A stretch of DNA of 64,000 bases from Polyangiaceae bacterium (GTDB taxonomy: Bacteria; Myxococcota_A; Polyangia; Polyangiales; Polyangiaceae): assembly GCA_033763455.1 (NCBI GenBank), contig JANRKO010000089.1, forward strand, positions 1 through 64,000, given 5' to 3'. This document shows, piece after piece, positions 1 to 64,000 of this stretch. The stretch's first letter is position 1, and each line of letters opens with the position of its first letter. Under the pieces are notes generated by a model, which saw only the letters and a program-made list of their open reading frames with translations, searched no databases and was not told the DNA's origin. The position numbers and the translations under genes are program-made.

Positions 1-453
1 CTACGCTTCGCCCGGCACCTCGCGATGCAAGACGCAAGACTCGATACAACGACCTTTCGGTATTTCCGCTGACGAGACTTCGACCCGGATCGTCTCCAGG
101 CCGGCACCCGCTGGTCAGCTGCAGCTTCGTGACGCACATGCGGCGGCGCCCATAGCACGCCCGGAGCCCAAGGACGAAGCTTCCCCAAAGAATGCGGTCA
201 GGTGCGCGGCGAAGCCCCAGTGAAACGTGAAATCGCTGCCTCAATGACCCACCTAGGAGCGCGCTAGCTATGACCTACCGTCAAAGCGAAGGAGCGTTGG
301 GCGCTTGTGTTGCCCCCTCTCTCCTCGCGTCGCTCGGAGTGTCTCCCCCAGGCCAGTCGCTTCGCTCTGGCGGGGGAGAACCTCCAATGAAGCTCGCCCC
401 GCCGGAAATGATGAATCGAAGGCAACGTCAGCGAGTGCTTCCGCGCGCGGTGA

Positions 454-598
454 GATACTTAGCATGCGAAGAATCGGAAGTGGTTTTGAAATGGGCCGCC
501 GGCAGCAGGCGAAAACAGCTAATCCGAACGCACCGCCCGCGGGGGCTCTCTGGGTGATTCTTAGCATGCGAAGAATCGGAAAATGGTTTTGAAATGGG
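454..598. repeat. Two-copy direct repeat (~42 bp, period 102 bp), each copy containing the 22-bp palindrome
   Basis: 454-495 GATACTTAGCATGCGAAGAATCGGAAGTGGTTTTGAAATGGG and 556-598 GATTCTTAGCATGCGAAGAATCGGAAAATGGTTTTGAAATGGG; non-coding region downstream of murJ. Confidence 0.95.
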
Positions 599-660
599 GC
601 GTTCACCCTTCGACGAAAGGTTGAGTTTGAAGCGAGAACGTGAAGCGAAAGTTTGTGAAA

Positions 661-2280
661 TTAGCGCCGAGTAAGGCCCATGCGACGTAGGAGTGGCCCG
701 GCTAAAGCCTGGAGCTCTTCGCTCTTGAACAGGTGGGCGAGGGTGAAAAAAGCTGTGCAAAAGGCGACGACGCCGATGGTTCCGGGCACGGCACGTTCCC
801 AGGGGCTTTGCCCAAGGTGCGCCGCCACAAAGTCCGCGGCGGCCCAGCTCACTCCACCGGCGAGTATTGCGGCGGAGCCATTTTTTAGGGCGGAAATGGC
901 GACAGGGCGGTGCTGGAGCCCTGGAAGACGCCGTTTGACGCGCCACCAAAGCAGCGACATCTGTACGGCCGAGGCGCAGGTAACTGCCAGGCTGATCCCA
1001 ACATGCCCGAGGCTATCTTTGAGGAGAACCGCGGCGGTGATGAAGGCTAAGAGGTCGCACGCACTTACTACGACGGGCGTCTTGGTGTCTCCGGTGGCGT
1101 AGAATGCGGATACCAATTGGCGCACGCAGGCTACCATCCATATCCCTGCGCCTTGCGCCATAAGGGCGAGTGCCGTTTGCTCGGCTTGAAGTGCAGAGAA
1201 CTTACCGCGCTGAAACAAAAGGACTACGATGGGGTGTGCAAGGGCAAAGAGCAGAGCACTGGCGGCAAAACCTACAAAAAGGGCAATCCGAAGGCCATAC
1301 GCAAAGGCATCGGCGGCTCCCCTTTCATCCTTCTTGGCAACGAGGGCCGCAAGGCTTGGCAGTGTGGCGGCTTGCAGTGCCATCACGAAGATCCCTTGGG
1401 GGAAATCGCACAAACGTAAGGCAAAATTGAAGTAACTTACGGGGCCTTCGCCCAAATCTGAGAGTAAGCGTCGCCCAACAATCACGTCGACGTAGTAAAT
1501 GCCGAGCCCAATGCAGACCGGCCCCATCCGGCGCAAAACCTCCCGCACGGCAGGGTCTCCGAAAGCGAAACGGGGTGGGGATGCGTAACCTATGGCGGCA
1601 AGGCTCGGCCACTGCGCGACCATCTGAAGTGCGCCACCCAAAAGGGCCCCGAATGCCATGGAAAGGACTGAATCAAGGCCACTTGCTGCCAATATTCCGG
1701 ACAAACCAAGGCCACACACAATGAACGCCACGTTGAGCAAGCCGGGCGCAAACGAACTTACTAGGAAGCGCCGATGCGTGTTGAGCGCAGCTACTCCTAG
1801 TGCCACCGTGCCAATCGTGAGTAAATAGGGAAAGAGCCAGCGCGTCAGAGTGACTGTGCGTTCGAATTGCTCCGGGGAATTCTTGAAACCTGAAGCGAAA
1901 ACGCTCACCAATTGAGGTGCAAACAGCACTCCGAGCCCGGTAAGTGCCACGAGCACCACGGTTGAGAGGCCCCGCAGAGACTGAAAGAAGCTCCGTGCTC
2001 GCACATCCCCCTCTTTCGCGCGCACTTCGGCCAAAACGGGAATTACGGCACTCTGCACTGCTCCTTCAGCCACCAGTTGCCTTAGCAAATTGGGGATCGT
2101 AAAGGCGATCCAAAATGCGTCAGTCTGCGCGGCGCTGAAAGCCGCTGCCAGAACTTGGTCTCGGCCAAGCCCGAGCACTCGGCTTGCTAACGTTCCTAAA
2201 CCAACGATGCCTGCCCGGCGCGTGATCTGAGCCGGCGCGTGTTCGCTGTTGCCCGGTTTTTCTTCAGTCGATGCCGACAT
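661..2280 (-). CDS. murJ: Lipid II flippase MurJ (MviN)
   Basis: SRVLGLGRD, DAFWIAFTIPNLLRQLVAEGA and FYATGDTKTP motifs; many hydrophobic segments; 539 aa. Confidence 0.95.
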   Translation of the reverse strand: MSASTEEKPGNSEHAPAQITRRAGIVGLGTLASRVLGLGRDQVLAAAFSAAQTDAFWIAFTIPNLLRQLVAEGAVQSAVIPVLAEVRAKEGDVRARSFFQSLRGLSTVVLVALTGLGVLFAPQLVSVFASGFKNSPEQFERTVTLTRWLFPYLLTIGTVALGVAALNTHRRFLVSSFAPGLLNVAFIVCGLGLSGILAASGLDSVLSMAFGALLGGALQMVAQWPSLAAIGYASPPRFAFGDPAVREVLRRMGPVCIGLGIYYVDVIVGRRLLSDLGEGPVSYFNFALRLCDFPQGIFVMALQAATLPSLAALVAKKDERGAADAFAYGLRIALFVGFAASALLFALAHPIVVLLFQRGKFSALQAEQTALALMAQGAGIWMVACVRQLVSAFYATGDTKTPVVVSACDLLAFITAAVLLKDSLGHVGISLAVTCASAVQMSLLWWRVKRRLPGLQHRPVAISALKNGSAAILAGGVSWAAADFVAAHLGQSPWERAVPGTIGVVAFCTAFFTLAHLFKSEELQALAGPLLRRMGLTRR

Positions 2281-2989
2281 GGGATGAAAGGCTGCGTGTT
2301 ACCACGTTCATCGCCAAAGCGAGATCTTCTTCGATGAGAGAGTCCAAGGCGCCCCGCCCGGTAAGGACAAACCGTGCGCGAGCGGGCCCGCTGATGCGAA
2401 AAGGTCCCCCCCCGCACTTCTGGCAGATAAGCCCACCGCGCACTGGATCGATGAACGAGCTCCGCCCTTCGGGGCAGGGGGTATCACAGCGAACACAGCG
2501 TTCAAATTCTAGTGCGAAGCCGGTAGTCGCCATCAATTGGAGGCCAAATTCCGCGAGTAGGAGGCCGCTTCTTCCGGCGTGCATTTCGACGTCCAGTGCA
2601 TCCAAGAGCGAGGTTGTTCGGGCATAGAGCTCGTGCTCACGGGTGCGCGCCGGTGCCACGTGGCGAAGCCAGCTAAGTGCGCGCCCAGCGGCTTCCATGC
2701 CTTCGAGACTCCTTAAGATTGTGCGGCGCGGAACTTTGAGTTGAGCTTCCTTCAGCGAAAGCAAGTCACGCCCGCTACGCTCCTCTATCTTCACGCGTAA
2801 CGTGTGGATAGGTTCGAGTGCGCCGCCGAAGCGTTTCTGACTTTTGCGGGCACTCCGCGCGACGGCGTCAACTCTGCCGAGCTGTTCTGTCATTAGCGAC
2901 AGGATAACGTCTGATTCGCCCAGCAGCGTCTGGTGAAGAATGAGAGCGTCGGTGTCGTGAACCTGAAGAGCAACGAAGTTGCGAGGCAC
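2264..2989 (-). CDS. recO: DNA repair protein RecO
   Basis: N-terminal OB fold (LGESDVILSLMT..GRVDAVARSARKSQKRFGGALEP); C-terminal CVRC...CQKC zinc motif. Confidence 0.92.
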   Translation of the reverse strand: MPRNFVALQVHDTDALILHQTLLGESDVILSLMTEQLGRVDAVARSARKSQKRFGGALEPIHTLRVKIEERSGRDLLSLKEAQLKVPRRTILRSLEGMEAAGRALSWLRHVAPARTREHELYARTTSLLDALDVEMHAGRSGLLLAEFGLQLMATTGFALEFERCVRCDTPCPEGRSSFIDPVRGGLICQKCGGGPFRISGPARARFVLTGRGALDSLIEEDLALAMNVVTRSLSSHVGID

Positions 2990-2992
2990 CGC

Positions 2993-3421
2993 TTACGACT
3001 GGGTAAGATGGGTGGAGGCCGGAGCTTGCGAGAGCTCTTGCGGCATGTCTTCGCCGCGAGGTTTCAGCACGATGCTGATGGCCAACGTGAAAAGAATGAG
3101 CAGCAATACGAAGGCAATGGCCACACCAAAACGACGGCCTCGTGTCGGACGCGCGGCAGACGACAGCTGCAACGGAGAGACGAAGGCAATACGCCGGCTA
3201 GCGGTGAACCGCGCGAGGACCTCGTCAGGGTTTAGCCCCACTGCACGTGCATAAGACTTCAAGAAGCCCCTCACGAACACTTCGCCTGGAAGTTCGTCAA
3301 AACGATCTGATTCCAGGCGTTCGAGGCTGCTCGCGGGCACGCGGGTCGCACGCGCGATCTCCTCCACGCTCATGCGCCGACTCTCTCGGTGCTCGCGGAG
3401 GTAGGTGCCCAGGGTTGCCAT
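2993..3421 (-). CDS. RodZ-like N-terminal HTH protein with one transmembrane helix
   Basis: LGTYLREHRESRRMSVEEIARATRV...LPGEVFVRGFLKSYARAVGL, then a hydrophobic helix. Confidence 0.85.
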   Translation of the reverse strand: MATLGTYLREHRESRRMSVEEIARATRVPASSLERLESDRFDELPGEVFVRGFLKSYARAVGLNPDEVLARFTASRRIAFVSPLQLSSAARPTRGRRFGVAIAFVLLLILFTLAISIVLKPRGEDMPQELSQAPASTHLTQS

Positions 3422-3433
3422 GAGCCGGCGAGA

Positions 3434-4237
3434 CTACTTGAGTTTCGCCAGAATGGAGCCGCATTCTTGGCCCACCGGCGTTTTTGCTGATAGCCGCAGG
3501 CAGCGCTCCAAGGACTCCCTCGCCTCGGCCGGGCGGCTCAATGCGATCAAGGTGCGGGCCCTGCCGGCCTCAGCCTCTTGCAGCGCTTGGCAGCTAGGGT
3601 GGTCTGTTTCCAGTGCTCTTGTAAAAGCGGCGAGGGCTTCGGAGAAATGTTTCTGGCGCTCGTGGGCGACCCCAAGCCGGAAGTTGCCCACGCAGAACAT
3701 TGGCTGCGCTGCAACTGCACGCGAAAGCGCATCGATGGCCGCGCTCGTTTGGCCGAGCTCTAGATAGGCCCAGCCCAGATTGCCCCACGCGTTTTCGGGC
3801 GTTGTGTAGAGCATGTCGTCGGCAAGCTGTTTGAGGACGGGTACGGCCTCGCGGGCGCGTTTCTCGTGGATCAGAATAACTCCGAGTGTGTTTCGGGCTT
3901 CGCGAAAGTCGTTGCGAGCGTTGAGGGCCGCGCGCGCGTATTTTTCCGCTTCGCTCAACCTGCACTCATCTGCGTTGCGCTGACAAAAATCCAGGTACAT
4001 GAGAGCGACCAGGTGCGCCGCTTCGGCATTCGCATCGTCCAGGTCAGCGGCGCGGAGCGCGTGCTTGAGCCCTTCGCGAGGTTGGCTTTGCCGAAGCCAA
4101 AGGTCGCGCGCGACTTCCATTTCGGCTTGGCTCATCCGCTCCGGATCTGAGCCGGGGGGCACGTTGTCCGGGCGTGGGCTGCAGGCTAGCGCCAACAGCG
4201 CAACGAGTAAGCTCGGAGGCAAGGCCGGGCGCCTCAT
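3434..4237 (-). CDS. tgl: TPR lipoprotein, Tgl/PilF-like type IV pilus pilotin
   Basis: Lipobox LLALAC; TPRs with ARNTLG and YTTPENAWGNLGWAY; several Cys; lies upstream of HTH and recO as recalled for myxobacterial tgl. Confidence 0.7.
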   Translation of the reverse strand: MRRPALPPSLLVALLALACSPRPDNVPPGSDPERMSQAEMEVARDLWLRQSQPREGLKHALRAADLDDANAEAAHLVALMYLDFCQRNADECRLSEAEKYARAALNARNDFREARNTLGVILIHEKRAREAVPVLKQLADDMLYTTPENAWGNLGWAYLELGQTSAAIDALSRAVAAQPMFCVGNFRLGVAHERQKHFSEALAAFTRALETDHPSCQALQEAEAGRARTLIALSRPAEARESLERCLRLSAKTPVGQECGSILAKLK

Positions 4238-4962
4238 CCGGCTTGGCCTGCGGGCTGTGGAGGCTGATGGTCCGGGAGGCGACCTGAGATCTGATCTTTT
4301 ATCCCCAACAGCCCATAGAGCTCACTTAAAGCGGCCAGGCTCGGGATCTCCACCTTTTCATTGACGATCTTCAGATAGCCCTGGTCTCGAAGTTGCTTCA
4401 CGGTGCGCTTCACCGTATCTACATCCAAACCAATCTGGGCCGATAGCTCAAGGGGGGAGATCACCAGGATCCCCTTTTCTGTGCCCTGAGCTTGGTTGTG
4501 TTCACAGAGCTTGATTAAAGCTGCCACCACCTTCGATTCCGATCCATCAAGCATCAAGATCTCGATCTGATCCTCGGCATCCCGCAGGCGGCGCACCAGC
4601 TGCTGCAAGATGCGCATGCCAATGTCGGGGTTGGTCGAAAGTACCTGTTGAAACATCGCGTGGTCCAGCGCCAAGAGGGTGCCATCCTCTAACGCCACGG
4701 CAGTGGTGTTGCGCCGCGCTCCAGGTAAAAGCGCCACTTCGCCAAACAGATCACCAGAGCGTAAGATGCGCAGGCTCCGTTCGCCTCCTCCGACTCTCTT
4801 AATCAGTCGAATGCGCCCTTCTTGCAGCAAGTATGCCTCTGCCGCATCGTCGCCTTCTCGAAAAAGTACGTCGCCTGCCGAGAAGCTACGGCCAAAGCGC
4901 GAGAGCAGGCGCTGGCGGTCGATGCTGGGCACGTCGCTTGGGGGAGGATCGGTCGTCACCAT
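4234..4962 (-). CDS. Crp/Fnr family transcriptional regulator
   Basis: cNMP-binding domain (LFREGD...GDLFGEVALL...RNTTAVA) plus C-terminal HTH. Confidence 0.9.
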   Translation of the reverse strand: MVTTDPPPSDVPSIDRQRLLSRFGRSFSAGDVLFREGDDAAEAYLLQEGRIRLIKRVGGGERSLRILRSGDLFGEVALLPGARRNTTAVALEDGTLLALDHAMFQQVLSTNPDIGMRILQQLVRRLRDAEDQIEILMLDGSESKVVAALIKLCEHNQAQGTEKGILVISPLELSAQIGLDVDTVKRTVKQLRDQGYLKIVNEKVEIPSLAALSELYGLLGIKDQISGRLPDHQPPQPAGQAG

Positions 4963-4979
4963 CTTGATGTTTTCCAGAA

Positions 4980-5678
4980 TTAGGGCCTTTGGAAAGGCGA
5001 GGCTACCAGCTTTGGCACAATGAGATTTGGTTCACGCACGTACACGGGCCGCGGAGCGAGCAGAGAAGCCTGTTCCAGGGAGGCGGCACCCGTCGGCCAA
5101 AGAGCCTTCCAGAACGTTTGGGCAGAGGGACGCTCCGAAAGCGGCGCGCGGGACACCCTCGAACGGAGCGGCAACGATTGGGCGATAGCCCCGACAAACG
5201 TGAGGGTTGCGGTCGGAAGGTTTTGGTCAAAAAATTCCTGCACCTGCTCCCCCGCGAGTACGGTCGGAGCCACAAGTTCATGTCCAGTAGCGTCGTACGC
5301 CGCCGCGAACACTTCTCCCTTTCGTGCATCGAGTAAGGGGCAGAGTACCGACGCGGGGGCCTGCGGCCGCGCCCCGGCTGCGAGCGCTGAGAGAGAAGTG
5401 ACGCCGATCATTGGAAGGCTGAGGCCCGCGGCTACGCCTTGCCCTAGGGCCAAGCCCACTCGGACTCCTGTGAACGAACCGGGCCCAACGCCCAAGATGA
5501 GGCAATCCAGCGCTTCCTTGCCAAAAGGAGCCTGCGCGAATAGCTGCTCTAGTAGGCCGAAGATGCGTTCGGCATGTCTCTCCGGCTCGTAGTGCTCCAG
5601 GGCCCCAACAATCTGGCCATCCTCAAACAAGGCCAGGGACGCCACTTCTGCCGAGGTCTCAATCGCCAATGCGCGCAT
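4980..5678 (-). CDS. tsaB: tRNA t6A biosynthesis protein TsaB
   Basis: MRALAIETS, GVGPGSFTGVRVG and LDARKGEVF motifs; start moved to ATG 5678 because the longer ORF overlaps the divergent PP2C gene. Confidence 0.92.
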   Translation of the reverse strand: MRALAIETSAEVASLALFEDGQIVGALEHYEPERHAERIFGLLEQLFAQAPFGKEALDCLILGVGPGSFTGVRVGLALGQGVAAGLSLPMIGVTSLSALAAGARPQAPASVLCPLLDARKGEVFAAAYDATGHELVAPTVLAGEQVQEFFDQNLPTATLTFVGAIAQSLPLRSRVSRAPLSERPSAQTFWKALWPTGAASLEQASLLAPRPVYVREPNLIVPKLVASPFQRP

Positions 5679-5801
5679 CAGCCATGGCATTATCATCTTT
5701 CCCCCCGGCGCGCGACGTGGGGGCCTTTCCGAAGACGCAGCCTGGGCCCGAACAAAATGCGGCTGCCCATGCGCGCTTGAACGCCGTATGCTTGAGGTAG
5801 T

Positions 5802-7001
5802 TTGCCGTTCCAGGTCGTCCCACGCTTTGACTTTCGTATTCGGTTCGCTGTTGCCAAATCCCAAGGCGACCGCGACCACGATCAAGATCGCTACTTAATG
5901 GCGCCCGAGCTGGGCTTGTTTGCAGTCGCAGACGGCATGGGTGGAGGCCACGCCGGCGATCTGGCTGCCGAGGGTGCCCTCAGAGCCTTGCGCGCTTCGG
6001 TGGCTGAGACGAAATCACAGCTGGCCGCCGACGCCTACAATCAGAATTCGGATCTTGAACATCGCCGCTACCTCCTGAAAAAGCTGCGCGGAGCGGTGGA
6101 GGCTGCGAATACGGCCGTGCGGCAGTTAGGCGTTGTGCAAGAGGGCAAGCGAGGTATGGGCTCCACGCTCGACGCTGTGTGGCTGGCGCGTAGTTCGGCG
6201 CTGGTAGCTCACGCGGGGGATAGCCGCGTCTATTTGGCGCGTGCGCGCACGGTGCTTCAGCTTACGCATGATCACGGCCACGTGGACGCCCTGACCGCGC
6301 AAGGGCTACTTCGCCCGGCCGTTCGCGTGCAGTCGAGCGCGCTCACCAATGCTGTTGGTCTGCGCGACGACATCTCCGTTGATACCGTGTTCGTTGAGTT
6401 AACTCGTGGTGATCGGCTGTTGTTGTGTACGGATGGCGTGCACAACGAAGTCCGCGGCGAGACGGAGCTTACGGATATTCTTCGCGGAGGCACCATCGAG
6501 CAAGCCGCCGAGGCTTTGGTGAAGCGCACGGGTAGGAGCGGGCGCGACAACGCTACCGCGCTTATTGTGGAGATTGGTGAGCGATTCGTTACCCGGCCCA
6601 ACCCGGACCGCGGCTTGGCTGCGCAAGATTTGGAGCACGCCTGCCAAACCCCTTTGCTCAGTGATCTGCCTCGGCCGTTGGTGCTCCAAGCGCTCGCAGC
6701 CGCCGTGGAAGTAGAAATCCCGGCGGGAGAAAGTGTTCCCCGTGTGGTGGCGAACGATCTGGTGGCGTATATCGTTCTGGCCGGGATGGTTCGTTGCCCG
6801 GGCGATCGACAGGTGACGACCGGCGCTCTCTTGTTTGGCGAGTCTTTGGTGGGCGTGTGGAAACAGGGCGTGCTCCCGGTGGCAGAAGAGCCCTGTCGGG
6901 TGTTGCGGATCCGCTACGACGATTTTCGCGAAGTGTGCGCTGACGCGGGGCTCGGAGCCGAGCTCTACCGAAGGCTCGCGTCCCATCTCGCCCGCAGCTG
7001 A
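5802..7001 (+). CDS. PP2C-family Ser/Thr phosphatase with C-terminal degenerate cNMP-binding-like domain
   Basis: VADGMGG, AHAGDSRVY, LLCTDG and GRDNAT motifs; C-terminal AYIVLAG...LFGESL; GAGGT upstream of TTG start. Confidence 0.88.
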   Translation: MPFQVVPRFDFRIRFAVAKSQGDRDHDQDRYLMAPELGLFAVADGMGGGHAGDLAAEGALRALRASVAETKSQLAADAYNQNSDLEHRRYLLKKLRGAVEAANTAVRQLGVVQEGKRGMGSTLDAVWLARSSALVAHAGDSRVYLARARTVLQLTHDHGHVDALTAQGLLRPAVRVQSSALTNAVGLRDDISVDTVFVELTRGDRLLLCTDGVHNEVRGETELTDILRGGTIEQAAEALVKRTGRSGRDNATALIVEIGERFVTRPNPDRGLAAQDLEHACQTPLLSDLPRPLVLQALAAAVEVEIPAGESVPRVVANDLVAYIVLAGMVRCPGDRQVTTGALLFGESLVGVWKQGVLPVAEEPCRVLRIRYDDFREVCADAGLGAELYRRLASHLARS

Positions 7002-7134
7002 GCTGATTGCTCTGAAAATGCGCTGTTTGATCGGCGAATTCACGCTCGATAAATGTTTTTCGCTTAGTGCTTGCAATCGCAAAGCAACCGACTACGTTGC
7101 GCGTCACCCTGCGGTTCGCCAAAGGGCCATGGTC

Positions 7135-7212
7135 CGGGGCGTGGCGCAGCCTGGCTAGCGCACTTGACTGGGGGTCAAGGGGTCGTGGGTTCGAATCCCG
7201 CCGCCCCGACCA
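7135..7212 (+). tRNA. tRNA-Pro (anticodon GGG)
   Basis: Acceptor stem CGGGGCG/CGCCCCG, anticodon stem CTTGA/TCAAG with loop CTGGGGG, T-loop TTCGAATC, encoded CCA end. Confidence 0.97.
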
Positions 7213-7269
7213 TCTTTCTCCCCCTTCGGCTCAAGGTTGGCCCAAGGGAGAGAAGGGCTTGGGCGCGCG

Positions 7270-8331
7270 TTACGGACAGCGCCGCCGCACTTCAGCGGCG
7301 TGAGGCCCGTTCGGGAACTCGCGAAGATAGCGGGCTTTGGTCTTGCGGCACTGCGCCTGGTTCCCAGACTGCTCGTAAGCCGCCACAAGCTGTGCCAGCG
7401 CGTCCGGCTGAAGGGGCGATTGCGGATCCGCTTTGACGGCTTGCTCCAGGGCTTTAGCTGCTGCTTGGGGTTGCCCACCTTCGCGCAAGCGCAATCGCCC
7501 GAGTTCTAGCGCCGCGACCCGCGAGTACTCATCGTTAGGATAGCGACGCACGAGTTCCCCGTAGAGCTCAATAGCCTCGGCCGTGTTCCCTTGGCGGCGG
7601 ACATCCGTCGCTTTGTTGAAAAGCAGTTTCGCCTCGGCACGCAGGTCGCGCACGGGTGCCCCTTTTGGAATTTCAGCAATAGGCGGTGCTTTAGCCGGTG
7701 CCTCCACAAGTGCAGCGGGCTTAGGTGAGCCTTCCCTTAACAAGAGGCCTCCACCCGACCAACGAGCCCCAGCCGTGAGCCGCGCAATGCGCTCACCGCT
7801 CTGGCGATCTACGACGTCCACCACTCCTCGTTCCACCGAGACCTCTGAATGGACCTCCGCGTCGCGGCTCTTGGACGTGCCTTTGGGCTCCACCCGCACG
7901 GTGAAGCGCGTGCCTCGCACTTGAACTTCGATGTCCCCAGCCACTACCGAAAACTGCCGCTCCGGCCTGTGGCTCACGTCAAAAGTTGCGCTACCCGAAG
8001 GCAACGCCACCCGCACCAGATTGGGGGACGCGGCGAGCACATTCAACTGAGAAAGCGGCTCTACTTGAGCCTCAGAACCATCACTCAGACGCACCGTTAC
8101 AGACTCACTCCGCGCTTCGACCACGGCGCCTGTGCCCAACCCTTCCGGATGGGCTCGGAAAACCAGCACAAGAGATGCTGCAACGGCCATCGCCGCAGCT
8201 CCAGCAGCCAACCGGCGTCCCCACTGCCTGTTGCGTTTCCTCTGTTGGAGCTTGCGCGCGGTGCCTTCCCAAGCGCTCTTAATTTCCGCTTCGGGAAGGG
8301 GTTCGATCAGAATGTAGTCAGCAGGTTTCAT
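7270..8331 (-). CDS. FecR-domain anti-sigma factor with C-terminal TPR region
   Basis: TM helix, LSDGS, GSATFDV, VQVRGTRFTV and VSVERGVVDV FecR motifs; TPR tail ending YLREFPNG; directly downstream of an ECF sigma gene. Confidence 0.85.
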   Translation of the reverse strand: MKPADYILIEPLPEAEIKSAWEGTARKLQQRKRNRQWGRRLAAGAAAMAVAASLVLVFRAHPEGLGTGAVVEARSESVTVRLSDGSEAQVEPLSQLNVLAASPNLVRVALPSGSATFDVSHRPERQFSVVAGDIEVQVRGTRFTVRVEPKGTSKSRDAEVHSEVSVERGVVDVVDRQSGERIARLTAGARWSGGGLLLREGSPKPAALVEAPAKAPPIAEIPKGAPVRDLRAEAKLLFNKATDVRRQGNTAEAIELYGELVRRYPNDEYSRVAALELGRLRLREGGQPQAAAKALEQAVKADPQSPLQPDALAQLVAAYEQSGNQAQCRKTKARYLREFPNGPHAAEVRRRCP

Positions 8332-8366
8332 GGCTTATCTCCCGCACGAGGCGGCTAAGTTTGTTC

Positions 8367-8972
8367 TTACGTGCCCCCGCGCGCGAGGCGATCAAGTTCG
8401 TCTCTGAGTTCCACCTCCGCGGAGGCGATACGGCGTTTAACGGTGGAGAGGCTGAGCTCCAGAGCTTCCGCTACTTCGGCGTTTGTGAGCCCTTCGACCC
8501 GGCTCAACTCCAAAATTATGCGAGAATCAACTCGGAGCCCAGCAATGGCGCGGTAGGTCGCCCGAAGGTCCGCCGCCACATCTGGCGGGGCTTCGCGCGA
8601 GAGAACAACTTCGTCGTGGCTCGTGTCTGTACCACTCAGGCCAAGGCGTCGAGCGATCCCCCGGCGCCGGAGCCGGTTGCGTACCACGCGAATCGCGATG
8701 CCCCGCAACCAGCTGGAGAAGGCCTCCGGTGTACGAAGACTCGCGATGGACTCCATGGCTTGGACGAAGGTGTCTTGCACCAGATCTTCAAGCTCACGAT
8801 CGTTGGGAACGAGTCGAAAGACCAGCCCGCGTACGGACGAAAAGTGTCTGTAAAATAGCTGGGCCTGGGCTGCTTCGTTGCCCTGCTGGACCTGACGAAC
8901 GAGCTCGGCATCGCTTGCGCCGTCTTTGGCGGAACGGACCGAACTGATCAAACGAAGCACTTGCGCGACCAC
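8367..8972 (-). CDS. ECF sigma-70 factor
   Basis: EDLVQDTF and FSSWLRGIA (region 2); EGLTNAEVAEALELSLSTVKRR (region 4). Confidence 0.92.
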   Translation of the reverse strand: MVAQVLRLISSVRSAKDGASDAELVRQVQQGNEAAQAQLFYRHFSSVRGLVFRLVPNDRELEDLVQDTFVQAMESIASLRTPEAFSSWLRGIAIRVVRNRLRRRGIARRLGLSGTDTSHDEVVLSREAPPDVAADLRATYRAIAGLRVDSRIILELSRVEGLTNAEVAEALELSLSTVKRRIASAEVELRDELDRLARGGT

Positions 8973-9085
8973 CGTTTCCTCTTGCCAGGAGTAGTACCCC
9001 AGACGGGTGTTTTCGGTTCATCAGGATGTTTTGGGGTGAATAGGCCCCATGGTCAGACTGGCCGCGGCTGCGTACGCTTCCGGCC

Positions 9086-9571
9086 GTGAGGCTCCCTCGA
9101 CGGCTATTTCTGGCGGCAGGTATCGGTTTTCTCGGGTGCAAGCGCACTTATCGAGTGGGGGAGTTCGTTCTGGTGCAGTGGGAGGAAGCAGCGTACCCAG
9201 CCTACATCGTCGAAGCGAAAACCAACGGCCGTTTACGAGTTCACTACGATGGCTACGACACGCGCTGGGACGAAGACGTCGGGCCCGAGCGGGTATTGGG
9301 CCTCGCCAAGCAGCCAGTGTTTCGGCCGCCTCCTCCTGAAAAAGTGCGCCGCCTCGAGGGTAATCTGGGGTCGACCGGCGCAGCCTCCGTCACACCTCCT
9401 TCGCCCTACCGGGTGGGTGACCACGTAAAAGTGCGCTGGCGCGGCTCGGTGTACGGGGCGAGCATCGTTGCGGTGATTTCAAACGACCGATTTCTCGTTC
9501 ACTACGATGGTTATGAAAGTGCGTGGGATGAGCCAGTGGGGCTGGAGCGAATAGTGGCCAGGAGGCCTTAG
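9086..9571 (+). CDS. Exported lipoprotein with two Tudor-knot/chromo-barrel-like domains
   Basis: Signal PRRLFL...GFLGC; repeats VHYDGYDTRWDEDV and VHYDGYESAWDEPV separated by a Pro-rich linker. Confidence 0.75.
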   Translation: MRLPRRLFLAAGIGFLGCKRTYRVGEFVLVQWEEAAYPAYIVEAKTNGRLRVHYDGYDTRWDEDVGPERVLGLAKQPVFRPPPPEKVRRLEGNLGSTGAASVTPPSPYRVGDHVKVRWRGSVYGASIVAVISNDRFLVHYDGYESAWDEPVGLERIVARRP

Positions 9572-9622
9572 TGCCCGTTGGGGGCCTGGCCGGCATAGGT
9601 GTCGCGATGCTAATACTTTGGC

Positions 9623-10168
9623 ATGTCGGACAACACATCGTCCAACCTGGCGGTGAACCTCAAACGCTTACGGGAGACGCGCGGCCTTAGCCAGCAAGCC
9701 TTGGCCGAGCTTTCGGGTGTGCCGCGACCGACCGTTGCGCATCTGGAATCCGGCAACGCCAATCCAACCGTGCTCGTGCTTATGCGCGTGTGCCAAGCGG
9801 TGGGCGTTTCAATGGATCAGCTTGTCGAGAGCCCCGGCGTGGGCGCGCGGTTCTACGCCAAACAGAGCCTTCCGAGGCGCTCCCGTGCGGGCACGGTCAT
9901 TTCTCAGATCATGGTGGATCCACCGCCGGGGCACGGCATCGAACGCCTTGAGCTCGCGCCCAAGGCGAGGCATGCGGTGCCCGGTCAATCTAACGGCAAG
10001 CGTTACCTTGCATGTGAAGATGGGGAGCTTGAGGTGGATGTCGAGGGGGCCATGTATCGGCTCGAGGCGGGCGACGTGATCACGTTACGCGGTGAGGTGG
10101 GGCACGAGTATAAAAATTCTGGACGAAAGCCCGCCGTGGCCTACTGTGTCACCGTTCCCCAAGGGTAG
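9623..10168 (+). CDS. XRE-family HTH regulator with C-terminal cupin domain
   Basis: LKRLRETRGLSQQALAELSGV..LESGNANPT; cupin GELEV...LEAGD...HEYKN. Confidence 0.9.
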   Translation: MSDNTSSNLAVNLKRLRETRGLSQQALAELSGVPRPTVAHLESGNANPTVLVLMRVCQAVGVSMDQLVESPGVGARFYAKQSLPRRSRAGTVISQIMVDPPPGHGIERLELAPKARHAVPGQSNGKRYLACEDGELEVDVEGAMYRLEAGDVITLRGEVGHEYKNSGRKPAVAYCVTVPQG

Positions 10169-10230
10169 CTGCCAATCGGCCGATAGCGAAGCCAAGCAGT
10201 GCCTGGGCTTTGACCCGGGCGGTCTGCGCG

Positions 10231-11925
10231 TTAGCTTATGGAGACGTTCTCGCTGTCTAGCTCGACCGCGGGCGTGGGATCGGAAACACGAGGCAAGTTG
10301 TGTTCGAGCCAAGCAACCAAGCGCGCCGTCCCTTCTTTGCCGAGTGCCGAGCACGGGACCCCCGCACTGCCATGCTCAATTGCCTCCCTCGTTTCGCTAT
10401 CCACCAGATCGATCTTGTTGAAAATCCGCAGCCTCGGCAGCGAATCAAGCTCAAGGGCCCGCAATAACTCGTCAGTGGTGCTGAGGTGCGCTGGCATCTC
10501 CGGATCCGAGGCGTCCAACACTTCTAAGAGAAGATCGGCGTCGGCCGTTTCTTCGAACGTAGAGCGAAAAGCGGCAAATAGATCTTTGGGCATGTCGCGA
10601 ATGAAGCCCACAGTGTCCGTGAGCACAGCCGCGAGCCCGCTTGGGAGGCGTAGGCGCCGTGCGCGGGTTTCAAGCGTGGCAAAGAGTTTATCTTCCGCCA
10701 ACACTCCTGCGTGCGTCAGGGTGTTCAACAACGTGCTCTTACCTGCATTCGTGTAGCCAACGATGGCTACCACCGGAACCGAACCGGCCCCGCGCTTGCG
10801 TCGCCGTTCTGAGCGTTGCCGAGAGAGTGTGCGAAGCTCGCGCTCCAATCGATCAATGCGTTCGCGCGCACGCCGGCGCCCTACTTCAAGCTTCGTTTCG
10901 CCAGGACCCCGGCCACCGATTCCACCGGTGAGCCTGCTCAACGCGTCATCTTTGGTTCCAAGCTTGGGCAAGCTGTACTTTAGCTGTGCTAATTCAACCT
11001 GAGCTTTGCCATCGCGCGTCTGCGCTCGCTGCGCAAAAATATCCAGGATGAGCTGCGTGCGGTCGATAACCCGCAGATCCGTCTTGCTGGCGATGGAGCT
11101 CACCTGAGTGGGGCTCAGATTGCAGTCAAAAATGAGCGTCTCTACGTCTTGCTCGATAGCGCGAAGCACCACTTGCTCTAGGCGCCCGCGGCCCAGCACA
11201 AACTTTGGATCCACGCTATCTCGCAGTTGTTGGATCTTGTCGATCACGTCCACCCCGGCGGTACGCGCCAAACTCTCAAGCTCGGTAAGGCGGGAATGGG
11301 CGTGCCGAGCTGCATCACGGGTTCGCTTCTCGCCGACGTGGATTAGGATCGCGCGGCCATCTTTGCTTTGCGTGGAGCGTGTGCGCGCCTTGTGGCGAAA
11401 CTCATCCTCAAGGGCCGAAATGAGTTCCCCAAAGTTGGGAGATGGATGCCCCCACGGGAAAGGCCCCTCCACTTGGTAGCTGGGCTCGGCGCCCTCAAGT
11501 GTGCCCGGGGTGTTGTACGCCCATGTAACACTGCGTGGCTCACCCTCAAGGTTGAGCAGGATCGCTGCAACAAGGTCCAGCCGCAAACGAGTGAGGTCCG
11601 TAAGATCGTCGCGCGTGAGTGGCTCGGCAAACAAGTGCGTGTGAATCAGTCGCAGTGCGCGAAACCGCCCGTCGGCTGCACGCAGACGCCCGATATCTGG
11701 CAGCATGATGCCGGTAGCGTTGCCGACCACCACATAATCCACCTGGCCAGAGCGATGTACGAGCGCCCCCACTTGCCGCTTAGATTCACGCGAGGCCTCC
11801 GCGAGCGAGCGGGCGAGCTCGGGAGTGAAGATGGTATCCGCAGGTACGCGCCGCCGATAGACACGCTCAAGAGCTTTAATGGCTCGCGGGGCGAGCCCGC
11901 TCACGTTTCCGTAGATTTCGGGCAT
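10231..11925 (-). CDS. hflX: GTPase HflX (long N-terminal form)
   Basis: GIGGRGPGETKLE, GYTNAGKST, LFATL, DTVGFI and NKID motifs. Confidence 0.95.
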   Translation of the reverse strand: MPEIYGNVSGLAPRAIKALERVYRRRVPADTIFTPELARSLAEASRESKRQVGALVHRSGQVDYVVVGNATGIMLPDIGRLRAADGRFRALRLIHTHLFAEPLTRDDLTDLTRLRLDLVAAILLNLEGEPRSVTWAYNTPGTLEGAEPSYQVEGPFPWGHPSPNFGELISALEDEFRHKARTRSTQSKDGRAILIHVGEKRTRDAARHAHSRLTELESLARTAGVDVIDKIQQLRDSVDPKFVLGRGRLEQVVLRAIEQDVETLIFDCNLSPTQVSSIASKTDLRVIDRTQLILDIFAQRAQTRDGKAQVELAQLKYSLPKLGTKDDALSRLTGGIGGRGPGETKLEVGRRRARERIDRLERELRTLSRQRSERRRKRGAGSVPVVAIVGYTNAGKSTLLNTLTHAGVLAEDKLFATLETRARRLRLPSGLAAVLTDTVGFIRDMPKDLFAAFRSTFEETADADLLLEVLDASDPEMPAHLSTTDELLRALELDSLPRLRIFNKIDLVDSETREAIEHGSAGVPCSALGKEGTARLVAWLEHNLPRVSDPTPAVELDSENVSIS

Positions 11926-12021
11926 GCAGAAGGGCTCGGGACGCAGCTGAGCTTAGCACGCTTCGGGGGGCGATTCGTGGGGTCTTGGGCTGGGCTCGGC
12001 ATTTCGGCATAGTGCCCACCA

Positions 12022-12975
12022 ATGGCACTCCTTACCCCAATCACAGAAGCCGAAGCCAAACGGCTGCTTGCTGAATACGGCCTTCCGCTTGAGCAGATCG
12101 AGGCACTTAGCTTGGGCTCCGTGAATTCCAATTTCCGCTTGCGAATGCAAAATGGCTCGCTGTTTTTCGCCAGGATCTACGAAGAGCAGGGCAGGGAAGG
12201 AGCTGCGATGGAAGTGGCGCTCTTGGCGGGGCTCGCTCAAATGGGGCTGCCAGTAGCCGAAGCTGTGCGCCAGTCAAACGGCGAATGTATCGCTAGCTTC
12301 AAGGGGAAACCCTTTGCTGTTTTTCCTTGGATTGAAGGGACGATAACCTGCCAGAGCTTGGTGAGTTCGGCGCGAGCCTTTAAAATCGGCGAAGCGCTCG
12401 CGCGCCTGCATGTTGCAACGGCGTCTTTGCCAAGCTTGAACCCAAGTCGATTTGGGGTGCCAGAGATCTTCGCACGCCTAGACACGGTGCTCGCTGCCGG
12501 AGGCGGAGCGTTCGACGAGGTTGTGGAGGATATCCGCGCGAAGCTTCGGCATTATGCGGAGCTCCGGGATGGGTCGCTTCCGAAGGGCGTGATCCACGGC
12601 GACTTATTTCGAGATAACGTGCTGTGGCGTGGCGACGAACTCGCCGCGTTGCTGGATTTCGAGAGCGCAAGTTACGGGGTCTTCATGTACGACTTGCTCG
12701 TGACTGTGCTCGCGTGGTGCTACGGCTCCAAGCTCGATGTTGAGCTCGCTCGTGTCATGGTGCGCGGCTACGAGTCCGTACGACCGATCAGTGCCGAAGA
12801 GCGGCAGGGGGCGCTCGCCGAAGGTGCCATCGCGTGCCTGCGGTTCGCGACCACGCGCATCACGGATTTTTCCTTGCGAGCAAAGCCTGGCGAGGCTCCC
12901 GTTAGGGACTTTCGTAGGTTTTTGGCTCGGCTTAGGGCGCTCGAAGGGGGCGCACTCGCTGAATTCATGGGCTGA
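12022..12975 (+). CDS. thrB: Homoserine kinase type II (APH-like fold)
   Basis: GSVNSNF, LPKGVIHGDLFRDNV and LLDF motifs. Confidence 0.85.
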   Translation: MALLTPITEAEAKRLLAEYGLPLEQIEALSLGSVNSNFRLRMQNGSLFFARIYEEQGREGAAMEVALLAGLAQMGLPVAEAVRQSNGECIASFKGKPFAVFPWIEGTITCQSLVSSARAFKIGEALARLHVATASLPSLNPSRFGVPEIFARLDTVLAAGGGAFDEVVEDIRAKLRHYAELRDGSLPKGVIHGDLFRDNVLWRGDELAALLDFESASYGVFMYDLLVTVLAWCYGSKLDVELARVMVRGYESVRPISAEERQGALAEGAIACLRFATTRITDFSLRAKPGEAPVRDFRRFLARLRALEGGALAEFMG

Positions 12976-13068
12976 GGGTAAGGGCACGGCTGGGCCAATC
13001 GAGGGTCCGCCCTTGAAAGATCCTGAGCAAGGTGGCACCCCTCCGGGCTCGTTGACACGGAGGATTTC

Positions 13069-14463
13069 ATGAGTCAGGCGCGCGGCGGCAGGCTTCCCGA
13101 ACAAATCAGTCTTGCGATGTTGGAGCTCAATACGAGCGTCCACATAGACAGTGCGTTGTGGCGCCAAGACATTCGCGGTTCCGAAGTGCACGCAGCCGGG
13201 CTCGCACGGGCCGGTGTGCTGACTGAGGAAGAATCCCGGCAGTTAATTGCTGGCTTGGCTCAGGTGCGTCATGAGATTGAGTCAGGGGCTTTTGTCTGGG
13301 ATGCGAAAAAAGAAGATGTTCATATGAACATCGAATCGCGGTTAATCGAAATTTGTGGTCCAGTAGGAGGCAAGCTCCACACCGGGCGCTCGCGCAACGA
13401 CCAAGTGGCGACGGATCTTCGCCTCTGGACGCGCGATAAGCTCGACGAAACCATCTCCGCGATTGCAGCCCTTGCTCAGGTTCTCTTCGAACGGGCCGAA
13501 GAAGAAATCGATACCTTGATGCCCGCATACACGCACCTCCAGCCCGGCCAGCCTAGCCGGCTTTCGCACCATTTAATGGCGTGGCAGGAGCTGTTGCGGC
13601 GGGATGCAACCCGTTTGGTGGACGCTCGCGTCCGCCTCAACGAATGCCCTTTGGGTGCAGGTGCGGTCGCAGGCACCGGTTTCCCGTTGGATCGCTCGTG
13701 GGTTGCAGAGAGTTTGGGGTTTGACAGGCCCACCCGCAATTCGATAGACGCGACGGGGAGCCGCGATTTTCTGATGGAGGTAGCCTCAGGCCTTGCAATC
13801 ACCAATATCCACTTGTCGCGGATTGGCGAAGAGGTGGTGCTGTGGTCGACTCAGGAATTCGGCTACATGAGTTTGAGTGATGAGTTTTCAACTAGCTCGT
13901 CGATGATGCCGCAGAAGAAAAACCCTGACGTGGCCGAGCTTGCTCGGGGCAAAGCTGCTCGAGCCGTGGGCGCGCTTACCTCCCTCCTGGTTCTCGAAAA
14001 GAGTTTGTGTTTTGGGTATGGCCGTGATCTTCAGGAAGATAAACGCCCCATTTTTGATGCCTTCGAGGGCGCGTTGGTGACGCTGAGGGCGCTTACGGGC
14101 GCGTTGAAGACTGCAACGTTTCACCGCCACACGTTAGAGCGTGCGCTCAATCGCGGGCACCTGTGCGCGACGGATCTGGCTGATGCTCTGGTGCGGCGTG
14201 GCGTACCGTTTCGTGAAGCTCACCATGTTGTTGGCGGGCTCGTGCGCGAAGCGGAGGTGCGAGGCGTTCAGCTGGGAGGGCTAGATACCGCCACACTTGA
14301 GCAAGCTCATCCGCTGCTCGCGGGCCCGGAGATGGCCCAAGCGTTGGATCCGGTGCAAGCGGTCGAGCGGCGTTCCCTTTTGGGGGGGCCAGCGAAGGCG
14401 ACGGTGCTCGCCGCGATTCGGGAAGCCACGGAGTTCTGGACAACGCTGCCCGCCGGTTCTTGA
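13069..14463 (+). CDS. argH: Argininosuccinate lyase
   Basis: EDVHMNIE, HTGRSRNDQVATD, SSSMMPQKKNPD and GVPFREAH motifs. Confidence 0.97.
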   Translation: MSQARGGRLPEQISLAMLELNTSVHIDSALWRQDIRGSEVHAAGLARAGVLTEEESRQLIAGLAQVRHEIESGAFVWDAKKEDVHMNIESRLIEICGPVGGKLHTGRSRNDQVATDLRLWTRDKLDETISAIAALAQVLFERAEEEIDTLMPAYTHLQPGQPSRLSHHLMAWQELLRRDATRLVDARVRLNECPLGAGAVAGTGFPLDRSWVAESLGFDRPTRNSIDATGSRDFLMEVASGLAITNIHLSRIGEEVVLWSTQEFGYMSLSDEFSTSSSMMPQKKNPDVAELARGKAARAVGALTSLLVLEKSLCFGYGRDLQEDKRPIFDAFEGALVTLRALTGALKTATFHRHTLERALNRGHLCATDLADALVRRGVPFREAHHVVGGLVREAEVRGVQLGGLDTATLEQAHPLLAGPEMAQALDPVQAVERRSLLGGPAKATVLAAIREATEFWTTLPAGS

Positions 14464-14675
14464 CGCTGTCGGCGAGGGGCAAGCAAAGGGCTTTGGTCAG
14501 CTTCTGGGGAGGCCCGTACCCCGGGCATTCTACTCGGCTTTTGGGCCTAAGTTGGCTCCTCGGGTGTTGCGCTGGATGTGAGGTGATGAAGGCGCAGAAG
14601 GAGTGCTTGCAATTCGAGGTTAGCGCTGTTGCCATAGAAAGGCTGTGACCAAGATAAGATCGAACGGAGTGCCGC

Positions 14676-15395
14676 ATGCAGCTTGATTTCGTGACGCGTG
14701 AGGTAACGATCAAGCTCGTCTATTACGGGCCGGCGCTCAGCGGGAAGACCACCAACCTGCAGATGCTGCATCGGGCGGCAGCTGAAGACAGCACTGGGCG
14801 TCTCATGACCCTCGAAACTCGCGACGATCGAACGCTCTTCTTCGACCTTTTGCCACTTACGTTTAGGCAAGACAAAGGCGTCTCGGTACGGTTGAAGATC
14901 TTCACCGTTCCCGGGCAGGTGATTCACGCATCCACCCGGCGCTTGGTGGTGCAAGGAGCAGATGGGGTTGCGTTTATCGCAGATTCCCAGCTTGCCGAGA
15001 CGGAACATAACGCTGAATCCTTCATGGATCTCAAGCAGAATTTGAAAGACAGCGGTATCTCGCTCAAGAACATGCCCGTTATCATTCAATTCAACAAACG
15101 GGACATGCCACACATCCGCAGCGATGCGGAAATCGCACAGCTCGCCGCGCAAGGCCAGGAGCCGGTGTACCTGGCCACCGCAACACGGCTTGAGGGCGTG
15201 GTTGAGAGTTTCATCGGGCTCTTACATCTGGTGCTGAAGAATTTGGATGCGGAGCACAAGCTGGACGAAAAGTTCGGGTTCAATCGATCTGCTTTTTTGG
15301 CGCAAGCCGCGCACAAGCTGGGCCAGACGCGTTCAGTAGCTGAGTTGCTAAAAGCGCGTGTAGGCGCTGGCGCGGATGTGAAAGGGGGTGGCTAA
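14676..15395 (+). CDS. MglA-family small GTPase (MglA paralog with C-terminal extension, possibly SofG-like)
   Basis: IKLVYYGPALSGKTTNL, DRTLFFD, TVPGQ and NKRD motifs; no mglB adjacent. Confidence 0.88.
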   Translation: MQLDFVTREVTIKLVYYGPALSGKTTNLQMLHRAAAEDSTGRLMTLETRDDRTLFFDLLPLTFRQDKGVSVRLKIFTVPGQVIHASTRRLVVQGADGVAFIADSQLAETEHNAESFMDLKQNLKDSGISLKNMPVIIQFNKRDMPHIRSDAEIAQLAAQGQEPVYLATATRLEGVVESFIGLLHLVLKNLDAEHKLDEKFGFNRSAFLAQAAHKLGQTRSVAELLKARVGAGADVKGGG

Positions 15396-16816
15396 TGGAG
15401 GCGCAGCCGCCCCAATCGCTCAGAACACTGGATGAGCTCACCCTGCGAGATCGCTACGCGTTGGAAGATCTTGTGGATCGCACCGTGCTCGGTGACATGA
15501 TCCGAAGCTTTTTCGATCTGTTTCGGTTGCCACTGCGCATCTACAGCGCCTCCGATAACCTACTGGCGGATGCCAGCGAGCAGCCACCCCTCTACTCGTA
15601 CTTGAATGAGTTCCGCGGTATTCGAGACGCGATTCAGACGACAGTGGATGGGGTGAAGAAGATCAACCCAGCCCAAACGGGTGAAGTTACATTTCCCTGC
15701 GTTACGGGTGCTGTGTATCGCATTGTGGGGATTACCTACGACACACGTATGATGGGCAGGATGATCATCGGGCCCTTCGTGCCTGCTGGCGTCTCCGAGG
15801 TTTCCGCTGAACTAAGAGCGAAGGAGCCCAGCCTCGATCCTGAAAAGCTGCGCACCCTCTTTGCTCAAATGCCTCGAGTGCGCGAAGAAACGGTGAGCCA
15901 GATTGCGCGGCACCTGTGCAAGACGCTCGATCTTATCCTTTTTTCAGGTCACCGAGCGCTTCTCTCCTCGAATATGCACCTGGCGAGCGTGCGCGAGAGT
16001 TACCAAGAACTTGAGGGCAAGAATGCCAAGCTCCAGGATGCCTATGATCGGCTAAAGGAGCTGGATCGCCTCAAGAGCAATTTTCTGGCGACGGTGTCTC
16101 ATGAGCTTCGAACGCCGCTCACGTCCATCATTGGCTATAGCGAGATGCTCTCCGAAGGCATTGCTGGGGATTTGACCGAAGAGCAGCGTGATTTCGTTCG
16201 CACGATTTACGAAAAGGGCGAGCAGCTTTTGCATCTCATTAAGGGTCTCTTGGATCTCTCAAAGCTCGAGAGCGGCACCATGAGTCTCAAAAAAGCCTAC
16301 TCTCAGGTGGGGCCCCTGGTGCGCGATATTGCGCAAACCGTCGCACCCACCGCGAGGAAGAAGGGCGTCCATATCGAAACACACGTGGAAGCTGGTATCC
16401 CAGATATGTGGGCGGACACAGCGCGCCTCCGCCAGGTGTTCTTGAATTTGGTAGACAACGCTATCAAGTTCACACCAGAGGGTGGCTTAATTACTATAAG
16501 TTCTAGGTTAACAACTCTGGATGCGAACCCCGAAGATGTGGGTGGCCTGGTGCTCATGGCTCGGCGCCAGGGAATAGAATTTCGTATCGCAGATACGGGC
16601 ATTGGCATCCCTGACGCTGAGAAGCCCCGGGTTTTCGATGCGTTTTATCAGGTGGATTCGAGCTCCACACGCGAACAAGGCGGCACAGGCCTTGGCCTTT
16701 CGATCGTCAAACGCCTGGTGGAAAGCCACAACGGGCGAGTGACGATCGAAGACAACCAGCCCACTGGGGCCGTGTTTGTCGTCGTAATTCCGTGTCGGCG
16801 AGCCACGATGGCGTAG
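15395..16816 (+). CDS. Cytoplasmic sensor histidine kinase with N-terminal PocR-like domain
   Basis: H-box SHELRTPLT, N-box NLVDNAIKFT, G-boxes DTGIGI and GTGLGL; no TM segment; TAATG overlap with the GTPase stop. Confidence 0.9.
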   Translation: MEAQPPQSLRTLDELTLRDRYALEDLVDRTVLGDMIRSFFDLFRLPLRIYSASDNLLADASEQPPLYSYLNEFRGIRDAIQTTVDGVKKINPAQTGEVTFPCVTGAVYRIVGITYDTRMMGRMIIGPFVPAGVSEVSAELRAKEPSLDPEKLRTLFAQMPRVREETVSQIARHLCKTLDLILFSGHRALLSSNMHLASVRESYQELEGKNAKLQDAYDRLKELDRLKSNFLATVSHELRTPLTSIIGYSEMLSEGIAGDLTEEQRDFVRTIYEKGEQLLHLIKGLLDLSKLESGTMSLKKAYSQVGPLVRDIAQTVAPTARKKGVHIETHVEAGIPDMWADTARLRQVFLNLVDNAIKFTPEGGLITISSRLTTLDANPEDVGGLVLMARRQGIEFRIADTGIGIPDAEKPRVFDAFYQVDSSSTREQGGTGLGLSIVKRLVESHNGRVTIEDNQPTGAVFVVVIPCRRATMA

Positions 16817-16945
16817 CGTTCGGGGGGTCGCCCAAGGAGCGGTGCGGGTGAGTTGGTGGCTTGCGATTCGAAGCCAGGGCCTGTGAGGCCGTCGCTTCGC
16901 GTGCCTCGATTCGAAGCCGGTGAGCGTAGTTTCGTGTGGGCGATT

Positions 16946-16967
16946 GGTACTTAGCATAGCAAGTAAA
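16946..16967. repeat. Copy of the dispersed 22-bp palindrome (CATA-core variant)
   Basis: GGTACTT-AGCATAGC-AAGTAAA between the kinase and thiL. Confidence 0.7.
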
Positions 16968-17126
16968 TGGGTGGAGAGTGTGATTAGCCAATCTCTATCG
17001 CGTCGAAGGGGGGAGCACTTGTGAAGGCTCGTGAGAGGCTAAGGGTTAGGGGGCCACATAGTGAGCCTAGCGAAGACTTGCCTCGACGTATTCCTCACGT
17101 CACTTCACTTTGCTAACGTAGGCTAC

Positions 17127-18230
17127 ATGGCCGCGCTTTCTGAATTCCAAATGATCGAATTAATTGCGAAAGCGGCTCGGTCTTCACAAAAAGGGGTGCC
17201 GAGCGTGGGCCGTTCGGGTGGTGCCGTTCAGCGCCGAGGACTAAGTGGTAAGCTTCGTGGTAGTGAACCAGAAAGGGTGTTGCTTGGGATCGGCGATGAC
17301 GCCGCTGTACTTCAAGTGGGTGGAGAACGCCTGGTAGTGAGCGTGGATGCCTGTGGGGAGGGGGTGCATTTTGAGCGAAATTGGCTGGGTTTTGCCGATT
17401 TGGGGTTCAAGGCGACGCAGGCGGCGCTGAGCGATTTGGCGGCAATGGGCGCTCAGCCGTTAGGATTCACGTCGGCGCTCATGCTTCCCGAAGGGTTGGA
17501 ACGCAGAGAGCTTTCGGCCTTGGTGCGAGGCCAGGTGCAAGCGGGCAAAGGCATAGGTTGTCCACTTATCGGCGGAAATATTGCGCGGTCGAAGGCATTT
17601 TCGATCACCACTACCGTCTTGGGCACCGTGTCACGAATTGTCCCACGATCGGGAGCACGCATTGGCGACGAAGTGTGGCTTATCGGTAGTGTGGGTATGG
17701 CAGCGCTCGGGCTAGAGCTTTTGCGACGGGCAAGCAGCGCGAGCAAGCTCCGTGCTCGGCGTAGCCCGGGGGGCTCGGTCGTTGCGTGGTCGTCATCGGA
17801 TCCGTTTGAACGCCGCGCGGTTCAGGCCTGGCGGCGCCCTAAGGCGTTGATCTCGGAGGGAGAGCGTTTGGTGTCGTACGCCCACGCGTTGATCGATGTC
17901 TCAGATGGCCTCGGCCAAGATGTGGGTCATATCGCCGCAGCAAGCGGCGTGAAGCTAGTGCTAGACGAAGTTCAACTGAGAGCCACGTGCCCTAGGCAAT
18001 ATGCGGCCCAATGCAAGAAGCTTCAGCTCGATCCGCTGCGGCTATGCCTCAACGGAGGCGAAGATTACGCCTTGGTGGCAACAGGCCCCCACGGTAAAAA
18101 GCCCGCATTTGCCCGTATTATTGGCGTTGTGGAAGCGGGACGCGGCACCTGGTTAAGACGGGAAGATGGAAAGCTGCAGCCAATCGGTACGGGGGGCTTC
18201 GAGCATTTTAGCGGTCGTTTGGATACTTAG
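17127..18230 (+). CDS. thiL: Thiamine-monophosphate kinase
   Basis: SEF, GIGDDAAV, SDLAAMGA, LIGGN, IDVSDGL and GGEDYAL motifs; start set to ATG 17127. Confidence 0.93.
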   Translation: MAALSEFQMIELIAKAARSSQKGVPSVGRSGGAVQRRGLSGKLRGSEPERVLLGIGDDAAVLQVGGERLVVSVDACGEGVHFERNWLGFADLGFKATQAALSDLAAMGAQPLGFTSALMLPEGLERRELSALVRGQVQAGKGIGCPLIGGNIARSKAFSITTTVLGTVSRIVPRSGARIGDEVWLIGSVGMAALGLELLRRASSASKLRARRSPGGSVVAWSSSDPFERRAVQAWRRPKALISEGERLVSYAHALIDVSDGLGQDVGHIAAASGVKLVLDEVQLRATCPRQYAAQCKKLQLDPLRLCLNGGEDYALVATGPHGKKPAFARIIGVVEAGRGTWLRREDGKLQPIGTGGFEHFSGRLDT

Positions 18231-18658
18231 AATCCGTTTGGGATCCGTACGGAAATTAACGGGGAACAATCTCGCATTTCATTAACTGAGGGGCTGTTCG
18301 CACACGAGTGATCGTGCGCTCACGGGGCGTTCAGCCCTCTCCGGCGCGCGCCGTGTGGTAAGCGCGTTGAGCGCTTTAGGTTACCGACACGCGCGCGGCG
18401 AAGAGGCGCTCGGCCGCGTGGATGCTTGCCGAGCACGGCCGGCCGTGTTTTTCTGCCCCCTAGGGGGAGCATCAAACAAAGCTGACGCCCGGAGTTTCGC
18501 CGTGGCCGACCTTAAAGATCCATCCGCGGCGCGGCGCATTCATCGCCGGGGGATGTTAACTTCTTTGCGGTGTTAGCGCGAGCTCGCCTCGAACGGAGGG
18601 GCGGTCACCTCGATTCGCGTTCAAGATGCGCCTTGACCTGCCATGCGCGACACCGAGA

Positions 18659-18680
18659 GATACTTGTCATGCTAAGTAGT
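18659..18680. repeat. Copy of the dispersed 22-bp palindrome
   Basis: GATACTT-GTCATGCT-AAGTAGT inside a longer imperfect inverted repeat, between convergent genes. Confidence 0.8.
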
Positions 18681-18778
18681 TCTCGTGTGAGAGAAAGGGC
18701 TCGTGCCGAGCCGGACACCACCGTCAAGCAGAAGCGCTCTCGACCGTTTCCGAGACGCCTGGCTAACGCATCCGCAAG

Positions 18779-19207
18779 TTACTGACACGCTACCGGCATG
18801 CCAACGCCCTTCAGCGCGACTTGCACGGCCGTGACGATGCTTTGCTTTTGCTGCCCTTGCGCTACCAGGGCATCGCACGCCGCGGCGGCTTGTAGCATGT
18901 AGTCGTTGTTGGGCGGGGGAGCGTTGGCGGCATTTTGGCGAAGCGCGGCGCAACACTTCTTGAGGCTTGGCCCCGCCTGCCCTGTGCCTTTTTTGACCTC
19001 GGTGGGTGCGGCGGCGTCCGGAACCGCTTCTGGTTCGGGTGCCAACTCAAGCGGAGGCGGCGGCGCAGCGGTTGTAGCGGGTGGGGGAGGCAAAGGAGGC
19101 GGTGGCTCATCCTTCTTGCAGCCTGTGGTGCCAGCAATGACGGCTGAGCCCAGCACTACAAGAGTGAAAAAGAACTTGTGACCCAAACGCGCACTCTGTT
19201 GATTCAT
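18779..19207 (-). CDS. Hypothetical lipoprotein (Pro-rich linker, small Cys-containing helical domain)
   Basis: Lipobox-like TTGC, poly-Pro stretch, KKCCAAL...ACDAL...ACQ. Confidence 0.75.
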   Translation of the reverse strand: MNQQSARLGHKFFFTLVVLGSAVIAGTTGCKKDEPPPPLPPPPATTAAPPPPLELAPEPEAVPDAAAPTEVKKGTGQAGPSLKKCCAALRQNAANAPPPNNDYMLQAAAACDALVAQGQQKQSIVTAVQVALKGVGMPVACQ

Positions 19208-19359
19208 CCCACGTGTCCTCTCGGGGTACGTAAACCCAATCGATCCTTACTACTCTCTGCTTCGGCTGCCCAGGGGCCCCGTCTGGATCAACCAGCAGCG
19301 CTCGTGACGCCGCTGGCTGATAGACGATTAGGTGCAGAAAACGAACCGGCGGCCGGGGC

Positions 19360-22300
19360 TCAGCTGCAGCCCATGGAGTTGCCACAATTCAGGCACTTGT
19401 AGCAGGCGCCGTTGCGGACGGTGATGTGACCGCAGCCGTCGCATACTGGCGCATCGCCCATCATTTCTTCTAGCTGGGCATCAAGCGAACCATGAGCCTC
19501 TTGGCCGCCACCACCTTGGTGACCGCTTGCGCTCACAAGTGCCAGGCGTTCTGGCTCTGGGAGGGGAGCCTGAACGATATTTTTGTCGGTGGGATCTTCG
19601 ATGGGGAGCTGATCTTCGGCGGGCTTCACCTGCGCGAAATCATAACGCTTGAGATATTCCACTCCGAGGACGCGGAAAATGTAATCCACGATGGAGGTTG
19701 AGAACTTGATGTTCGGATGGCCGCTAACAACACCATGCGGCTCAAAGCGAGTGAACGTGAATTGCTCCACGAACTGCTCCAGTGGCACACCATACTGGAG
19801 GCCGATCGAAACCGACATGGCAAAGCAGTTCATGAGGGAGCGGAACGCCGCGCCTTCCTTGTGCATATCGATGAAGATCTCGCCTAACGTGCCGTCTTCG
19901 TATTCGCCGGTGCGCAAGAATACCTTGTGGCCACCCACGTGGGCTTCTTGCGTGAAGCCGCGGCGCTTCTTGGGCAAACGCACGCGATTTCCCTGGGGTT
20001 GGGTGGGAACAATAGCCGCAGAGCTCACTTTGAGCGCTTGCGCGGTAGTTGCTGCCGTGCCTTCAGCTTTCTCTTTGTCTGCCTTGGTGTCGCTCGTGGA
20101 GAGCGGCTGAGAGGCTTTGCATCCGTCGCGGTAGAGAGCTACAGCTTTCAGGCCGAGCTTCCAACCTTCTACGTAGATCTGGCGAACGTCTTCCACGGTG
20201 GCTTCGTTCGGCAAATTCACGGTCTTGCTGATAGCACCGGACAAGAACGGCTGAGCCGCCGCCATCATCTTCACGTGCGCCATGGGGGCGAGGAAGCGTT
20301 GGCCTGTTTTACCGCAGCGATTAGCACAATCGAACACAGCCTGGTGTTCAGGGAGCAAGCCGGGAGCGCCTTCGATGGTCATGCGCCCGACGATCACGTC
20401 GTTTGCCTTTTCTATCTGCGCTTCGGTAAACCCAAGGTGCTTGAGCAAGCTAAAGCCCGGCTTGCTCATCTTCTCGGGTGTAACACCGAGGCGAGCGTAC
20501 GTTTCTTTGCCCACGACCCACGGAGCGAACGCCATGCCCAGATCGAACACGCCCACGAGCGCGCTTTCCACCTTCGCCAGATCTTCGTCGGTGAAGCCTT
20601 TTTCACGCAGCGAGACCCGATTGATTTCAGGCGCTCCAAGCAAAGTATTCGTGCCCGAAACGAAGGCTACAATTTCGCAAATTTGGGTTTCTGTGTAGCC
20701 GAGGCGCCGCAAAGCTTCTGGCACCGATTGATTCACGATCTTGAAGTAACCGCCGCCGGCTAGCTTCTTGAACTTCACCAACGCAAAATCTGGCTCGATA
20801 CCGGTCGTATCGCAGTCCATCAGGAGGCCGATGGTGCCGGTGGGGGCAAGCACGGTGGATTGGGCATTTCTGAAGCCGTAATTTTCACCCAGCTGGACAA
20901 CATTGTCCCAATCCTCACACGCTGCGCGCCAGAGAATTTCTGGGCACTCGTCGCGATTGATCGCGTACGCGGCTTCTTGATGCATGCGCATCACCTTCAA
21001 CATCGGCTCACGGTTCTTGTAGTAGCCAGGGAAGGGCCCCTTCGAGCGCGCCATGTTGGCGCTGGCAACGTACGCGTGCCCGCAAAGAATGGAAGTAAGC
21101 GCTCCTGCAATAGAGCGGCCTTTGTCCGAATCGTAAGGTACGCCCAGAAGCATGAGCATGGTGCCAAGGTTGGCATAGCCGAGCCCAAGCGGACGATAAT
21201 CGTGGGAATTTTTAGCGATGCCCTGGGTGGGGTAGCTCGAAAGATCAACCAGGATTTCCTGGGCCGTGAAGAACACGTCCACCGCGTGGCGATAGCCCTC
21301 TACGTCGAACTCACCCTTCTCGTTCAGGAACTTGATGAGATTGAGCGACGCCAGATTGCAGGCGGAATCATCGAGGAACATGTATTCCGAACACGGATTG
21401 GAGGCGTTGATGGGGCCCGTGTTGGGGCAGGTGTGCCAGCGATTAATGGTGGTGTCGTATTGGACGCCCGGATCCGCACAGTTCCAAGCTGCTTCTGCAA
21501 CTGTCGTCCAGAGCTCGGAGGCGTCGTAAGTATCGATGACTTCACCCGTGGTGCGTGAAGTGGTGTTCCACTTGCCACCGCCCAGCGCCGCGCGCATGAA
21601 ATCATCGGTGACGCGAATGGAGTTGTTGGAGTTTTGCCCACCGATGGTCTTGTAGGCTTCTCCGTTGAAATCCGCCTCGTAACCTGCGGCGATAAGAGCG
21701 CGTGCTTTCTTTTCCTCGCGCACCTTCCAGGTGACAAAATCTAAGATTTCAGGGTGATCCATATCGAGGCACACCATTTTGGCGGCGCGCCGGGTGGTGC
21801 CGCCGCTCTTGGTGGCGCCAGCTGCGCGATCGAAAACTTCCAGAAAGCTCATGAGCCCGCTGGAGGTGCCGCCGCCCGAGAGCTTTTCCTGCTTGCCGCG
21901 AATGGAACTGAAATTGCTGCCCGTGCCGGAGCCATACTTAAAGAGCCGCGCCTCGTTCTTGATGAGCTCGTAGATCCCCATCAAATCGTCGGCGACGGCT
22001 TGGATAAAGCAGGCAGAACACTGTGGCCTCGAATAGGCGTTCGCCGTTTCCGTGATGGTATCTGTTGCTGGGTTCCAAGCCCAGTTCCCGCCTGAGCCTT
22101 CAATGCCGTACTGATGATAGAGCCCACAGTTGAACCAAACGGGTGAGTTGAAGGCGCCGTATTGGTGGCAGAGCATCCAGGTGAGCTCATCTTCGAAGGT
22201 TTGCGCATCTGCGGCAGTTTCGAAGTAGCCTCCAAAATCCTCACCGGCTTTGCGGATCGTTTTGGAGATGCGCTCCACCACCTGGCGCACGCTCGTTTCG

Positions 22301-22608
22301 CCCTTGTTCTTGTCTCCGTGCAATCCTGCTTTACGGAAATACTTCGACACGACGATGTCTGTGGCGAGCTGAGACCATTGAGCTGGGATCTCGACGCCTT
22401 CCATCTTGAAGACAACCGAACCGTCAGGATTGGTGATCACGCTTTGGCGACGCTCCCAAACGGTGGAGCGCAGCGGATCTTCTCCAGCTTGAGTGAAACG
22501 TCGGCGAAATGTAACGCCGGCGTGCTTCTCGGTTGGAGCGGCCTTGCGGCGGCCTTCGTTGCTCTTCACGCCATTCTCCTGACCCACGATCGTCGACTGC
22601 GCCATCAA
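19360..22608 (-). CDS. nrdJ: Class II (adenosylcobalamin-dependent) ribonucleotide reductase with fused TSCPD-like domain and C-terminal Zn ribbon
   Basis: [42 protein letters not shown] and SGAISKTVN motifs; C-terminal [17 protein letters not shown]. Confidence 0.96.
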
Positions 22609-22981
22609 TTGCCTCCTCAGACTTGGTTCAACTCAAACACTTTATTTAGATTAAGAATCCCACCCAAACACACATATACAGACCTGAGCAGAACCCTAGA
22701 CAAAGGGCTCCCGGACCATCATCCACTCGGCCAAATAGGCTTCCTGGCTAGGCTCCGGCGGCTCGCGTCCCCCGAGGACGCTCGCCCTGCTCGGTACTCC
22801 CTCGGGCCGAGCCTTCCTCCCCGGGGGTATGACCGAGAGACGAGAGGCGGGGCGGGGAGTGGGTTGCTGCTGCTCTCTTTTTCTGACCTCAGGTGAAGAT
22901 AAGTTCAGTACCGCATCTTCGTTTTACCATCAAGCCCTGACCTTACGTGCAGTGACAGAACTCCATGGTACATCCCTGATA

Positions 22982-23028
22982 CCCCAATCACTTGGGGTTG
23001 GGCAAGCTAAAACCACTACAAATGGTGC
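22982..23028. promoter_or_regulatory. Tandem NrdR-like boxes upstream of nrdJ
   Basis: CCCCAATCACTTGGGG (22982-22997) and CCACTACAAATGGTGC (23013-23028) fit the NrdR pattern nnnCwAnnnnTwGnnn with at most one mismatch and start 31 bp apart. Confidence 0.72.
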
Positions 23029-23221
23029 TCCGACCCTAACCCTTGATCCTTACTGAACTTTCGGCACCCTGAACACAATTTGCCCACCCATTTGCCCCGG
23101 GGTGGGCACAGCTCATCCCCAGGTACCACACACTGGCCAGGTGGCCGCAGTGCAAAGCGGCCCCAAGGCCAGCGCTGCGAAGCTTCTTGGAGAGTCCGGG
23201 GAGAGCCCGGGCCTGGCGGAT

Positions 23222-23989
23222 TTAGGGGAGCGGCAACGTCCCGGAGACCACACTTGGGCCCGGAAAATCGAACCCAATTGGGTCAGTGCAGACAACCCTC
23301 TCAGCGGCCACGCACTCAGCACCATTTTGAGTTTCCGTGAGCGGCATACACATCTTTGCAAAGAAGCGACCGCGCGCGACGCAGCTTTTCTCTTGGCAAA
23401 CATTGTTGCTGCAGGTGTTAGCCAGGAACTGCGATCCGTCCCACTCAAACGCAACACCTTTTGCCGGGAGCGAGGTGTTTACGCAGGTGGAAGCGGAGCA
23501 GGCCATCTTCTGGCATTGGTCGCAGGTTACGGCTCCGCAAGGCAGGCTCGTGACAATGCTGACCCCTTCGCTGGTGGTGATTTCAAGCCAACCCACTGAG
23601 CACGAACTCTGGCAGTAGGTTCCAGCCGGCGCGGCCACAGGTGGCATCAGGCGCAGCGTTACTTTCCCTTCGGCGCAAGCCTCACGCCCCGCCCCACCTG
23701 AAGCGTTTCCCCCGCCGCCTGCAGCACTTTTGGCTCCACCCGTTGCATTGCCAGGGCCCTCCGTACTTGTCGCGCCGCCGGTGCCCGAAATACCGCTCCC
23801 CGCGCCTGTCAGGGGTGCTCCACCGGGAGGAACCGTGGGGAGAACGCCGGGAGCCACGAGGTTGGCCATGGCGGAGCCGCCGGAGCCATCCGCTGAGCCA
23901 TCCGCTGCATGGAACTCAGCCCCGCACGCCACCAGGGCGAGCGAGGGGAGGACCGAAACGAAGGCACGGAACAACGTCATGCGCGACAA
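23222..23989 (-). CDS. Hypothetical lipoprotein, Gly-rich linker and Cys-rich C-terminal domain
   Basis: Lipobox ALVAC; G/S/T linker; numerous Cys. Confidence 0.75.
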   Translation of the reverse strand: MSRMTLFRAFVSVLPSLALVACGAEFHAADGSADGSGGSAMANLVAPGVLPTVPPGGAPLTGAGSGISGTGGATSTEGPGNATGGAKSAAGGGGNASGGAGREACAEGKVTLRLMPPVAAPAGTYCQSSCSVGWLEITTSEGVSIVTSLPCGAVTCDQCQKMACSASTCVNTSLPAKGVAFEWDGSQFLANTCSNNVCQEKSCVARGRFFAKMCMPLTETQNGAECVAAERVVCTDPIGFDFPGPSVVSGTLPLP

Positions 23990-24086
23990 TTAACACCCTA
24001 GCGCCAAAAGTAGTCGGCGTCGAACCTTCGAGCTGTCGTTCTATGTTTGACGCTAAGCGCCAATGACAGCTGTTTGCATCTCGGGA

Positions 24087-25655
24087 TTATTGGGGCACGT
24101 CGAGTGTGACATTTGGATCATGGGGCACGATGACTTGCGTGGCGAAGTCCTTTTCCGGATCCACCACGTTGACCTTGCCAAAGTGAGCAAGCGGCTTCGC
24201 AATCCGTTCAGCGTCGCCGGCAACTACTACAATCGTTCGCCCAGGTACGTAGAAGCGTGCGGCTGCCTGCTGAACGCTGGTGGCGTTGAGCTCTCGGACC
24301 TGTTGCCGATAGCGGTCGTAGTAGTCGTCTGGCAGGCCCAAAACCGCCAGATGAGCCGTAAGCTCCGCCACTGTCCCGATGGTTTCGAGTTGGATGAGGA
24401 AGCTGTCGGAGAGGTACTGGGAAGACGTTTGCATTTCGGCCGCAGTAGGCGGCGTTTGGCCGAGCTCGTTGAAGTGTTCCAAAAGCGCGGCTACCGCATG
24501 CGGCGTCTTGGCGGTCTGCGTTCCCGCGGCCAGGATCACCGGAACCGGGCCGTGCGCGAGCTCAGCCAGATCCGAATAGGTGCTGTAAGCAAGGGAGCGC
24601 TGCTCGCGCACATCGAGAAAGAGGCGTCCCGAAACGCCGCCGCCCAAGATCTGATCTGCCATGGCGACCGCCGCCCATTCGTTGCTCCCGCGCTCTGGCC
24701 CGAGTGTGGCCACACGAATTTCGCTTTGGCTTGCACCGGGGCGATTGGCAATCCACACCGAGACATCTTCGGGGAGGTTCGGCCGGGTGAAGTTCGGCGA
24801 GGCGGGGGCAACGCCTTTCCACGTTTTGAACCACTTGCTTGCCAGCTGTTCGAGTACGGCAGGATCCGCGTCGCCTGCGACGACGAGTTTTGAATTTTGG
24901 GGCGTTACGTTGGATTTGTACCAACGCTTGCAGTCGGCCAAGGTCAGGCTTTTGAGCGTTTTGGGGCTCGCATCAAACTCCGAATAGGCATGTGTGCCCT
25001 GCGGCAGCCTAAAAAGCTCACGGTACATGAGCATGCTGGCTGACCACCCACCGCTGCCTTTGGCGGAGCTTTGGACACGCTCAATCTCACGCTCCTTGAG
25101 CTTCTTGAATTCGGTAGGGTCAAAGCGCGGGGCCGTTGCCACCGCTGCTAGCAGCTCAAGCGCCGCGTCCAGGTTGTGCCGCGTTACCGAGAGGGAGATC
25201 TGTGTCTTATCTCGGCTGGTTGCCACGTTGAGATCCGAGCCCAAGGCTTCGGCTCGTTCCACGAGCTCTCGACTCGAGAACTTGCCAGCTCCACCTGCCT
25301 TGAGGAGCTCGCCCGAAATTCCCGCGAGCCCAGCTTTGCCGCCGTCAGTGGCTACTCCGGAGCCAATTACTAAGCGAAGCTCGACGATCGGAAACCTGCC
25401 GTGGCGCACGGTGCGTAGCTCCAGCCCGTTCTCCAGCTTGCGATGGTCGATCGTTGGGAACTTGATGTCTGCGGCGATCCCGCGCGGTGGAGGGCTTGCA
25501 AACTCGTCGGCTGTCGGCGCTGGCACCCCAGGTGCGGCGGGTGCCGGCGTTGCCAGCGGTGCAGCAGGTGGCGGAGCGTTATGACACTCCAGACTGAGAA
25601 ATGAGAGAAATGCGGCCAAAAATGGCGCGCCCTGGGAAAGTTTGCGGTGCATCAC
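24087..25655 (-). CDS. M16 peptidase family protein, non-catalytic subunit, probably exported
   Basis: LENGL, ILGGGVSGRLFLDVREQRSLAY; the HxxEH position is replaced by GISGEL. Confidence 0.88.
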   Translation of the reverse strand: MMHRKLSQGAPFLAAFLSFLSLECHNAPPPAAPLATPAPAAPGVPAPTADEFASPPPRGIAADIKFPTIDHRKLENGLELRTVRHGRFPIVELRLVIGSGVATDGGKAGLAGISGELLKAGGAGKFSSRELVERAEALGSDLNVATSRDKTQISLSVTRHNLDAALELLAAVATAPRFDPTEFKKLKEREIERVQSSAKGSGGWSASMLMYRELFRLPQGTHAYSEFDASPKTLKSLTLADCKRWYKSNVTPQNSKLVVAGDADPAVLEQLASKWFKTWKGVAPASPNFTRPNLPEDVSVWIANRPGASQSEIRVATLGPERGSNEWAAVAMADQILGGGVSGRLFLDVREQRSLAYSTYSDLAELAHGPVPVILAAGTQTAKTPHAVAALLEHFNELGQTPPTAAEMQTSSQYLSDSFLIQLETIGTVAELTAHLAVLGLPDDYYDRYRQQVRELNATSVQQAAARFYVPGRTIVVVAGDAERIAKPLAHFGKVNVVDPEKDFATQVIVPHDPNVTLDVPQ

Positions 25656-27157
25656 TTGGAGGCCTTTCGAGCGGGAACAACATCGACCACGGTTCGCTTC
25701 TCCCTGATTAACATCTGAGCCGCCGCGCGCTGAACATCAGCGGGGGTAACCTTCAGGTATCCTTCGAGCTCACGGGTGAGGATCTTCGCGTCTCCCCAGA
25801 TCGACTCGTATTCACCAAGACGGATGGCACGCTGCCCGTTTGGCTGGAGGCCGAAGATGAATTGCGTGCGGAGCCGGTTGACGGCGCGGGCCAGCTCATT
25901 GGCAGTTGGTCCGGATTTTTGCAGTTGAGCAATGTGATCGTCGATAGCGCGTTGCACGTCTGGGAGCTTGGCGGTTTCGGTGAGAATTGCCTGAAGCTGA
26001 AGCATGTCTTGTCCCGGGCGATCGGTGGTCCAGGCGCTGACGCTCTGAGCAAGGGACTTTTCAAGCACTAGATCTCGATAAAGCCTAGAGCTCTCTCCAT
26101 CTGTGAGCACAAGCGCCAGAAGTTCAATCGCGTAGTGTTCTGGAGAATGGGTGGGGGCGATGGGCCAGGAGTAATAGAAGCCCGGCGTCTTGATGTTTTG
26201 GTCTTCGACTTGTTCGCGACGCTCGGCCTTCTGCTCGGGCATGGGAGGGAACTGAAACTTCGGCAGATTCGCTACTGGTTTGGCGTCCCCAAAGTAATGC
26301 CGCACGAGCTCCACTGCTTGATCGGCATCGAAGTTGCCGGCGATGGTGAGAACCGCGTTGTTCGGTGCGTAGTAGCGTTGGTGAAAAGCGAGCACCCACT
26401 CGAACTTAGCATTATCGAGATCTTCCATTGAGCCGATCGTGGAATGCTCGTACGGGAAGTAGCCTTGGTAAGCGAGCTCTTCCAGGCGAATATGCCCCAT
26501 TCGGTAGGGGGCACTGGCCACGCGCATGCGGTATTCTTCTTGAACCACCTTGCGTTGATTCTCGAAATTCTCAGGTGTTACGTCGAGCCACTTGAGCCTA
26601 TCCGCTTCCAACCAAAGGCCAAGGGCAAGCTCACTGCTGGGCAATACTTCGTAATAATTGGTTCGATCTGTGGACGTTGTCCCATTCATGGTACCACCGC
26701 GAGCGGCGATTTCGGTGAAGTGTTCACCCTTTTTCACGTGACGACTTCCTTGAAACATCATGTGTTCGAAGAGGTGAGCAAACCCACTGCGCCCCTTTTC
26801 TTCGTTCCTCGAACCCACGCCGTAGGTCATGGAGACGGCAACTGTGGGGAAGGTGGTGTCGACATTTAGTACAACCCGAAGGCCGTTTTCGAGCGTCAAG
26901 CGTTGGATCGACAGCCCGAGCTCGGCCATGGCCTTGAGCGCCGGATCTTCTGATTCTTCTGCTTTGGCTACTCCCACATTGACTGCAGGTTTCGCCGGTG
27001 GGGCGGCTGTGGAGGCGTCCGGGGGCGGCGTTGAGGGCAGGGGAGCTGCGGCCAGGTGCGCTGAGTAGCCCAGTGTGAGGCCTAGCACGCCGACTAGGGT
27101 GAGCGTTGAGGAGTGTGTTCGCATAGCCAGGAGGTCCTTCTCTTGGCCTTCTAGCAA
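25652..27157 (-). CDS. M16 zinc peptidase, catalytic subunit
   Basis: GFAHLFEHMMFQGS (HxxEH), NGTTSTDRTNY and YYAPNNA motifs; N-terminal signal, true start probably slightly downstream. Confidence 0.92.
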   Translation of the reverse strand: MLEGQEKDLLAMRTHSSTLTLVGVLGLTLGYSAHLAAAPLPSTPPPDASTAAPPAKPAVNVGVAKAEESEDPALKAMAELGLSIQRLTLENGLRVVLNVDTTFPTVAVSMTYGVGSRNEEKGRSGFAHLFEHMMFQGSRHVKKGEHFTEIAARGGTMNGTTSTDRTNYYEVLPSSELALGLWLEADRLKWLDVTPENFENQRKVVQEEYRMRVASAPYRMGHIRLEELAYQGYFPYEHSTIGSMEDLDNAKFEWVLAFHQRYYAPNNAVLTIAGNFDADQAVELVRHYFGDAKPVANLPKFQFPPMPEQKAERREQVEDQNIKTPGFYYSWPIAPTHSPEHYAIELLALVLTDGESSRLYRDLVLEKSLAQSVSAWTTDRPGQDMLQLQAILTETAKLPDVQRAIDDHIAQLQKSGPTANELARAVNRLRTQFIFGLQPNGQRAIRLGEYESIWGDAKILTRELEGYLKVTPADVQRAAAQMLIREKRTVVDVVPARKASK

Positions 27158-27202
27158 GTGGCGGTGCTGGACTCCACCAGCGAGCCCCCTAAAAAGATAT
27201 GA

Positions 27203-28720
27203 TTAGTTGAGGCCCTGCCAGGCGGAACCGTAGGCGTGCACCAACGCCTGGGTGTTGAGGCGGTTCGGCACAGCGGCTACTGCCTGCATATCTGCCGGGA
27301 ACTCAAACAACGACGTGAGCGTTCCGGGTGTGAGGAAACGGAGTTGCGCCGGGGGTGGCGCATGTTGTTCTAGTGGGTGAGCGCTAGCCAGCACAAACCC
27401 CCACTCGCCAAATGACGGAACATACGCATGGTAGGGGAGAACCTGTAGGCCGGCGGCCCGCAGTGTTTCAACGATACACCAGTAGGCTTTCCGCGCAAAC
27501 AATGGCGAAGTGGCCTGCACCACGAATGCCCCGTGAGGCGTGAGCCGTGAGCTCAGCTGTCGATAGAAGAACTCCGTGTAGAGCTTACCTAGGCTGTAGC
27601 TTGTGGGATCGGGGAAATCCACGATTGCCGCGTCAAAGCGCAGGTTCGTTTGCTGGAGCCAAATGATGGCATCTTCGTTGACTACAGTCACCCGACGGTC
27701 GTGCAAGGAGCGGAGGTTGAGCCCCGTGAGCCGCGGATCGGAGGAAAAGAGCTCTGTCATCCGTGGATCCAGATCGACCAGCACCACGCGCTCCACACCG
27801 GGCCACTTTAGAACTTCGCGCAATGCCAGACCATCCCCACCACCAGCTATCAATATTGAATGATGTACAGCAGAATACATGAGCGCGGGGTGCGCGAGGG
27901 CCTCGTGATAGATGTATTCGTCCTCTGAGGAGAATTGCAGATTGCCATTGAGGTGCAGGTTGAGCACCTTCCCACGTTCGGTGAGGGCGATGCGTTGGTA
28001 GGCGGTTTGCTCGGTGGAAATGAGATTTTGGCCCCGATAGAAGCGGCTTTCCACCATAGCCATGAACGGGTTGGCCCAAAAAGCCGCAGCTCCGAGCAGA
28101 CAGAGCACGCATAAGGCCTGCAGTGTGGCGCGTTGTTGAGACTTTTTTTCCAGGATCAGGGAGCGAGCTCCGAACCATCCCACCAGGGCGTTCAGCGCGC
28201 CGCACAAGATGGAGCTCTGTACCAAGCCGAGGGTTGGAAACAACCAAAGCGAGAATGCGAGCGAGCCGACAAGTGAGCCCACGTAGTCGAAGGTCAATGC
28301 CCGCGAAATCAGCTCGCGGAAATCGAGCGTGTCTTTCAACAAACGGAGCATGATGGGCAGCTCCAAGCCCACCAGGATGCCCACGGTGAGTACCAGGCCG
28401 TACAATACAAACCCAAAAGCTTGAGCGTAGGCAAAGGCTACGAACAGCAGAGGAGCGGATAGCCCACCAATGAGCCCGCAGGCAAGCTCCACCTGCACGA
28501 ACACGCGCTCGAGATTTTCCTCGACAAAGCGCGAAAGGTAAGCACCCGCCCCGAGTGCCGAAAGGTAGACACCAATTACCAGGGAAAACTGCACCACACT
28601 GTCACCCAAGAGGTAACTTGCGACGGCGGCCATCACCAGCTCATAGATCAATCCCGTGGTGGCGATGACCAAGATCATCGCCAGAACTAGCCAACTGGGT
28701 GGTGCTTTAGGGGTGGTCAC
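27203..28720 (-). CDS. speE: Membrane-fused polyamine aminopropyltransferase (spermidine synthase-like)
   Basis: Multi-TM N-terminus (GLIYEL...GLELP); LNGNLQFSSEDEYIYHE, GGGDGLALRE and VDFPDP motifs. Confidence 0.85.
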   Translation of the reverse strand: MTTPKAPPSWLVLAMILVIATTGLIYELVMAAVASYLLGDSVVQFSLVIGVYLSALGAGAYLSRFVEENLERVFVQVELACGLIGGLSAPLLFVAFAYAQAFGFVLYGLVLTVGILVGLELPIMLRLLKDTLDFRELISRALTFDYVGSLVGSLAFSLWLFPTLGLVQSSILCGALNALVGWFGARSLILEKKSQQRATLQALCVLCLLGAAAFWANPFMAMVESRFYRGQNLISTEQTAYQRIALTERGKVLNLHLNGNLQFSSEDEYIYHEALAHPALMYSAVHHSILIAGGGDGLALREVLKWPGVERVVLVDLDPRMTELFSSDPRLTGLNLRSLHDRRVTVVNEDAIIWLQQTNLRFDAAIVDFPDPTSYSLGKLYTEFFYRQLSSRLTPHGAFVVQATSPLFARKAYWCIVETLRAAGLQVLPYHAYVPSFGEWGFVLASAHPLEQHAPPPAQLRFLTPGTLTSLFEFPADMQAVAAVPNRLNTQALVHAYGSAWQGLN

Positions 28721-28938
28721 CCCGAGATGCCGGCGGCGATGATAATACTGAGCCCGAGGATGACGGCTCCGATCAAGATCGCCAGGGCCACGTTTTGATC
28801 AGTCTCAATCTCTTTGCGGATAGAAAACGGGGTAAGCTTCTGGATCAGCAGAAAGCTCAGCAAAAACAACACAACCCCGAGTGCCGAGTAAGCCAAAGAG
28901 GCCAAGAGCGCATGGGTGAAGCCAGACCAGTTGATCAT
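28717..28938 (-). CDS. DUF350 small membrane protein
   Basis: LTPFSIRKEIETDQNVALAIL pattern, two TM helices; GGAG upstream of ATG 28938; overlaps the speE start. Confidence 0.85.
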   Translation of the reverse strand: MINWSGFTHALLASLAYSALGVVLFLLSFLLIQKLTPFSIRKEIETDQNVALAILIGAVILGLSIIIAAGISG

Positions 28939-29124
28939 CTTGAGATACTCCGCAAAGGACAGCGAAACTTCTAGCACGCACGGGCACCGGGCTTCGAGTC
29001 GCTTAAGGCAGGCGCCGGGGGCCGCTAATATTTGGGGGGATTGACCCGGGGGCTTCGGCTATGAGCTTATACAAGCCGAATTGCCCCGGCTCTCGGGCTA
29101 CCCTTATCTTAATACGGCCGATTC

Positions 29125-29943
29125 ATGCTGGTACTGCTCGCTCCTGACTTTGACGGCTCCCCTACAGGCTATCAACGCCTCGCCCAGCTCACTGGGCTCG
29201 TTGCGTACGATCTCAAGAATAAGCTGCGCCCGGGGAGCTGGGGTTTGGTGAGGGCCCTCGGTGACGTAGCGCAGGCGGAAGACCTCACTCAGAAGCTTCG
29301 TTCAGAGGGATTCAACGCAGTGCTGGTGGATCCCGAGTTGGCGCATGACGCCGAACGAAAGATTGTGAAGCTGGATGCACTTGAGCTAAAGGCCGACCAC
29401 TTGGTGCTGTATGTGCGCGGTCGCAGCATGGAGATCCCGTACCAAGCCATTCTGACGATCGTGCGTGGTGAAGTGCGCCCCGGCAGGCAGCAGCCTCGGA
29501 CGGGGACGAGCAGCAGTAGCTCTATGAGGGCGTTGGCGCCTTCTGCCGCAGAGGTTGCCGTGTTTCGCGAGACCATGAACATTGGCGGGGAAGAGGCGTA
29601 TGCCGGGGCAGATCTTCACTTCCACACGGTGCTTTGGGTCGCTCGTATTGACGCGCGTGGCTTCGATTTTTCGGCCATTTCAATGCCCACCGGCAATCTC
29701 TCCACCGATCTCAAGCGCCTTTCGGAGCTGATCGCAGAGCGTGCGCATGTACGCGTCGACGATAGTATCCGAAAGTCGAGCGTGGCCTCTTTTGCGGGCC
29801 GTCCACCGCCAATGCGCAGCATGAGCTTGCCTCCGGGCGCCACTGCTAGAAGTGAAGAAAAGGACGACTACCAGTTTACAGCCTATTCACGCCTGATCGC
29901 AGAAGCCGAGCGCCGCCTAAAACTTCCCACGTCAGCTCGTTAG
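29125..29943 (+). CDS. Hypothetical protein
   Basis: 272-aa ORF with protein-like composition, divergent from DUF350; no family recognised. Confidence 0.7.
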   Translation: MLVLLAPDFDGSPTGYQRLAQLTGLVAYDLKNKLRPGSWGLVRALGDVAQAEDLTQKLRSEGFNAVLVDPELAHDAERKIVKLDALELKADHLVLYVRGRSMEIPYQAILTIVRGEVRPGRQQPRTGTSSSSSMRALAPSAAEVAVFRETMNIGGEEAYAGADLHFHTVLWVARIDARGFDFSAISMPTGNLSTDLKRLSELIAERAHVRVDDSIRKSSVASFAGRPPPMRSMSLPPGATARSEEKDDYQFTAYSRLIAEAERRLKLPTSAR

Positions 29944-29976
29944 CCTGGTAGCGTGCGAGAGGCTTCGGCCTGGCCC

Positions 29977-31587
29977 ATGACCACACGACGCGAGATCTTA
30001 ACCTTGTTAGTGGGGGCTCCCCTGGCCGCGGAGGCGTGCCGTCGCGGCGATTCCTCAGTCCCTGGGCGCTTCTTGGGGAGCTCACCTGAAGTTGGCCATC
30101 TGTTGCGGAGTGGCGCGGTGCAGGCGCCGTTGAGCCAAAGTAAGCCTGTAGAGGTTGAAGTGGCTATCGTGGGCAGTGGCCCGAGTGGGCTCTCCGCTGC
30201 CTGGCGGCTGGACCAACTTGGGCTGCGAGATTTCCAGGTGTTGGAGCTGGAGCCATGGCTTGGGGGAACCTCCACGTCGGGCATTTCAGCGGTGAGCCCG
30301 TACCCCTGGGGTGCTCACTATGTGCCACTTCCCGGAGCGGAGAATCATGCGTTGCGTCGCTTGCTGCAGGAAGTTGGGGCGCTCAACGATCAAGGCGAAC
30401 CCAGCGAGCGCGCGTTGATTCGGGAGCCCGAAGATCGGCTTTTCTTTGAGGGCAGTTGGCACGAAGGAATTTTCCCCGCCGAAGGTGCGAGCGCACAGGA
30501 TCTCCAGCAACTTCGCGCGTTTGAGGAGGAAGTGCAGAAATGGGTGCGCTACAGGGATCCCGAGAACCGACGGGCGTTCGCGATTCCTCTTGCCCAGGCT
30601 GCTGAGTCGCCTGAGCTCACCCGGCTCGATCAAACTTCTGCGGCGGATTTCTGCACCGCACACGGTTTTAATTCCGAACGCCTGCTCTGGTACCTCAACT
30701 ACTGCTGCCGGGATGATTACGGAGCTACGCTGGAGGGGGTCAGCGCTTGGGCGTTAATCTTCTACTTTGCGGCGCGCATGCAGGCGCCCGGCGGCTCTAC
30801 CCGACCGTTTCTCACCTGGCCCGAAGGCAACGGGAAGCTAGTGAAGCATTTGGCAGCACGTGCCGGGAAACGGGTCAAACCCCGCCAGATGGTGCTCCGT
30901 GTCTCAGCCGACGCTACGAGCGTTACTCTGGAAGTGTTGGATGTGCTGAAAAATCAACGCTACCTCCTGCGCGCTCGTTCCGCAATTTTGGCTATTCCTC
31001 AGTTCGTGATTGCCCGCATGTGGGAGCCCTTTCGTTCGGCTGCACCGGAGTATCTCCGGCAGTTCAAATACAGCAGCTGGTTGGTAGCTAATCTACATCT
31101 CAGAGCAAGGCCCAAGGGGCGAGGCTTCCCTTTGGCTTGGGACAACGTGCTCTACGAAAGCCCCTCTGTGGGGTACGTGGTGGCTACGCACCAAGGCCTG
31201 TCTGACTTCGGTCCGACGGTGTTCACCTACTACCTCCCGCTCACAAACCTTGATCTCGCAGCGGAGCGCCACAAGCTGCTCAAGCTCGATCACGCTACGG
31301 CTTGCGACGCGATTTTAGCGGATCTTGAGCGAGCCCACCCGAACTTGCGAGAGCTCGTGGACCACATAGATGTGTGGCGTTGGGGGCATGCGATGATTCG
31401 GCCGAGTGTAGGTTTTTGGAGCTCTTCCGGGCGTCGCCGAGCTGGGCAACTGCACGCACGGGTGTTTGCCGCGCACTCAGATTTGTCCGGAATTGCGCTG
31501 TTTGAAGAAGCTCAGTATCGCGGCGTGGTGGCTGCTGAAAGTGCGGCCAGGCTTGGCCCGCGTCAGGTAGACCCTCTTTACGGGTGA
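29977..31587 (+). CDS. FAD-dependent (amine oxidase-like) oxidoreductase with twin-arginine-like N-terminus
   Basis: TRREIL; IVGSGPSGLSAAW, LGG, PWGAHY, WGHAM and AHSDLSG..LFEEA motifs. Confidence 0.85.
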   Translation: MTTRREILTLLVGAPLAAEACRRGDSSVPGRFLGSSPEVGHLLRSGAVQAPLSQSKPVEVEVAIVGSGPSGLSAAWRLDQLGLRDFQVLELEPWLGGTSTSGISAVSPYPWGAHYVPLPGAENHALRRLLQEVGALNDQGEPSERALIREPEDRLFFEGSWHEGIFPAEGASAQDLQQLRAFEEEVQKWVRYRDPENRRAFAIPLAQAAESPELTRLDQTSAADFCTAHGFNSERLLWYLNYCCRDDYGATLEGVSAWALIFYFAARMQAPGGSTRPFLTWPEGNGKLVKHLAARAGKRVKPRQMVLRVSADATSVTLEVLDVLKNQRYLLRARSAILAIPQFVIARMWEPFRSAAPEYLRQFKYSSWLVANLHLRARPKGRGFPLAWDNVLYESPSVGYVVATHQGLSDFGPTVFTYYLPLTNLDLAAERHKLLKLDHATACDAILADLERAHPNLRELVDHIDVWRWGHAMIRPSVGFWSSSGRRRAGQLHARVFAAHSDLSGIALFEEAQYRGVVAAESAARLGPRQVDPLYG

Positions 31588-31596
31588 GCGTCCAGA

Positions 31597-32727
31597 ATGT
31601 CGAAGCCTGCCACCTCCACCGATCTCGGTACGCCTTCGTACGGAGGTGGTTGGATATGGAGCCCGCGTATAGATCTTTCGGTGTTTGGCGGAAGTGCGCT
31701 CGGTAGCTTGCTCCTGGTTGGGTTGAACCAAAAGCTGGGTTGGTCGACGGAGCCTTTTCCGGAATGGGCGTGGCTCGTGCTCATCTTGGGCGTGGATGTC
31801 GCCCACGTCTACGCGACGCTATTTCGGACTTACCTCAACGTGAGCGAGCTCAAGCGTAAACCCCTCCGTTACTTCGGTCTGCCGGCAGCATTATACGTGG
31901 CTGGCGTTGCGCTGTTTTACGCAGGAAGTGGGCTTTTTTGGCGCTGCCTGGCCTACTTGGCTGTGTGGCATTTCGTGCGTCAGCAGCTGGGCTGGGTACG
32001 GGTGTATCGGGCTTGTGCGCAGGCACGGACGAAAATAGACGCGTGGATCGATGAGGGCGCCATCTATGCAGCAACGCTGGTTCCAGTCTTTGTTTGGCAC
32101 ACGCGGCTCAACACAGCGCGGTTTAACTGGTTTGTGGCGGGTGATTTTGTTGACGTGGCTGCCACGCTAGCTCCGTTGTTACCTTTGGCATGGGGCGTTT
32201 GGGGTGTTTTGTTGGGCACGTTTGCGTTGCGCCAGCTTGCGTTATGGCACAGCACCCGGCGCCTTGAACTGGGCAAGGTTGTTCTCGTAGCTTCCACAGC
32301 GGCAGTTTGGTGGCTTGGGATTGTGGGCACCAATAGCGATTTTGACTTCACCGCGACGAACGTGCTGGCGCACGGTGTGCCTTACATGTGCCTCCTGTGG
32401 ATGTACGCGCGCGCTCAGGCAAAGCTCGGTGCACGTAGCCTGAGTGCGAGCATCGCCGGGGCGGGTTTTGCGGGGTTTATTGGCGTGCTCTGGGCTTTCG
32501 GCCTTTTGGAAGAATTCGGTTGGGATCGCTTCGTCTACCACGAGCGAAGCTGGCTCTTTGGTGGCAGTACGGCACTTCAGGCACCGTTACTCATCTTCAT
32601 TGTCCCGCTGCTCGCGTTGCCCCAGGTCACCCATTACGCCCTCGATGGCCTGCTTTGGCGGCGTAGCGAGACGTCCGCCGATCCGGCTCAGAAGCTGGCG
32701 CTGGGCATGGCCAAAGGGAGCGATTAA
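31597..32727 (+). CDS. Polytopic membrane protein with conserved His motifs
   Basis: DVAHVYATL, WHFVRQQ, AHGVPY and THYALDG motifs; many TM segments. Confidence 0.75.
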   Translation: MSKPATSTDLGTPSYGGGWIWSPRIDLSVFGGSALGSLLLVGLNQKLGWSTEPFPEWAWLVLILGVDVAHVYATLFRTYLNVSELKRKPLRYFGLPAALYVAGVALFYAGSGLFWRCLAYLAVWHFVRQQLGWVRVYRACAQARTKIDAWIDEGAIYAATLVPVFVWHTRLNTARFNWFVAGDFVDVAATLAPLLPLAWGVWGVLLGTFALRQLALWHSTRRLELGKVVLVASTAAVWWLGIVGTNSDFDFTATNVLAHGVPYMCLLWMYARAQAKLGARSLSASIAGAGFAGFIGVLWAFGLLEEFGWDRFVYHERSWLFGGSTALQAPLLIFIVPLLALPQVTHYALDGLLWRRSETSADPAQKLALGMAKGSD

Positions 32728-32739
32728 CCTAACCCAACT

Positions 32740-34743
32740 ATGGCGGCGCTTGTTCGAAGCTGGGAGCACACACAAATTGGAGACTTGCTTTGGCAGCCAG
32801 ATGCACGCCGAATCGAGAACGCCAACCTCACAAGGTTTTTGGGTTGGTTGCGCGATAAGAAAGGAAAAAAGTTTGACGATTACCAAGCGCTTCACGCCTA
32901 TAGTGTTACGGAGGTTGAAGCATTTTGGCTGGCGCTCTGGGAGTTCTTCGAAATCCGAAGCACCACGCCCGTTGAACGCGTCTTGAGCGCGAGAGTCCTT
33001 CCGGGAGCTCATTGGTTTGAGGGAGCTCACTTAAACTTCGCCGATCACTGCTTGAGTCGGCGCGACGACGCCCTCGCCGTGATAGCCATCTCGGAGGACG
33101 AAAGCCGTCAGCAGATTACCTATAAGGAGTTGGCCGCGTTAGTGGCCCGCGCGCGTGCTGGGTTAAAACGCCTCGGGGTGGGGGTGGGGGATAGAGTGGC
33201 CGCTTTATTGCCCAACGGGCCAGAAGCGCTGATCGCATTTCTGGCCACGGCAAGCCTGGGCGCCATTTGGTCGAGCTGTGCTCCCGAATTCGGAGTCCCG
33301 GCTGTGCTCGACCGCTTCACTCAAATCGAGCCCAAGGTGTTGTTCGCCATCGATGGTTATCGCTACGGGGGCAAAGAATTCAAACGTTTGGAGGCTCTCG
33401 AAGCGATAGTTGCGAAGCTGCCGTCACTTCTTAAAGTGGTGCTGGTAGAGCGAGATGCGGCACCGAGTGAGCTCCCCCGGGCGGAATCCTTTGCCCACTT
33501 CATGAGTGAATCGGCCCCGCTTGAGTTTGAAGCCGTGCCATTTGAGCACCCGCTTTGGATCCTCTATTCATCGGGCACCACAGGCTTGCCGAAGCCCATC
33601 GTGCACGGCCATGGCGGCATCCTTTTAGAGCTCAACAAAGCGCTCAGCTTGCACTGTGACCTCCGAGCCGAAGATCGCTTCTTTTGGTATTCCACCACCG
33701 GCTGGATGATGTGGAATTTTTTGGTGGGTGGTTTACTTGTTGGTTGCACGCTCGTGCTCTACGACGGCAGCCCTGCGTACCCAGATATCTCACGGCTATG
33801 GCGCTTGGCCCAAGATGAAGGCGTTACTTTCTTCGGCGTGAGCGCCCCATTTTTGCAGGCCTGCCAGAAGGCTGAAATTGTACCGGGAAGAGATCTGGAT
33901 CTTTCGCGGCTGCGGGCGATCGGAACAACCGGAGCTCCCCTTCCGGCCGATGGCTTTGGCTGGGTTTACGCCAATGCTGGGGCCACGGCACCCGCCGACG
34001 TGTTGCTCGCGTCGGTGAGTGGCGGTACCGACGTGTGTACGGCCTTTGCCATCTCTTGCCCGCTTCTGCCCGTCTACGCCGGAGAGCTCCAGTGCGCAGC
34101 GTTGGGTGCGAAGCTGGAAGCGTTTGATACCAACGGTCACTCGGTTATCGGGGAAGTGGGCGAGCTTGTCCTCACTGAGCCACTTCCATCCATGCCTCTC
34201 TTCTTTTGGGGCGATACGAATGGCGAACGCCTACGGGATAGCTATTTCTCCGCTTATCCGGGGGTTTGGCGCCATGGGGATTGGGTGGCTATCAACGAAC
34301 GCGGCGGGATGGTGATCTCCGGTCGCTCGGATTCAACCCTCAACCGCGGCGGCGTGCGCATGGGAACGAGCGAATTTTATCGCGTGGTGGAGGCCTTGCC
34401 GGAAGTGGTAGATAGCCTCGTCGTGGATACATCGTCTGTCGACGAGCCGGAGGGAAAGCTCTTCTTATTCCTCGTGCTCGCGCCCGGGCTCACCCTAGGG
34501 GTCGAGCTTGAAAAAGCCATAAAACGCCGGATTTTAACCGAAATATCGCCGCGCCATGTTCCGGATGTACTCCAGCAGATTCTGGAGGTGCCGAGAACTC
34601 TGAGCGGCAAGAAGCTGGAAGTGCCGATCAAGAAGATCCTCATGGGCCAGCCTCTAGAAGGTGCCGTAAGTCGGGACACACTGAAAAATCCTGCCGCCTT
34701 GGAGTTCTTCGAGCGGTTGGCGCTGCGCGCGCCCCGATCTTGA
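32740..34743 (+). CDS. Acetoacetate-CoA ligase
   Basis: YSSGTTGLPKPIVHGHGG, TTGWMMWN, SGGTD, WRHGD, GRSDSTLNRGGVRMG and SGKKLEVP motifs. Confidence 0.93.
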   Translation: MAALVRSWEHTQIGDLLWQPDARRIENANLTRFLGWLRDKKGKKFDDYQALHAYSVTEVEAFWLALWEFFEIRSTTPVERVLSARVLPGAHWFEGAHLNFADHCLSRRDDALAVIAISEDESRQQITYKELAALVARARAGLKRLGVGVGDRVAALLPNGPEALIAFLATASLGAIWSSCAPEFGVPAVLDRFTQIEPKVLFAIDGYRYGGKEFKRLEALEAIVAKLPSLLKVVLVERDAAPSELPRAESFAHFMSESAPLEFEAVPFEHPLWILYSSGTTGLPKPIVHGHGGILLELNKALSLHCDLRAEDRFFWYSTTGWMMWNFLVGGLLVGCTLVLYDGSPAYPDISRLWRLAQDEGVTFFGVSAPFLQACQKAEIVPGRDLDLSRLRAIGTTGAPLPADGFGWVYANAGATAPADVLLASVSGGTDVCTAFAISCPLLPVYAGELQCAALGAKLEAFDTNGHSVIGEVGELVLTEPLPSMPLFFWGDTNGERLRDSYFSAYPGVWRHGDWVAINERGGMVISGRSDSTLNRGGVRMGTSEFYRVVEALPEVVDSLVVDTSSVDEPEGKLFLFLVLAPGLTLGVELEKAIKRRILTEISPRHVPDVLQQILEVPRTLSGKKLEVPIKKILMGQPLEGAVSRDTLKNPAALEFFERLALRAPRS

Positions 34744-34958
34744 AACCCGAAATACGTCGTCGGGGGCTGTGCTGCGTAGTGTACCTGTGGGCGCGTCGAC
34801 TACATGGGCGATTCCGGGCAAGGGCAAGGTAGGGCAGCGGGCGCTCCCCGTAAGATTGCCGCAACGGCCTATGCGGTTGCCGCGCCGAGCGCTGGCTGCG
34901 CCAGCCCTGGGAAGGTACCTATTTCTCGGTATTTTCCCGAGCTCTGGGTGGTCGTTGT

Positions 34959-36743
34959 ATGGTGATCTCGAAGATTGTAAGGCGCCGGTGCAACAAGATT
35001 GCTACCTCAGCGCAAGTTCCCCTCAGTGTGGCCCTCTCCGGATTGTTGAGCGTTTCTTGCGCGGCGGAGGTCTCGAACCCTCGTCCAGGTGGGGCTGCGG
35101 TGGGGTCGCCCGGGCCGAATTCGAGTTCGGGTGGGAACACCAGCAACCCCGTGGCCGTGCCGTCGGGTTCGGTGGGAGGCCCAGTTGGCTCGGTCCCTGC
35201 GAACTTGGGCACCTGCGCTCCGGGTGCAGCCATCGCTCCTCTGCGGAGGATCACCGCCGGGCAGTACGCGGCGAGCGTGCAGGATCTCTTTCGCGGCAAG
35301 ATCGCTCCGAGCGTGCAATTTCCTTCGAGCACGACGACGATTTCGCCGAGTGGTTTCAGTACCGACCCAGAATCCAACGCGGTCACTCAGCTGGCAGCCG
35401 AAGGTATCCTCAAGGCAGCCGAAGATACTGCGGTTGACGTTGGTACCAAGCTAACCGAGCTCCTCCCCTGCGCCGCCACAGCTCCGGATCAAGCCTGTGC
35501 AGGCCAATTTTTGGACGATTACGGCACTCGGGCTTTCCGCCGTGCGCTCACCGCGGATGAGCGTTCGAACTTGCTTGCCGTGTTTTCCGGTTTTTCCGCC
35601 GATGGATTCAACGTGGGTATCGCAGCGATGACCGAAGCGATGCTGCAATTGCCACAATTTCTGTACTTGATCGAAATGGGTACGGCGGACGCTCCCACGG
35701 GCGCGATTCAGCTCACCCCCGACGAAGTCGCCACGCGCTTGTCGTTCTTGCTTTGGGGATCGCTGCCGGACGACGCACTCCGAACTGCCGCTCGCTCAGG
35801 CGGCCTGTCCAGCCCCATGGGGGTGCGTTCGGAGGCCTTGCGCTTGCTCTCGGATGCCCGAGCGAACGGGGCGGTTCAGCGTTTCTTTCGCGAATGGACG
35901 AGCTTTAAGCATCTAGCCGCAAGTTCTCGAACGGCTCTCGACCCCACTTTTTCGGACGCACTCGACGCTTCGATGCAGGCGCAGTTCGACCAGTTCGCAA
36001 GCGACAGTGTCTTCGGAGCCGATCCTTCGCTTGAGCATCTTTTCACGAGCAACTCCGTGCCCGTCGATGCCGAGCTCGCTAAGTTCTACGGAGTTGCCGC
36101 TCCTTCAGGGGCCGGGTTTTCGGCAGTCTCCCTCGACGCCACTCATGCTGCGGGTTTGTTAGGTCTGCCAGCTCTTTTGGGTGGCCTTTCGCACGAGACG
36201 GTCACAAGTATCGTATTTCGGGGTAAATTCGGGTTAACAAAACTGCTTTGTACAGATTTACCGAGTCCTCCCGCCGGGGCAGCGAGCCAATCTCCGGTAT
36301 TGCCCGCGGACGCCACAACGCGGCAAAAATCCGAAGCGCTGCGAGCCAATCCGACGTGTGCAGCTTGCCACAACCTGATCGACAACGTTGGGCTCGGCTT
36401 CGAAGACTTCGACGCGGTGGGCCGATACCGAACCGTGGATGCTCTCGGGAGGCCGGTGGATGCACGGGGGCAGCTTCCAAACGGAAAAGTCTTCAACGGA
36501 GTCGCTGAGCTCGGAACGCTCCTCGCAACTGACCCAGTTGTGGGGCAGTGTTTAGCGAAACAATGGTTCCGGTTTACGTTCAGCCGGCGTGAGTCAGACG
36601 CCGATTCTTGCACGCTTTCAGCCCTCGAAGGAGCGCTTGCTTTGCCTGGCCGTTCCTTGAAGGAGCTCATGTTGGCGGTTGTCTCGCAGCCGGCATTCTC
36701 TGCGCGTTTGGTGCGAGATACTGCGACGGGAGGTGCCCCATGA
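34959..36743 (+). CDS. DUF1592-family multi-domain lipoprotein with CxxCH
   Basis: LRRIT..QY, RAFRR, PQFLY, LSFLLWGSLPDD, CAACH and GFEDFDAVGRYR motifs; exact start uncertain. Confidence 0.88.
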   Translation: MVISKIVRRRCNKIATSAQVPLSVALSGLLSVSCAAEVSNPRPGGAAVGSPGPNSSSGGNTSNPVAVPSGSVGGPVGSVPANLGTCAPGAAIAPLRRITAGQYAASVQDLFRGKIAPSVQFPSSTTTISPSGFSTDPESNAVTQLAAEGILKAAEDTAVDVGTKLTELLPCAATAPDQACAGQFLDDYGTRAFRRALTADERSNLLAVFSGFSADGFNVGIAAMTEAMLQLPQFLYLIEMGTADAPTGAIQLTPDEVATRLSFLLWGSLPDDALRTAARSGGLSSPMGVRSEALRLLSDARANGAVQRFFREWTSFKHLAASSRTALDPTFSDALDASMQAQFDQFASDSVFGADPSLEHLFTSNSVPVDAELAKFYGVAAPSGAGFSAVSLDATHAAGLLGLPALLGGLSHETVTSIVFRGKFGLTKLLCTDLPSPPAGAASQSPVLPADATTRQKSEALRANPTCAACHNLIDNVGLGFEDFDAVGRYRTVDALGRPVDARGQLPNGKVFNGVAELGTLLATDPVVGQCLAKQWFRFTFSRRESDADSCTLSALEGALALPGRSLKELMLAVVSQPAFSARLVRDTATGGAP

Positions 36744-38134
36744 AACAAACTAACCGAATCCCTCGACGTGGCCTTTTGCGTGGTGCTGGCGGCGTCGCGA
36801 TTGGGCTTCCCTTCCTTGCTCAGTCACATCGCTCGGTGCTTGCAGCCCCAGGCTCACATCCCCAGCGTCTAGTAGTGGTGTTTCACGGTCAAGGCACCAT
36901 GCTCGATCGTTTTACTCCAGCGACTACCGGTCAAGGGTTCGAGCTGCCACCGCTCTTGCAGCCGCTCGCTGCCCACAAGCAAAAGCTCACGGTCATTAGT
37001 GGGCTCGACAACAAGGTCGCCTCCGCGATGGGTGGCAATGGCCACAACAAGGCAGGCCGCTCGATCCTTACGGCGCAGACTTTTTCCAATGCGCCCAACG
37101 GCGGAGGCGACAATGGCGATGCCAACGGGCCTTCCATCGATCAGGTGATTGCTAGCCGCATCCAACAGACTGCCCGGCAAAAGTCTGTGGGTCTCGCGGT
37201 TTCTTGCGCGGGGGTCTTTGAGTATCAGCTCTTTTACGCGGGCAAAGATGATCCCGTTGCGGTTCAGGAGGATCCGATTGCGGCTTTCGACAGCCTTTTT
37301 TCAAGCCTCCCCGCGCCCGGCACGCCGGCCCCTGCTCCCAACCTGACGCTGCGTGAACGCTTGCAGGCAGGCCGCGGCAGCATTTTGGACGCAGTTACCA
37401 AAGATTTTGACACCCTGGTGAAGCGGGTCGGACTCGAAGATAGGGACCGATTGCTGCTTCATGCGGAGAAGATCCGCGAGCTCGAGCGCCTGTCTAGCGC
37501 CGTCGGCGTGCCTCCTGCGCAAGGGGTTGCCTGTGGGAAGCCGAACCTCGGATTGGCGCAAGGGTTCGACGTGTGCAATTCGGACCAGGAGCCATTGGTT
37601 GCTCGGGCTCAAATGAAGAATGCAGCAATGGCGCTCGCTTGTGATGTGACGCGAGTGGCGATGGTGCAGTTCACTCATTACCACGACCCAACCTTCAGCT
37701 TCCTCGGCAAGGGGATCCCTGGGTCCTACCCGGATTGGCACTCCATGATTCATCGTGATGGTGGGCTGATGCCTGGCCGTGACGATATGGTTTTTGCTGG
37801 AATGAGTTACTATTCAACGCAAGTTGCCGGGCTACTGGACGAGCTTGCCGCAGTCGACGACGGGGACGGCCAGACGCTATTGGATAACACCTTGGTTCTC
37901 TGGATAAGTGAGTTCGGCGAAGGGGGTACTCACAGCACCAATAAGATCCCTGTGGTGTTAGCCGGTGGCGCAGGCGGGAAGTTGAAGACGGGCCAGCACC
38001 TGAGCTTTGCCAACCAGAACCGAACCACCAACGACCTCTTCGTAACCCTTCTCAATATCTTTGGCGGCACGGACACGACTTTCGGGTTCGGGGGCAGCGA
38101 TCTCAACAAGGGGCCGTTGGCGGGGCTCGTGTGA
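36740..38134 (+). CDS. DUF1552 protein (Tat-like signal)
   Basis: PRRGLLRGAG..LPFL, SIDQVIA, ALACDVTRV and TLLDNT motifs; ATGA overlap with the DUF1592 gene. Confidence 0.9.
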   Translation: MKQTNRIPRRGLLRGAGGVAIGLPFLAQSHRSVLAAPGSHPQRLVVVFHGQGTMLDRFTPATTGQGFELPPLLQPLAAHKQKLTVISGLDNKVASAMGGNGHNKAGRSILTAQTFSNAPNGGGDNGDANGPSIDQVIASRIQQTARQKSVGLAVSCAGVFEYQLFYAGKDDPVAVQEDPIAAFDSLFSSLPAPGTPAPAPNLTLRERLQAGRGSILDAVTKDFDTLVKRVGLEDRDRLLLHAEKIRELERLSSAVGVPPAQGVACGKPNLGLAQGFDVCNSDQEPLVARAQMKNAAMALACDVTRVAMVQFTHYHDPTFSFLGKGIPGSYPDWHSMIHRDGGLMPGRDDMVFAGMSYYSTQVAGLLDELAAVDDGDGQTLLDNTLVLWISEFGEGGTHSTNKIPVVLAGGAGGKLKTGQHLSFANQNRTTNDLFVTLLNIFGGTDTTFGFGGSDLNKGPLAGLV

Positions 38135-39132
38135 TGCCTTATCAACTTTCGCGTTTCGTTCGCTTTAGCGCGTTTCTTGCAGCATTTTCAGCAGTTGGCT
38201 GCGCGAGTGATGCCTCGGGAGCCCGCTCGGCTGGTATGAGCACCGGAGCGTCAGGCTCAAGCTTGGGTGGGAATACGGCCAACAATCTCGGCACGGGCGG
38301 AACAACGACGCGAATAACGGGCGGCACAGGTGGTGTCGGAAGTACAACCGGCGGAAGTTCTTCGAGCGTCGGCAGCAGTTCAGGCGGCATAACGGGTGTT
38401 GGCGGCACAGGCGGGACAAGCAGCGTGGGCGGGACGGGCGGTATGGGCGGAGCTCCACCACCCGCTCCAGGCGTCTGCAACCAAGTCTTCTGTGAGGACT
38501 TCGAAAGCGGCAAGATCCGCCCCGATATCTGGAAGACGGCATTGCGAAGCGGCACAGTCACCGTCCAAAACGAGATCGTCCGCAGTGGGAAGTTCGCCGT
38601 GAAGTTTGAGGTGTCGCGGGCTCCGGGCGACGATCCGCTGGCATGGACCCGCCGGCATGCTCGCATCGACACGACCGCTACCTACCCAACGCTCAAAGAT
38701 CACGCCTGGGGTCGCGCTTACATCCACTTTGCTCCTTCGCTGCCTTTAGTCCACGCGGTCATCATGACCGCCGGACCGTTCGATGGCCGGCACCTCGAAT
38801 CAGGTACCTACCGAGACCCCGAATCCACAGATCCGAGCGGAACTTGGGAGTTGGCTGGCGATATGTCCCACAACACGTTCAAGTGGGAAGGCACAGTCCC
38901 GGTGAACGGCTGGACCTGCGTTGAGTGGGAAATGTCCCTCACGCCTTCGATCAGCTTCGACTGGTACGTCGACGGGAAGCTCGACGCTAGCTATCCCGAT
39001 ATCCCAAGCGGTGCCCCCGAGTTCAACGTGATGACGTTCGGCCTGACCGCATGGCAACGCATCGAGCAAAGCCCGACCATGATGTACATGGACGACTTGG
39101 CTCTCGGGAGCACGCGCATCGGCTGTTTGTAA
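38131..39132 (+). CDS. Lipoprotein with Gly/Thr linker and Cip1/polysaccharide-lyase-like beta-sandwich domain
   Basis: Lipobox AVGC; FCEDFESG, WTCVEW and MDDLALGSTRIGC motifs. Confidence 0.65.
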   Translation: MMPYQLSRFVRFSAFLAAFSAVGCASDASGARSAGMSTGASGSSLGGNTANNLGTGGTTTRITGGTGGVGSTTGGSSSSVGSSSGGITGVGGTGGTSSVGGTGGMGGAPPPAPGVCNQVFCEDFESGKIRPDIWKTALRSGTVTVQNEIVRSGKFAVKFEVSRAPGDDPLAWTRRHARIDTTATYPTLKDHAWGRAYIHFAPSLPLVHAVIMTAGPFDGRHLESGTYRDPESTDPSGTWELAGDMSHNTFKWEGTVPVNGWTCVEWEMSLTPSISFDWYVDGKLDASYPDIPSGAPEFNVMTFGLTAWQRIEQSPTMMYMDDLALGSTRIGCL

Positions 39133-39177
39133 GCCGCTCGTAAGGCTTTCGTCGCGCTTTCTGCAATCTTGTCTACA

Positions 39178-40311
39178 ATGTCTCCCGTGAGAGTCGGGCT
39201 GGCTGTGGACATGAACCTAGGTTACTTTCGTAGCGCGCTTGAGGGCATCGCGAGCTACGCACGTGAGGGCGAACAGTGGGCGTTGGATCATGCTTTGCCA
39301 ACGGCTGCCGGCCTTGAGGGGCTCTTGGAAAGGCGACCCGACGGCATTATCCTCGGCACTACTAACGTTTCCGTATATCCGCTCTTTGAGCGGTTGAGCG
39401 TGCCGGTGGTCAAGCTGGGCATATCTTCGGATGTGCATCTGTTAAGTCAGGTGGGGAACGATAGCTTTGCCATCGGCGAATTAGGTGCCTCCTATTTCTT
39501 GCGCAAAGGTTACCGCAATTTCGCCTTCGCAGCCCTCATCGGCCAAAGGGTGGATCTCCGAGCTCAGGGATTTGTTCAAGCCCTCGAGCGAGTGGGCTTT
39601 TCGTGCTCAGTGCTCGACCAAACAATAGGACCGCAGGAGGTCACGGCTCGAGCTGAAAGACTGGAGAAATGGCTCCTCAGCCTCCCTCGGCCTATCGCGA
39701 TACTGTGCAGCAATGATTTCCAGGGATGGGAGCTGATTGAGTGCTGCTCGCGTCTTGGGATCCGTGTGCCCGAGGAGATGTCGGTGCTTGGGGTCGACAA
39801 CGACTCTACCGTGTGTGCCCTGTCCGCACCGCCTTTGAGCAGTATCCAAACCGGCGCCGAGAGCGTGGGGTACGAAGCCGCGCGCGCTCTAGAAATGCAC
39901 GTGAAGATGCCCGGCTCCCCACCTATTCGGCTTGAAGTCCCTCCTGTTCGTGTGGTGGAGCGTGCCTCTACCGACGCCCTGGCGAACTTAGATCCGGTGG
40001 TGGTGCGATCTCTTACTTACATGCGCGAGAAGCTGAAGTCGCCCACCAGCATCGACCAACTGGCCAAGGAGTTTGCGTGCTCCCGGCGCAAACTTGAGCG
40101 CCTCTTCCGAACCGCGACGGGGCTCGCACCGGCCCAGGTGTGGACCCAGTTGCGCGTAGCTGAGTCCGAACGCCTCCTAGCGGATACGGATCTCAGCATT
40201 GAAGACATAGCCTACGTTGTCGGCTTCAGAGACGGCAGCCAGCTCTCGGCTACCTTTCGAAGGTTAACTGCCCTGAGCCCTACGGCTTTTCGCAAGCGCG
40301 CTCGGCCGTGA
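39178..40311 (+). CDS. XylR-type regulator (periplasmic-binding-protein fold plus AraC HTH)
   Basis: LPRPIAILCSND, VPEEMSVLGVDND and PPLSSI motifs; C-terminal AraC HTH. Confidence 0.9.
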   Translation: MSPVRVGLAVDMNLGYFRSALEGIASYAREGEQWALDHALPTAAGLEGLLERRPDGIILGTTNVSVYPLFERLSVPVVKLGISSDVHLLSQVGNDSFAIGELGASYFLRKGYRNFAFAALIGQRVDLRAQGFVQALERVGFSCSVLDQTIGPQEVTARAERLEKWLLSLPRPIAILCSNDFQGWELIECCSRLGIRVPEEMSVLGVDNDSTVCALSAPPLSSIQTGAESVGYEAARALEMHVKMPGSPPIRLEVPPVRVVERASTDALANLDPVVVRSLTYMREKLKSPTSIDQLAKEFACSRRKLERLFRTATGLAPAQVWTQLRVAESERLLADTDLSIEDIAYVVGFRDGSQLSATFRRLTALSPTAFRKRARP

Positions 40312-40324
40312 TCGGTGCGCCGGG

Positions 40325-40657
40325 GTGCGTGTGCGGACGCCCTCCGCAGTTGAGTGTGCGCCCGGTGCGAATGGCTCCTCCCGCTTTGCCCGCAACCAGT
40401 GCGATCAACTCGTCGTGGGCGTGGCCGCCCCACATTTCCGAGACGACCAACACCTGAGTGTTGTCGAGCATGCTGCCGCCGCCTTCGGGCGTGGCCTTAA
40501 GGCGTCTGATGAAGGTGGCGATCTGCGACATCAGCCAGGTTTGGAATTTATCGTACATTCCGCGTATGGCGGCGCTGTCTCCAAAGCCATGTTCCAAGCT
40601 GTGATGAGTTTCGGTGACACCTAGGAACGGGTACGTGTTGTTGTCCCCGGAGGACAT
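40325..40657 (-). pseudogene. Internal fragment of a second DUF1552 gene
   Basis: TYPFLGV..HHSLEH, LKATPEGGGSMLDNT and LVAGKAGGAIRTG parallel the C-terminal part of the intact DUF1552; both N- and C-termini are missing. Confidence 0.75.
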
Positions 40658-40662
40658 CCGCG

Positions 40663-41049
40663 ATGGTACTTTCGCCATTGTTGCTCACTCTGAACCTCTT
40701 CTCCGTCCAGGATTTTCCGCTGGCTGCTTCCCCGGTGATCCCTCAGCTTGCGATCCACTTTGCAGAGCCGCTGAACCTCGAAGAGATCGCTCAACGGGCC
40801 CACATGTCCAAAAGTACTCTCGGCCGCTGTTTCCAGGAGTGCTTCGGGATGTCTCCGATGAACTACCTCACGGATCTTCGCCTCAAGCACGCAGAGCACT
40901 TGCTGCGCGATACCAAGATCCAGATCTGTGACATTGCTCCGCGTGTGGGAATCGAGGATGCGAGCTACTTCGCGCGCCTATTTCGTAAGCACACGGGCCT
41001 CGAACCGAGCGCTTACCGAGAGAAGATGAGCCGAGCTAAAGAGGCATAG
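40663..41049 (+). pseudogene. AraC-family HTH lacking an N-terminal sensor domain (truncated, or stand-alone)
   Basis: HFAEPLNLEEIAQRAHMS...SPMNYL..LRL...DASYFARLFRKHTG; abuts the DUF1552 fragment with no promoter space. Confidence 0.65.
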
Positions 41050-41065
41050 GGGCCTGGCACTTGGA

Positions 41066-41869
41066 TTAACGCTTTGTCCCTTTAAATTCCTCTGGGTGCA
41101 CCACTCCGCCGCCGTAATTCTTCTCGGAGATGGGCTCAAGCGGGGTGGGCACTTGGAAGCAATTTCCGATGCCTCGGGTTTCCGTGTTGCCTTTGAAGGC
41201 GGCCCAGCGCACGCCGTTGCCGATCACTTTCAAGACGTCCGGGTGGTGATACGTGGGGTAGGCTTCGTGCCCCGGGCGAAAATAGAAGATGCGCCCACGG
41301 CCGCGGTGCCACACGGCGCCACTTCTAAACACCTCGCCGCCCTCAAACCAACTGATGAACAAGAGCTCGTCCGGATCGGGAATGTCGAACTGCTCCCCGT
41401 ACATTTCCTCGTTTTCAATTACGATGCAGGGCGGCACCCCTCGGGTGATGGGGTGATTAGGATTCACCACCCAGAGCCGCTCTTTTTCGGCGGCTTCACG
41501 CCACATGAGGCCGCAGCTGGTACCCATCAGCCGTTTGAATATTTTGGAATAGTGCCCAGAATGCAAGACCACCAGGCCCATGCCATCGAGGACACGCGCT
41601 TGCACTCGGTTCACTACTTCGTCGGAGACTTGGCCGTGCGCCACGTGCCCCCACCAGATGAGCACATCCGTTTGGTCGAGCACTTCTTGGGTGAGGCCGT
41701 GTTCCGGCATTTCAAGCGTTGCGATGCGCGCCTCAATGCCGTGGTGTTCGCGCATATGGGCTGCGATAGGAGTGTGCATGCCATTCGGGTAAATGCTTTT
41801 CACAAATTCGTTCTTCTGCTCATGGACGAATTCGTTGTAGATGGTGAGGCGAGGCTTGGCTTGGGACAT
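41066..41869 (-). CDS. thuA: ThuA-like trehalose/glycoside utilisation protein
   Basis: NEFVHE, YPNGMH, DVLIWWGH, LHSGH, EEMYGE, WFEGGEVFRSG and FRPGHE motifs. Confidence 0.9.
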   Translation of the reverse strand: MSQAKPRLTIYNEFVHEQKNEFVKSIYPNGMHTPIAAHMREHHGIEARIATLEMPEHGLTQEVLDQTDVLIWWGHVAHGQVSDEVVNRVQARVLDGMGLVVLHSGHYSKIFKRLMGTSCGLMWREAAEKERLWVVNPNHPITRGVPPCIVIENEEMYGEQFDIPDPDELLFISWFEGGEVFRSGAVWHRGRGRIFYFRPGHEAYPTYHHPDVLKVIGNGVRWAAFKGNTETRGIGNCFQVPTPLEPISEKNYGGGVVHPEEFKGTKR

Positions 41870-41874
41870 GGTGG

Positions 41875-42879
41875 TTACACGCATTCTGTGAGAGAAATTT
41901 TGCGGCCAGTGCGTGCAGCTTCTACTGACGCAAAGACCATGTTGACGCTGTTAATGTTGTCGAAGCAGTTCGTTTCGGGCTGGCGCCCTTCGGCGACGGC
42001 GCGTGTGAAGTCGGTGAATATGCGCATTTGAGGCGTGAGCTCAGGCTCGATGAGGGGTAAGCCTTGTACGCGGCGCACGGCGTAGTGGGGGTCCACCTCG
42101 TGGTGGTGAATGACGCCCTGTTCATAGGTTAAGCTGCCGCGGGTGCCTTCCAGCAGCCAGTTGCCATTCCAATCCGAAAAGCTGCCCTGGCTACACCAGC
42201 TAGCGTTGTAAACGGCGCGCACCCCGCGCTCCATTTCAAACAACACACTGCAAGAGGCGTCCCCGCGGTAGTTAGACCACGGTGGATTCCAAGCCGTTGC
42301 CGAGACGCGAAGGGCGTTTGCCTCCGTGAAGTAGCGCAACAAGTCGAAGTGGTGAATCGACATATCCACCAGCACAGGGAATTCCATTTCGTGGCGGAAC
42401 CCACCGTGAAAATCATGACCCTTGTAAAAGTCGATCCGAACCTGGCCCACCTTCCCAATCAACCCGGAAGCTACCGCTCGATGCAGCGCTGCCATGCCGG
42501 TTCCATACCTGTAGTTCTGAGACACCGCGTACACGCGCTTTGCTTCACGAGCAGCGAGCACCATGGCTTGGCAATCTTCGCGCGACTCGGCCATAGGCTT
42601 TTCGCTTATGACGTGGAGGCCAGCCCGGAGGCCTGCCACTACGTGTTCTCGGTGCAGAGCAGGGGGAGTTACGCAGATCAGCGCTTCGGCCTTGGTGCCA
42701 GCGAGTGCCAAGGCAAGTTCAGAAAAGCAGCCAGAAGTTGGCACATTCAGCACGGCTTGGGCCTTTGCTAGCGCGTTTGGATCACGATCGACCAGCCCGA
42801 CGACGTGAGCGCCAGCAGCCTTTAGGGTGTTGACCCAGACGTTCCCAAACCCACCCACACCGATCAGAATACAGCGCAT
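41875..42879 (-). CDS. Gfo/Idh/MocA oxidoreductase
   Basis: IGVGGFG, HVISEKPMA, SQNYR and DMSIHHFD motifs; GAGGT upstream of ATG 42879. Confidence 0.9.
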   Translation of the reverse strand: MRCILIGVGGFGNVWVNTLKAAGAHVVGLVDRDPNALAKAQAVLNVPTSGCFSELALALAGTKAEALICVTPPALHREHVVAGLRAGLHVISEKPMAESREDCQAMVLAAREAKRVYAVSQNYRYGTGMAALHRAVASGLIGKVGQVRIDFYKGHDFHGGFRHEMEFPVLVDMSIHHFDLLRYFTEANALRVSATAWNPPWSNYRGDASCSVLFEMERGVRAVYNASWCSQGSFSDWNGNWLLEGTRGSLTYEQGVIHHHEVDPHYAVRRVQGLPLIEPELTPQMRIFTDFTRAVAEGRQPETNCFDNINSVNMVFASVEAARTGRKISLTECV

Positions 42880-43124
42880 AGCGTTACCTCGACTTGGTTG
42901 GCAGCTGAGCCTACGCACGTCTGTCATTTGCGTCCATGGATCGCGTAGGCCGGCCTGTGTAAAATTGACATATATTGGATCAATTTGCTCAACGGCGAGC
43001 GCAGTATTCGGTCAGAGCTGGTACTGAAATAGGACCTTTACGCCGCGGCCCAAGGCCTGCATGTTCTCCGCCTGGCGCCGGTTTGGGGCGACAGCGACGC
43101 GTAGCCGAAGTTAACCTTTGAGCC

Positions 43125-43934
43125 ATGACAGAAGATCCTTTTGCCGAACTCAAGAAACGCCAACGCGAGATGTGGTCCTCGTTTTCGCCCACCGCAATGT
43201 TCACGACACCCGTTGCAGGCCATGTGGTCAGCTTTGCAGACATCAAAGCGGGAGAAGCCGTACTCGATGTCGGTACCGGAACGGGCGTTGTGGCAATCAC
43301 CGCAGCGCGCGCCGGCGCCAACGTCAAGGCGCTCGATTTGACTCCGGAACTGCTCGAAGCTGCGCGCGAGAATGCCCGCATTGCAGGGTGCGAAGTGGAG
43401 TGGACGGAAGGTGACGCGGAGCAGCTGCCATACGCCACCGGATCTTTCGATGTGGTCTTGAGTCAGTTCGGCCACATGTTTGCGCCGCGGCCAGAGGTCG
43501 TAGTTGCGGAAATGCGGCGAGTGCTGAAGCCCACTGGTCGCGTGGTATTTGCCACTTGGCCACCCGAACATTTCACGGGGCGCATGTTTATGTTGGTGGG
43601 TCGCCATTCGCCGCCACCTCCCCCGGGCGCGGCGCCGCCGCCACAATGGGGTTCCCCAGTTGTGATCGCCGAACGGCTGGCCTCGCACTTCCAGCCACCT
43701 TTCTTTGCGCGTGGCACCATGACATTCCCGGCGCTTAGCCTTGGGCACTATCGCGCCTTTATGGAGCGCTCAGTGGGCCCTATGCAGAAGCTCGTTGAGG
43801 GGCTTTCGAATGCTCCCGAGAAGCTGGCAGCGCTCCGCGCTGAGTTTGATGCTTTGGTGGCCCCGTATTATTCGGGCAACCTGGTGCACCAAGACTACAT
43901 CTTGACCCGCGCTCAGGCCAGAATCGCAAGCTAG
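43125..43934 (+). CDS. Class I SAM-dependent methyltransferase
   Basis: VLDVGTGTG, GDAEQLP, FDVVLSQFGHMFAP and RVLKPTG motifs. Confidence 0.92.
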   Translation: MTEDPFAELKKRQREMWSSFSPTAMFTTPVAGHVVSFADIKAGEAVLDVGTGTGVVAITAARAGANVKALDLTPELLEAARENARIAGCEVEWTEGDAEQLPYATGSFDVVLSQFGHMFAPRPEVVVAEMRRVLKPTGRVVFATWPPEHFTGRMFMLVGRHSPPPPPGAAPPPQWGSPVVIAERLASHFQPPFFARGTMTFPALSLGHYRAFMERSVGPMQKLVEGLSNAPEKLAALRAEFDALVAPYYSGNLVHQDYILTRAQARIAS

Positions 43935-44045
43935 CAGCGATATCCAAGCGGGCCGGTTCTTTGGGGCGGGCCAGCGCCTAGCTTGTCATGCTCGATGGGC
44001 GAAGGCATGCTGCCCCGAATTATCCATCACCCGGGGAGCTCCTCC

Positions 44046-45626
44046 ATGCTTTCGTCTCATAAAGCTGCACTTGCACTCGTATTGGCTCTCTTGGCTGGAG
44101 TCAGCCCCGCCTTCGCGGCTGACCAATGTTTCATCGTCGACGCGGCTAAGATGCAACAGTGCGCACTAAAATCGGCAACTTGCCTCACCAACTTGGCACT
44201 GGACACAAGCTGTGCCGCCAAACCCGTCTATGACGCTGCTGCCTGCGCAGCCAATTCCGTGCCCTTCACTCCGGGAACCGCGTGCGGCACAGAAAAGAAG
44301 GAATCGGAGGCGTGTGGCACCGAAATGTTGAAGAGCGCACGCTGTGGCGCAACTAAGTATACCAAAGATGCGGAGCACTGCGGTCGTGAGGTTTTGAGTG
44401 CCGTTGAGAAAGCTGCAAAGTGCACTTGGTGTTCGATCTGCAAAATTGATCCAAAATGCGACTGCAAGTGCGACGGTCCCGCGCTTTCGTGCAGCGTCAA
44501 TAAGACGTGCGAACTTCCCAAGACTTGTTCTCTGCCTAAGAGCTGCTGTCAGTTGAAGCCGGCGAATTGTTCCGCCAGCGCCCGATGCGACATGAGCGCG
44601 TGCGAACAACAAGCCAAAACGCTGGTGACTTCGCTGGAAACGCTTAAAAATCCGTTTGGCCAGGACGGCAAGCTCACCTCAGCCGCGGTGTGCCTCCTCA
44701 ACAACGCGATCCAGGAGTCCCGCGGGAAGATGCTAAAGAAGGTGCTTAAGGACAAGAAGGTTGCTGAGGCCCGCAGGGTGCTTGAAGAGCAGGTGCTCGA
44801 CGTTTCTAGAGATCGATTCAAAGCTGCATCAAAGGCCGCCCTTGCGGCGCACGAGCAGCTCGTGAAATCTCAAATCAGCGCCTTGCAGAGCTTGACTCGG
44901 GACCCGGTTAAGAGCGCCAAGCTTTGGGCGGTCCTTATTAAGGTGGCGCACAAACAGATTGATGCCGAGCTCCTCGCCCTCGTGAAGGAGTTAGAACCCT
45001 ACCTCAATCCATTCAGCAAACCGAAGTCGGCGTTTTCGTCAGCGTTGGTTAGGGAGGCGCCTGCCAGGCCCGCCGGCATTGTAGTTACCCCGGAGGTAAC
45101 CACTAAGCCCGCCGAATCTGCGCTCCCAGGCCCCTGGCCCCGCGCGTGGGGGCTTAGCTTAGCGGGCAACCTCGGGGTTGGCTTGGGTGGCGGATTCAGT
45201 ATTGGATTCGCCGTCGATCCCGGGTTTTCGGTCATTGTTGGCGTCGAGGAGCTTTCGTTTGGAGGTCCAATCTTCGAGGCTGACATGGGGCTCATGGCTA
45301 ACCTCTACGCGCAGCCGCCGCTCGATCTCGATGGGCCCCAGGTGGCCATTAGCGGGGGTGGTGCATACATGGTTGGCGTAGGCGCGGGGCTTAGCTGGAG
45401 CTTCTGCATTCCAGATCTGCAACCAGCGTTGGCTTCGGTGATTCCGCACACCAGCAAAACGTGTGACGGGCCCCAAATCATTCAGCCACAGTTTGGACCG
45501 CTTGCCGTCATCCCCGAGCCTACTTTAACTTTTGGACCGATTGTGGGCATTGGGGCTAGCCTTCAGGGCACCGTAGGTTACTCGTTCGAACTGGGGGCAG
45601 CGGGGGCCGTGCCACCAAACTACTAG
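44046..45626 (+). CDS. Secreted Cys-rich protein of unknown function
   Basis: Signal peptide ending AFA-A; about 23 Cys in the N-terminal ~165 aa; helical middle; Gly/hydrophobic beta-rich C-terminus. Confidence 0.8.
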   Translation: MLSSHKAALALVLALLAGVSPAFAADQCFIVDAAKMQQCALKSATCLTNLALDTSCAAKPVYDAAACAANSVPFTPGTACGTEKKESEACGTEMLKSARCGATKYTKDAEHCGREVLSAVEKAAKCTWCSICKIDPKCDCKCDGPALSCSVNKTCELPKTCSLPKSCCQLKPANCSASARCDMSACEQQAKTLVTSLETLKNPFGQDGKLTSAAVCLLNNAIQESRGKMLKKVLKDKKVAEARRVLEEQVLDVSRDRFKAASKAALAAHEQLVKSQISALQSLTRDPVKSAKLWAVLIKVAHKQIDAELLALVKELEPYLNPFSKPKSAFSSALVREAPARPAGIVVTPEVTTKPAESALPGPWPRAWGLSLAGNLGVGLGGGFSIGFAVDPGFSVIVGVEELSFGGPIFEADMGLMANLYAQPPLDLDGPQVAISGGGAYMVGVGAGLSWSFCIPDLQPALASVIPHTSKTCDGPQIIQPQFGPLAVIPEPTLTFGPIVGIGASLQGTVGYSFELGAAGAVPPNY

Positions 45627-45721
45627 GAGCGCGGATCGGACAGCGCCCCCTGGAATGCCCCAGGGAAAACCAGTAGAGAGCAGGTCCCCTGGGTTCACTA
45701 GCCCCAGAAAAGGACGATTCC

Positions 45722-47722
45722 ATGACCGACGACACCACTATCGCTGATCTTCTCGAAGGGTGCGATCAGGCACTTACTGCCCGTCCACTCGCCCTAGGCG
45801 TTAGCCTGCTAAGCTGGAAGAGCGAGAAGGCTAGCGCGAGGGTGTCGCTTCCTATGGGTCGCGTGCGTTATGCCTCGCGGTGGACCGCCTGTTTTCGCCA
45901 GCGGGAGCCGTTTTGGATGATTCCCAAAGCGGGTGTGGAGCATTCGGCGATCCCGCCTGAGACGCAGATGGTGCTTTTTGAGCGAGGTGATGGTCGGCTG
46001 GTGCTCTTGGCTCCGTTGGCCACGGGTTCTATGCGCTTCGCGCTGCGCGGGGGAGCGAACGGGCTTACCATCATTGGCCATACGGGGGACCCATGGACGC
46101 AGACGGATTCTTCGCCGGCATGCTTGGTGGCTGTTGGAGATGATCCGTTTGAGCTCTGGCGAGAGGCCGCGGCAGCCCTCAAGGCGGCGCTGCCAGAGGT
46201 GGGCCTTTCGCGGGATGTTTCTCGCCCGAAAACAGCGGACTGGTTTGGCTGGTGCACCTGGGATGCCTTCTATCAAGAGGTGGATCACGCCAAAGTGATA
46301 TCCGGCCTAGAGAGCTTTCGACGGGCGGGGGTGCAACCGCGCTGGATGATCTTGGACGATGGTTGGTTAACGATTAAAAAAATGGCCACGGGCGAGCAAC
46401 GTTTGGGTGGATTTGGCGCTGACGCCAAGAAATTCCCTGAAGGCCTCTCCTCGTTGGTGGCGGCGACGAAAAAAGATTTCGGCATTAAAGAATTTTGGGT
46501 GTGGCATGCGTTCGTAGGTTACTGGGGCGGGGCTGCTCCTGGGCTGGGCGTGCGTATTCAGGAAAGCCTTCGGCGCCTGGATGCCGCCATTGCCAGCAAT
46601 CCTCCGGACAACGCCGATTGGATGGACATCGGCTGGGGGGACGTTGTGGGGATGGTTGAGCCAGAAGATGCGGCTACCTTCTACGACGCTTTCCACGCGC
46701 AGTTGGCGGCGGCCGGCATCGACGGGGTGAAGGTAGATAACCAAGCTTCCGTCGAGGGAACTTCACACGGTTTGGGTGGCAGGGTGCGTGTGATGCGAAC
46801 CTATCGCGCGGCGCTTGAGGCGAGTACGGGGCGCCATTTCGGTGGCGGTTTGATCAACTGCATGTCGTGTAGCAACGACATGATGTATGCTTCGAACAGC
46901 AGCAATTGTACTCGAACGAGTACGGATTTTTGGCCCAACAAGCCAGAATCACACGGATTGCACTTGTACACGAACGCTCAGGTGAGCGCCTGGTTTGGCG
47001 AGTTTATTCATCCCGATTGGGACATGTTTCAATCCGCGCACAGTGCGGGCTGGTTTCACGCTGCGGGCCGGGCTGTTTCGGGTGCGCCCGTATACGTTTG
47101 CGACAAGCCAAACGAACATGATGCTGGCATTCTGAATGCATTGACGCTCTCGGATGGATCGGTGCCGCGCTGTGTAGAGAACGGTCGCCCCTCTCGCGAC
47201 TGCTTATTCCACGATCCGACGCGTGAACCAGTTCTACTCAAGATCGTCAACCGGAACCGCTGCGGCAGCGTAGTGGGTGTGTTCAACTGCCGTTGGGACC
47301 AAGCGGCAGCCATCGCAGGCTCCGTATCGCCGGCGGATCTGCCGGGAAATACCGCCGGCAGTTACGTGGTTTGGCAGCACCAGGCGGCACGCGCAGAGGT
47401 GGTGGCGTTCAATTCGCGAGTGCCGCTGAGCCTGGGCCCTTTGGCGTGGGATATTGCGACCATCGCCCCCCTCGAGGCAGGCCTTGCCGTGATTGGCCTC
47501 GAAGGCAAATTGAACGCAGGTGGTGCCATCCAGGCTGTGATGCGTGGGGCAAGTGCTGCCACTGTCGACCTGGCTGACGGTGGCACGCTCCTGGCTTGGT
47601 GTGATGGTCCCCTGAAGGCTAGCTTCAACGGGAGCCCCTTGGCTGTGGCGAGCGAGGGCTCGTTGCACCGGATAAAGGTGAGCGCAAAAGGTGCGTGCCG
47701 CGTCGAAGTTCGTTGGGCGTGA
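45722..47722 (+). CDS. Sip1/raffinose synthase-like GH36 alpha-galactosidase
   Basis: FGWCTWDAFY, ILDDGW, VWHA..GYWGG, DGVKVDNQ and PDWDMFQS motifs. Confidence 0.92.
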   Translation: MTDDTTIADLLEGCDQALTARPLALGVSLLSWKSEKASARVSLPMGRVRYASRWTACFRQREPFWMIPKAGVEHSAIPPETQMVLFERGDGRLVLLAPLATGSMRFALRGGANGLTIIGHTGDPWTQTDSSPACLVAVGDDPFELWREAAAALKAALPEVGLSRDVSRPKTADWFGWCTWDAFYQEVDHAKVISGLESFRRAGVQPRWMILDDGWLTIKKMATGEQRLGGFGADAKKFPEGLSSLVAATKKDFGIKEFWVWHAFVGYWGGAAPGLGVRIQESLRRLDAAIASNPPDNADWMDIGWGDVVGMVEPEDAATFYDAFHAQLAAAGIDGVKVDNQASVEGTSHGLGGRVRVMRTYRAALEASTGRHFGGGLINCMSCSNDMMYASNSSNCTRTSTDFWPNKPESHGLHLYTNAQVSAWFGEFIHPDWDMFQSAHSAGWFHAAGRAVSGAPVYVCDKPNEHDAGILNALTLSDGSVPRCVENGRPSRDCLFHDPTREPVLLKIVNRNRCGSVVGVFNCRWDQAAAIAGSVSPADLPGNTAGSYVVWQHQAARAEVVAFNSRVPLSLGPLAWDIATIAPLEAGLAVIGLEGKLNAGGAIQAVMRGASAATVDLADGGTLLAWCDGPLKASFNGSPLAVASEGSLHRIKVSAKGACRVEVRWA

Positions 47723-47752
47723 GGTGCGCCCAGGTTGCTCGAACAGTGGCTG

Positions 47753-48094
47753 CTAAGCTGCTGCTCTCCGGAGCGAACGCCCCATCTTCCACGTTCGGTT
47801 TCGCTCAAGCTCACGCGCGATAGCTCGGCTCACTCGATCGACGGCGAGATCAACCGCGGTGTAAGCGTTTCCGCTCAGCTCGGCCAGAGTGGAGGTTCCG
47901 ATGCGTGGGCCAAATGCGGTCACTTGGCATTGCATGTCCAAACCTCCCTTCGGCCCGTTGATGTCAGCGACGCGAACCACGACCGACTTGAGCTGGTGCC
48001 CGAAGCGGCTGAGCTGAAACTCGACTCTGCGGAGCACGTGAGCACGGAGTGCTGCGGAGCCCTTAAAACCACGGAAGCGGATCTGGATTTTCAT
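47753..48094 (-). CDS. HPF/RaiA-like ribosome-associated protein
   Basis: MKIQIRFRG..SAALRAHV, DINGPKGGLD and YTAVDLAVDR motifs; GGAG upstream of ATG 48094. Confidence 0.85.
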   Translation of the reverse strand: MKIQIRFRGFKGSAALRAHVLRRVEFQLSRFGHQLKSVVVRVADINGPKGGLDMQCQVTAFGPRIGTSTLAELSGNAYTAVDLAVDRVSRAIARELERNRTWKMGRSLRRAAA

Positions 48095-48160
48095 GCCTGT
48101 TTCTCCTTGTTTGTGCGCCACCTGACGCCGATTCTGTAGTTGTAGGAGCTCGGTGTTCTG

Positions 48161-48173
48161 TCGACCATAACGA
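48161..48173. promoter_or_regulatory. Putative LysR/NhaR T-N11-A box
   Basis: TCGACCATAACGA (TCG-N7-CGA dyad) in the divergent HPF-like/nhaR spacer. Confidence 0.5.
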
Positions 48174-48218
48174 AACAGCGACGTGACATGTCGTGTGTGA
48201 CGACATATTATGCAGGCC

Positions 48219-49121
48219 ATGGAATGGCTCAATTACCACCATTTGCTCTACTTCTGGGTTGTTGCCAAAGAAGGCGGTTTGGTGCCTGCCGGTAAGCTGC
48301 TGCGGCTATCGCATCCCACGTTGAGCGCACAAGTCCACGCGCTCGAAGATCAGCTCGGGGAGAAATTGTTCGTCAAAGTGGGTCGAAAGCTGGCGCTCAC
48401 CGAAATGGGCAACGTGGTCTTCCGCTATGCGGATGAAATATTCACGCTGGGCCGCGAGATGGTGGACACAGTGAAGGGCCGTACCACTGGCCAACCCGTA
48501 CGGCTCGATGTGGGGATTGCCGATGCTTTGCCGAAGCTTGTGGTGAGGCGCCTGCTGCAGCCGGTCCTTTCGCTGGAGGAGCCGGTGCGTCTTGTTTGCC
48601 ATGAGGGCTCTAACGAGAAGCTTTTGGCTGAGCTGGCCTTGCACACTTTGGACGTGGTGCTTTCCGATGCACCCGTCCCCCCAGGGGGTAATGTGCGCGC
48701 CTTCAATCACCTGCTCGGGGAAACCGCAGTGAGCTTCTTCGGCACGCAAGCACTGGCTCGTCGCTTCAAGCGAGGCTTCCCCGGGTCTCTGGACGGAGCT
48801 CCCCTCCTGCTACCGTTGCAGAGCCTACCGCTCAGAAGAGCCCTCAATCAGTGGTTCGACGCTCTCGATATTCGCCCCGCAGTGGCGGGCGAATTCCAAG
48901 ATAGTGCCTTGTTGAAGGTATTCGGAGGGGACGGGGTGGGGGTGTTTCCCGCGCCGAGTGTCATCAAGGCGGAGGTTATGGCCCAATACGGCGTAGAGTG
49001 GCTCGGGGAAGCCGAAGGTGTTCGTGAGCGATTTTATGCGATCTCCGTGGAGCGTCGCCTCAAACATCCGGCAGTTCTAGCCATCTCAGATGCGGCGCGC
49101 AAAGAGTTGTTAGTTCGTTGA
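48219..49121 (+). CDS. nhaR: LysR-family activator NhaR
   Basis: MEWLNYHHLLYFWVVAKEG, DSALLKVFG and FYAISVERRLKHPAV motifs. Confidence 0.88.
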   Translation: MEWLNYHHLLYFWVVAKEGGLVPAGKLLRLSHPTLSAQVHALEDQLGEKLFVKVGRKLALTEMGNVVFRYADEIFTLGREMVDTVKGRTTGQPVRLDVGIADALPKLVVRRLLQPVLSLEEPVRLVCHEGSNEKLLAELALHTLDVVLSDAPVPPGGNVRAFNHLLGETAVSFFGTQALARRFKRGFPGSLDGAPLLLPLQSLPLRRALNQWFDALDIRPAVAGEFQDSALLKVFGGDGVGVFPAPSVIKAEVMAQYGVEWLGEAEGVRERFYAISVERRLKHPAVLAISDAARKELLVR

Positions 49122-49147
49122 GGGAACCTCCAGCGTTGCCCAGGCCC

Positions 49148-49795
49148 TTAGTCAGCAAGCTTCAGCCAAACCTCGTTGCGACGCATGAACCAAGGCTTAA
49201 AGGGCGGATCGTAGCGGTTCACTTCGGGCTCGCCCACCGGCGTGAGTTTTTGTTCTTTGAGCCAGGTACGGAGAGCTTGCTCGTGCTCAGCCATGTTGGC
49301 ATCCGTCCAGCGTCCACTGAAGCGAACCACCGCCACGCGGACCGGGGGCAATTCGCGGAGCACAACCCGTGCATCGTCGGGTACAGGCAAAGTGGCGATC
49401 GTTTCCCCCGCCGGCATCATGAACGATACCGTCCAGTCCTTGCCTTCGCGGCGTTGGGCCACGGGCGCCGTCATGGCCAGCTTCACGCTGGATGAACGCT
49501 CCTCTTGTCGGCTCTGAGACACCGGGGCTGTCATCGCGATCTTGGCTCGGCCTTTGTTCCCGCCGAAGATGTATCCAGCCAAGCGCCGAAATCCTTCATT
49601 GCCGGCTTCTGTCCAATCTCCCGCTACGCTGGTTTCAGCGACGACGCGTTTGCCGTACTCCCGGATCTCAAACGAATCGATCCGTTTTTGTGTCACGTAT
49701 TGGGGCTCTTCAATGTCTGCCACGCTACACCCTGCGAGAAACAGGGTAGCGCCCAAGATCGCCCGCCCTAGAAATGTACCACTATTGCTTACCAC
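49148..49795 (-). CDS. SOUL heme-binding family lipoprotein
   Basis: LAGC lipobox; EEPQY, FEIREY, GFRRLAGYIFGGN, IAMTAPV and YDPP..RRNEV motifs; start uncertain. Confidence 0.88.
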   Translation of the reverse strand: MVSNSGTFLGRAILGATLFLAGCSVADIEEPQYVTQKRIDSFEIREYGKRVVAETSVAGDWTEAGNEGFRRLAGYIFGGNKGRAKIAMTAPVSQSRQEERSSSVKLAMTAPVAQRREGKDWTVSFMMPAGETIATLPVPDDARVVLRELPPVRVAVVRFSGRWTDANMAEHEQALRTWLKEQKLTPVGEPEVNRYDPPFKPWFMRRNEVWLKLAD

Positions 49796-49989
49796 TTCGG
49801 TGCATCTGGAGACCAAGCCTTCAGAATGCAAGGGGGCGCAGCGGCGCCGCCCCGGACCAGGGCAGGGCGGCAAGTAGAAGTGGCAATACAGTGGCTCAGC
49901 TCAGATTACGTATTGGCCTGGCCGTCATCTCCTGCGCTCGGCGAGGTGCGACGGATTTTCTCGCTGAGAGGTGCTAACTTCACCATGAG

Positions 49990-50952
49990 ATGCGACGGAT
50001 CCTTGTTGGCGCCACGTTCCTTTTCGGCTGCGCCAGTGAGCCCAGCCTGAGCAGCGTGAGCCCATCTGGGCCGCCACCCAGCTGCGCTGTGGAGGCGTTA
50101 ACGTGTGGGGCCAATAGCGTGAGCTGTTGTGCTTCGGCGAAAGTTCCGGGCGGCTCGTTTATGCGCGATGCCGAGAGTGTTTTCCCAGCAACGGTGAGCG
50201 CGTTCGATCTGGACCAATATGAGGTAACGGTAGGTCGTTTTCGAGCTTTCGTTTCCCAGTACGACGCGTGGCGTGCCGGTGGGCATCCGTTCGCGGGCGA
50301 AGGTGCGCATCCGCACGCTCTGGAGATGCGTTGGCAAAGCGAATTCGATGTCGAGCTACCCCAAACGGCCCAAGAGCTGACGAGCGCAATTACAAGCGCG
50401 CGTTGCGTGCCCCACGAAGTAACCTGGACGGATGCGCCGGCCAATAACGAAGATTTACCGATGAACTGTGTTACTTGGTACGAGGCCTACGCTTTTTGCA
50501 TTTGGGATGGTGCTCGCCTTGCTACGGAGGCTGAGTGGGCATTTGCCGCCGCGGGGGGAGGCGAGCAGCGCCTGTATCCGTGGGGCGAAACGCCACCGGG
50601 CAAAAATACCGAGCTGGCCGTTTACAGTTGCCTGTACTCAGGCACTTCGGGTTGCTCGTACCGAGACATTGCTAAGGTTGGCTCAGCTCCGGCGGGTAAC
50701 GCAAAGTGGGGGCATGTGGATCTCGCGGGCAGCATGCGCGAGTGGGTGTTTGATCGTTTCCAGGATCCCTATCCTAACGCCACCTGCACGGATTGCGTCA
50801 ATGCTACGCTCGGCCAAGAGCGCGTCTTTCGCGGGGGAAGTTGGTACAACGGCGAAGTGAGCCTGCGTACAAATATTCGAAACAACAATTTGCCCACGTT
50901 TCGCAGCGATAGCCTCGGTATTCGTTGCGCGCGAGATTACTTCGCGAGGTAA
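49990..50952 (+). CDS. FGE-sulfatase/SUMF1-domain lipoprotein
   Basis: LFGC lipobox; YEVTVGRF, PMNCVTW, RLATEAEW, DLAGSMREW, RGGSW and GIRCAR motifs. Confidence 0.9.
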   Translation: MRRILVGATFLFGCASEPSLSSVSPSGPPPSCAVEALTCGANSVSCCASAKVPGGSFMRDAESVFPATVSAFDLDQYEVTVGRFRAFVSQYDAWRAGGHPFAGEGAHPHALEMRWQSEFDVELPQTAQELTSAITSARCVPHEVTWTDAPANNEDLPMNCVTWYEAYAFCIWDGARLATEAEWAFAAAGGGEQRLYPWGETPPGKNTELAVYSCLYSGTSGCSYRDIAKVGSAPAGNAKWGHVDLAGSMREWVFDRFQDPYPNATCTDCVNATLGQERVFRGGSWYNGEVSLRTNIRNNNLPTFRSDSLGIRCARDYFAR

Positions 50953-50997
50953 GGTCCCCGTCCCGACTGACCCGGGCAGATGCGTTTTGGTCGTCAA

Positions 50998-51495
50998 TCA
51001 GGCCTCCCGTAAGCCGGCAGCCAGCAGTGCGCGACCTATCACCTCCTCGGACGTGCCCTCGATCTCGACTACCAGCGCGTGAGCTGGCTCTTCGAGTGTC
51101 TCAAACTGACTGCGAAGAAGCGCTGGATTCATAAAGTGGCCGGCGCGGCTCCGCAGACGCTTCGCAATCACGGCTTCGGTGCCTTTAAGGTAGATGAACT
51201 GCACGTTCGAAAGCCCCTGCTGCAAACGCGTTCGATAGGCCTCGCGCAATGCGGAGCAGGCTAGAAATACGTCCTTTTCACACTTGGAAAGCCTTAAGAG
51301 CTCCGCGTTCAACGCGTTGAGCCACTCCCACCTGTCCTCATCGCAGAGAGGAATTCCGGAAGTTAACTTGAGTTTATTTGCTGGGGGGTGAAAATCATCT
51401 GCATCCAAGTAGTGGCCGGCGCAGCGTGAAGCTAGCGCTTGCGCCACTGTGCTTTTCCCGCACCCCGATACTCCCATTACGATGTAGATATTCAT
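50998..51495 (-). CDS. Gluconokinase (GntK/IdnK type)
   Basis: VMGVSGCGKST, DADDFHP, ACSALR, GHFM and SQFETLEEP motifs. Confidence 0.92.
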   Translation of the reverse strand: MNIYIVMGVSGCGKSTVAQALASRCAGHYLDADDFHPPANKLKLTSGIPLCDEDRWEWLNALNAELLRLSKCEKDVFLACSALREAYRTRLQQGLSNVQFIYLKGTEAVIAKRLRSRAGHFMNPALLRSQFETLEEPAHALVVEIEGTSEEVIGRALLAAGLREA

Positions 51496-51496
51496 G

Positions 51497-52579
51497 TCAT
51501 TTTGTGTCGTTCGAAAATAGTTGGCTTGGCTTAGCACTTTCTTGAAGTCGAGGCCCAGTGGAGTGCCGGACGACTAACCTAGCCCGGACTCGCTCCGGAG
51601 CGCCCGTTTGCTCACCTCGGATCTTTGCCAGGAGCAACGCTGTCGCCCGACTCATGAGCTCATCGGCGTTTGGATCTACGCTCGTCAAGGCTGGCTGGGC
51701 ATACGCCAAAAGTGGCATGTTGTCGTAGCCAACCACGGAGATGTCTTCTGGAACTCGTAGCCCAAGCTCGCAAAGGCCCGCGATCAAGCCGGTGGCCATG
51801 CGGTCATTGATCACCAATACGGCACGGAACTTTGGCAGCTGTTGCGCAACTTGGCCCGCCGCCGCGTAGCCTTGCTCCGGCTCTGCTCGCAAATGCTTGT
51901 CCACCAAAACGCTCAGCGTGGCATGTTCGAACGGTAGCTTCGCGAGCCGGAGTGCGAGGCGAACCCCCCGCAGCCGAGCGCGCGAATAGCGAGCTTTGCC
52001 GTCAATTCCTAGCAGGATCAGGTGTCGGTGCCCAAGCGCGAGAAGGTGTTGGGTGGCCTCGCGCATGCCATAGGCGCGGTCGACTCCAAGACTGCTAGCT
52101 TCTGGGCCCACTAATGGATCGATACGTAGGCCAGGAGTGCCATCGCTGGTAAGGCGGGCCCATTCGTGTTCGCTCAAGCGTGACGCAAACGTGGAGATCC
52201 CTGCCACGCGCAACGCAGCGAAGTCTTGCAGAACACGAGCCTCCTCGGCGGCGTCGTCATTGGACATGCCGAGGATCACGCGGAAACCATGAGTTTCAAG
52301 CTCTCGCCGCAATACTTCTATTTTTGGCCCCAGGTGGAAGGTTTCTAGATTCGGCACGCAGACGCCAATATGGTCCGTTCGTCCACGCCTTAGGCCCTGT
52401 GCCAACGAATTGGGGCGAAACCCTGACGTACGCATGGCGTCGGCCACAGCTTTTACTGTCTCCGCTCCGACGCCCTTTTGCCCGTTCAATGCGCGCGACA
52501 CGGTCCAGCGGGAGACGCCAAGCTTCTGCGCAAGCTCCGCGGTGGAGTGGATAGCTCGGGATTTGTTCAGCTTTTTCAT
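51497..52579 (-). CDS. LacI-family regulator
   Basis: LGVSRWTVSRALNG HTH, PNSLAQGL hinge, VPEDISVVGYDN. Confidence 0.92.
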   Translation of the reverse strand: MKKLNKSRAIHSTAELAQKLGVSRWTVSRALNGQKGVGAETVKAVADAMRTSGFRPNSLAQGLRRGRTDHIGVCVPNLETFHLGPKIEVLRRELETHGFRVILGMSNDDAAEEARVLQDFAALRVAGISTFASRLSEHEWARLTSDGTPGLRIDPLVGPEASSLGVDRAYGMREATQHLLALGHRHLILLGIDGKARYSRARLRGVRLALRLAKLPFEHATLSVLVDKHLRAEPEQGYAAAGQVAQQLPKFRAVLVINDRMATGLIAGLCELGLRVPEDISVVGYDNMPLLAYAQPALTSVDPNADELMSRATALLLAKIRGEQTGAPERVRARLVVRHSTGPRLQESAKPSQLFSNDTK

Positions 52580-52596
52580 TTTTGATTGGTGGGTAG

Positions 52597-52612
52597 CCTA
52601 ACACGTGTTAGG
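52597..52612. promoter_or_regulatory. Putative LacI-type operator
   Basis: Perfect 16-bp palindrome CCTAACACGTGTTAGG with central CG in the 50-bp divergent spacer. Confidence 0.75.
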
Positions 52613-52629
52613 TTCCCTCTACCTCAACT

Positions 52630-53787
52630 ATGGAAAAAGTACGACTTGGGATTATTGGCCTCGGTTCGATGGGCTCAGCGCATGCCCGCTGGATCTTGGA
52701 GGGTAAGGTGCCGGGGCTGGAGCTCGCTGCCGTCGCTGATATTGCACCGGAACAATTGGCTCCGTTTCCAACGGCTCGGCACTTCGAAACCGGCGGTGCC
52801 ATGTTCGCGTCGAAGAGCGTTGACGCGGTGCTCATCGCTACGCCGCACTTTTTTCATACCACGCTTGGGATAGAGGCGCTCGCCGCTGGGCTGCATGTGC
52901 TCACTGAGAAGCCGATTTCGGTGCACAAAGCCGATTGTGAGCGTTTGATTGCTGCCCACACGGACAAGAGCTTGGTGTTTGCGGCTATGTTCAACCAGCG
53001 TACGGATCCGCGTTATATCAAGCTGCGGGAGCTGATTCAGAGTGGGGAGCTAGGCACGATTCGCAGGGTGCAATGGACCGTCACCAACTGGTTTCGTTCG
53101 GACGCGTATTATGCTTCGGGTGGTTGGCGGGCGACTTGGGCGGGAGAGGGAGGGGGCGTGCTGCTCAACCAGTGCCCGCACAACCTGGACTTGTTCCAAT
53201 GGCTTTTCGGGATGCCCTCGCACATGCAAGCCCATTGTTCGTTTGGGCGTTACCACGACATCGAAGTGGAGGACGACGTGACGGCGTTCATGGAGTTTAA
53301 AGGGGGGGCCACGGCCACGTTCATTGCCTCCACTGGCGAGGCCCCGGGCACCAATCGTCTGGAAATCGCGGCCGACCGCGGGCGCGTAGTGTTCGAACAC
53401 GGCAAGATCGAATTCTTGCGCACCGTGTGTTCCAACGAGGCGTATTGCCGGACAACGAGCGAAAGGTGGCAAGGGCCCGATACGTGGACCGTCCAGATCC
53501 CAGTAGAAGGCACCGGCGACCAACACCTCGGGATTTTGCGCAATTTCACCGAAGCAGTGCTTCACGGAGTGCCACTTATCGCCCCGGCCGAGGAAGGGAT
53601 CTATTCGGTTGAGTTGGCTAACGCCATGTTGCTTTCAGCGTTTGAGCAGCGCACAGTTGATTTGCCGTTGGATGCGGCGCATTACGCTCAGGTTCTCGCT
53701 CAGAGGATCGCAGGGTCCCGCAAGAAAACGGGCACGGCCCCGCCGCGTGTAGCGCGCGACCTCGCAAATTCCTTTGGGCGCCACTGA
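52630..53787 (+). CDS. Gfo/Idh/MocA oxidoreductase
   Basis: GIIGLGSMG, IATPH, EKP, WAGEGGGVLLNQCPHNLD motifs. Confidence 0.92.
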   Translation: MEKVRLGIIGLGSMGSAHARWILEGKVPGLELAAVADIAPEQLAPFPTARHFETGGAMFASKSVDAVLIATPHFFHTTLGIEALAAGLHVLTEKPISVHKADCERLIAAHTDKSLVFAAMFNQRTDPRYIKLRELIQSGELGTIRRVQWTVTNWFRSDAYYASGGWRATWAGEGGGVLLNQCPHNLDLFQWLFGMPSHMQAHCSFGRYHDIEVEDDVTAFMEFKGGATATFIASTGEAPGTNRLEIAADRGRVVFEHGKIEFLRTVCSNEAYCRTTSERWQGPDTWTVQIPVEGTGDQHLGILRNFTEAVLHGVPLIAPAEEGIYSVELANAMLLSAFEQRTVDLPLDAAHYAQVLAQRIAGSRKKTGTAPPRVARDLANSFGRH

Positions 53788-53804
53788 GCTTTGGAGCTGA
53801 GCCA

Positions 53805-54869
53805 ATGAAAGATGGAATGAACTACGCACCCAAGGGTAAGCCACGGCCCGTGGTAGGTCCGCGGGAGTTTGTGTTCGCAGCAGCGCATCTCGATCACGGG
53901 CACATCTACGGTCAATGCAACGGCCTACGAGAAGCAGGCGGCACGCTGAAGTGGGTGTACGAGCCCGATGCGGAGAAGCTCGCGAGGTTTTTGCAAACGT
54001 ACCCGGAGGTACAGGCGGCGGATAGCTTAGACCGCATCCTTGATGATCCAGAGGTTAGGCTCGTGGCGGCGGCGGCTATCCCCAACCTGCGTGGGCCTTT
54101 GGGATGCCGCGTGATGCGGGCAGGGAAAGATTACTTCACGGATAAGACGCCCTTCACAACGCTTGCTCAGCTTGAGGAGGCTCGGCAAGCGGTGCTCGAT
54201 ACGGGACGAAAGTACGCCGTCTACTACAGCGAGCGTTTGCATGTAGAATGTGCAGTGTTCGCGAGCGAACTCTTGGAGCAGGGGGCGATAGGTCGGGTGG
54301 TCTCCGTCACGGGTTTTGGTCCACACCGGTTGGATGCGCCTAGCAGGCCCGCGTGGTTCTTTGATCGCGAGCAATACGGCGGGATCTTGTGTGACATCGG
54401 CAGCCACCAGTTTGAGCAGTTTCTCCATTATAGCGGAGCTACCGACGCGACAGTGCTTTCAGCAACGGTCTCCAATACGCATAGCCCCGCTTACCCAGAA
54501 CTTGAAGATCTCGGGGAGGCGCACCTTCTCGGAAACAATGGCGCCACCAACTACGTGCGTGTGGATTGGCTCACTCCAAAAGCTTCCAGGATCTGGGGCG
54601 ATGGCCGCACCTTCATTTTGGGAACGGAGGGCTACATCGAAATGCGCAAATACATAGAAGTTGGGAGGGAAGATGGTGGGGATCAGCTCTACTTAGTGAA
54701 CAACAAGGTGGAGCAACGCTTCAGTTTGAAGGGCCAGGTGGGGTTCCCTTTCTTTGGTCGCCTCATTCTGGATTGCCTGGAGCGCACTGAACACGCAATG
54801 ACGCAGGCCCACGCCTTTAAGGCTGCGGAGCTCTGCCTTTTGGCTCAAGCGAAAGCACAACGGGTATGA
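53805..54869 (+). CDS. Gfo/Idh/MocA oxidoreductase
   Basis: DGMNYAP, LDHGHI, GKDYFTDK, GPHR and GGILCDIGSHQ motifs. Confidence 0.88.
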   Translation: MKDGMNYAPKGKPRPVVGPREFVFAAAHLDHGHIYGQCNGLREAGGTLKWVYEPDAEKLARFLQTYPEVQAADSLDRILDDPEVRLVAAAAIPNLRGPLGCRVMRAGKDYFTDKTPFTTLAQLEEARQAVLDTGRKYAVYYSERLHVECAVFASELLEQGAIGRVVSVTGFGPHRLDAPSRPAWFFDREQYGGILCDIGSHQFEQFLHYSGATDATVLSATVSNTHSPAYPELEDLGEAHLLGNNGATNYVRVDWLTPKASRIWGDGRTFILGTEGYIEMRKYIEVGREDGGDQLYLVNNKVEQRFSLKGQVGFPFFGRLILDCLERTEHAMTQAHAFKAAELCLLAQAKAQRV

Positions 54870-56122
54870 TTCACTCACTCACTTTGCCGGAGGGCACACA
54901 GGCCAGGATCCGCCATGCGGTTCTAAACACTCCAACGTACGACATTCACACGCACCTTTACGATCCCGCGCTCGAAGGGCTTTTGCTCTGGGGTATCGAT
55001 GAACAGCTAACGTATCACTATCTCGTAGCGGAAGCGTTTCGCCATCTGGAGATGCCCTACACGGCCTATTGGGAGCTCGAAAAGTCAGCTCAAGCAGAGC
55101 TAGTTTGGGATACTCTGTTTCAGAAGCAAAGCCCGCTTTCGGAGGCCACCCGCGGCTTGGTCACCACACTTCACGCCCTCGGGCTGGATCCGAAGAAAGA
55201 CGGCCTTCCAAAGATCCGGCGTTGGTTTGCAGAGCAGAAGCTACCCGCATTTGTAGATCGGGTGATGGAGCTCGCGCATGTTCACACGTTCTGCATGACC
55301 AATTCGCCCTTCGATGCCAAAGAGCGTTCATTCTGGGAGCGTGGGTTTGTTCGTGATGAAAGGTTTACCGCGGCGCTTCGAATCGATCCGCTGCTCGTGG
55401 ATTGGAAAAATGCGTCAAAGGAGCTCGCTCAGCAGGGCTACCAAGTAAGCTTAGAATTGGGCGAAAAATGCCTTTCAGAGGTGCGTCGTTTCCTCGGGGA
55501 TTGGTCGAAGAAGCTCGACGCAAAATACGTCATGGTCTCCCTGGAGCCGAGCTTTGCGTACCCAGATGCCTCCGAGGTGGCCACTCTCATCGATGGCGCA
55601 GTGCTCCCCCATTGCGAGGAATACGGGCTGCCTTTTGCTCTGATGCCGGGTGTGGTGCGCCAGGCAAATCCAGCGCTCAGGTTGGCGGGGGACGGCGTCG
55701 GCAGGGCGGATCTTTCCGCGTACCAAAGGCTCATTGCTGCGCACCCGCACCACAAGTTTCTGGTGACGGCATTGGCTCGCGAGAATCAGCACGAGTTGTG
55801 CGTGATGGCGAGGAAGTTCCGGAATCTACACGTGTTCGGGTGTTGGTGGTTTACCAATATTCCCGTCGCGATAAGCGACATGACTCGCATGCGATTGGAG
55901 CTCTTGGGCTCAAGCTTCACCCCCCAACACTCAGACGCTCGCGTGCTCGATCAGGTGATTTATAAGTGGCAACATTCGCGTGAAATCCTGTCGGATGTGC
56001 TGGTTGAAAAGTATGGGGATTTGCAGCGCGTTGGCTGGGAGGTTACGGATGCTGAGATCCAGCGCGACGTAAAGCGGCTGTTTGGCGGCGCATTTGAAGA
56101 GTTTCTGCGTGCCACCTTCTGA
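54866..56122 (+). CDS. Uronate (glucuronate) isomerase, divergent amidohydrolase-fold type
   Basis: DIHTH, LLWGIDEQLTYHYLVAE, GCWWF and PQHSDARVLDQ motifs. Confidence 0.85.
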   Translation: MIHSLTLPEGTQARIRHAVLNTPTYDIHTHLYDPALEGLLLWGIDEQLTYHYLVAEAFRHLEMPYTAYWELEKSAQAELVWDTLFQKQSPLSEATRGLVTTLHALGLDPKKDGLPKIRRWFAEQKLPAFVDRVMELAHVHTFCMTNSPFDAKERSFWERGFVRDERFTAALRIDPLLVDWKNASKELAQQGYQVSLELGEKCLSEVRRFLGDWSKKLDAKYVMVSLEPSFAYPDASEVATLIDGAVLPHCEEYGLPFALMPGVVRQANPALRLAGDGVGRADLSAYQRLIAAHPHHKFLVTALARENQHELCVMARKFRNLHVFGCWWFTNIPVAISDMTRMRLELLGSSFTPQHSDARVLDQVIYKWQHSREILSDVLVEKYGDLQRVGWEVTDAEIQRDVKRLFGGAFEEFLRATF

Positions 56123-56170
56123 GTGAATCGCAGGCATCCGAGCGCCTAGGCGCCCGGCGCGTTGGGTAAC

Positions 56171-56854
56171 TTAGTTGTGCGGAGTGCCAAGCAATGCTGC
56201 AACCATGGAGGTGCGGTCAGGGCGAATGGAGAATTCGCCGTAGCAGAGCTGCCTCAGAATAGCGTCAGGCCGTAGGTGCCAGCTGGCCCAACTGAGCGGC
56301 GAATCACCGTTCACGTCCTTGGCATCAAGCCTTGCTCCGGCTGTCACCAAGAGCGCAACGGTCGCTTCGGTGCCAAACGCTGCCGCGCGGTGAAGGGGCG
56401 TTTCGCCTTTTGTTCTGGCGTCGCGCATGAAGGCACCCGTAACGGCTGAGGTATGGGTGGGGCGGTTTGGGTCGGCTCCGTTCGCCAGGAGTACCTTGAG
56501 CACCAGGTTCATGCTGGGGCTGTCTGCTCTGCAGATGGCGGCATGGAGGGGTGTTTCGCCAGTGTCTGGCAAGGGGAAATTCACGTCTGCGCCGTTTTCA
56601 ATCAAGAATTGGCAGAGCTGCCAATGCCCGTGAAATGCCGCACCATTCAGATCGAGGTTGGCCCCAAGTGTCTCCAGCTCAGCCCCATTCTTCACCAAAA
56701 AACGGATGGCGCTTACATCGCCGTAGTAGGCGCACCACTGAAGAAGCGAACCCCCCGCCTCATCCACCGAGTCAGCCGGGTGCCCCGCCGCCAAGTACTC
56801 AAAAACAAGATCGGTGCGCCCATCGATGATTCGTTCAAGTATTGCGGTGGCCAC
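56171..56854 (-). CDS. Ankyrin repeat protein
   Basis: GETPLHAA, GETPLHRAA, GDSPL and NGADVN/NGADPN repeats. Confidence 0.9.
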   Translation of the reverse strand: MATAILERIIDGRTDLVFEYLAAGHPADSVDEAGGSLLQWCAYYGDVSAIRFLVKNGAELETLGANLDLNGAAFHGHWQLCQFLIENGADVNFPLPDTGETPLHAAICRADSPSMNLVLKVLLANGADPNRPTHTSAVTGAFMRDARTKGETPLHRAAAFGTEATVALLVTAGARLDAKDVNGDSPLSWASWHLRPDAILRQLCYGEFSIRPDRTSMVAALLGTPHN

Positions 56855-57250
56855 GGTTGGTCTCCCTGAAAGGAAGCTGAGCGTAGCTCAAACTGGGTTC
56901 TTCACGCAAAGTGCACGATAAGTAACCAGTGCCTCTTCAGGCACTTAGCGTGAGCGGTGTGGTGCTGCCGCCGCCAAGGTGAGCACTTTTTCTAAGAGCA
57001 CTCGGGTGTCGGTTTCGTAGAGACGTGTGCGGGCATCTGTTCGAACTGGCACGTGACGAGCGAAGGATGGCGGCGGAGCCCGGAGCTTGGGCAAATGAGG
57101 GCTTCATGCACGGTACTGCCGCGAGGCGCCCCGTATTGTCAGAATTTTCTGCAAGGGAGCTGCCTTTTCTGGGGATACCTGCGAAAAGCCCCCGAATCAT
57201 CGTTGCGCGTTCGCACGAGGCGGCGCACAACTGAGCCCGTCAACCTCCCG

Positions 57251-57682
57251 ATGGAAAACTTCACTCCACTCACCTCTCTTGCTGGCGGACTCGTGATCGG
57301 CCTCGCATCCGCGTTGTTGCTCTTGTTGAACGGGCGCATAGCCGGAGTAAGTGGCATTGCTGGCGGGCTCTTGCGCTTCAAGCGCCACCATATGTTGTGG
57401 CGGGCGTTATTCGTAGCTGGGCTTGTGGCTGGCGGCGTGGTTTGGAATGCGTGGGCGCCGCAAGCTTTTGCATTCAAGCTTGAGCGGAGCTCTTGGGCTT
57501 TGATTGGCGCGGGCCTGCTCGTTGGGTTTGGCACTCAGCTTGGTGACGGCTGCACCAGTGGGCATGGGATCTGCGGCCTGAGCCGTTTTTCTCCGCGGTC
57601 GCTCGTAGCTGTATTGACGTTCATGGGTGCCGCGGCAATCACCGTGTTTGTGGTCGGGCGTTTTTTTGGGGGCACGCTATGA
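57251..57682 (+). CDS. YeeE/YedE sulfur-compound transporter family protein
   Basis: GRIAGVSG and GCTSGHGICGLSRFSPRS motifs; start ATG 57251. Confidence 0.9.
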   Translation: MENFTPLTSLAGGLVIGLASALLLLLNGRIAGVSGIAGGLLRFKRHHMLWRALFVAGLVAGGVVWNAWAPQAFAFKLERSSWALIGAGLLVGFGTQLGDGCTSGHGICGLSRFSPRSLVAVLTFMGAAAITVFVVGRFFGGTL

Positions 57683-58206
57683 ATCCAAGCGTAACCGACG
57701 GCATGGTTTCTAAAGGTCACGTTGACGACGCCACTCCAGGCTCCTTACGGTTCCTGGTAACCTCCTTCGTGAGTGGGCTCTTGTTTGCGTCCGGGCTAGT
57801 TCTGAGTGGGATGACGCGTCCTTCGAAGATCGTCGGCTTCTTCGATTTTTCAAGGGGGCTCGCGAGTTGGGATCCGAGCCTGGCGTTCGTGATGGCGGGA
57901 GCCATGGCCGTCTACGTGCCAGTTTGGCTACTCGTAAAGAAAAGAGAGCGCCCGCTGTTCGATCTGCGTTTTCACCTGCCAACACGCAGAGCCATTGACC
58001 CAAAGTTGGTCACGGGCGCGCTCTTGTTCGGCGTGGGGTGGGGGATAAGCGGCTTCTGTCCGGGCCCTGCGTTGGTGAGCCTAGGAGCGCTGTCCAAAGC
58101 CGGCATTCCGATGGTCGGCGGTATGGTGTTGGGGATCGTTGGCTTTCACACGCTGGAAAAGTGGCGTGGAGCGAAGGTCGCGCGAGCTCCGCAGGTAAGG
58201 GATTAA
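57679..58206 (+). CDS. YeeE/YedE partner membrane protein
   Basis: GLVLSGM, WDPSLAFVM and FGVGWGISGFCPGP motifs; ATGA overlap with the previous gene. Confidence 0.88.
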   Translation: MNPSVTDGMVSKGHVDDATPGSLRFLVTSFVSGLLFASGLVLSGMTRPSKIVGFFDFSRGLASWDPSLAFVMAGAMAVYVPVWLLVKKRERPLFDLRFHLPTRRAIDPKLVTGALLFGVGWGISGFCPGPALVSLGALSKAGIPMVGGMVLGIVGFHTLEKWRGAKVARAPQVRD

Positions 58207-58253
58207 CCTGGAGAGGGCAAGCGTGAACCGAAGGGGGATTCTGAGAAGTGGGA

Positions 58254-58275
58254 GAAACTTGTCATGGCAAGTTTC
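58254..58275. repeat. Copy of the dispersed 22-bp palindrome
   Basis: GAAACTT-GTCATGGC-AAGTTTC between the convergent YeeE partner and methyltransferase genes. Confidence 0.8.
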
Positions 58276-58321
58276 TTCCTCAGTCTCCACGGCACCGCGC
58301 CGGTGGGGTGGTGCCATGTTT

Positions 58322-59245
58322 CTAAAGCGCGCGCGGCAACGGACGCTGTTCCCCGAGCATCCGCGCCAACCGCTTCTGTGCTACTTCGTACGCTAGCTCC
58401 CCTTGATCGATTCCCGCAAAGCGCCGCCCCAATTTAGCGGCTGCCACGAGTGTCGTGCCGGATCCGCACATGGGGTCGAGGACGCGGCTACCCAACAAAC
58501 TAGAAGCTAAGATGATTCTTTCGAGTAGCTTCTCGGGTTTTTGGGTGGGGTAACCCGTGGCTTCATCGTTGAGCGGAGTGTTGGCCCGCATGGATTTGCA
58601 GTCTGTCCACACGCTGCCGAGGCGTCGGCCAGCGTCGGCATAGTAGCGGTAGGCTTTGCCATTGATGACGCGTTCCCGGTAGCGGCGACCGTCGGCATCC
58701 GTGTTGGAGAAGTGCATTTCCAGGCTGGTGGCGGCGTAAGATTCGCGCAGCGTGGGCTCGTCCCCATTCCAGATGAAGGCCGAGGTTTTGGAGTAGATCA
58801 AAATGGTTTGGTGCGTAACGCTCGGCCCGCTCCTGCGGCGGCCACCGTTGCCTGGCACCCAAATGATTTCTCCCTGGAAAGCTGCGCGCCCAAACACGCG
58901 ATCTAAGATCACTTTGGCATCGTGGATCCCGCGATAATCCAGCTGTAGCCAGAGGCTGCCCTGATCGGACAACGCCTCGCGCATCGCGACCACTCGGGGT
59001 TCCAACATTTCGCAGAAAGCGTCCAACCCTCCCCAGGCGTCGCGATAGGCAGCTTCGCCCGTGACGCGCTCACCGGTTTCACCACGAGCCCCGCGCGTGC
59101 CACCGGCATTGAACGGTGGGTCGACGTAGATCAGATCGAATGCGCCTCCTCCGTCGCTAGCCAAGCGGGGGATCCACTTTAGGCAATCCCCATGCTGCAA
59201 AACCCCGTGTTCGAAGCGAATGGCCGAGGGGGCCTCGCTTCTCAT
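58322..59245 (-). CDS. Site-specific DNA amino-methyltransferase (beta class)
   Basis: Motif IV DPPF precedes motif I VLDPMCGSGTT; YPTQKPEKLLERII. Confidence 0.9.
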   Translation of the reverse strand: MRSEAPSAIRFEHGVLQHGDCLKWIPRLASDGGGAFDLIYVDPPFNAGGTRGARGETGERVTGEAAYRDAWGGLDAFCEMLEPRVVAMREALSDQGSLWLQLDYRGIHDAKVILDRVFGRAAFQGEIIWVPGNGGRRRSGPSVTHQTILIYSKTSAFIWNGDEPTLRESYAATSLEMHFSNTDADGRRYRERVINGKAYRYYADAGRRLGSVWTDCKSMRANTPLNDEATGYPTQKPEKLLERIILASSLLGSRVLDPMCGSGTTLVAAAKLGRRFAGIDQGELAYEVAQKRLARMLGEQRPLPRAL

Positions 59246-60141
59246 GAGCCCCCACTTGCGGGCGAAACCAGGTGTTGCGTCTGTGCGACCGACGGGGTGT
59301 CGGGGACGGGGGCGTCCGGCTCTGAATCAGGCGGGGGATCACTTTCGGCAATCTCAGCCTCTTGCTCTGCGTCCAAGCGAAATTGCTGTGGGGGGGGCAG
59401 CCACTGCCAATATGGGCCCCCGCCTTCGCAACCCTCCACCATTTCTTCGGGAGTGCAAGCGATGCGTAGGTGCAAGTGATCGTCGTGAGGGGCGCTGTCG
59501 CCAGGTTGCAACATCACCGTTTCGGCACGCCAAATGAGCTCGGGGGGCTCGGCCCGTGCGCGTGCATATTCGATCAGAAGGGCTTCTACGGGTTCGCTCA
59601 CGAATAGGAATTGGACCCCGATGTGGGGCGAGGAGAGCAGCTCTTTTACCAAAAGCCACTGTCGCTCAACATCCAGCTCTAGGTATTTTCCCGTGGCATA
59701 GAGAGGCGCGAGGCCATCAGGGCCCAGGTGCACGAAGCCTGGGTTTTGCACGGGGGCGCCGCCGGGAACCTTCAAGAACCACAAGAGATCCACGTCGCGG
59801 CCGGAACGATGCGAGTTGTGCCGCGGAATGCGCCCGCCAAACTCTGCGCCGAGATCACCAATTACTAGAGGAGGCCCGGGGTGAGCTTGGACGATGTTTT
59901 TCGCTACCTCGCGGAGCGCCGTTACCAAGCGTGGGCGCGCCCAATGATTTTCGCCCTTGGGGCGCAAACGCACGAAGCCTTCGTCGCTTACCGGTAGCTC
60001 AACCGCCCCCGTTTGCACGCCGTGGTGCGGAAGGCCCACCGAGCCTCGAAGGCCCGGAGCCAACGGGGTGGGGCTGCCGAAACACGCGCTCGTCAAGGAC
60101 AAAGCAACCAACGGAAGCCAAGCAGTGTACCGCGTCTTCAT
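59242..60141 (-). CDS. mepA: Penicillin-insensitive murein endopeptidase (MepA family) lipoprotein
   Basis: SVG..HG, IGDL...GG, HNSHRSGRDVD and HDDHLHLRIAC motifs; lipobox TSAC. Confidence 0.82.
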   Translation of the reverse strand: MKTRYTAWLPLVALSLTSACFGSPTPLAPGLRGSVGLPHHGVQTGAVELPVSDEGFVRLRPKGENHWARPRLVTALREVAKNIVQAHPGPPLVIGDLGAEFGGRIPRHNSHRSGRDVDLLWFLKVPGGAPVQNPGFVHLGPDGLAPLYATGKYLELDVERQWLLVKELLSSPHIGVQFLFVSEPVEALLIEYARARAEPPELIWRAETVMLQPGDSAPHDDHLHLRIACTPEEMVEGCEGGGPYWQWLPPPQQFRLDAEQEAEIAESDPPPDSEPDAPVPDTPSVAQTQHLVSPASGGS

Positions 60142-62825
60142 GCGGAAGCCTCCGCTGGAAGGAACTGGGCAATCGAAGCTTCAACAGACGAGACCGCGGC
60201 TTCACTTTGGAACGTTTCGGTGAGCAGCCATTTGCCATCCACTTGAGTGATGTAACGATGCTCAGCAAACGCTGCGATAGCATTTTTGATGAGGGGGGTG
60301 CTGATGGCTTCTCGGCGTGAGAGCGTGCCCTCCTGGTAGAGGCGCTGCCCGGCCGAAAGAGCCAGCTTTTCGAGCTCTTTATCGGTGAGAGGCGCCGTGA
60401 GCAGTGATTTCAAGGTGTGCGCAGCCAGCAGATAACCTTCCAGGAAATTTTTGAGCACGGAGGCGTAGATATCCAACCATTGATCGCCCGTAAACCCACC
60501 GCGGCCGGGGCCACCCTTGAGCCGGGCCTGGCTTTGTTGAAGCGTACCGCGGGCGACCATCGCCTCCACCGTTTCGTCGAAGATGGCGTTAAAGGGTGCG
60601 TCGGCGCGAAACCTGAATTCGAACTTGAATAACCTAGAGAGCGCTTGCACCCGCTCGCGAACCACATCGATGGGAGCTTCGCGTTCTGGGCTGGCCAGGA
60701 TGGCTAGGCTTACTAGGCCGCGCTCCACGAAGAAATGAACGATGATGTTCTTGGAGGTATCGAGTACCAGGCGTTTGGCTTCAGTTGCCGTGTAGACGGT
60801 GTTGTGAGCGGCGGTTTTTCGCGAGGCTTTGGGCCTAAAAAACGCGCGGCGGGGCTCCTCGGGTGCGTGAATGTGCACGGATTCCGTCTCCGCGAACATC
60901 TGAATAGCTTCAAAAATGGCCCCTGGTCTGAGGGACCCGTCTGGAAGTTCGGTGGCGTTCGTCACCCGCGCGCCCTGTGCTTTGAGCTCGACAAGCAGCA
61001 CCGAACAGAGACTTACCAACTCAGCATGCGTGATGCCACGCTTTCCCTGACCAAGGAGTGCCAAGGCCGTGAGGGCGCCGGGGGTAACGGCTGTCACGCG
61101 GTTGATTTCGTCCATCACGCGGTTGCCGAGGCGGGTAACCAGTGCGCGGCGTTTGGCTGGCGTTAGCGCTGCTTCGGTCTGCAGGGCCAACTCCTCTCGG
61201 AGCTCTCCCAAGGGCATGAGCTGCCCGATCTGAAGATTGATACGGCCGTACCTATGGCGGAGAATATTCGAAGAACGCAGCAGCCCCGCGGCATCCTCTT
61301 TACGCTTCTCGCCGCCAGAAAGTTCGCGCTCAAAGCTATCCGCTTCGATGATGCGCTCGTAGCCAATGCTCACGGGGATGAAGCAGGTGTGTTGGTCTGG
61401 AACGCCGAGAGCGGCGTCCACAATCATATTGAGTAGGCCGAATTTGGGGGGCAAGAGCTTGCCCGTGCGGCTACGCCCGCCTTCGAGAAAGAGCTCAATG
61501 GGGTAGCCATCGCGAATTAATCGACGAACGTAGGCGTCCACCACCGCCGCATACAGCCTGTCGCCTCGAAAGGCACGGCGTATGAAGAAGCCTCCGGCTC
61601 GGCGCAGGATCGGGCCGGCAGGGAAGAAGTTCAGATTATCGCCCGCTGCCACAAATGGGACCGGGAGGTTCTCTTTGTTGAAGATGTAACTCAGGATGAG
61701 ATAATCCACGTGGCTCTTGTGGCTTGGCAGCAAAATAAGGGCTCCCTTTCGGGCCATTTGCCGCACCCGTTCGATATCACGCTTGTCGTATTCAATGCCT
61801 GCGTAGAGCCGATTAAAGACGCGATTGAGCATCACCTCCAGCGCCTGCATTGTCGATACGTCGGGCGTGGCCTGCAGTTGCTCCAACATTTGGAGCGCCT
61901 TTGCAGTAAGAGAGGCCCGCTCACTCGCTCGCTCGCCCGCGAGCTCCGCTATGGTGTGCCGTAGGCGCGGGCTTCGCACGATCTCGGTGCGTACGCGGTC
62001 AGGAGCCTTGGCGCGTGGCCCCACCACGGCTTGGCGCTCGCGTTCCAAGCGCCTGAGCACTGCATAGGTAACACGGCGCACATGCGCGGGATCGGAATAG
62101 TCCTGATTTTGAGCCAAATAGTCCTTGAGATCTAAGGGCTCACCCAAACCGAGCGTCACGTGACCGCGATTGACCAGGAGTTGCGCTGCGGTGCGCGTGG
62201 TGGAAGGCCATTGCCGCGATCCGAACAGCGCATTCCAAACGTTGACCCCCGCAGTATCAGGACCGCGAGCCCACACAAAGACTTGGGGCACTAGGTAAAT
62301 CGACCGCTCATCACGGCGTTGCACTTCGAGCAACGTGTGGAGTAAATCATCGCCCTCGGTGAGCCCACGTTCACCACTCGACCCCGCCGCAATATCGAGC
62401 ACACTCGGCGGGCGCTTCAAGAAGAGAGCGGCTGAGCCTTCATGTGCGAGCGCTTCAATGAGCTTCTGAGCAGGCTTCTGCCCTCGCCACGACGCGAAGG
62501 CCTCTGCCCAACCAGGTCGAATTGGATTAAGCATGCCGAGCCCGAGATCATTCACGAAGCGGATGCGCGGCAAGCCGTGCTGGCGAGTTAGATGGTCGAG
62601 CGCCAGAAAATCAACCAGATTGAGGCTGCGCAGCACGTAGACAACCCGGCCCTTCTCGGCGAGCGCACGCACCTGCTCGGCCCAGGTGTTGTCCACCTGA
62701 ATGTCGCGAAAAGCCGCTTCGTACAGGCGACGCAACCAGGGGTTGGGTTCATAGCTCGAGGCTTTCGGGCGTTGGGTCATCGTGTGGCGATCATGATGGC
62801 TAGCCGCTAGCGACTCAGTTATCAT
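60138..62825 (-). CDS. plsB: Glycerol-3-phosphate acyltransferase PlsB-like
   Basis: PSHKSHVDY (HxxxxD), AAGDNL, GGFFIRR and FLEGGRSRTGK motifs; start may be ATG 62780. Confidence 0.88.
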   Translation of the reverse strand: MITESLAASHHDRHTMTQRPKASSYEPNPWLRRLYEAAFRDIQVDNTWAEQVRALAEKGRVVYVLRSLNLVDFLALDHLTRQHGLPRIRFVNDLGLGMLNPIRPGWAEAFASWRGQKPAQKLIEALAHEGSAALFLKRPPSVLDIAAGSSGERGLTEGDDLLHTLLEVQRRDERSIYLVPQVFVWARGPDTAGVNVWNALFGSRQWPSTTRTAAQLLVNRGHVTLGLGEPLDLKDYLAQNQDYSDPAHVRRVTYAVLRRLERERQAVVGPRAKAPDRVRTEIVRSPRLRHTIAELAGERASERASLTAKALQMLEQLQATPDVSTMQALEVMLNRVFNRLYAGIEYDKRDIERVRQMARKGALILLPSHKSHVDYLILSYIFNKENLPVPFVAAGDNLNFFPAGPILRRAGGFFIRRAFRGDRLYAAVVDAYVRRLIRDGYPIELFLEGGRSRTGKLLPPKFGLLNMIVDAALGVPDQHTCFIPVSIGYERIIEADSFERELSGGEKRKEDAAGLLRSSNILRHRYGRINLQIGQLMPLGELREELALQTEAALTPAKRRALVTRLGNRVMDEINRVTAVTPGALTALALLGQGKRGITHAELVSLCSVLLVELKAQGARVTNATELPDGSLRPGAIFEAIQMFAETESVHIHAPEEPRRAFFRPKASRKTAAHNTVYTATEAKRLVLDTSKNIIVHFFVERGLVSLAILASPEREAPIDVVRERVQALSRLFKFEFRFRADAPFNAIFDETVEAMVARGTLQQSQARLKGGPGRGGFTGDQWLDIYASVLKNFLEGYLLAAHTLKSLLTAPLTDKELEKLALSAGQRLYQEGTLSRREAISTPLIKNAIAAFAEHRYITQVDGKWLLTETFQSEAAVSSVEASIAQFLPAEASA

Positions 62826-62934
62826 TCAACTCTCAACAGGCCAAGTCCAACTATCATCGCAGCGATGGCCGCTGGGGGGTGCTAATGAGAGCCGTACGGC
62901 GCGTGGGGCCTTGCTGCACCCTCGTGCCCTGTGT

Positions 62935-64000
62935 ATGCAAACCTCCTCGAAAATGCGATGGAATGCACTTGGGAGACTTGGCTCGGTGAGTGCTTGTTTG
63001 CTCTTGGCTCTGTCGTGTCGGGAGCGGGCCAAGCCGAAGCAGGACTTTCCAACTGAGCCCGTGGTTTCGGGGGAGATCGATCCCAATGACTTGGTTCCCA
63101 GAGAGGGAGCCGGAGGTGCAGCCGCAGCCCCAGTAGAAGGCGTGCCCCGCTGTCGTGTGGTTTCAGGTTCCGGCTTCTTGCTTGGCTCTAGGGGGAAGGA
63201 GGAGTTGGGTTCCGAGGAGCCGGTGGACGTGCCGTTCGCTGTGGACCTCGGCAACGCGCTCTTGGAAAGCGGCGGGTTTGTTGTGGGTGCGCTGGTGCCG
63301 CAAGGCAAAACGGTCGAAGCGCGCGCCGTGTGGTTGCCCTCGGATGCCAAGCGCGCTGTCGTGAGTTCTTTCGGTGTGGTGCAAGGCGGCGGGCCAGCGC
63401 CGGCGCTCACTTTAAATTCCGGCATGGTGCTGGCAGCCATCCTCGACAGCAATAGTTCGGGGAAAATATTGCAGTTAGCTAGCGTGGCTACTCCGAGCGC
63501 GGAGCCTGTAGTGCGCCTTGGCGCTGCGATCTCGGTGAGTCGTGACGATTCCGATGCGTTCTCACTGGCAACAGCCGGTGCCCAGAGCCTTTTAGTCTGG
63601 GATGATCTCGACAAGAAGCCCAAGCCCCACAGCGTGATCCGTGCGGTACTTCTGACACCGGCCAACCTCGACAAACCGGGAAAGCCTTTCCAAATTTCAC
63701 CTCCCTTTCTGGATGTAGAGGCTCCGCGTTTGCTATCTCGGGGAGATGGCTACTGGTTGGTTTGGTCCAAGAGTGAAGGCACGGCTAATGCGCACCCCAA
63801 AGCGGAGTTGACCCAAGCGGACGCGGGCGTGCCAGAAGAGGTGCCGTGGGTCGACACCGAGATGCGCACTTTACAGGCTGTGATGCTGAGTGCCGAGGGC
63901 AAGCCACAGGGCAAGCCAGTAGAGATCTTGCCTCCCGTGGCAAAGGCGTTAAGTTACGAGTGTAGTGTGGACGGGGCTGGGGGGATAGTTGTGGTGTTTC
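62935..64000 (+). CDS. Hypothetical lipoprotein, truncated by the window end
   Basis: Frame from ATG 62935 reads MQTSSKMRW...CLLLALSC (lipobox-like) and appears open to the window end; not in the ORF track because it has no stop. Confidence 0.7.
   Translation, partial: MQTSSKMRWNALGRLGSVSACLLLALSCRERAKPKQDFPTEPVVSGEIDPNDLVPREGAGGAAAAPVEGVPRCRVVSGSGFLLGSRGKEELGSEEPVDVPFAVDLGNALLESGGFVVGALVPQGKTVEARAVWLPSDAKRAVVSSFGVVQGGGPAPALTLNSGMVLAAILDSNSSGKILQLASVATPSAEPVVRLGAAISVSRDDSDAFSLATAGAQSLLVWDDLDKKPKPHSVIRAVLLTPANLDKPGKPFQISPPFLDVEAPRLLSRGDGYWLVWSKSEGTANAHPKAELTQADAGVPEEVPWVDTEMRTLQAVMLSAEGKPQGKPVEILPPVAKALSYECSVDGAGGIVVVF

Follow-up and report, generated by a model that had tools for sequence, protein, structure and literature searches.

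What is the 22-bp palindrome that recurs between the genes of this myxobacterial DNA, and what keeps it there? The window analysed here is a 64,000-nucleotide stretch of a draft Polyangiaceae genome (G000), in which an initial annotation made from the letters alone reported five copies; all five were found at the positions it gave (Table 1). The exact core CTTNNCATGNNAAG occurs four times in the window, at positions 458, 560, 18663 and 58258, and the fifth copy (16950) differs from it by one mismatch. Copies 1 and 2 form a tandem pair 3' of murJ, copy 3 is flanked by genes for a histidine kinase and an AIRS-family protein, both on one strand, copy 4 has an outer AAAGGG motif on its right side, some 25 bp from the centre, and copy 5 separates a DUF6691 gene from an N6/N4 methyltransferase gene. 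None of the five is occupied by an insertion sequence (IS). Our matrix gives only −28.9 and −20.5 bits to two sites, 16857 and 43982, that had been listed as weaker relatives, and the second, described as a half-site, is not one of the 33 half-site matches. An Rfam search of the window returned a tRNA and no other family, and nothing fell at palindrome sites among the loose ends listed for four public runs against window positions 1-20000. Within the window alone the statistical signal is weak (six matches with at most one mismatch versus a shuffle mean of 1.9, with six reached in 3 of 100 shuffles), so that genome-wide counts must decide whether the palindrome is real.

Table 1. Palindrome copies and the two-copy array in the 64-kb window
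Feature	Position	Strand	Details
Palindrome copy 1	452..477		26-bp unit; spacer 461-468 = predicted target duplication; 32.7 bits
Palindrome copy 2	554..579		spacer 563-570; 25.0 bits
Two-copy array, family D5	443..581		start-to-start 102 bp; 84% identity across 37 bp
Palindrome copy 3, degenerate	16944..16969		spacer 16953-16960; 19.7 bits
Palindrome copy 4, convergent spacer	18657..18682		8-bp spacer 18666-18673; 35.4 bits
Palindrome copy 5, convergent spacer	58252..58277		8-bp spacer 58261-58268; 27.0 bits

The whole-genome matrix scan that the annotation proposed places the palindrome far above chance. G000 contains 123 exact cores (3.8-6.1 expected under Markov models) and 156 matrix matches of at least 16 bits, compared with 3 in the reversed genome. 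These 156 matches make up 126 loci, with one inside a predicted gene. Single copies account for 105 of the 126; the members of arrays are spaced 57-242 bp apart, and array units are common to loci far apart in the genome. Conservation extends over about 26 bp (GAGRTACTT-NNCATGNN-AAGTAYCTC), and 25-32 bp from the palindrome centre there is a weak outer motif of AAA plus a G/C run. Convergent spacers hold 32 of 114 loci but represent only 13.6% of gaps (p = 5e-5), which bears out the suspected enrichment at about twofold. Between tandem genes, 39 loci are closer to the stop and 19 closer to the start, divergent spacers (24 of 114 loci) are under-represented relative to gaps (p = 0.05), and orientation relative to transcription is unbiased (16 to 13). 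Loci occur about once every 50 kb and follow a Poisson distribution (variance/mean of 0.99 across 90 50-kb bins, on 40 contigs of unknown order), as judged from a 92-contig draft that cannot reveal terminus exclusion. Eleven loci lie less than 600 bp from contig ends versus 2.1 expected, an excess that arises in part because IS copies break the assembly. Comparison of 238 neighbouring genes all against all revealed no common family and no candidate cognate factor. Two of 11 Uma2-like genes are within 1 kb of a site, and IS91-like fragments and Rpn-like genes (named by eye) were rejected as partners, being at least 3.7 kb from any site on the same contig.

No cognate protein is encoded in the window, as the annotation had stated; the gene for the cognate enzyme sits on a different contig, in a 1,519-bp element of the IS4 family, IS50/Tn5-like, at C49:56054-57572 of G000. 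Its transposase scores 277 bits against NCBIfam NF033590 (cut-off 160) and matches the Tn5 transposase with an E value of 2e-32; the two are homologous over residues 19-458 (PDB 3ecp, 1muh), with the YREK motif complete (Y-2-R-3-E-6-K aligned to Tn5). Element size and duplication length (8 bp) fall in the range of the IS50 subgroup, which Table 1 of PMC2266710 gives as 1350-1550 bp and 8-9 bp. Relative to the consensus CW------Y---CA-A--W-, the IS ends match at positions 1, 2, 9 and 13 and miss two later positions each. Among 13 end-motif rows, one with four mismatches and without BLAST support was left out, and all 12 exact ends adjoin the left arm and the 8-bp spacer. The spacers at these ends pair into six 8-bp duplications, so that the spacer is the target duplication; because the flanks do not match at the one G000 copy that is assembled in full, the duplication was derived by pairing contig ends, and three of the six pairs have an identical spacer and are indistinguishable. 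These data establish the palindrome centre as the insertion site of an IS50/Tn5-like element, in register and with duplication of the 8-bp spacer. Four of the six insertions are within arrays. In a plasmid collection the best matches were just 31-33% identical.

The element moves between sites in natural populations. In sequencing run X1, IS ends are present at C92:70396 and C23:308234, both of which are empty in G000, and in run X2 the C49/C27 site that is filled in G000 is empty with a single spacer, each on single contigs of depth 2-7 from one study. A third run (X4) contains an IS variant about 95% identical whose flank is unlike the G000 arms. Within G000, the empty site C47:108301 carries an 8-bp duplicated spacer and the empty sites C6:552693 and C7:22547 carry 9-bp duplications; all three of these footprints are in arrays, and they would stem from excision of the IS.

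In three congeners a variant palindrome, TAGTAAGCATGCTTACTA, is present in 110 (G001), 112 (G002) and 143 (G003) copies, and it was found in neither G000 nor the other 147 family genomes. An IS 70% identical to that of G000 occupies this variant in G001 and G002. With a pattern of the IS end only, the variant adjoins all 17 ends in G001 and 9 of the 10 ends in G002; the tenth G002 end, inside an open reading frame, is likely a chance match. One G001 copy has both duplications intact. Palindrome and IS have changed to match in the sister species, with both arms changing jointly from one species to another (CTT/AAG in G000, GTA/TAC in congeners). A search for IS ends in G003 found none, although this genome has a half element truncated precisely at the spacer, suggesting that an IS was once active there. 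The exact G000 motif had one single match in 40 relatives, ACTTAG-N0-14-CTAAGT had 1-4 matches in just four of them, and a generic pattern run on 383 family genomes matched the genus only, plus one single match; a 20-bp pattern gave at least 111 scattered single matches in unrelated taxa across a wider contig collection, which we took as chance.

Palindrome positions are mostly at different loci in the congeners and in G000: 20 of 21 syntenic congener copies (18 of 19 with orthologous pairs merged) lack a G000 site and align as insertions of about 150-400 bp. The congener copies are oriented wholes, 49 being AB and none AA or BB among 63, and exchange of half-sites in both orientations was rejected on this count. 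Across 27 G003 loci, every position but one between −11 and +8 is 96-100% conserved, compared with mostly 56-96% in the flanks. A flank-only search of 342 kb of congener DNA recovered seven loci, six of them with a perfect core.

The annotation had proposed that the arms co-vary to preserve the dyad. Within G000 this does not hold, as symmetric pairing is at the level predicted by the consensus alone: symmetric pairs observed versus predicted number, for instance, 72 versus 69, 105 versus 101 and 59 versus 55, and in the spacer 59 versus 65 and 36 versus 43. Left and right flanks are not correlated (Spearman 0.007), and the commonest spacer (36 of 123 cores) mispairs when folded as a hairpin. 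Because the two halves vary independently, the palindrome is likely read as double-stranded DNA rather than as a hairpin, to judge from these sequence statistics. A long hairpin extending beyond the core was rejected as well (left-right similarity 5.70 within copies versus 5.85 across copies).

Our preferred reading, to which we assign a probability of about 0.7, is that an IS50/Tn5-like element inserts at the centre of this dispersed intergenic repeat (156 copies), and that the repeat likely spreads and persists independently of that IS. Six palindrome-rich genomes, G003 included, have no detected IS, which suggests that the IS likely exploits an existing repeat rather than making it. None of the five palindrome-rich genomes tested has an IS homologue, two of them being assembled in 10-20 contigs, and the result is soft, since draft assemblies easily lose IS copies. 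The high-copy motifs of the genomes with no detected homologue fit a pattern derived from IS targets and are identical to no observed target.

Mechanistically, the transposase would likely read the two arms on double-stranded DNA and cut 8 bp apart; its dimer may recognise the arms directly, with no host adaptor. The IS would gain some 150 landing pads between genes, where insertion is likely harmless, and would track them as the palindromes diverge. In the congeners, the repeat might spread as cargo of an IS1380-type miniature element. Some congener copies end in inverted repeats of an element other than the IS50-like one; among 49 copies scored by eye, 17 keep one IS1380-type terminal repeat and 4 keep both. 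Duplications of 5 bp are present at C6:380755-381427 in G000 and at locus L175. An intact IS1380 transposase (PF13701) was found in none of five genomes; one decayed fragment matched NF033539 (E 2e-4, far below cut-off), 4 of 39 IS1380-type pieces in G000 lie less than 300 bp from a palindrome site, and a congener profile matched no G000 site. As for an origin from a retron or msDNA, a search for reverse transcriptase (PF00078) gave no match in G000 and matches in G001-G003. The core itself might be kept constant by selection or gene conversion while the flanks erode.

Alternatively, the IS50-like transposase might build and homogenise its own landing pads, as a DDE counterpart of RAYT-REP, with other copies serving as repair templates for breaks from central excision, and pairs of IS copies moving and multiplying array units. 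We regard this as unlikely. It would fit the G003 loci, where conservation is highest at the cut site and decays outward, the concentration of footprints and insertions in arrays, the array units shared by distant loci, the trace of past IS activity in G003 and the grouping of the G000 and G001 transposases in one five-row clade (support 96, quick tree). The six genomes with no detected IS speak against it, as do the oriented congener copies, some of which end in another element's repeats. It is not obvious how a cut-and-paste enzyme of strict site specificity would reach new loci, and cutting of preferred sites should erode rather than fix them. The general form of the idea is equally doubtful, namely that myxobacterial Tn5 relatives are strictly site-specific, with 20-26 bp targets re-specified in each species, and that their transposases cut, convert and multiply these targets, which are left behind after loss of the IS.

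Sites such as parS, matS, NBS and SBS organise bacterial chromosomes, and a comparable role was the first option of the initial annotation. The primary role of the palindrome could be to bind a host chromosome or topology protein, with the IS as a parasite possibly recruited through that protein; we hold this to be improbable. Halves that fit the consensus independently, as for a protein dimer, cores that persist without the IS, the density of the loci, the perfect cores recovered from flanks alone and a phased outer A-tract that is also seen in other IS targets are consistent with such a site. Nevertheless, the positions differ between congeners and G000, the sequence differs among sister species, the loci do not cluster in this draft, and the neighbouring genes offered no candidate protein.

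In a loose sense the repeat is REP-like, as the annotation's second option had it: it is dispersed, lineage-specific and IS-targeted, with over 100 extragenic palindromic copies, a bias towards 3' ends and convergent spacers, and clustering in short arrays. That it is a REP/REPIN hairpin of the classical kind, mobilised by a RAYT (HUH/Y1) enzyme, or else an RNA stem at 3' ends, is nonetheless highly improbable and largely refuted: PF01797 has no match in any of the four genus genomes (94-95% complete, controls positive), the commonest spacer mispairs, the arms show no compensation or hairpin selection, transcription orientation is unbiased and the Rfam search yielded no such family. An unpaired GTAG/CGTC tag is likewise missing from the G000 matrix, and the RTAG of the congeners falls inside the dyad. 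The third option, a tyrosine-recombinase core, or a serine-recombinase crossover site, is more remote still; arms do flank an 8-bp spacer that is cut, G000 has 12 Phage_integrase matches and loci are in excess at contig ends, but the enzyme shown to act there is of the DDE transposase type, a site lies less than 1 kb away for only 1 of the 11 tyrosine recombinase genes, resolvase (PF00239) has no match in four of four genomes, the congeners lack swapped-orientation hybrids and the contig-end excess is partly an assembly effect. An operator of a single transcription-factor regulon is the least credible reading, since the dyad layout and the 24 divergent loci are offset by under-used divergent spacers, proximity to stops, unrelated neighbouring genes and positions that are not conserved.

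Repeat-targeting IS elements are already known. ISRm22 of Sinorhizobium meliloti (IS4 family, IS4Sa; PMC1525189, PMC2266710) resembles the G000 IS in that every copy is found in dispersed palindromes, there REP elements, at the axis of symmetry, and some copies have hybrid flanks; it differs in subgroup (IS4Sa versus IS50) and duplication (6 versus 8 bp), whereas AT-rich arms and clade-wide, element-specific targets that change with the transposase distinguish the G000 system. The Neisseria dRS3/NIME repeats (PMC1797815) share short arms, a variable 8-bp spacer, array units of about 50-150 bp, targeting by a mobile-element transposase and a spreading agent that is unproven, but the sequences are unrelated, most G000 loci are single copies, and the targeting enzyme is phage-encoded for dRS3 rather than of DDE IS50 type. 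GTAG/CGTC-tagged REPs with RAYTs (PMC3733652) are similarly high-copy, intergenic, lineage-specific clustered palindromes; unlike them, the G000 repeat occurs in a genus without a Y1 transposase, with no hairpin selection and no unpaired tag. The REP-targeting elements ISPpu9, ISPpu10 and ISPa11 (IS110 family, PMC1525189) also have all copies at a fixed repeat position, but use a different chemistry, and ISPa11 makes no duplication whereas the G000 IS duplicates the spacer. Tn5 itself has a loose 9-bp target preference (PMC1525189), in contrast to the confinement of the G000 IS to one repeat. A literature search did not find a co-diverging IS50 clade with changing repeat targets.

If the IS merely exploits the repeat, the strategy is already known and the gain is a new subgroup and its co-divergence. 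If self-building were true, it would constitute a DDE-driven repeat system parallel to RAYT-REP, with hundreds of species-specific palindromes written into genomes. Species-specific high-copy palindromes without RAYT form a class spanning several genera of one myxobacterial family, and the spread and preservation of bacterial repeats become testable in a new setting. Tn5 transposase, in standard use as a tool, chooses its targets loosely. Each of its relatives here appears to keep to a single site of 20-26 bp; together they are likely a naturally occurring set of Tn5-like transposases with site specificity, from which compact site-specific integrases consisting of one protein might be obtained. 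Sister enzymes that share 60-70% identity and use different arms offer a ready-made swap series for identifying the residues that set DDE target specificity. The related transposases have their own palindromes with 8-bp spacing. Of 80 metagenome loci, 19 show an exact 8-bp duplication and 4 show one of 9-10 bp; another 19 retain both ends but no exact duplication, and 38 lack an end. In 24 distinct loci, arm symmetry averages 4.9 of 6 positions within a locus, compared with 2.9 across loci.

The palindrome is a genuine repeat, present throughout the genus, on which a Tn5 relative lands strictly. All five copies reported in the window by the initial annotation were recovered; the window is C89:1-64000 of the source genome G000, a 6.56-Mb draft (59% GC, 92 contigs). 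The genome-wide matrix scan recommended there (26-bp symmetric matrix, ≥16 bits) returned 156 sites in G000 vs 3 in the reversed genome, and exact CTTNNCATGNNAAG cores numbered 123 vs 3.8-6.1 expected. These 156 sites fall into 126 loci, of which 105 hold one site, 14 two, 5 three and 2 four, with 57-242 bp between sites in arrays. No clustering along G000 was detected, the loci being Poisson-distributed over 90 bins of 50 kb. The two 'weaker relatives' once listed beside the five copies scored far below zero on the matrix.

With our own gene calls (5,097 genes, 86% coding), only one of the 156 sites across G000 falls within a predicted gene, in agreement with the earlier claim that copies lie outside genes. 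The 114 loci flanked by two called genes occupy convergent (32), tandem (58) and divergent (24) spacers, and another 11 loci are at contig edges. Convergent spacers show an approximately twofold enrichment (p = 5e-5 when gaps are counted, 3e-4 when bases are). Tandem-spacer sites were closer to a stop in 39 cases and to a start in 19.

The arms had also been said to co-vary, but within G000 symmetric pairing nowhere clearly exceeded the consensus prediction. The most frequent spacer (36 of 123 cores) mispairs when folded as a hairpin, left and right flanks show no link among copies, and flank similarity is no higher within one copy than between copies. The lack of excess pairing, the mispairing of the commonest spacer and the unlinked flanks together suggest, from sequence, two independent half-sites that would be read on double-stranded DNA. 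A weak AAA and G/C run lies 25-32 bp out on both sides.

The palindrome is an insertion site, its spacer is the sequence duplicated, and an IS moves among the sites. Comparison of site flanks pointed to repeated contig ends that are the ends of a single element, the IS50/Tn5-like IS on contig C49 (see table). Its transposase scored 277 bits against NF033590 (cut-off 160) and aligned with the Tn5 transposase at E 2e-32, including YREK. Scoring of 8,000 candidates gave at least 3,173 homologues at E 1e-30. When only the end sequences were searched for in G000, 13 rows were obtained, of which 12 were exact and all 12 came after the left arm plus the 8-bp spacer; the thirteenth (4 mismatches, no BLAST support) was dropped. 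Spacers at these 12 ends can be matched as six duplications, and one spacer is common to three of them. The flanks of the sole assembled copy do not match each other, which likely reflects a collapsed assembly or a recombinant.

The initial annotation had suggested looking for rearrangement in reads, and public runs X1 and X2, here single contigs of depth 2-7 from one study, provide a direct test of IS movement. In X1, IS ends occur at C92:70396 and C23:308234, both empty in G000, and in X2 the C49 left flank is fused to the C27 flank with one spacer, the empty allele. Run X4 carries an IS variant (~95% identical) whose flank is unlike the G000 arms. Three empty G000 sites, all within arrays, have a duplicated spacer (8 bp once, 9 bp twice), probably as excision footprints.

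Site and element differ jointly between sister species. The G000 motif gave one match among 40 relatives, and a variant palindrome was found de novo in 382 kb of relatives' DNA; three congeners (G001, G002 and G003) carry 110, 112 and 143 copies, respectively, and none were found in the other 148 genomes of the same scan. The G001 transposase is 70% identical to that of G000. When IS ends were sought by an end-only pattern, all 17 in G001 and 9 of the 10 from G002 adjoined the variant palindrome in the same register as in G000, the tenth G002 match being inside an open reading frame; G003 yielded no ends with this pattern. One G001 copy retains both duplications.

In the congeners the repeat forms an oriented unit a few hundred bp long; among 63 copies, half-sites were arranged AB in 49 and AA or BB in none. 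Conservation is 96-100% in its core and mostly 56-96% in the flanks, in a set collected by BLAST that may favour intact cores. A flank-only search of 342 kb of congener DNA gave seven loci, six with a perfect core and one cut exactly at the spacer. Of 49 congener copies, 21 sit between genes adjacent in G000, 20 of them (18 of 19 with two orthologous pairs merged) without a G000 site there; among the alignments listed, congener copies are insertions relative to G000. Another 28 of the 49 could not be placed, five of which have a G000 site near one orthologue. A terminal inverted repeat, read by eye, is kept in 17 of the 49 copies and is common to a decayed G000 element family with a weak IS1380 match. 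In G000 only 4 of 39 such pieces lie within 300 bp of a palindrome, so the family is not tied to it there.

A quick tree built from 79 transposases places those of G000 and G001 inside a 47-row clade (support 99). Eighty metagenome loci comprised 19 with an exact 8-bp duplication, 4 with 9-10 bp, 19 with both ends and no exact duplication, and 38 lacking an end. Over 24 distinct loci with both ends and at least 57.5% identity, arm positions matching across the centre numbered 4.9 of 6 within a locus vs 2.9 between loci, and the outer A-tract recurred weakly in other targets. Targets are shared within transposase sub-clades and differ between them, which shows an association rather than proven co-evolution because kin share hosts. 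A degenerate target pattern gave 27-201 matches in nine of 317 family genomes (six genera), vs 0-9 in controls and 0-15 in most of the 317; none of five of these nine genomes tested, two of them assembled into 10 and 20 contigs, had the transposase.

These data bear on how the repeat arose. Six palindrome-rich genomes lack a detected IS, which makes it less likely that the IS is the sole maker, although the half element cut at the spacer in G003, the location of footprints in arrays and the peak of conservation at the cut would allow it. We favour a repeat that would have existed before the IS and spread independently of it, probably carried in the congeners by an IS1380-type miniature element; a transposase dimer would read its arms, and either protein binding or conversion would preserve its core. 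The RAYT and linked tyrosine recombinase raised initially were searched for and not found, nor was a resolvase. The system offers a naturally occurring series of Tn5-like enzymes that differ in target, and poses the question of what preserves the core.

If the IS only exploits the repeat, the strategy is already known. REPs are targeted by IS elements of five families, with every copy of ISRm22 (IS4) in REPs at the palindrome axis (PMC1525189); the size, ends and 8-9 bp duplication of the IS50 subgroup are set out, with strong target-arm specificity for the IS4 subgroup and ISRm22 (PMC2266710); dRS3, in which arms of 6 bp enclose an 8-bp spacer, occurs in arrays and is targeted by a phage enzyme (PMC1797815); and GTAG or CGTC tags and RAYTs are features of REPs (PMC3733652). 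A word search of the last for myxobacteria gave no match, and passages of PMC3372372 contained nothing specific. Our literature search, drawn largely from open-access papers, found neither this palindrome repeat nor a repeat-specific IS50 clade described.

Other features are collected in the table, in which the labels Rpn, Uma2 and IS91, like VapBC, parS, matS, NBS and SBS, are presumptive, the first three being assigned by eye. No IS91-like fragment or Rpn-like gene lies close to the palindrome. The second repeat in the window gave 21 arm-pair matches in G000 vs 0 in the reversed control and resembles a RAYT-type REP, but the search for a Y1 transposase was negative.

Coordinates and remarks for the IS and for other features (contigs are of G000 unless stated)
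Feature	Location	Remarks
IS50/Tn5-like IS	C49:56054-57572	1,519 bp; encodes 466-aa transposase
Second dispersed repeat	window 296-395	GC-rich arms; 15 BLAST matches in G000
tRNA gene	window 7135-7209	
Weaker relative	window 16857-16876	CTT-8-AAG spacing kept; ~90 bp from copy 3; far below matrix threshold; could be an old array member
Three sites (L435)	C64:73140-75394	bracket likely toxin-antitoxin pair and Uma2-like gene; 220-bp duplication; another repeated element at contig end
Seven-gene cluster, twice	C33:116599-124802; C62:35431-43623	≥85% protein identity
IS91-like fragments, several near-identical Rpn-like genes	C13, C48, C66, C67, C86, C31, C90; C33, C76, C23, C52	
Decayed IS1380-type miniature family (L220, L221)	C43:128221-129245; C6:380755-381427	39 pieces in G000; strong internal hairpin; 5-bp duplication at C6 copy
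Six-base unit, ~12 repeats	G001 L020:9064	replaced part of repeat's right flank; core intact
High-copy species-specific palindromes	L413-L427 (G116, G072, G287), G128, G172, G173, G175	arm-8-arm layout; some arrayed
More distant IS4 relatives	L259-L271 (G012); L229, L239, L245 (G047); L243, L248 (G007); L224 (G004)	those of G012 and G047 occupy other repeated palindromic or G-run targets; G012 has 27 matches, two end types
Related dyad, four copies	G005 C108, C121, C196, C277	12-bp inner spacer
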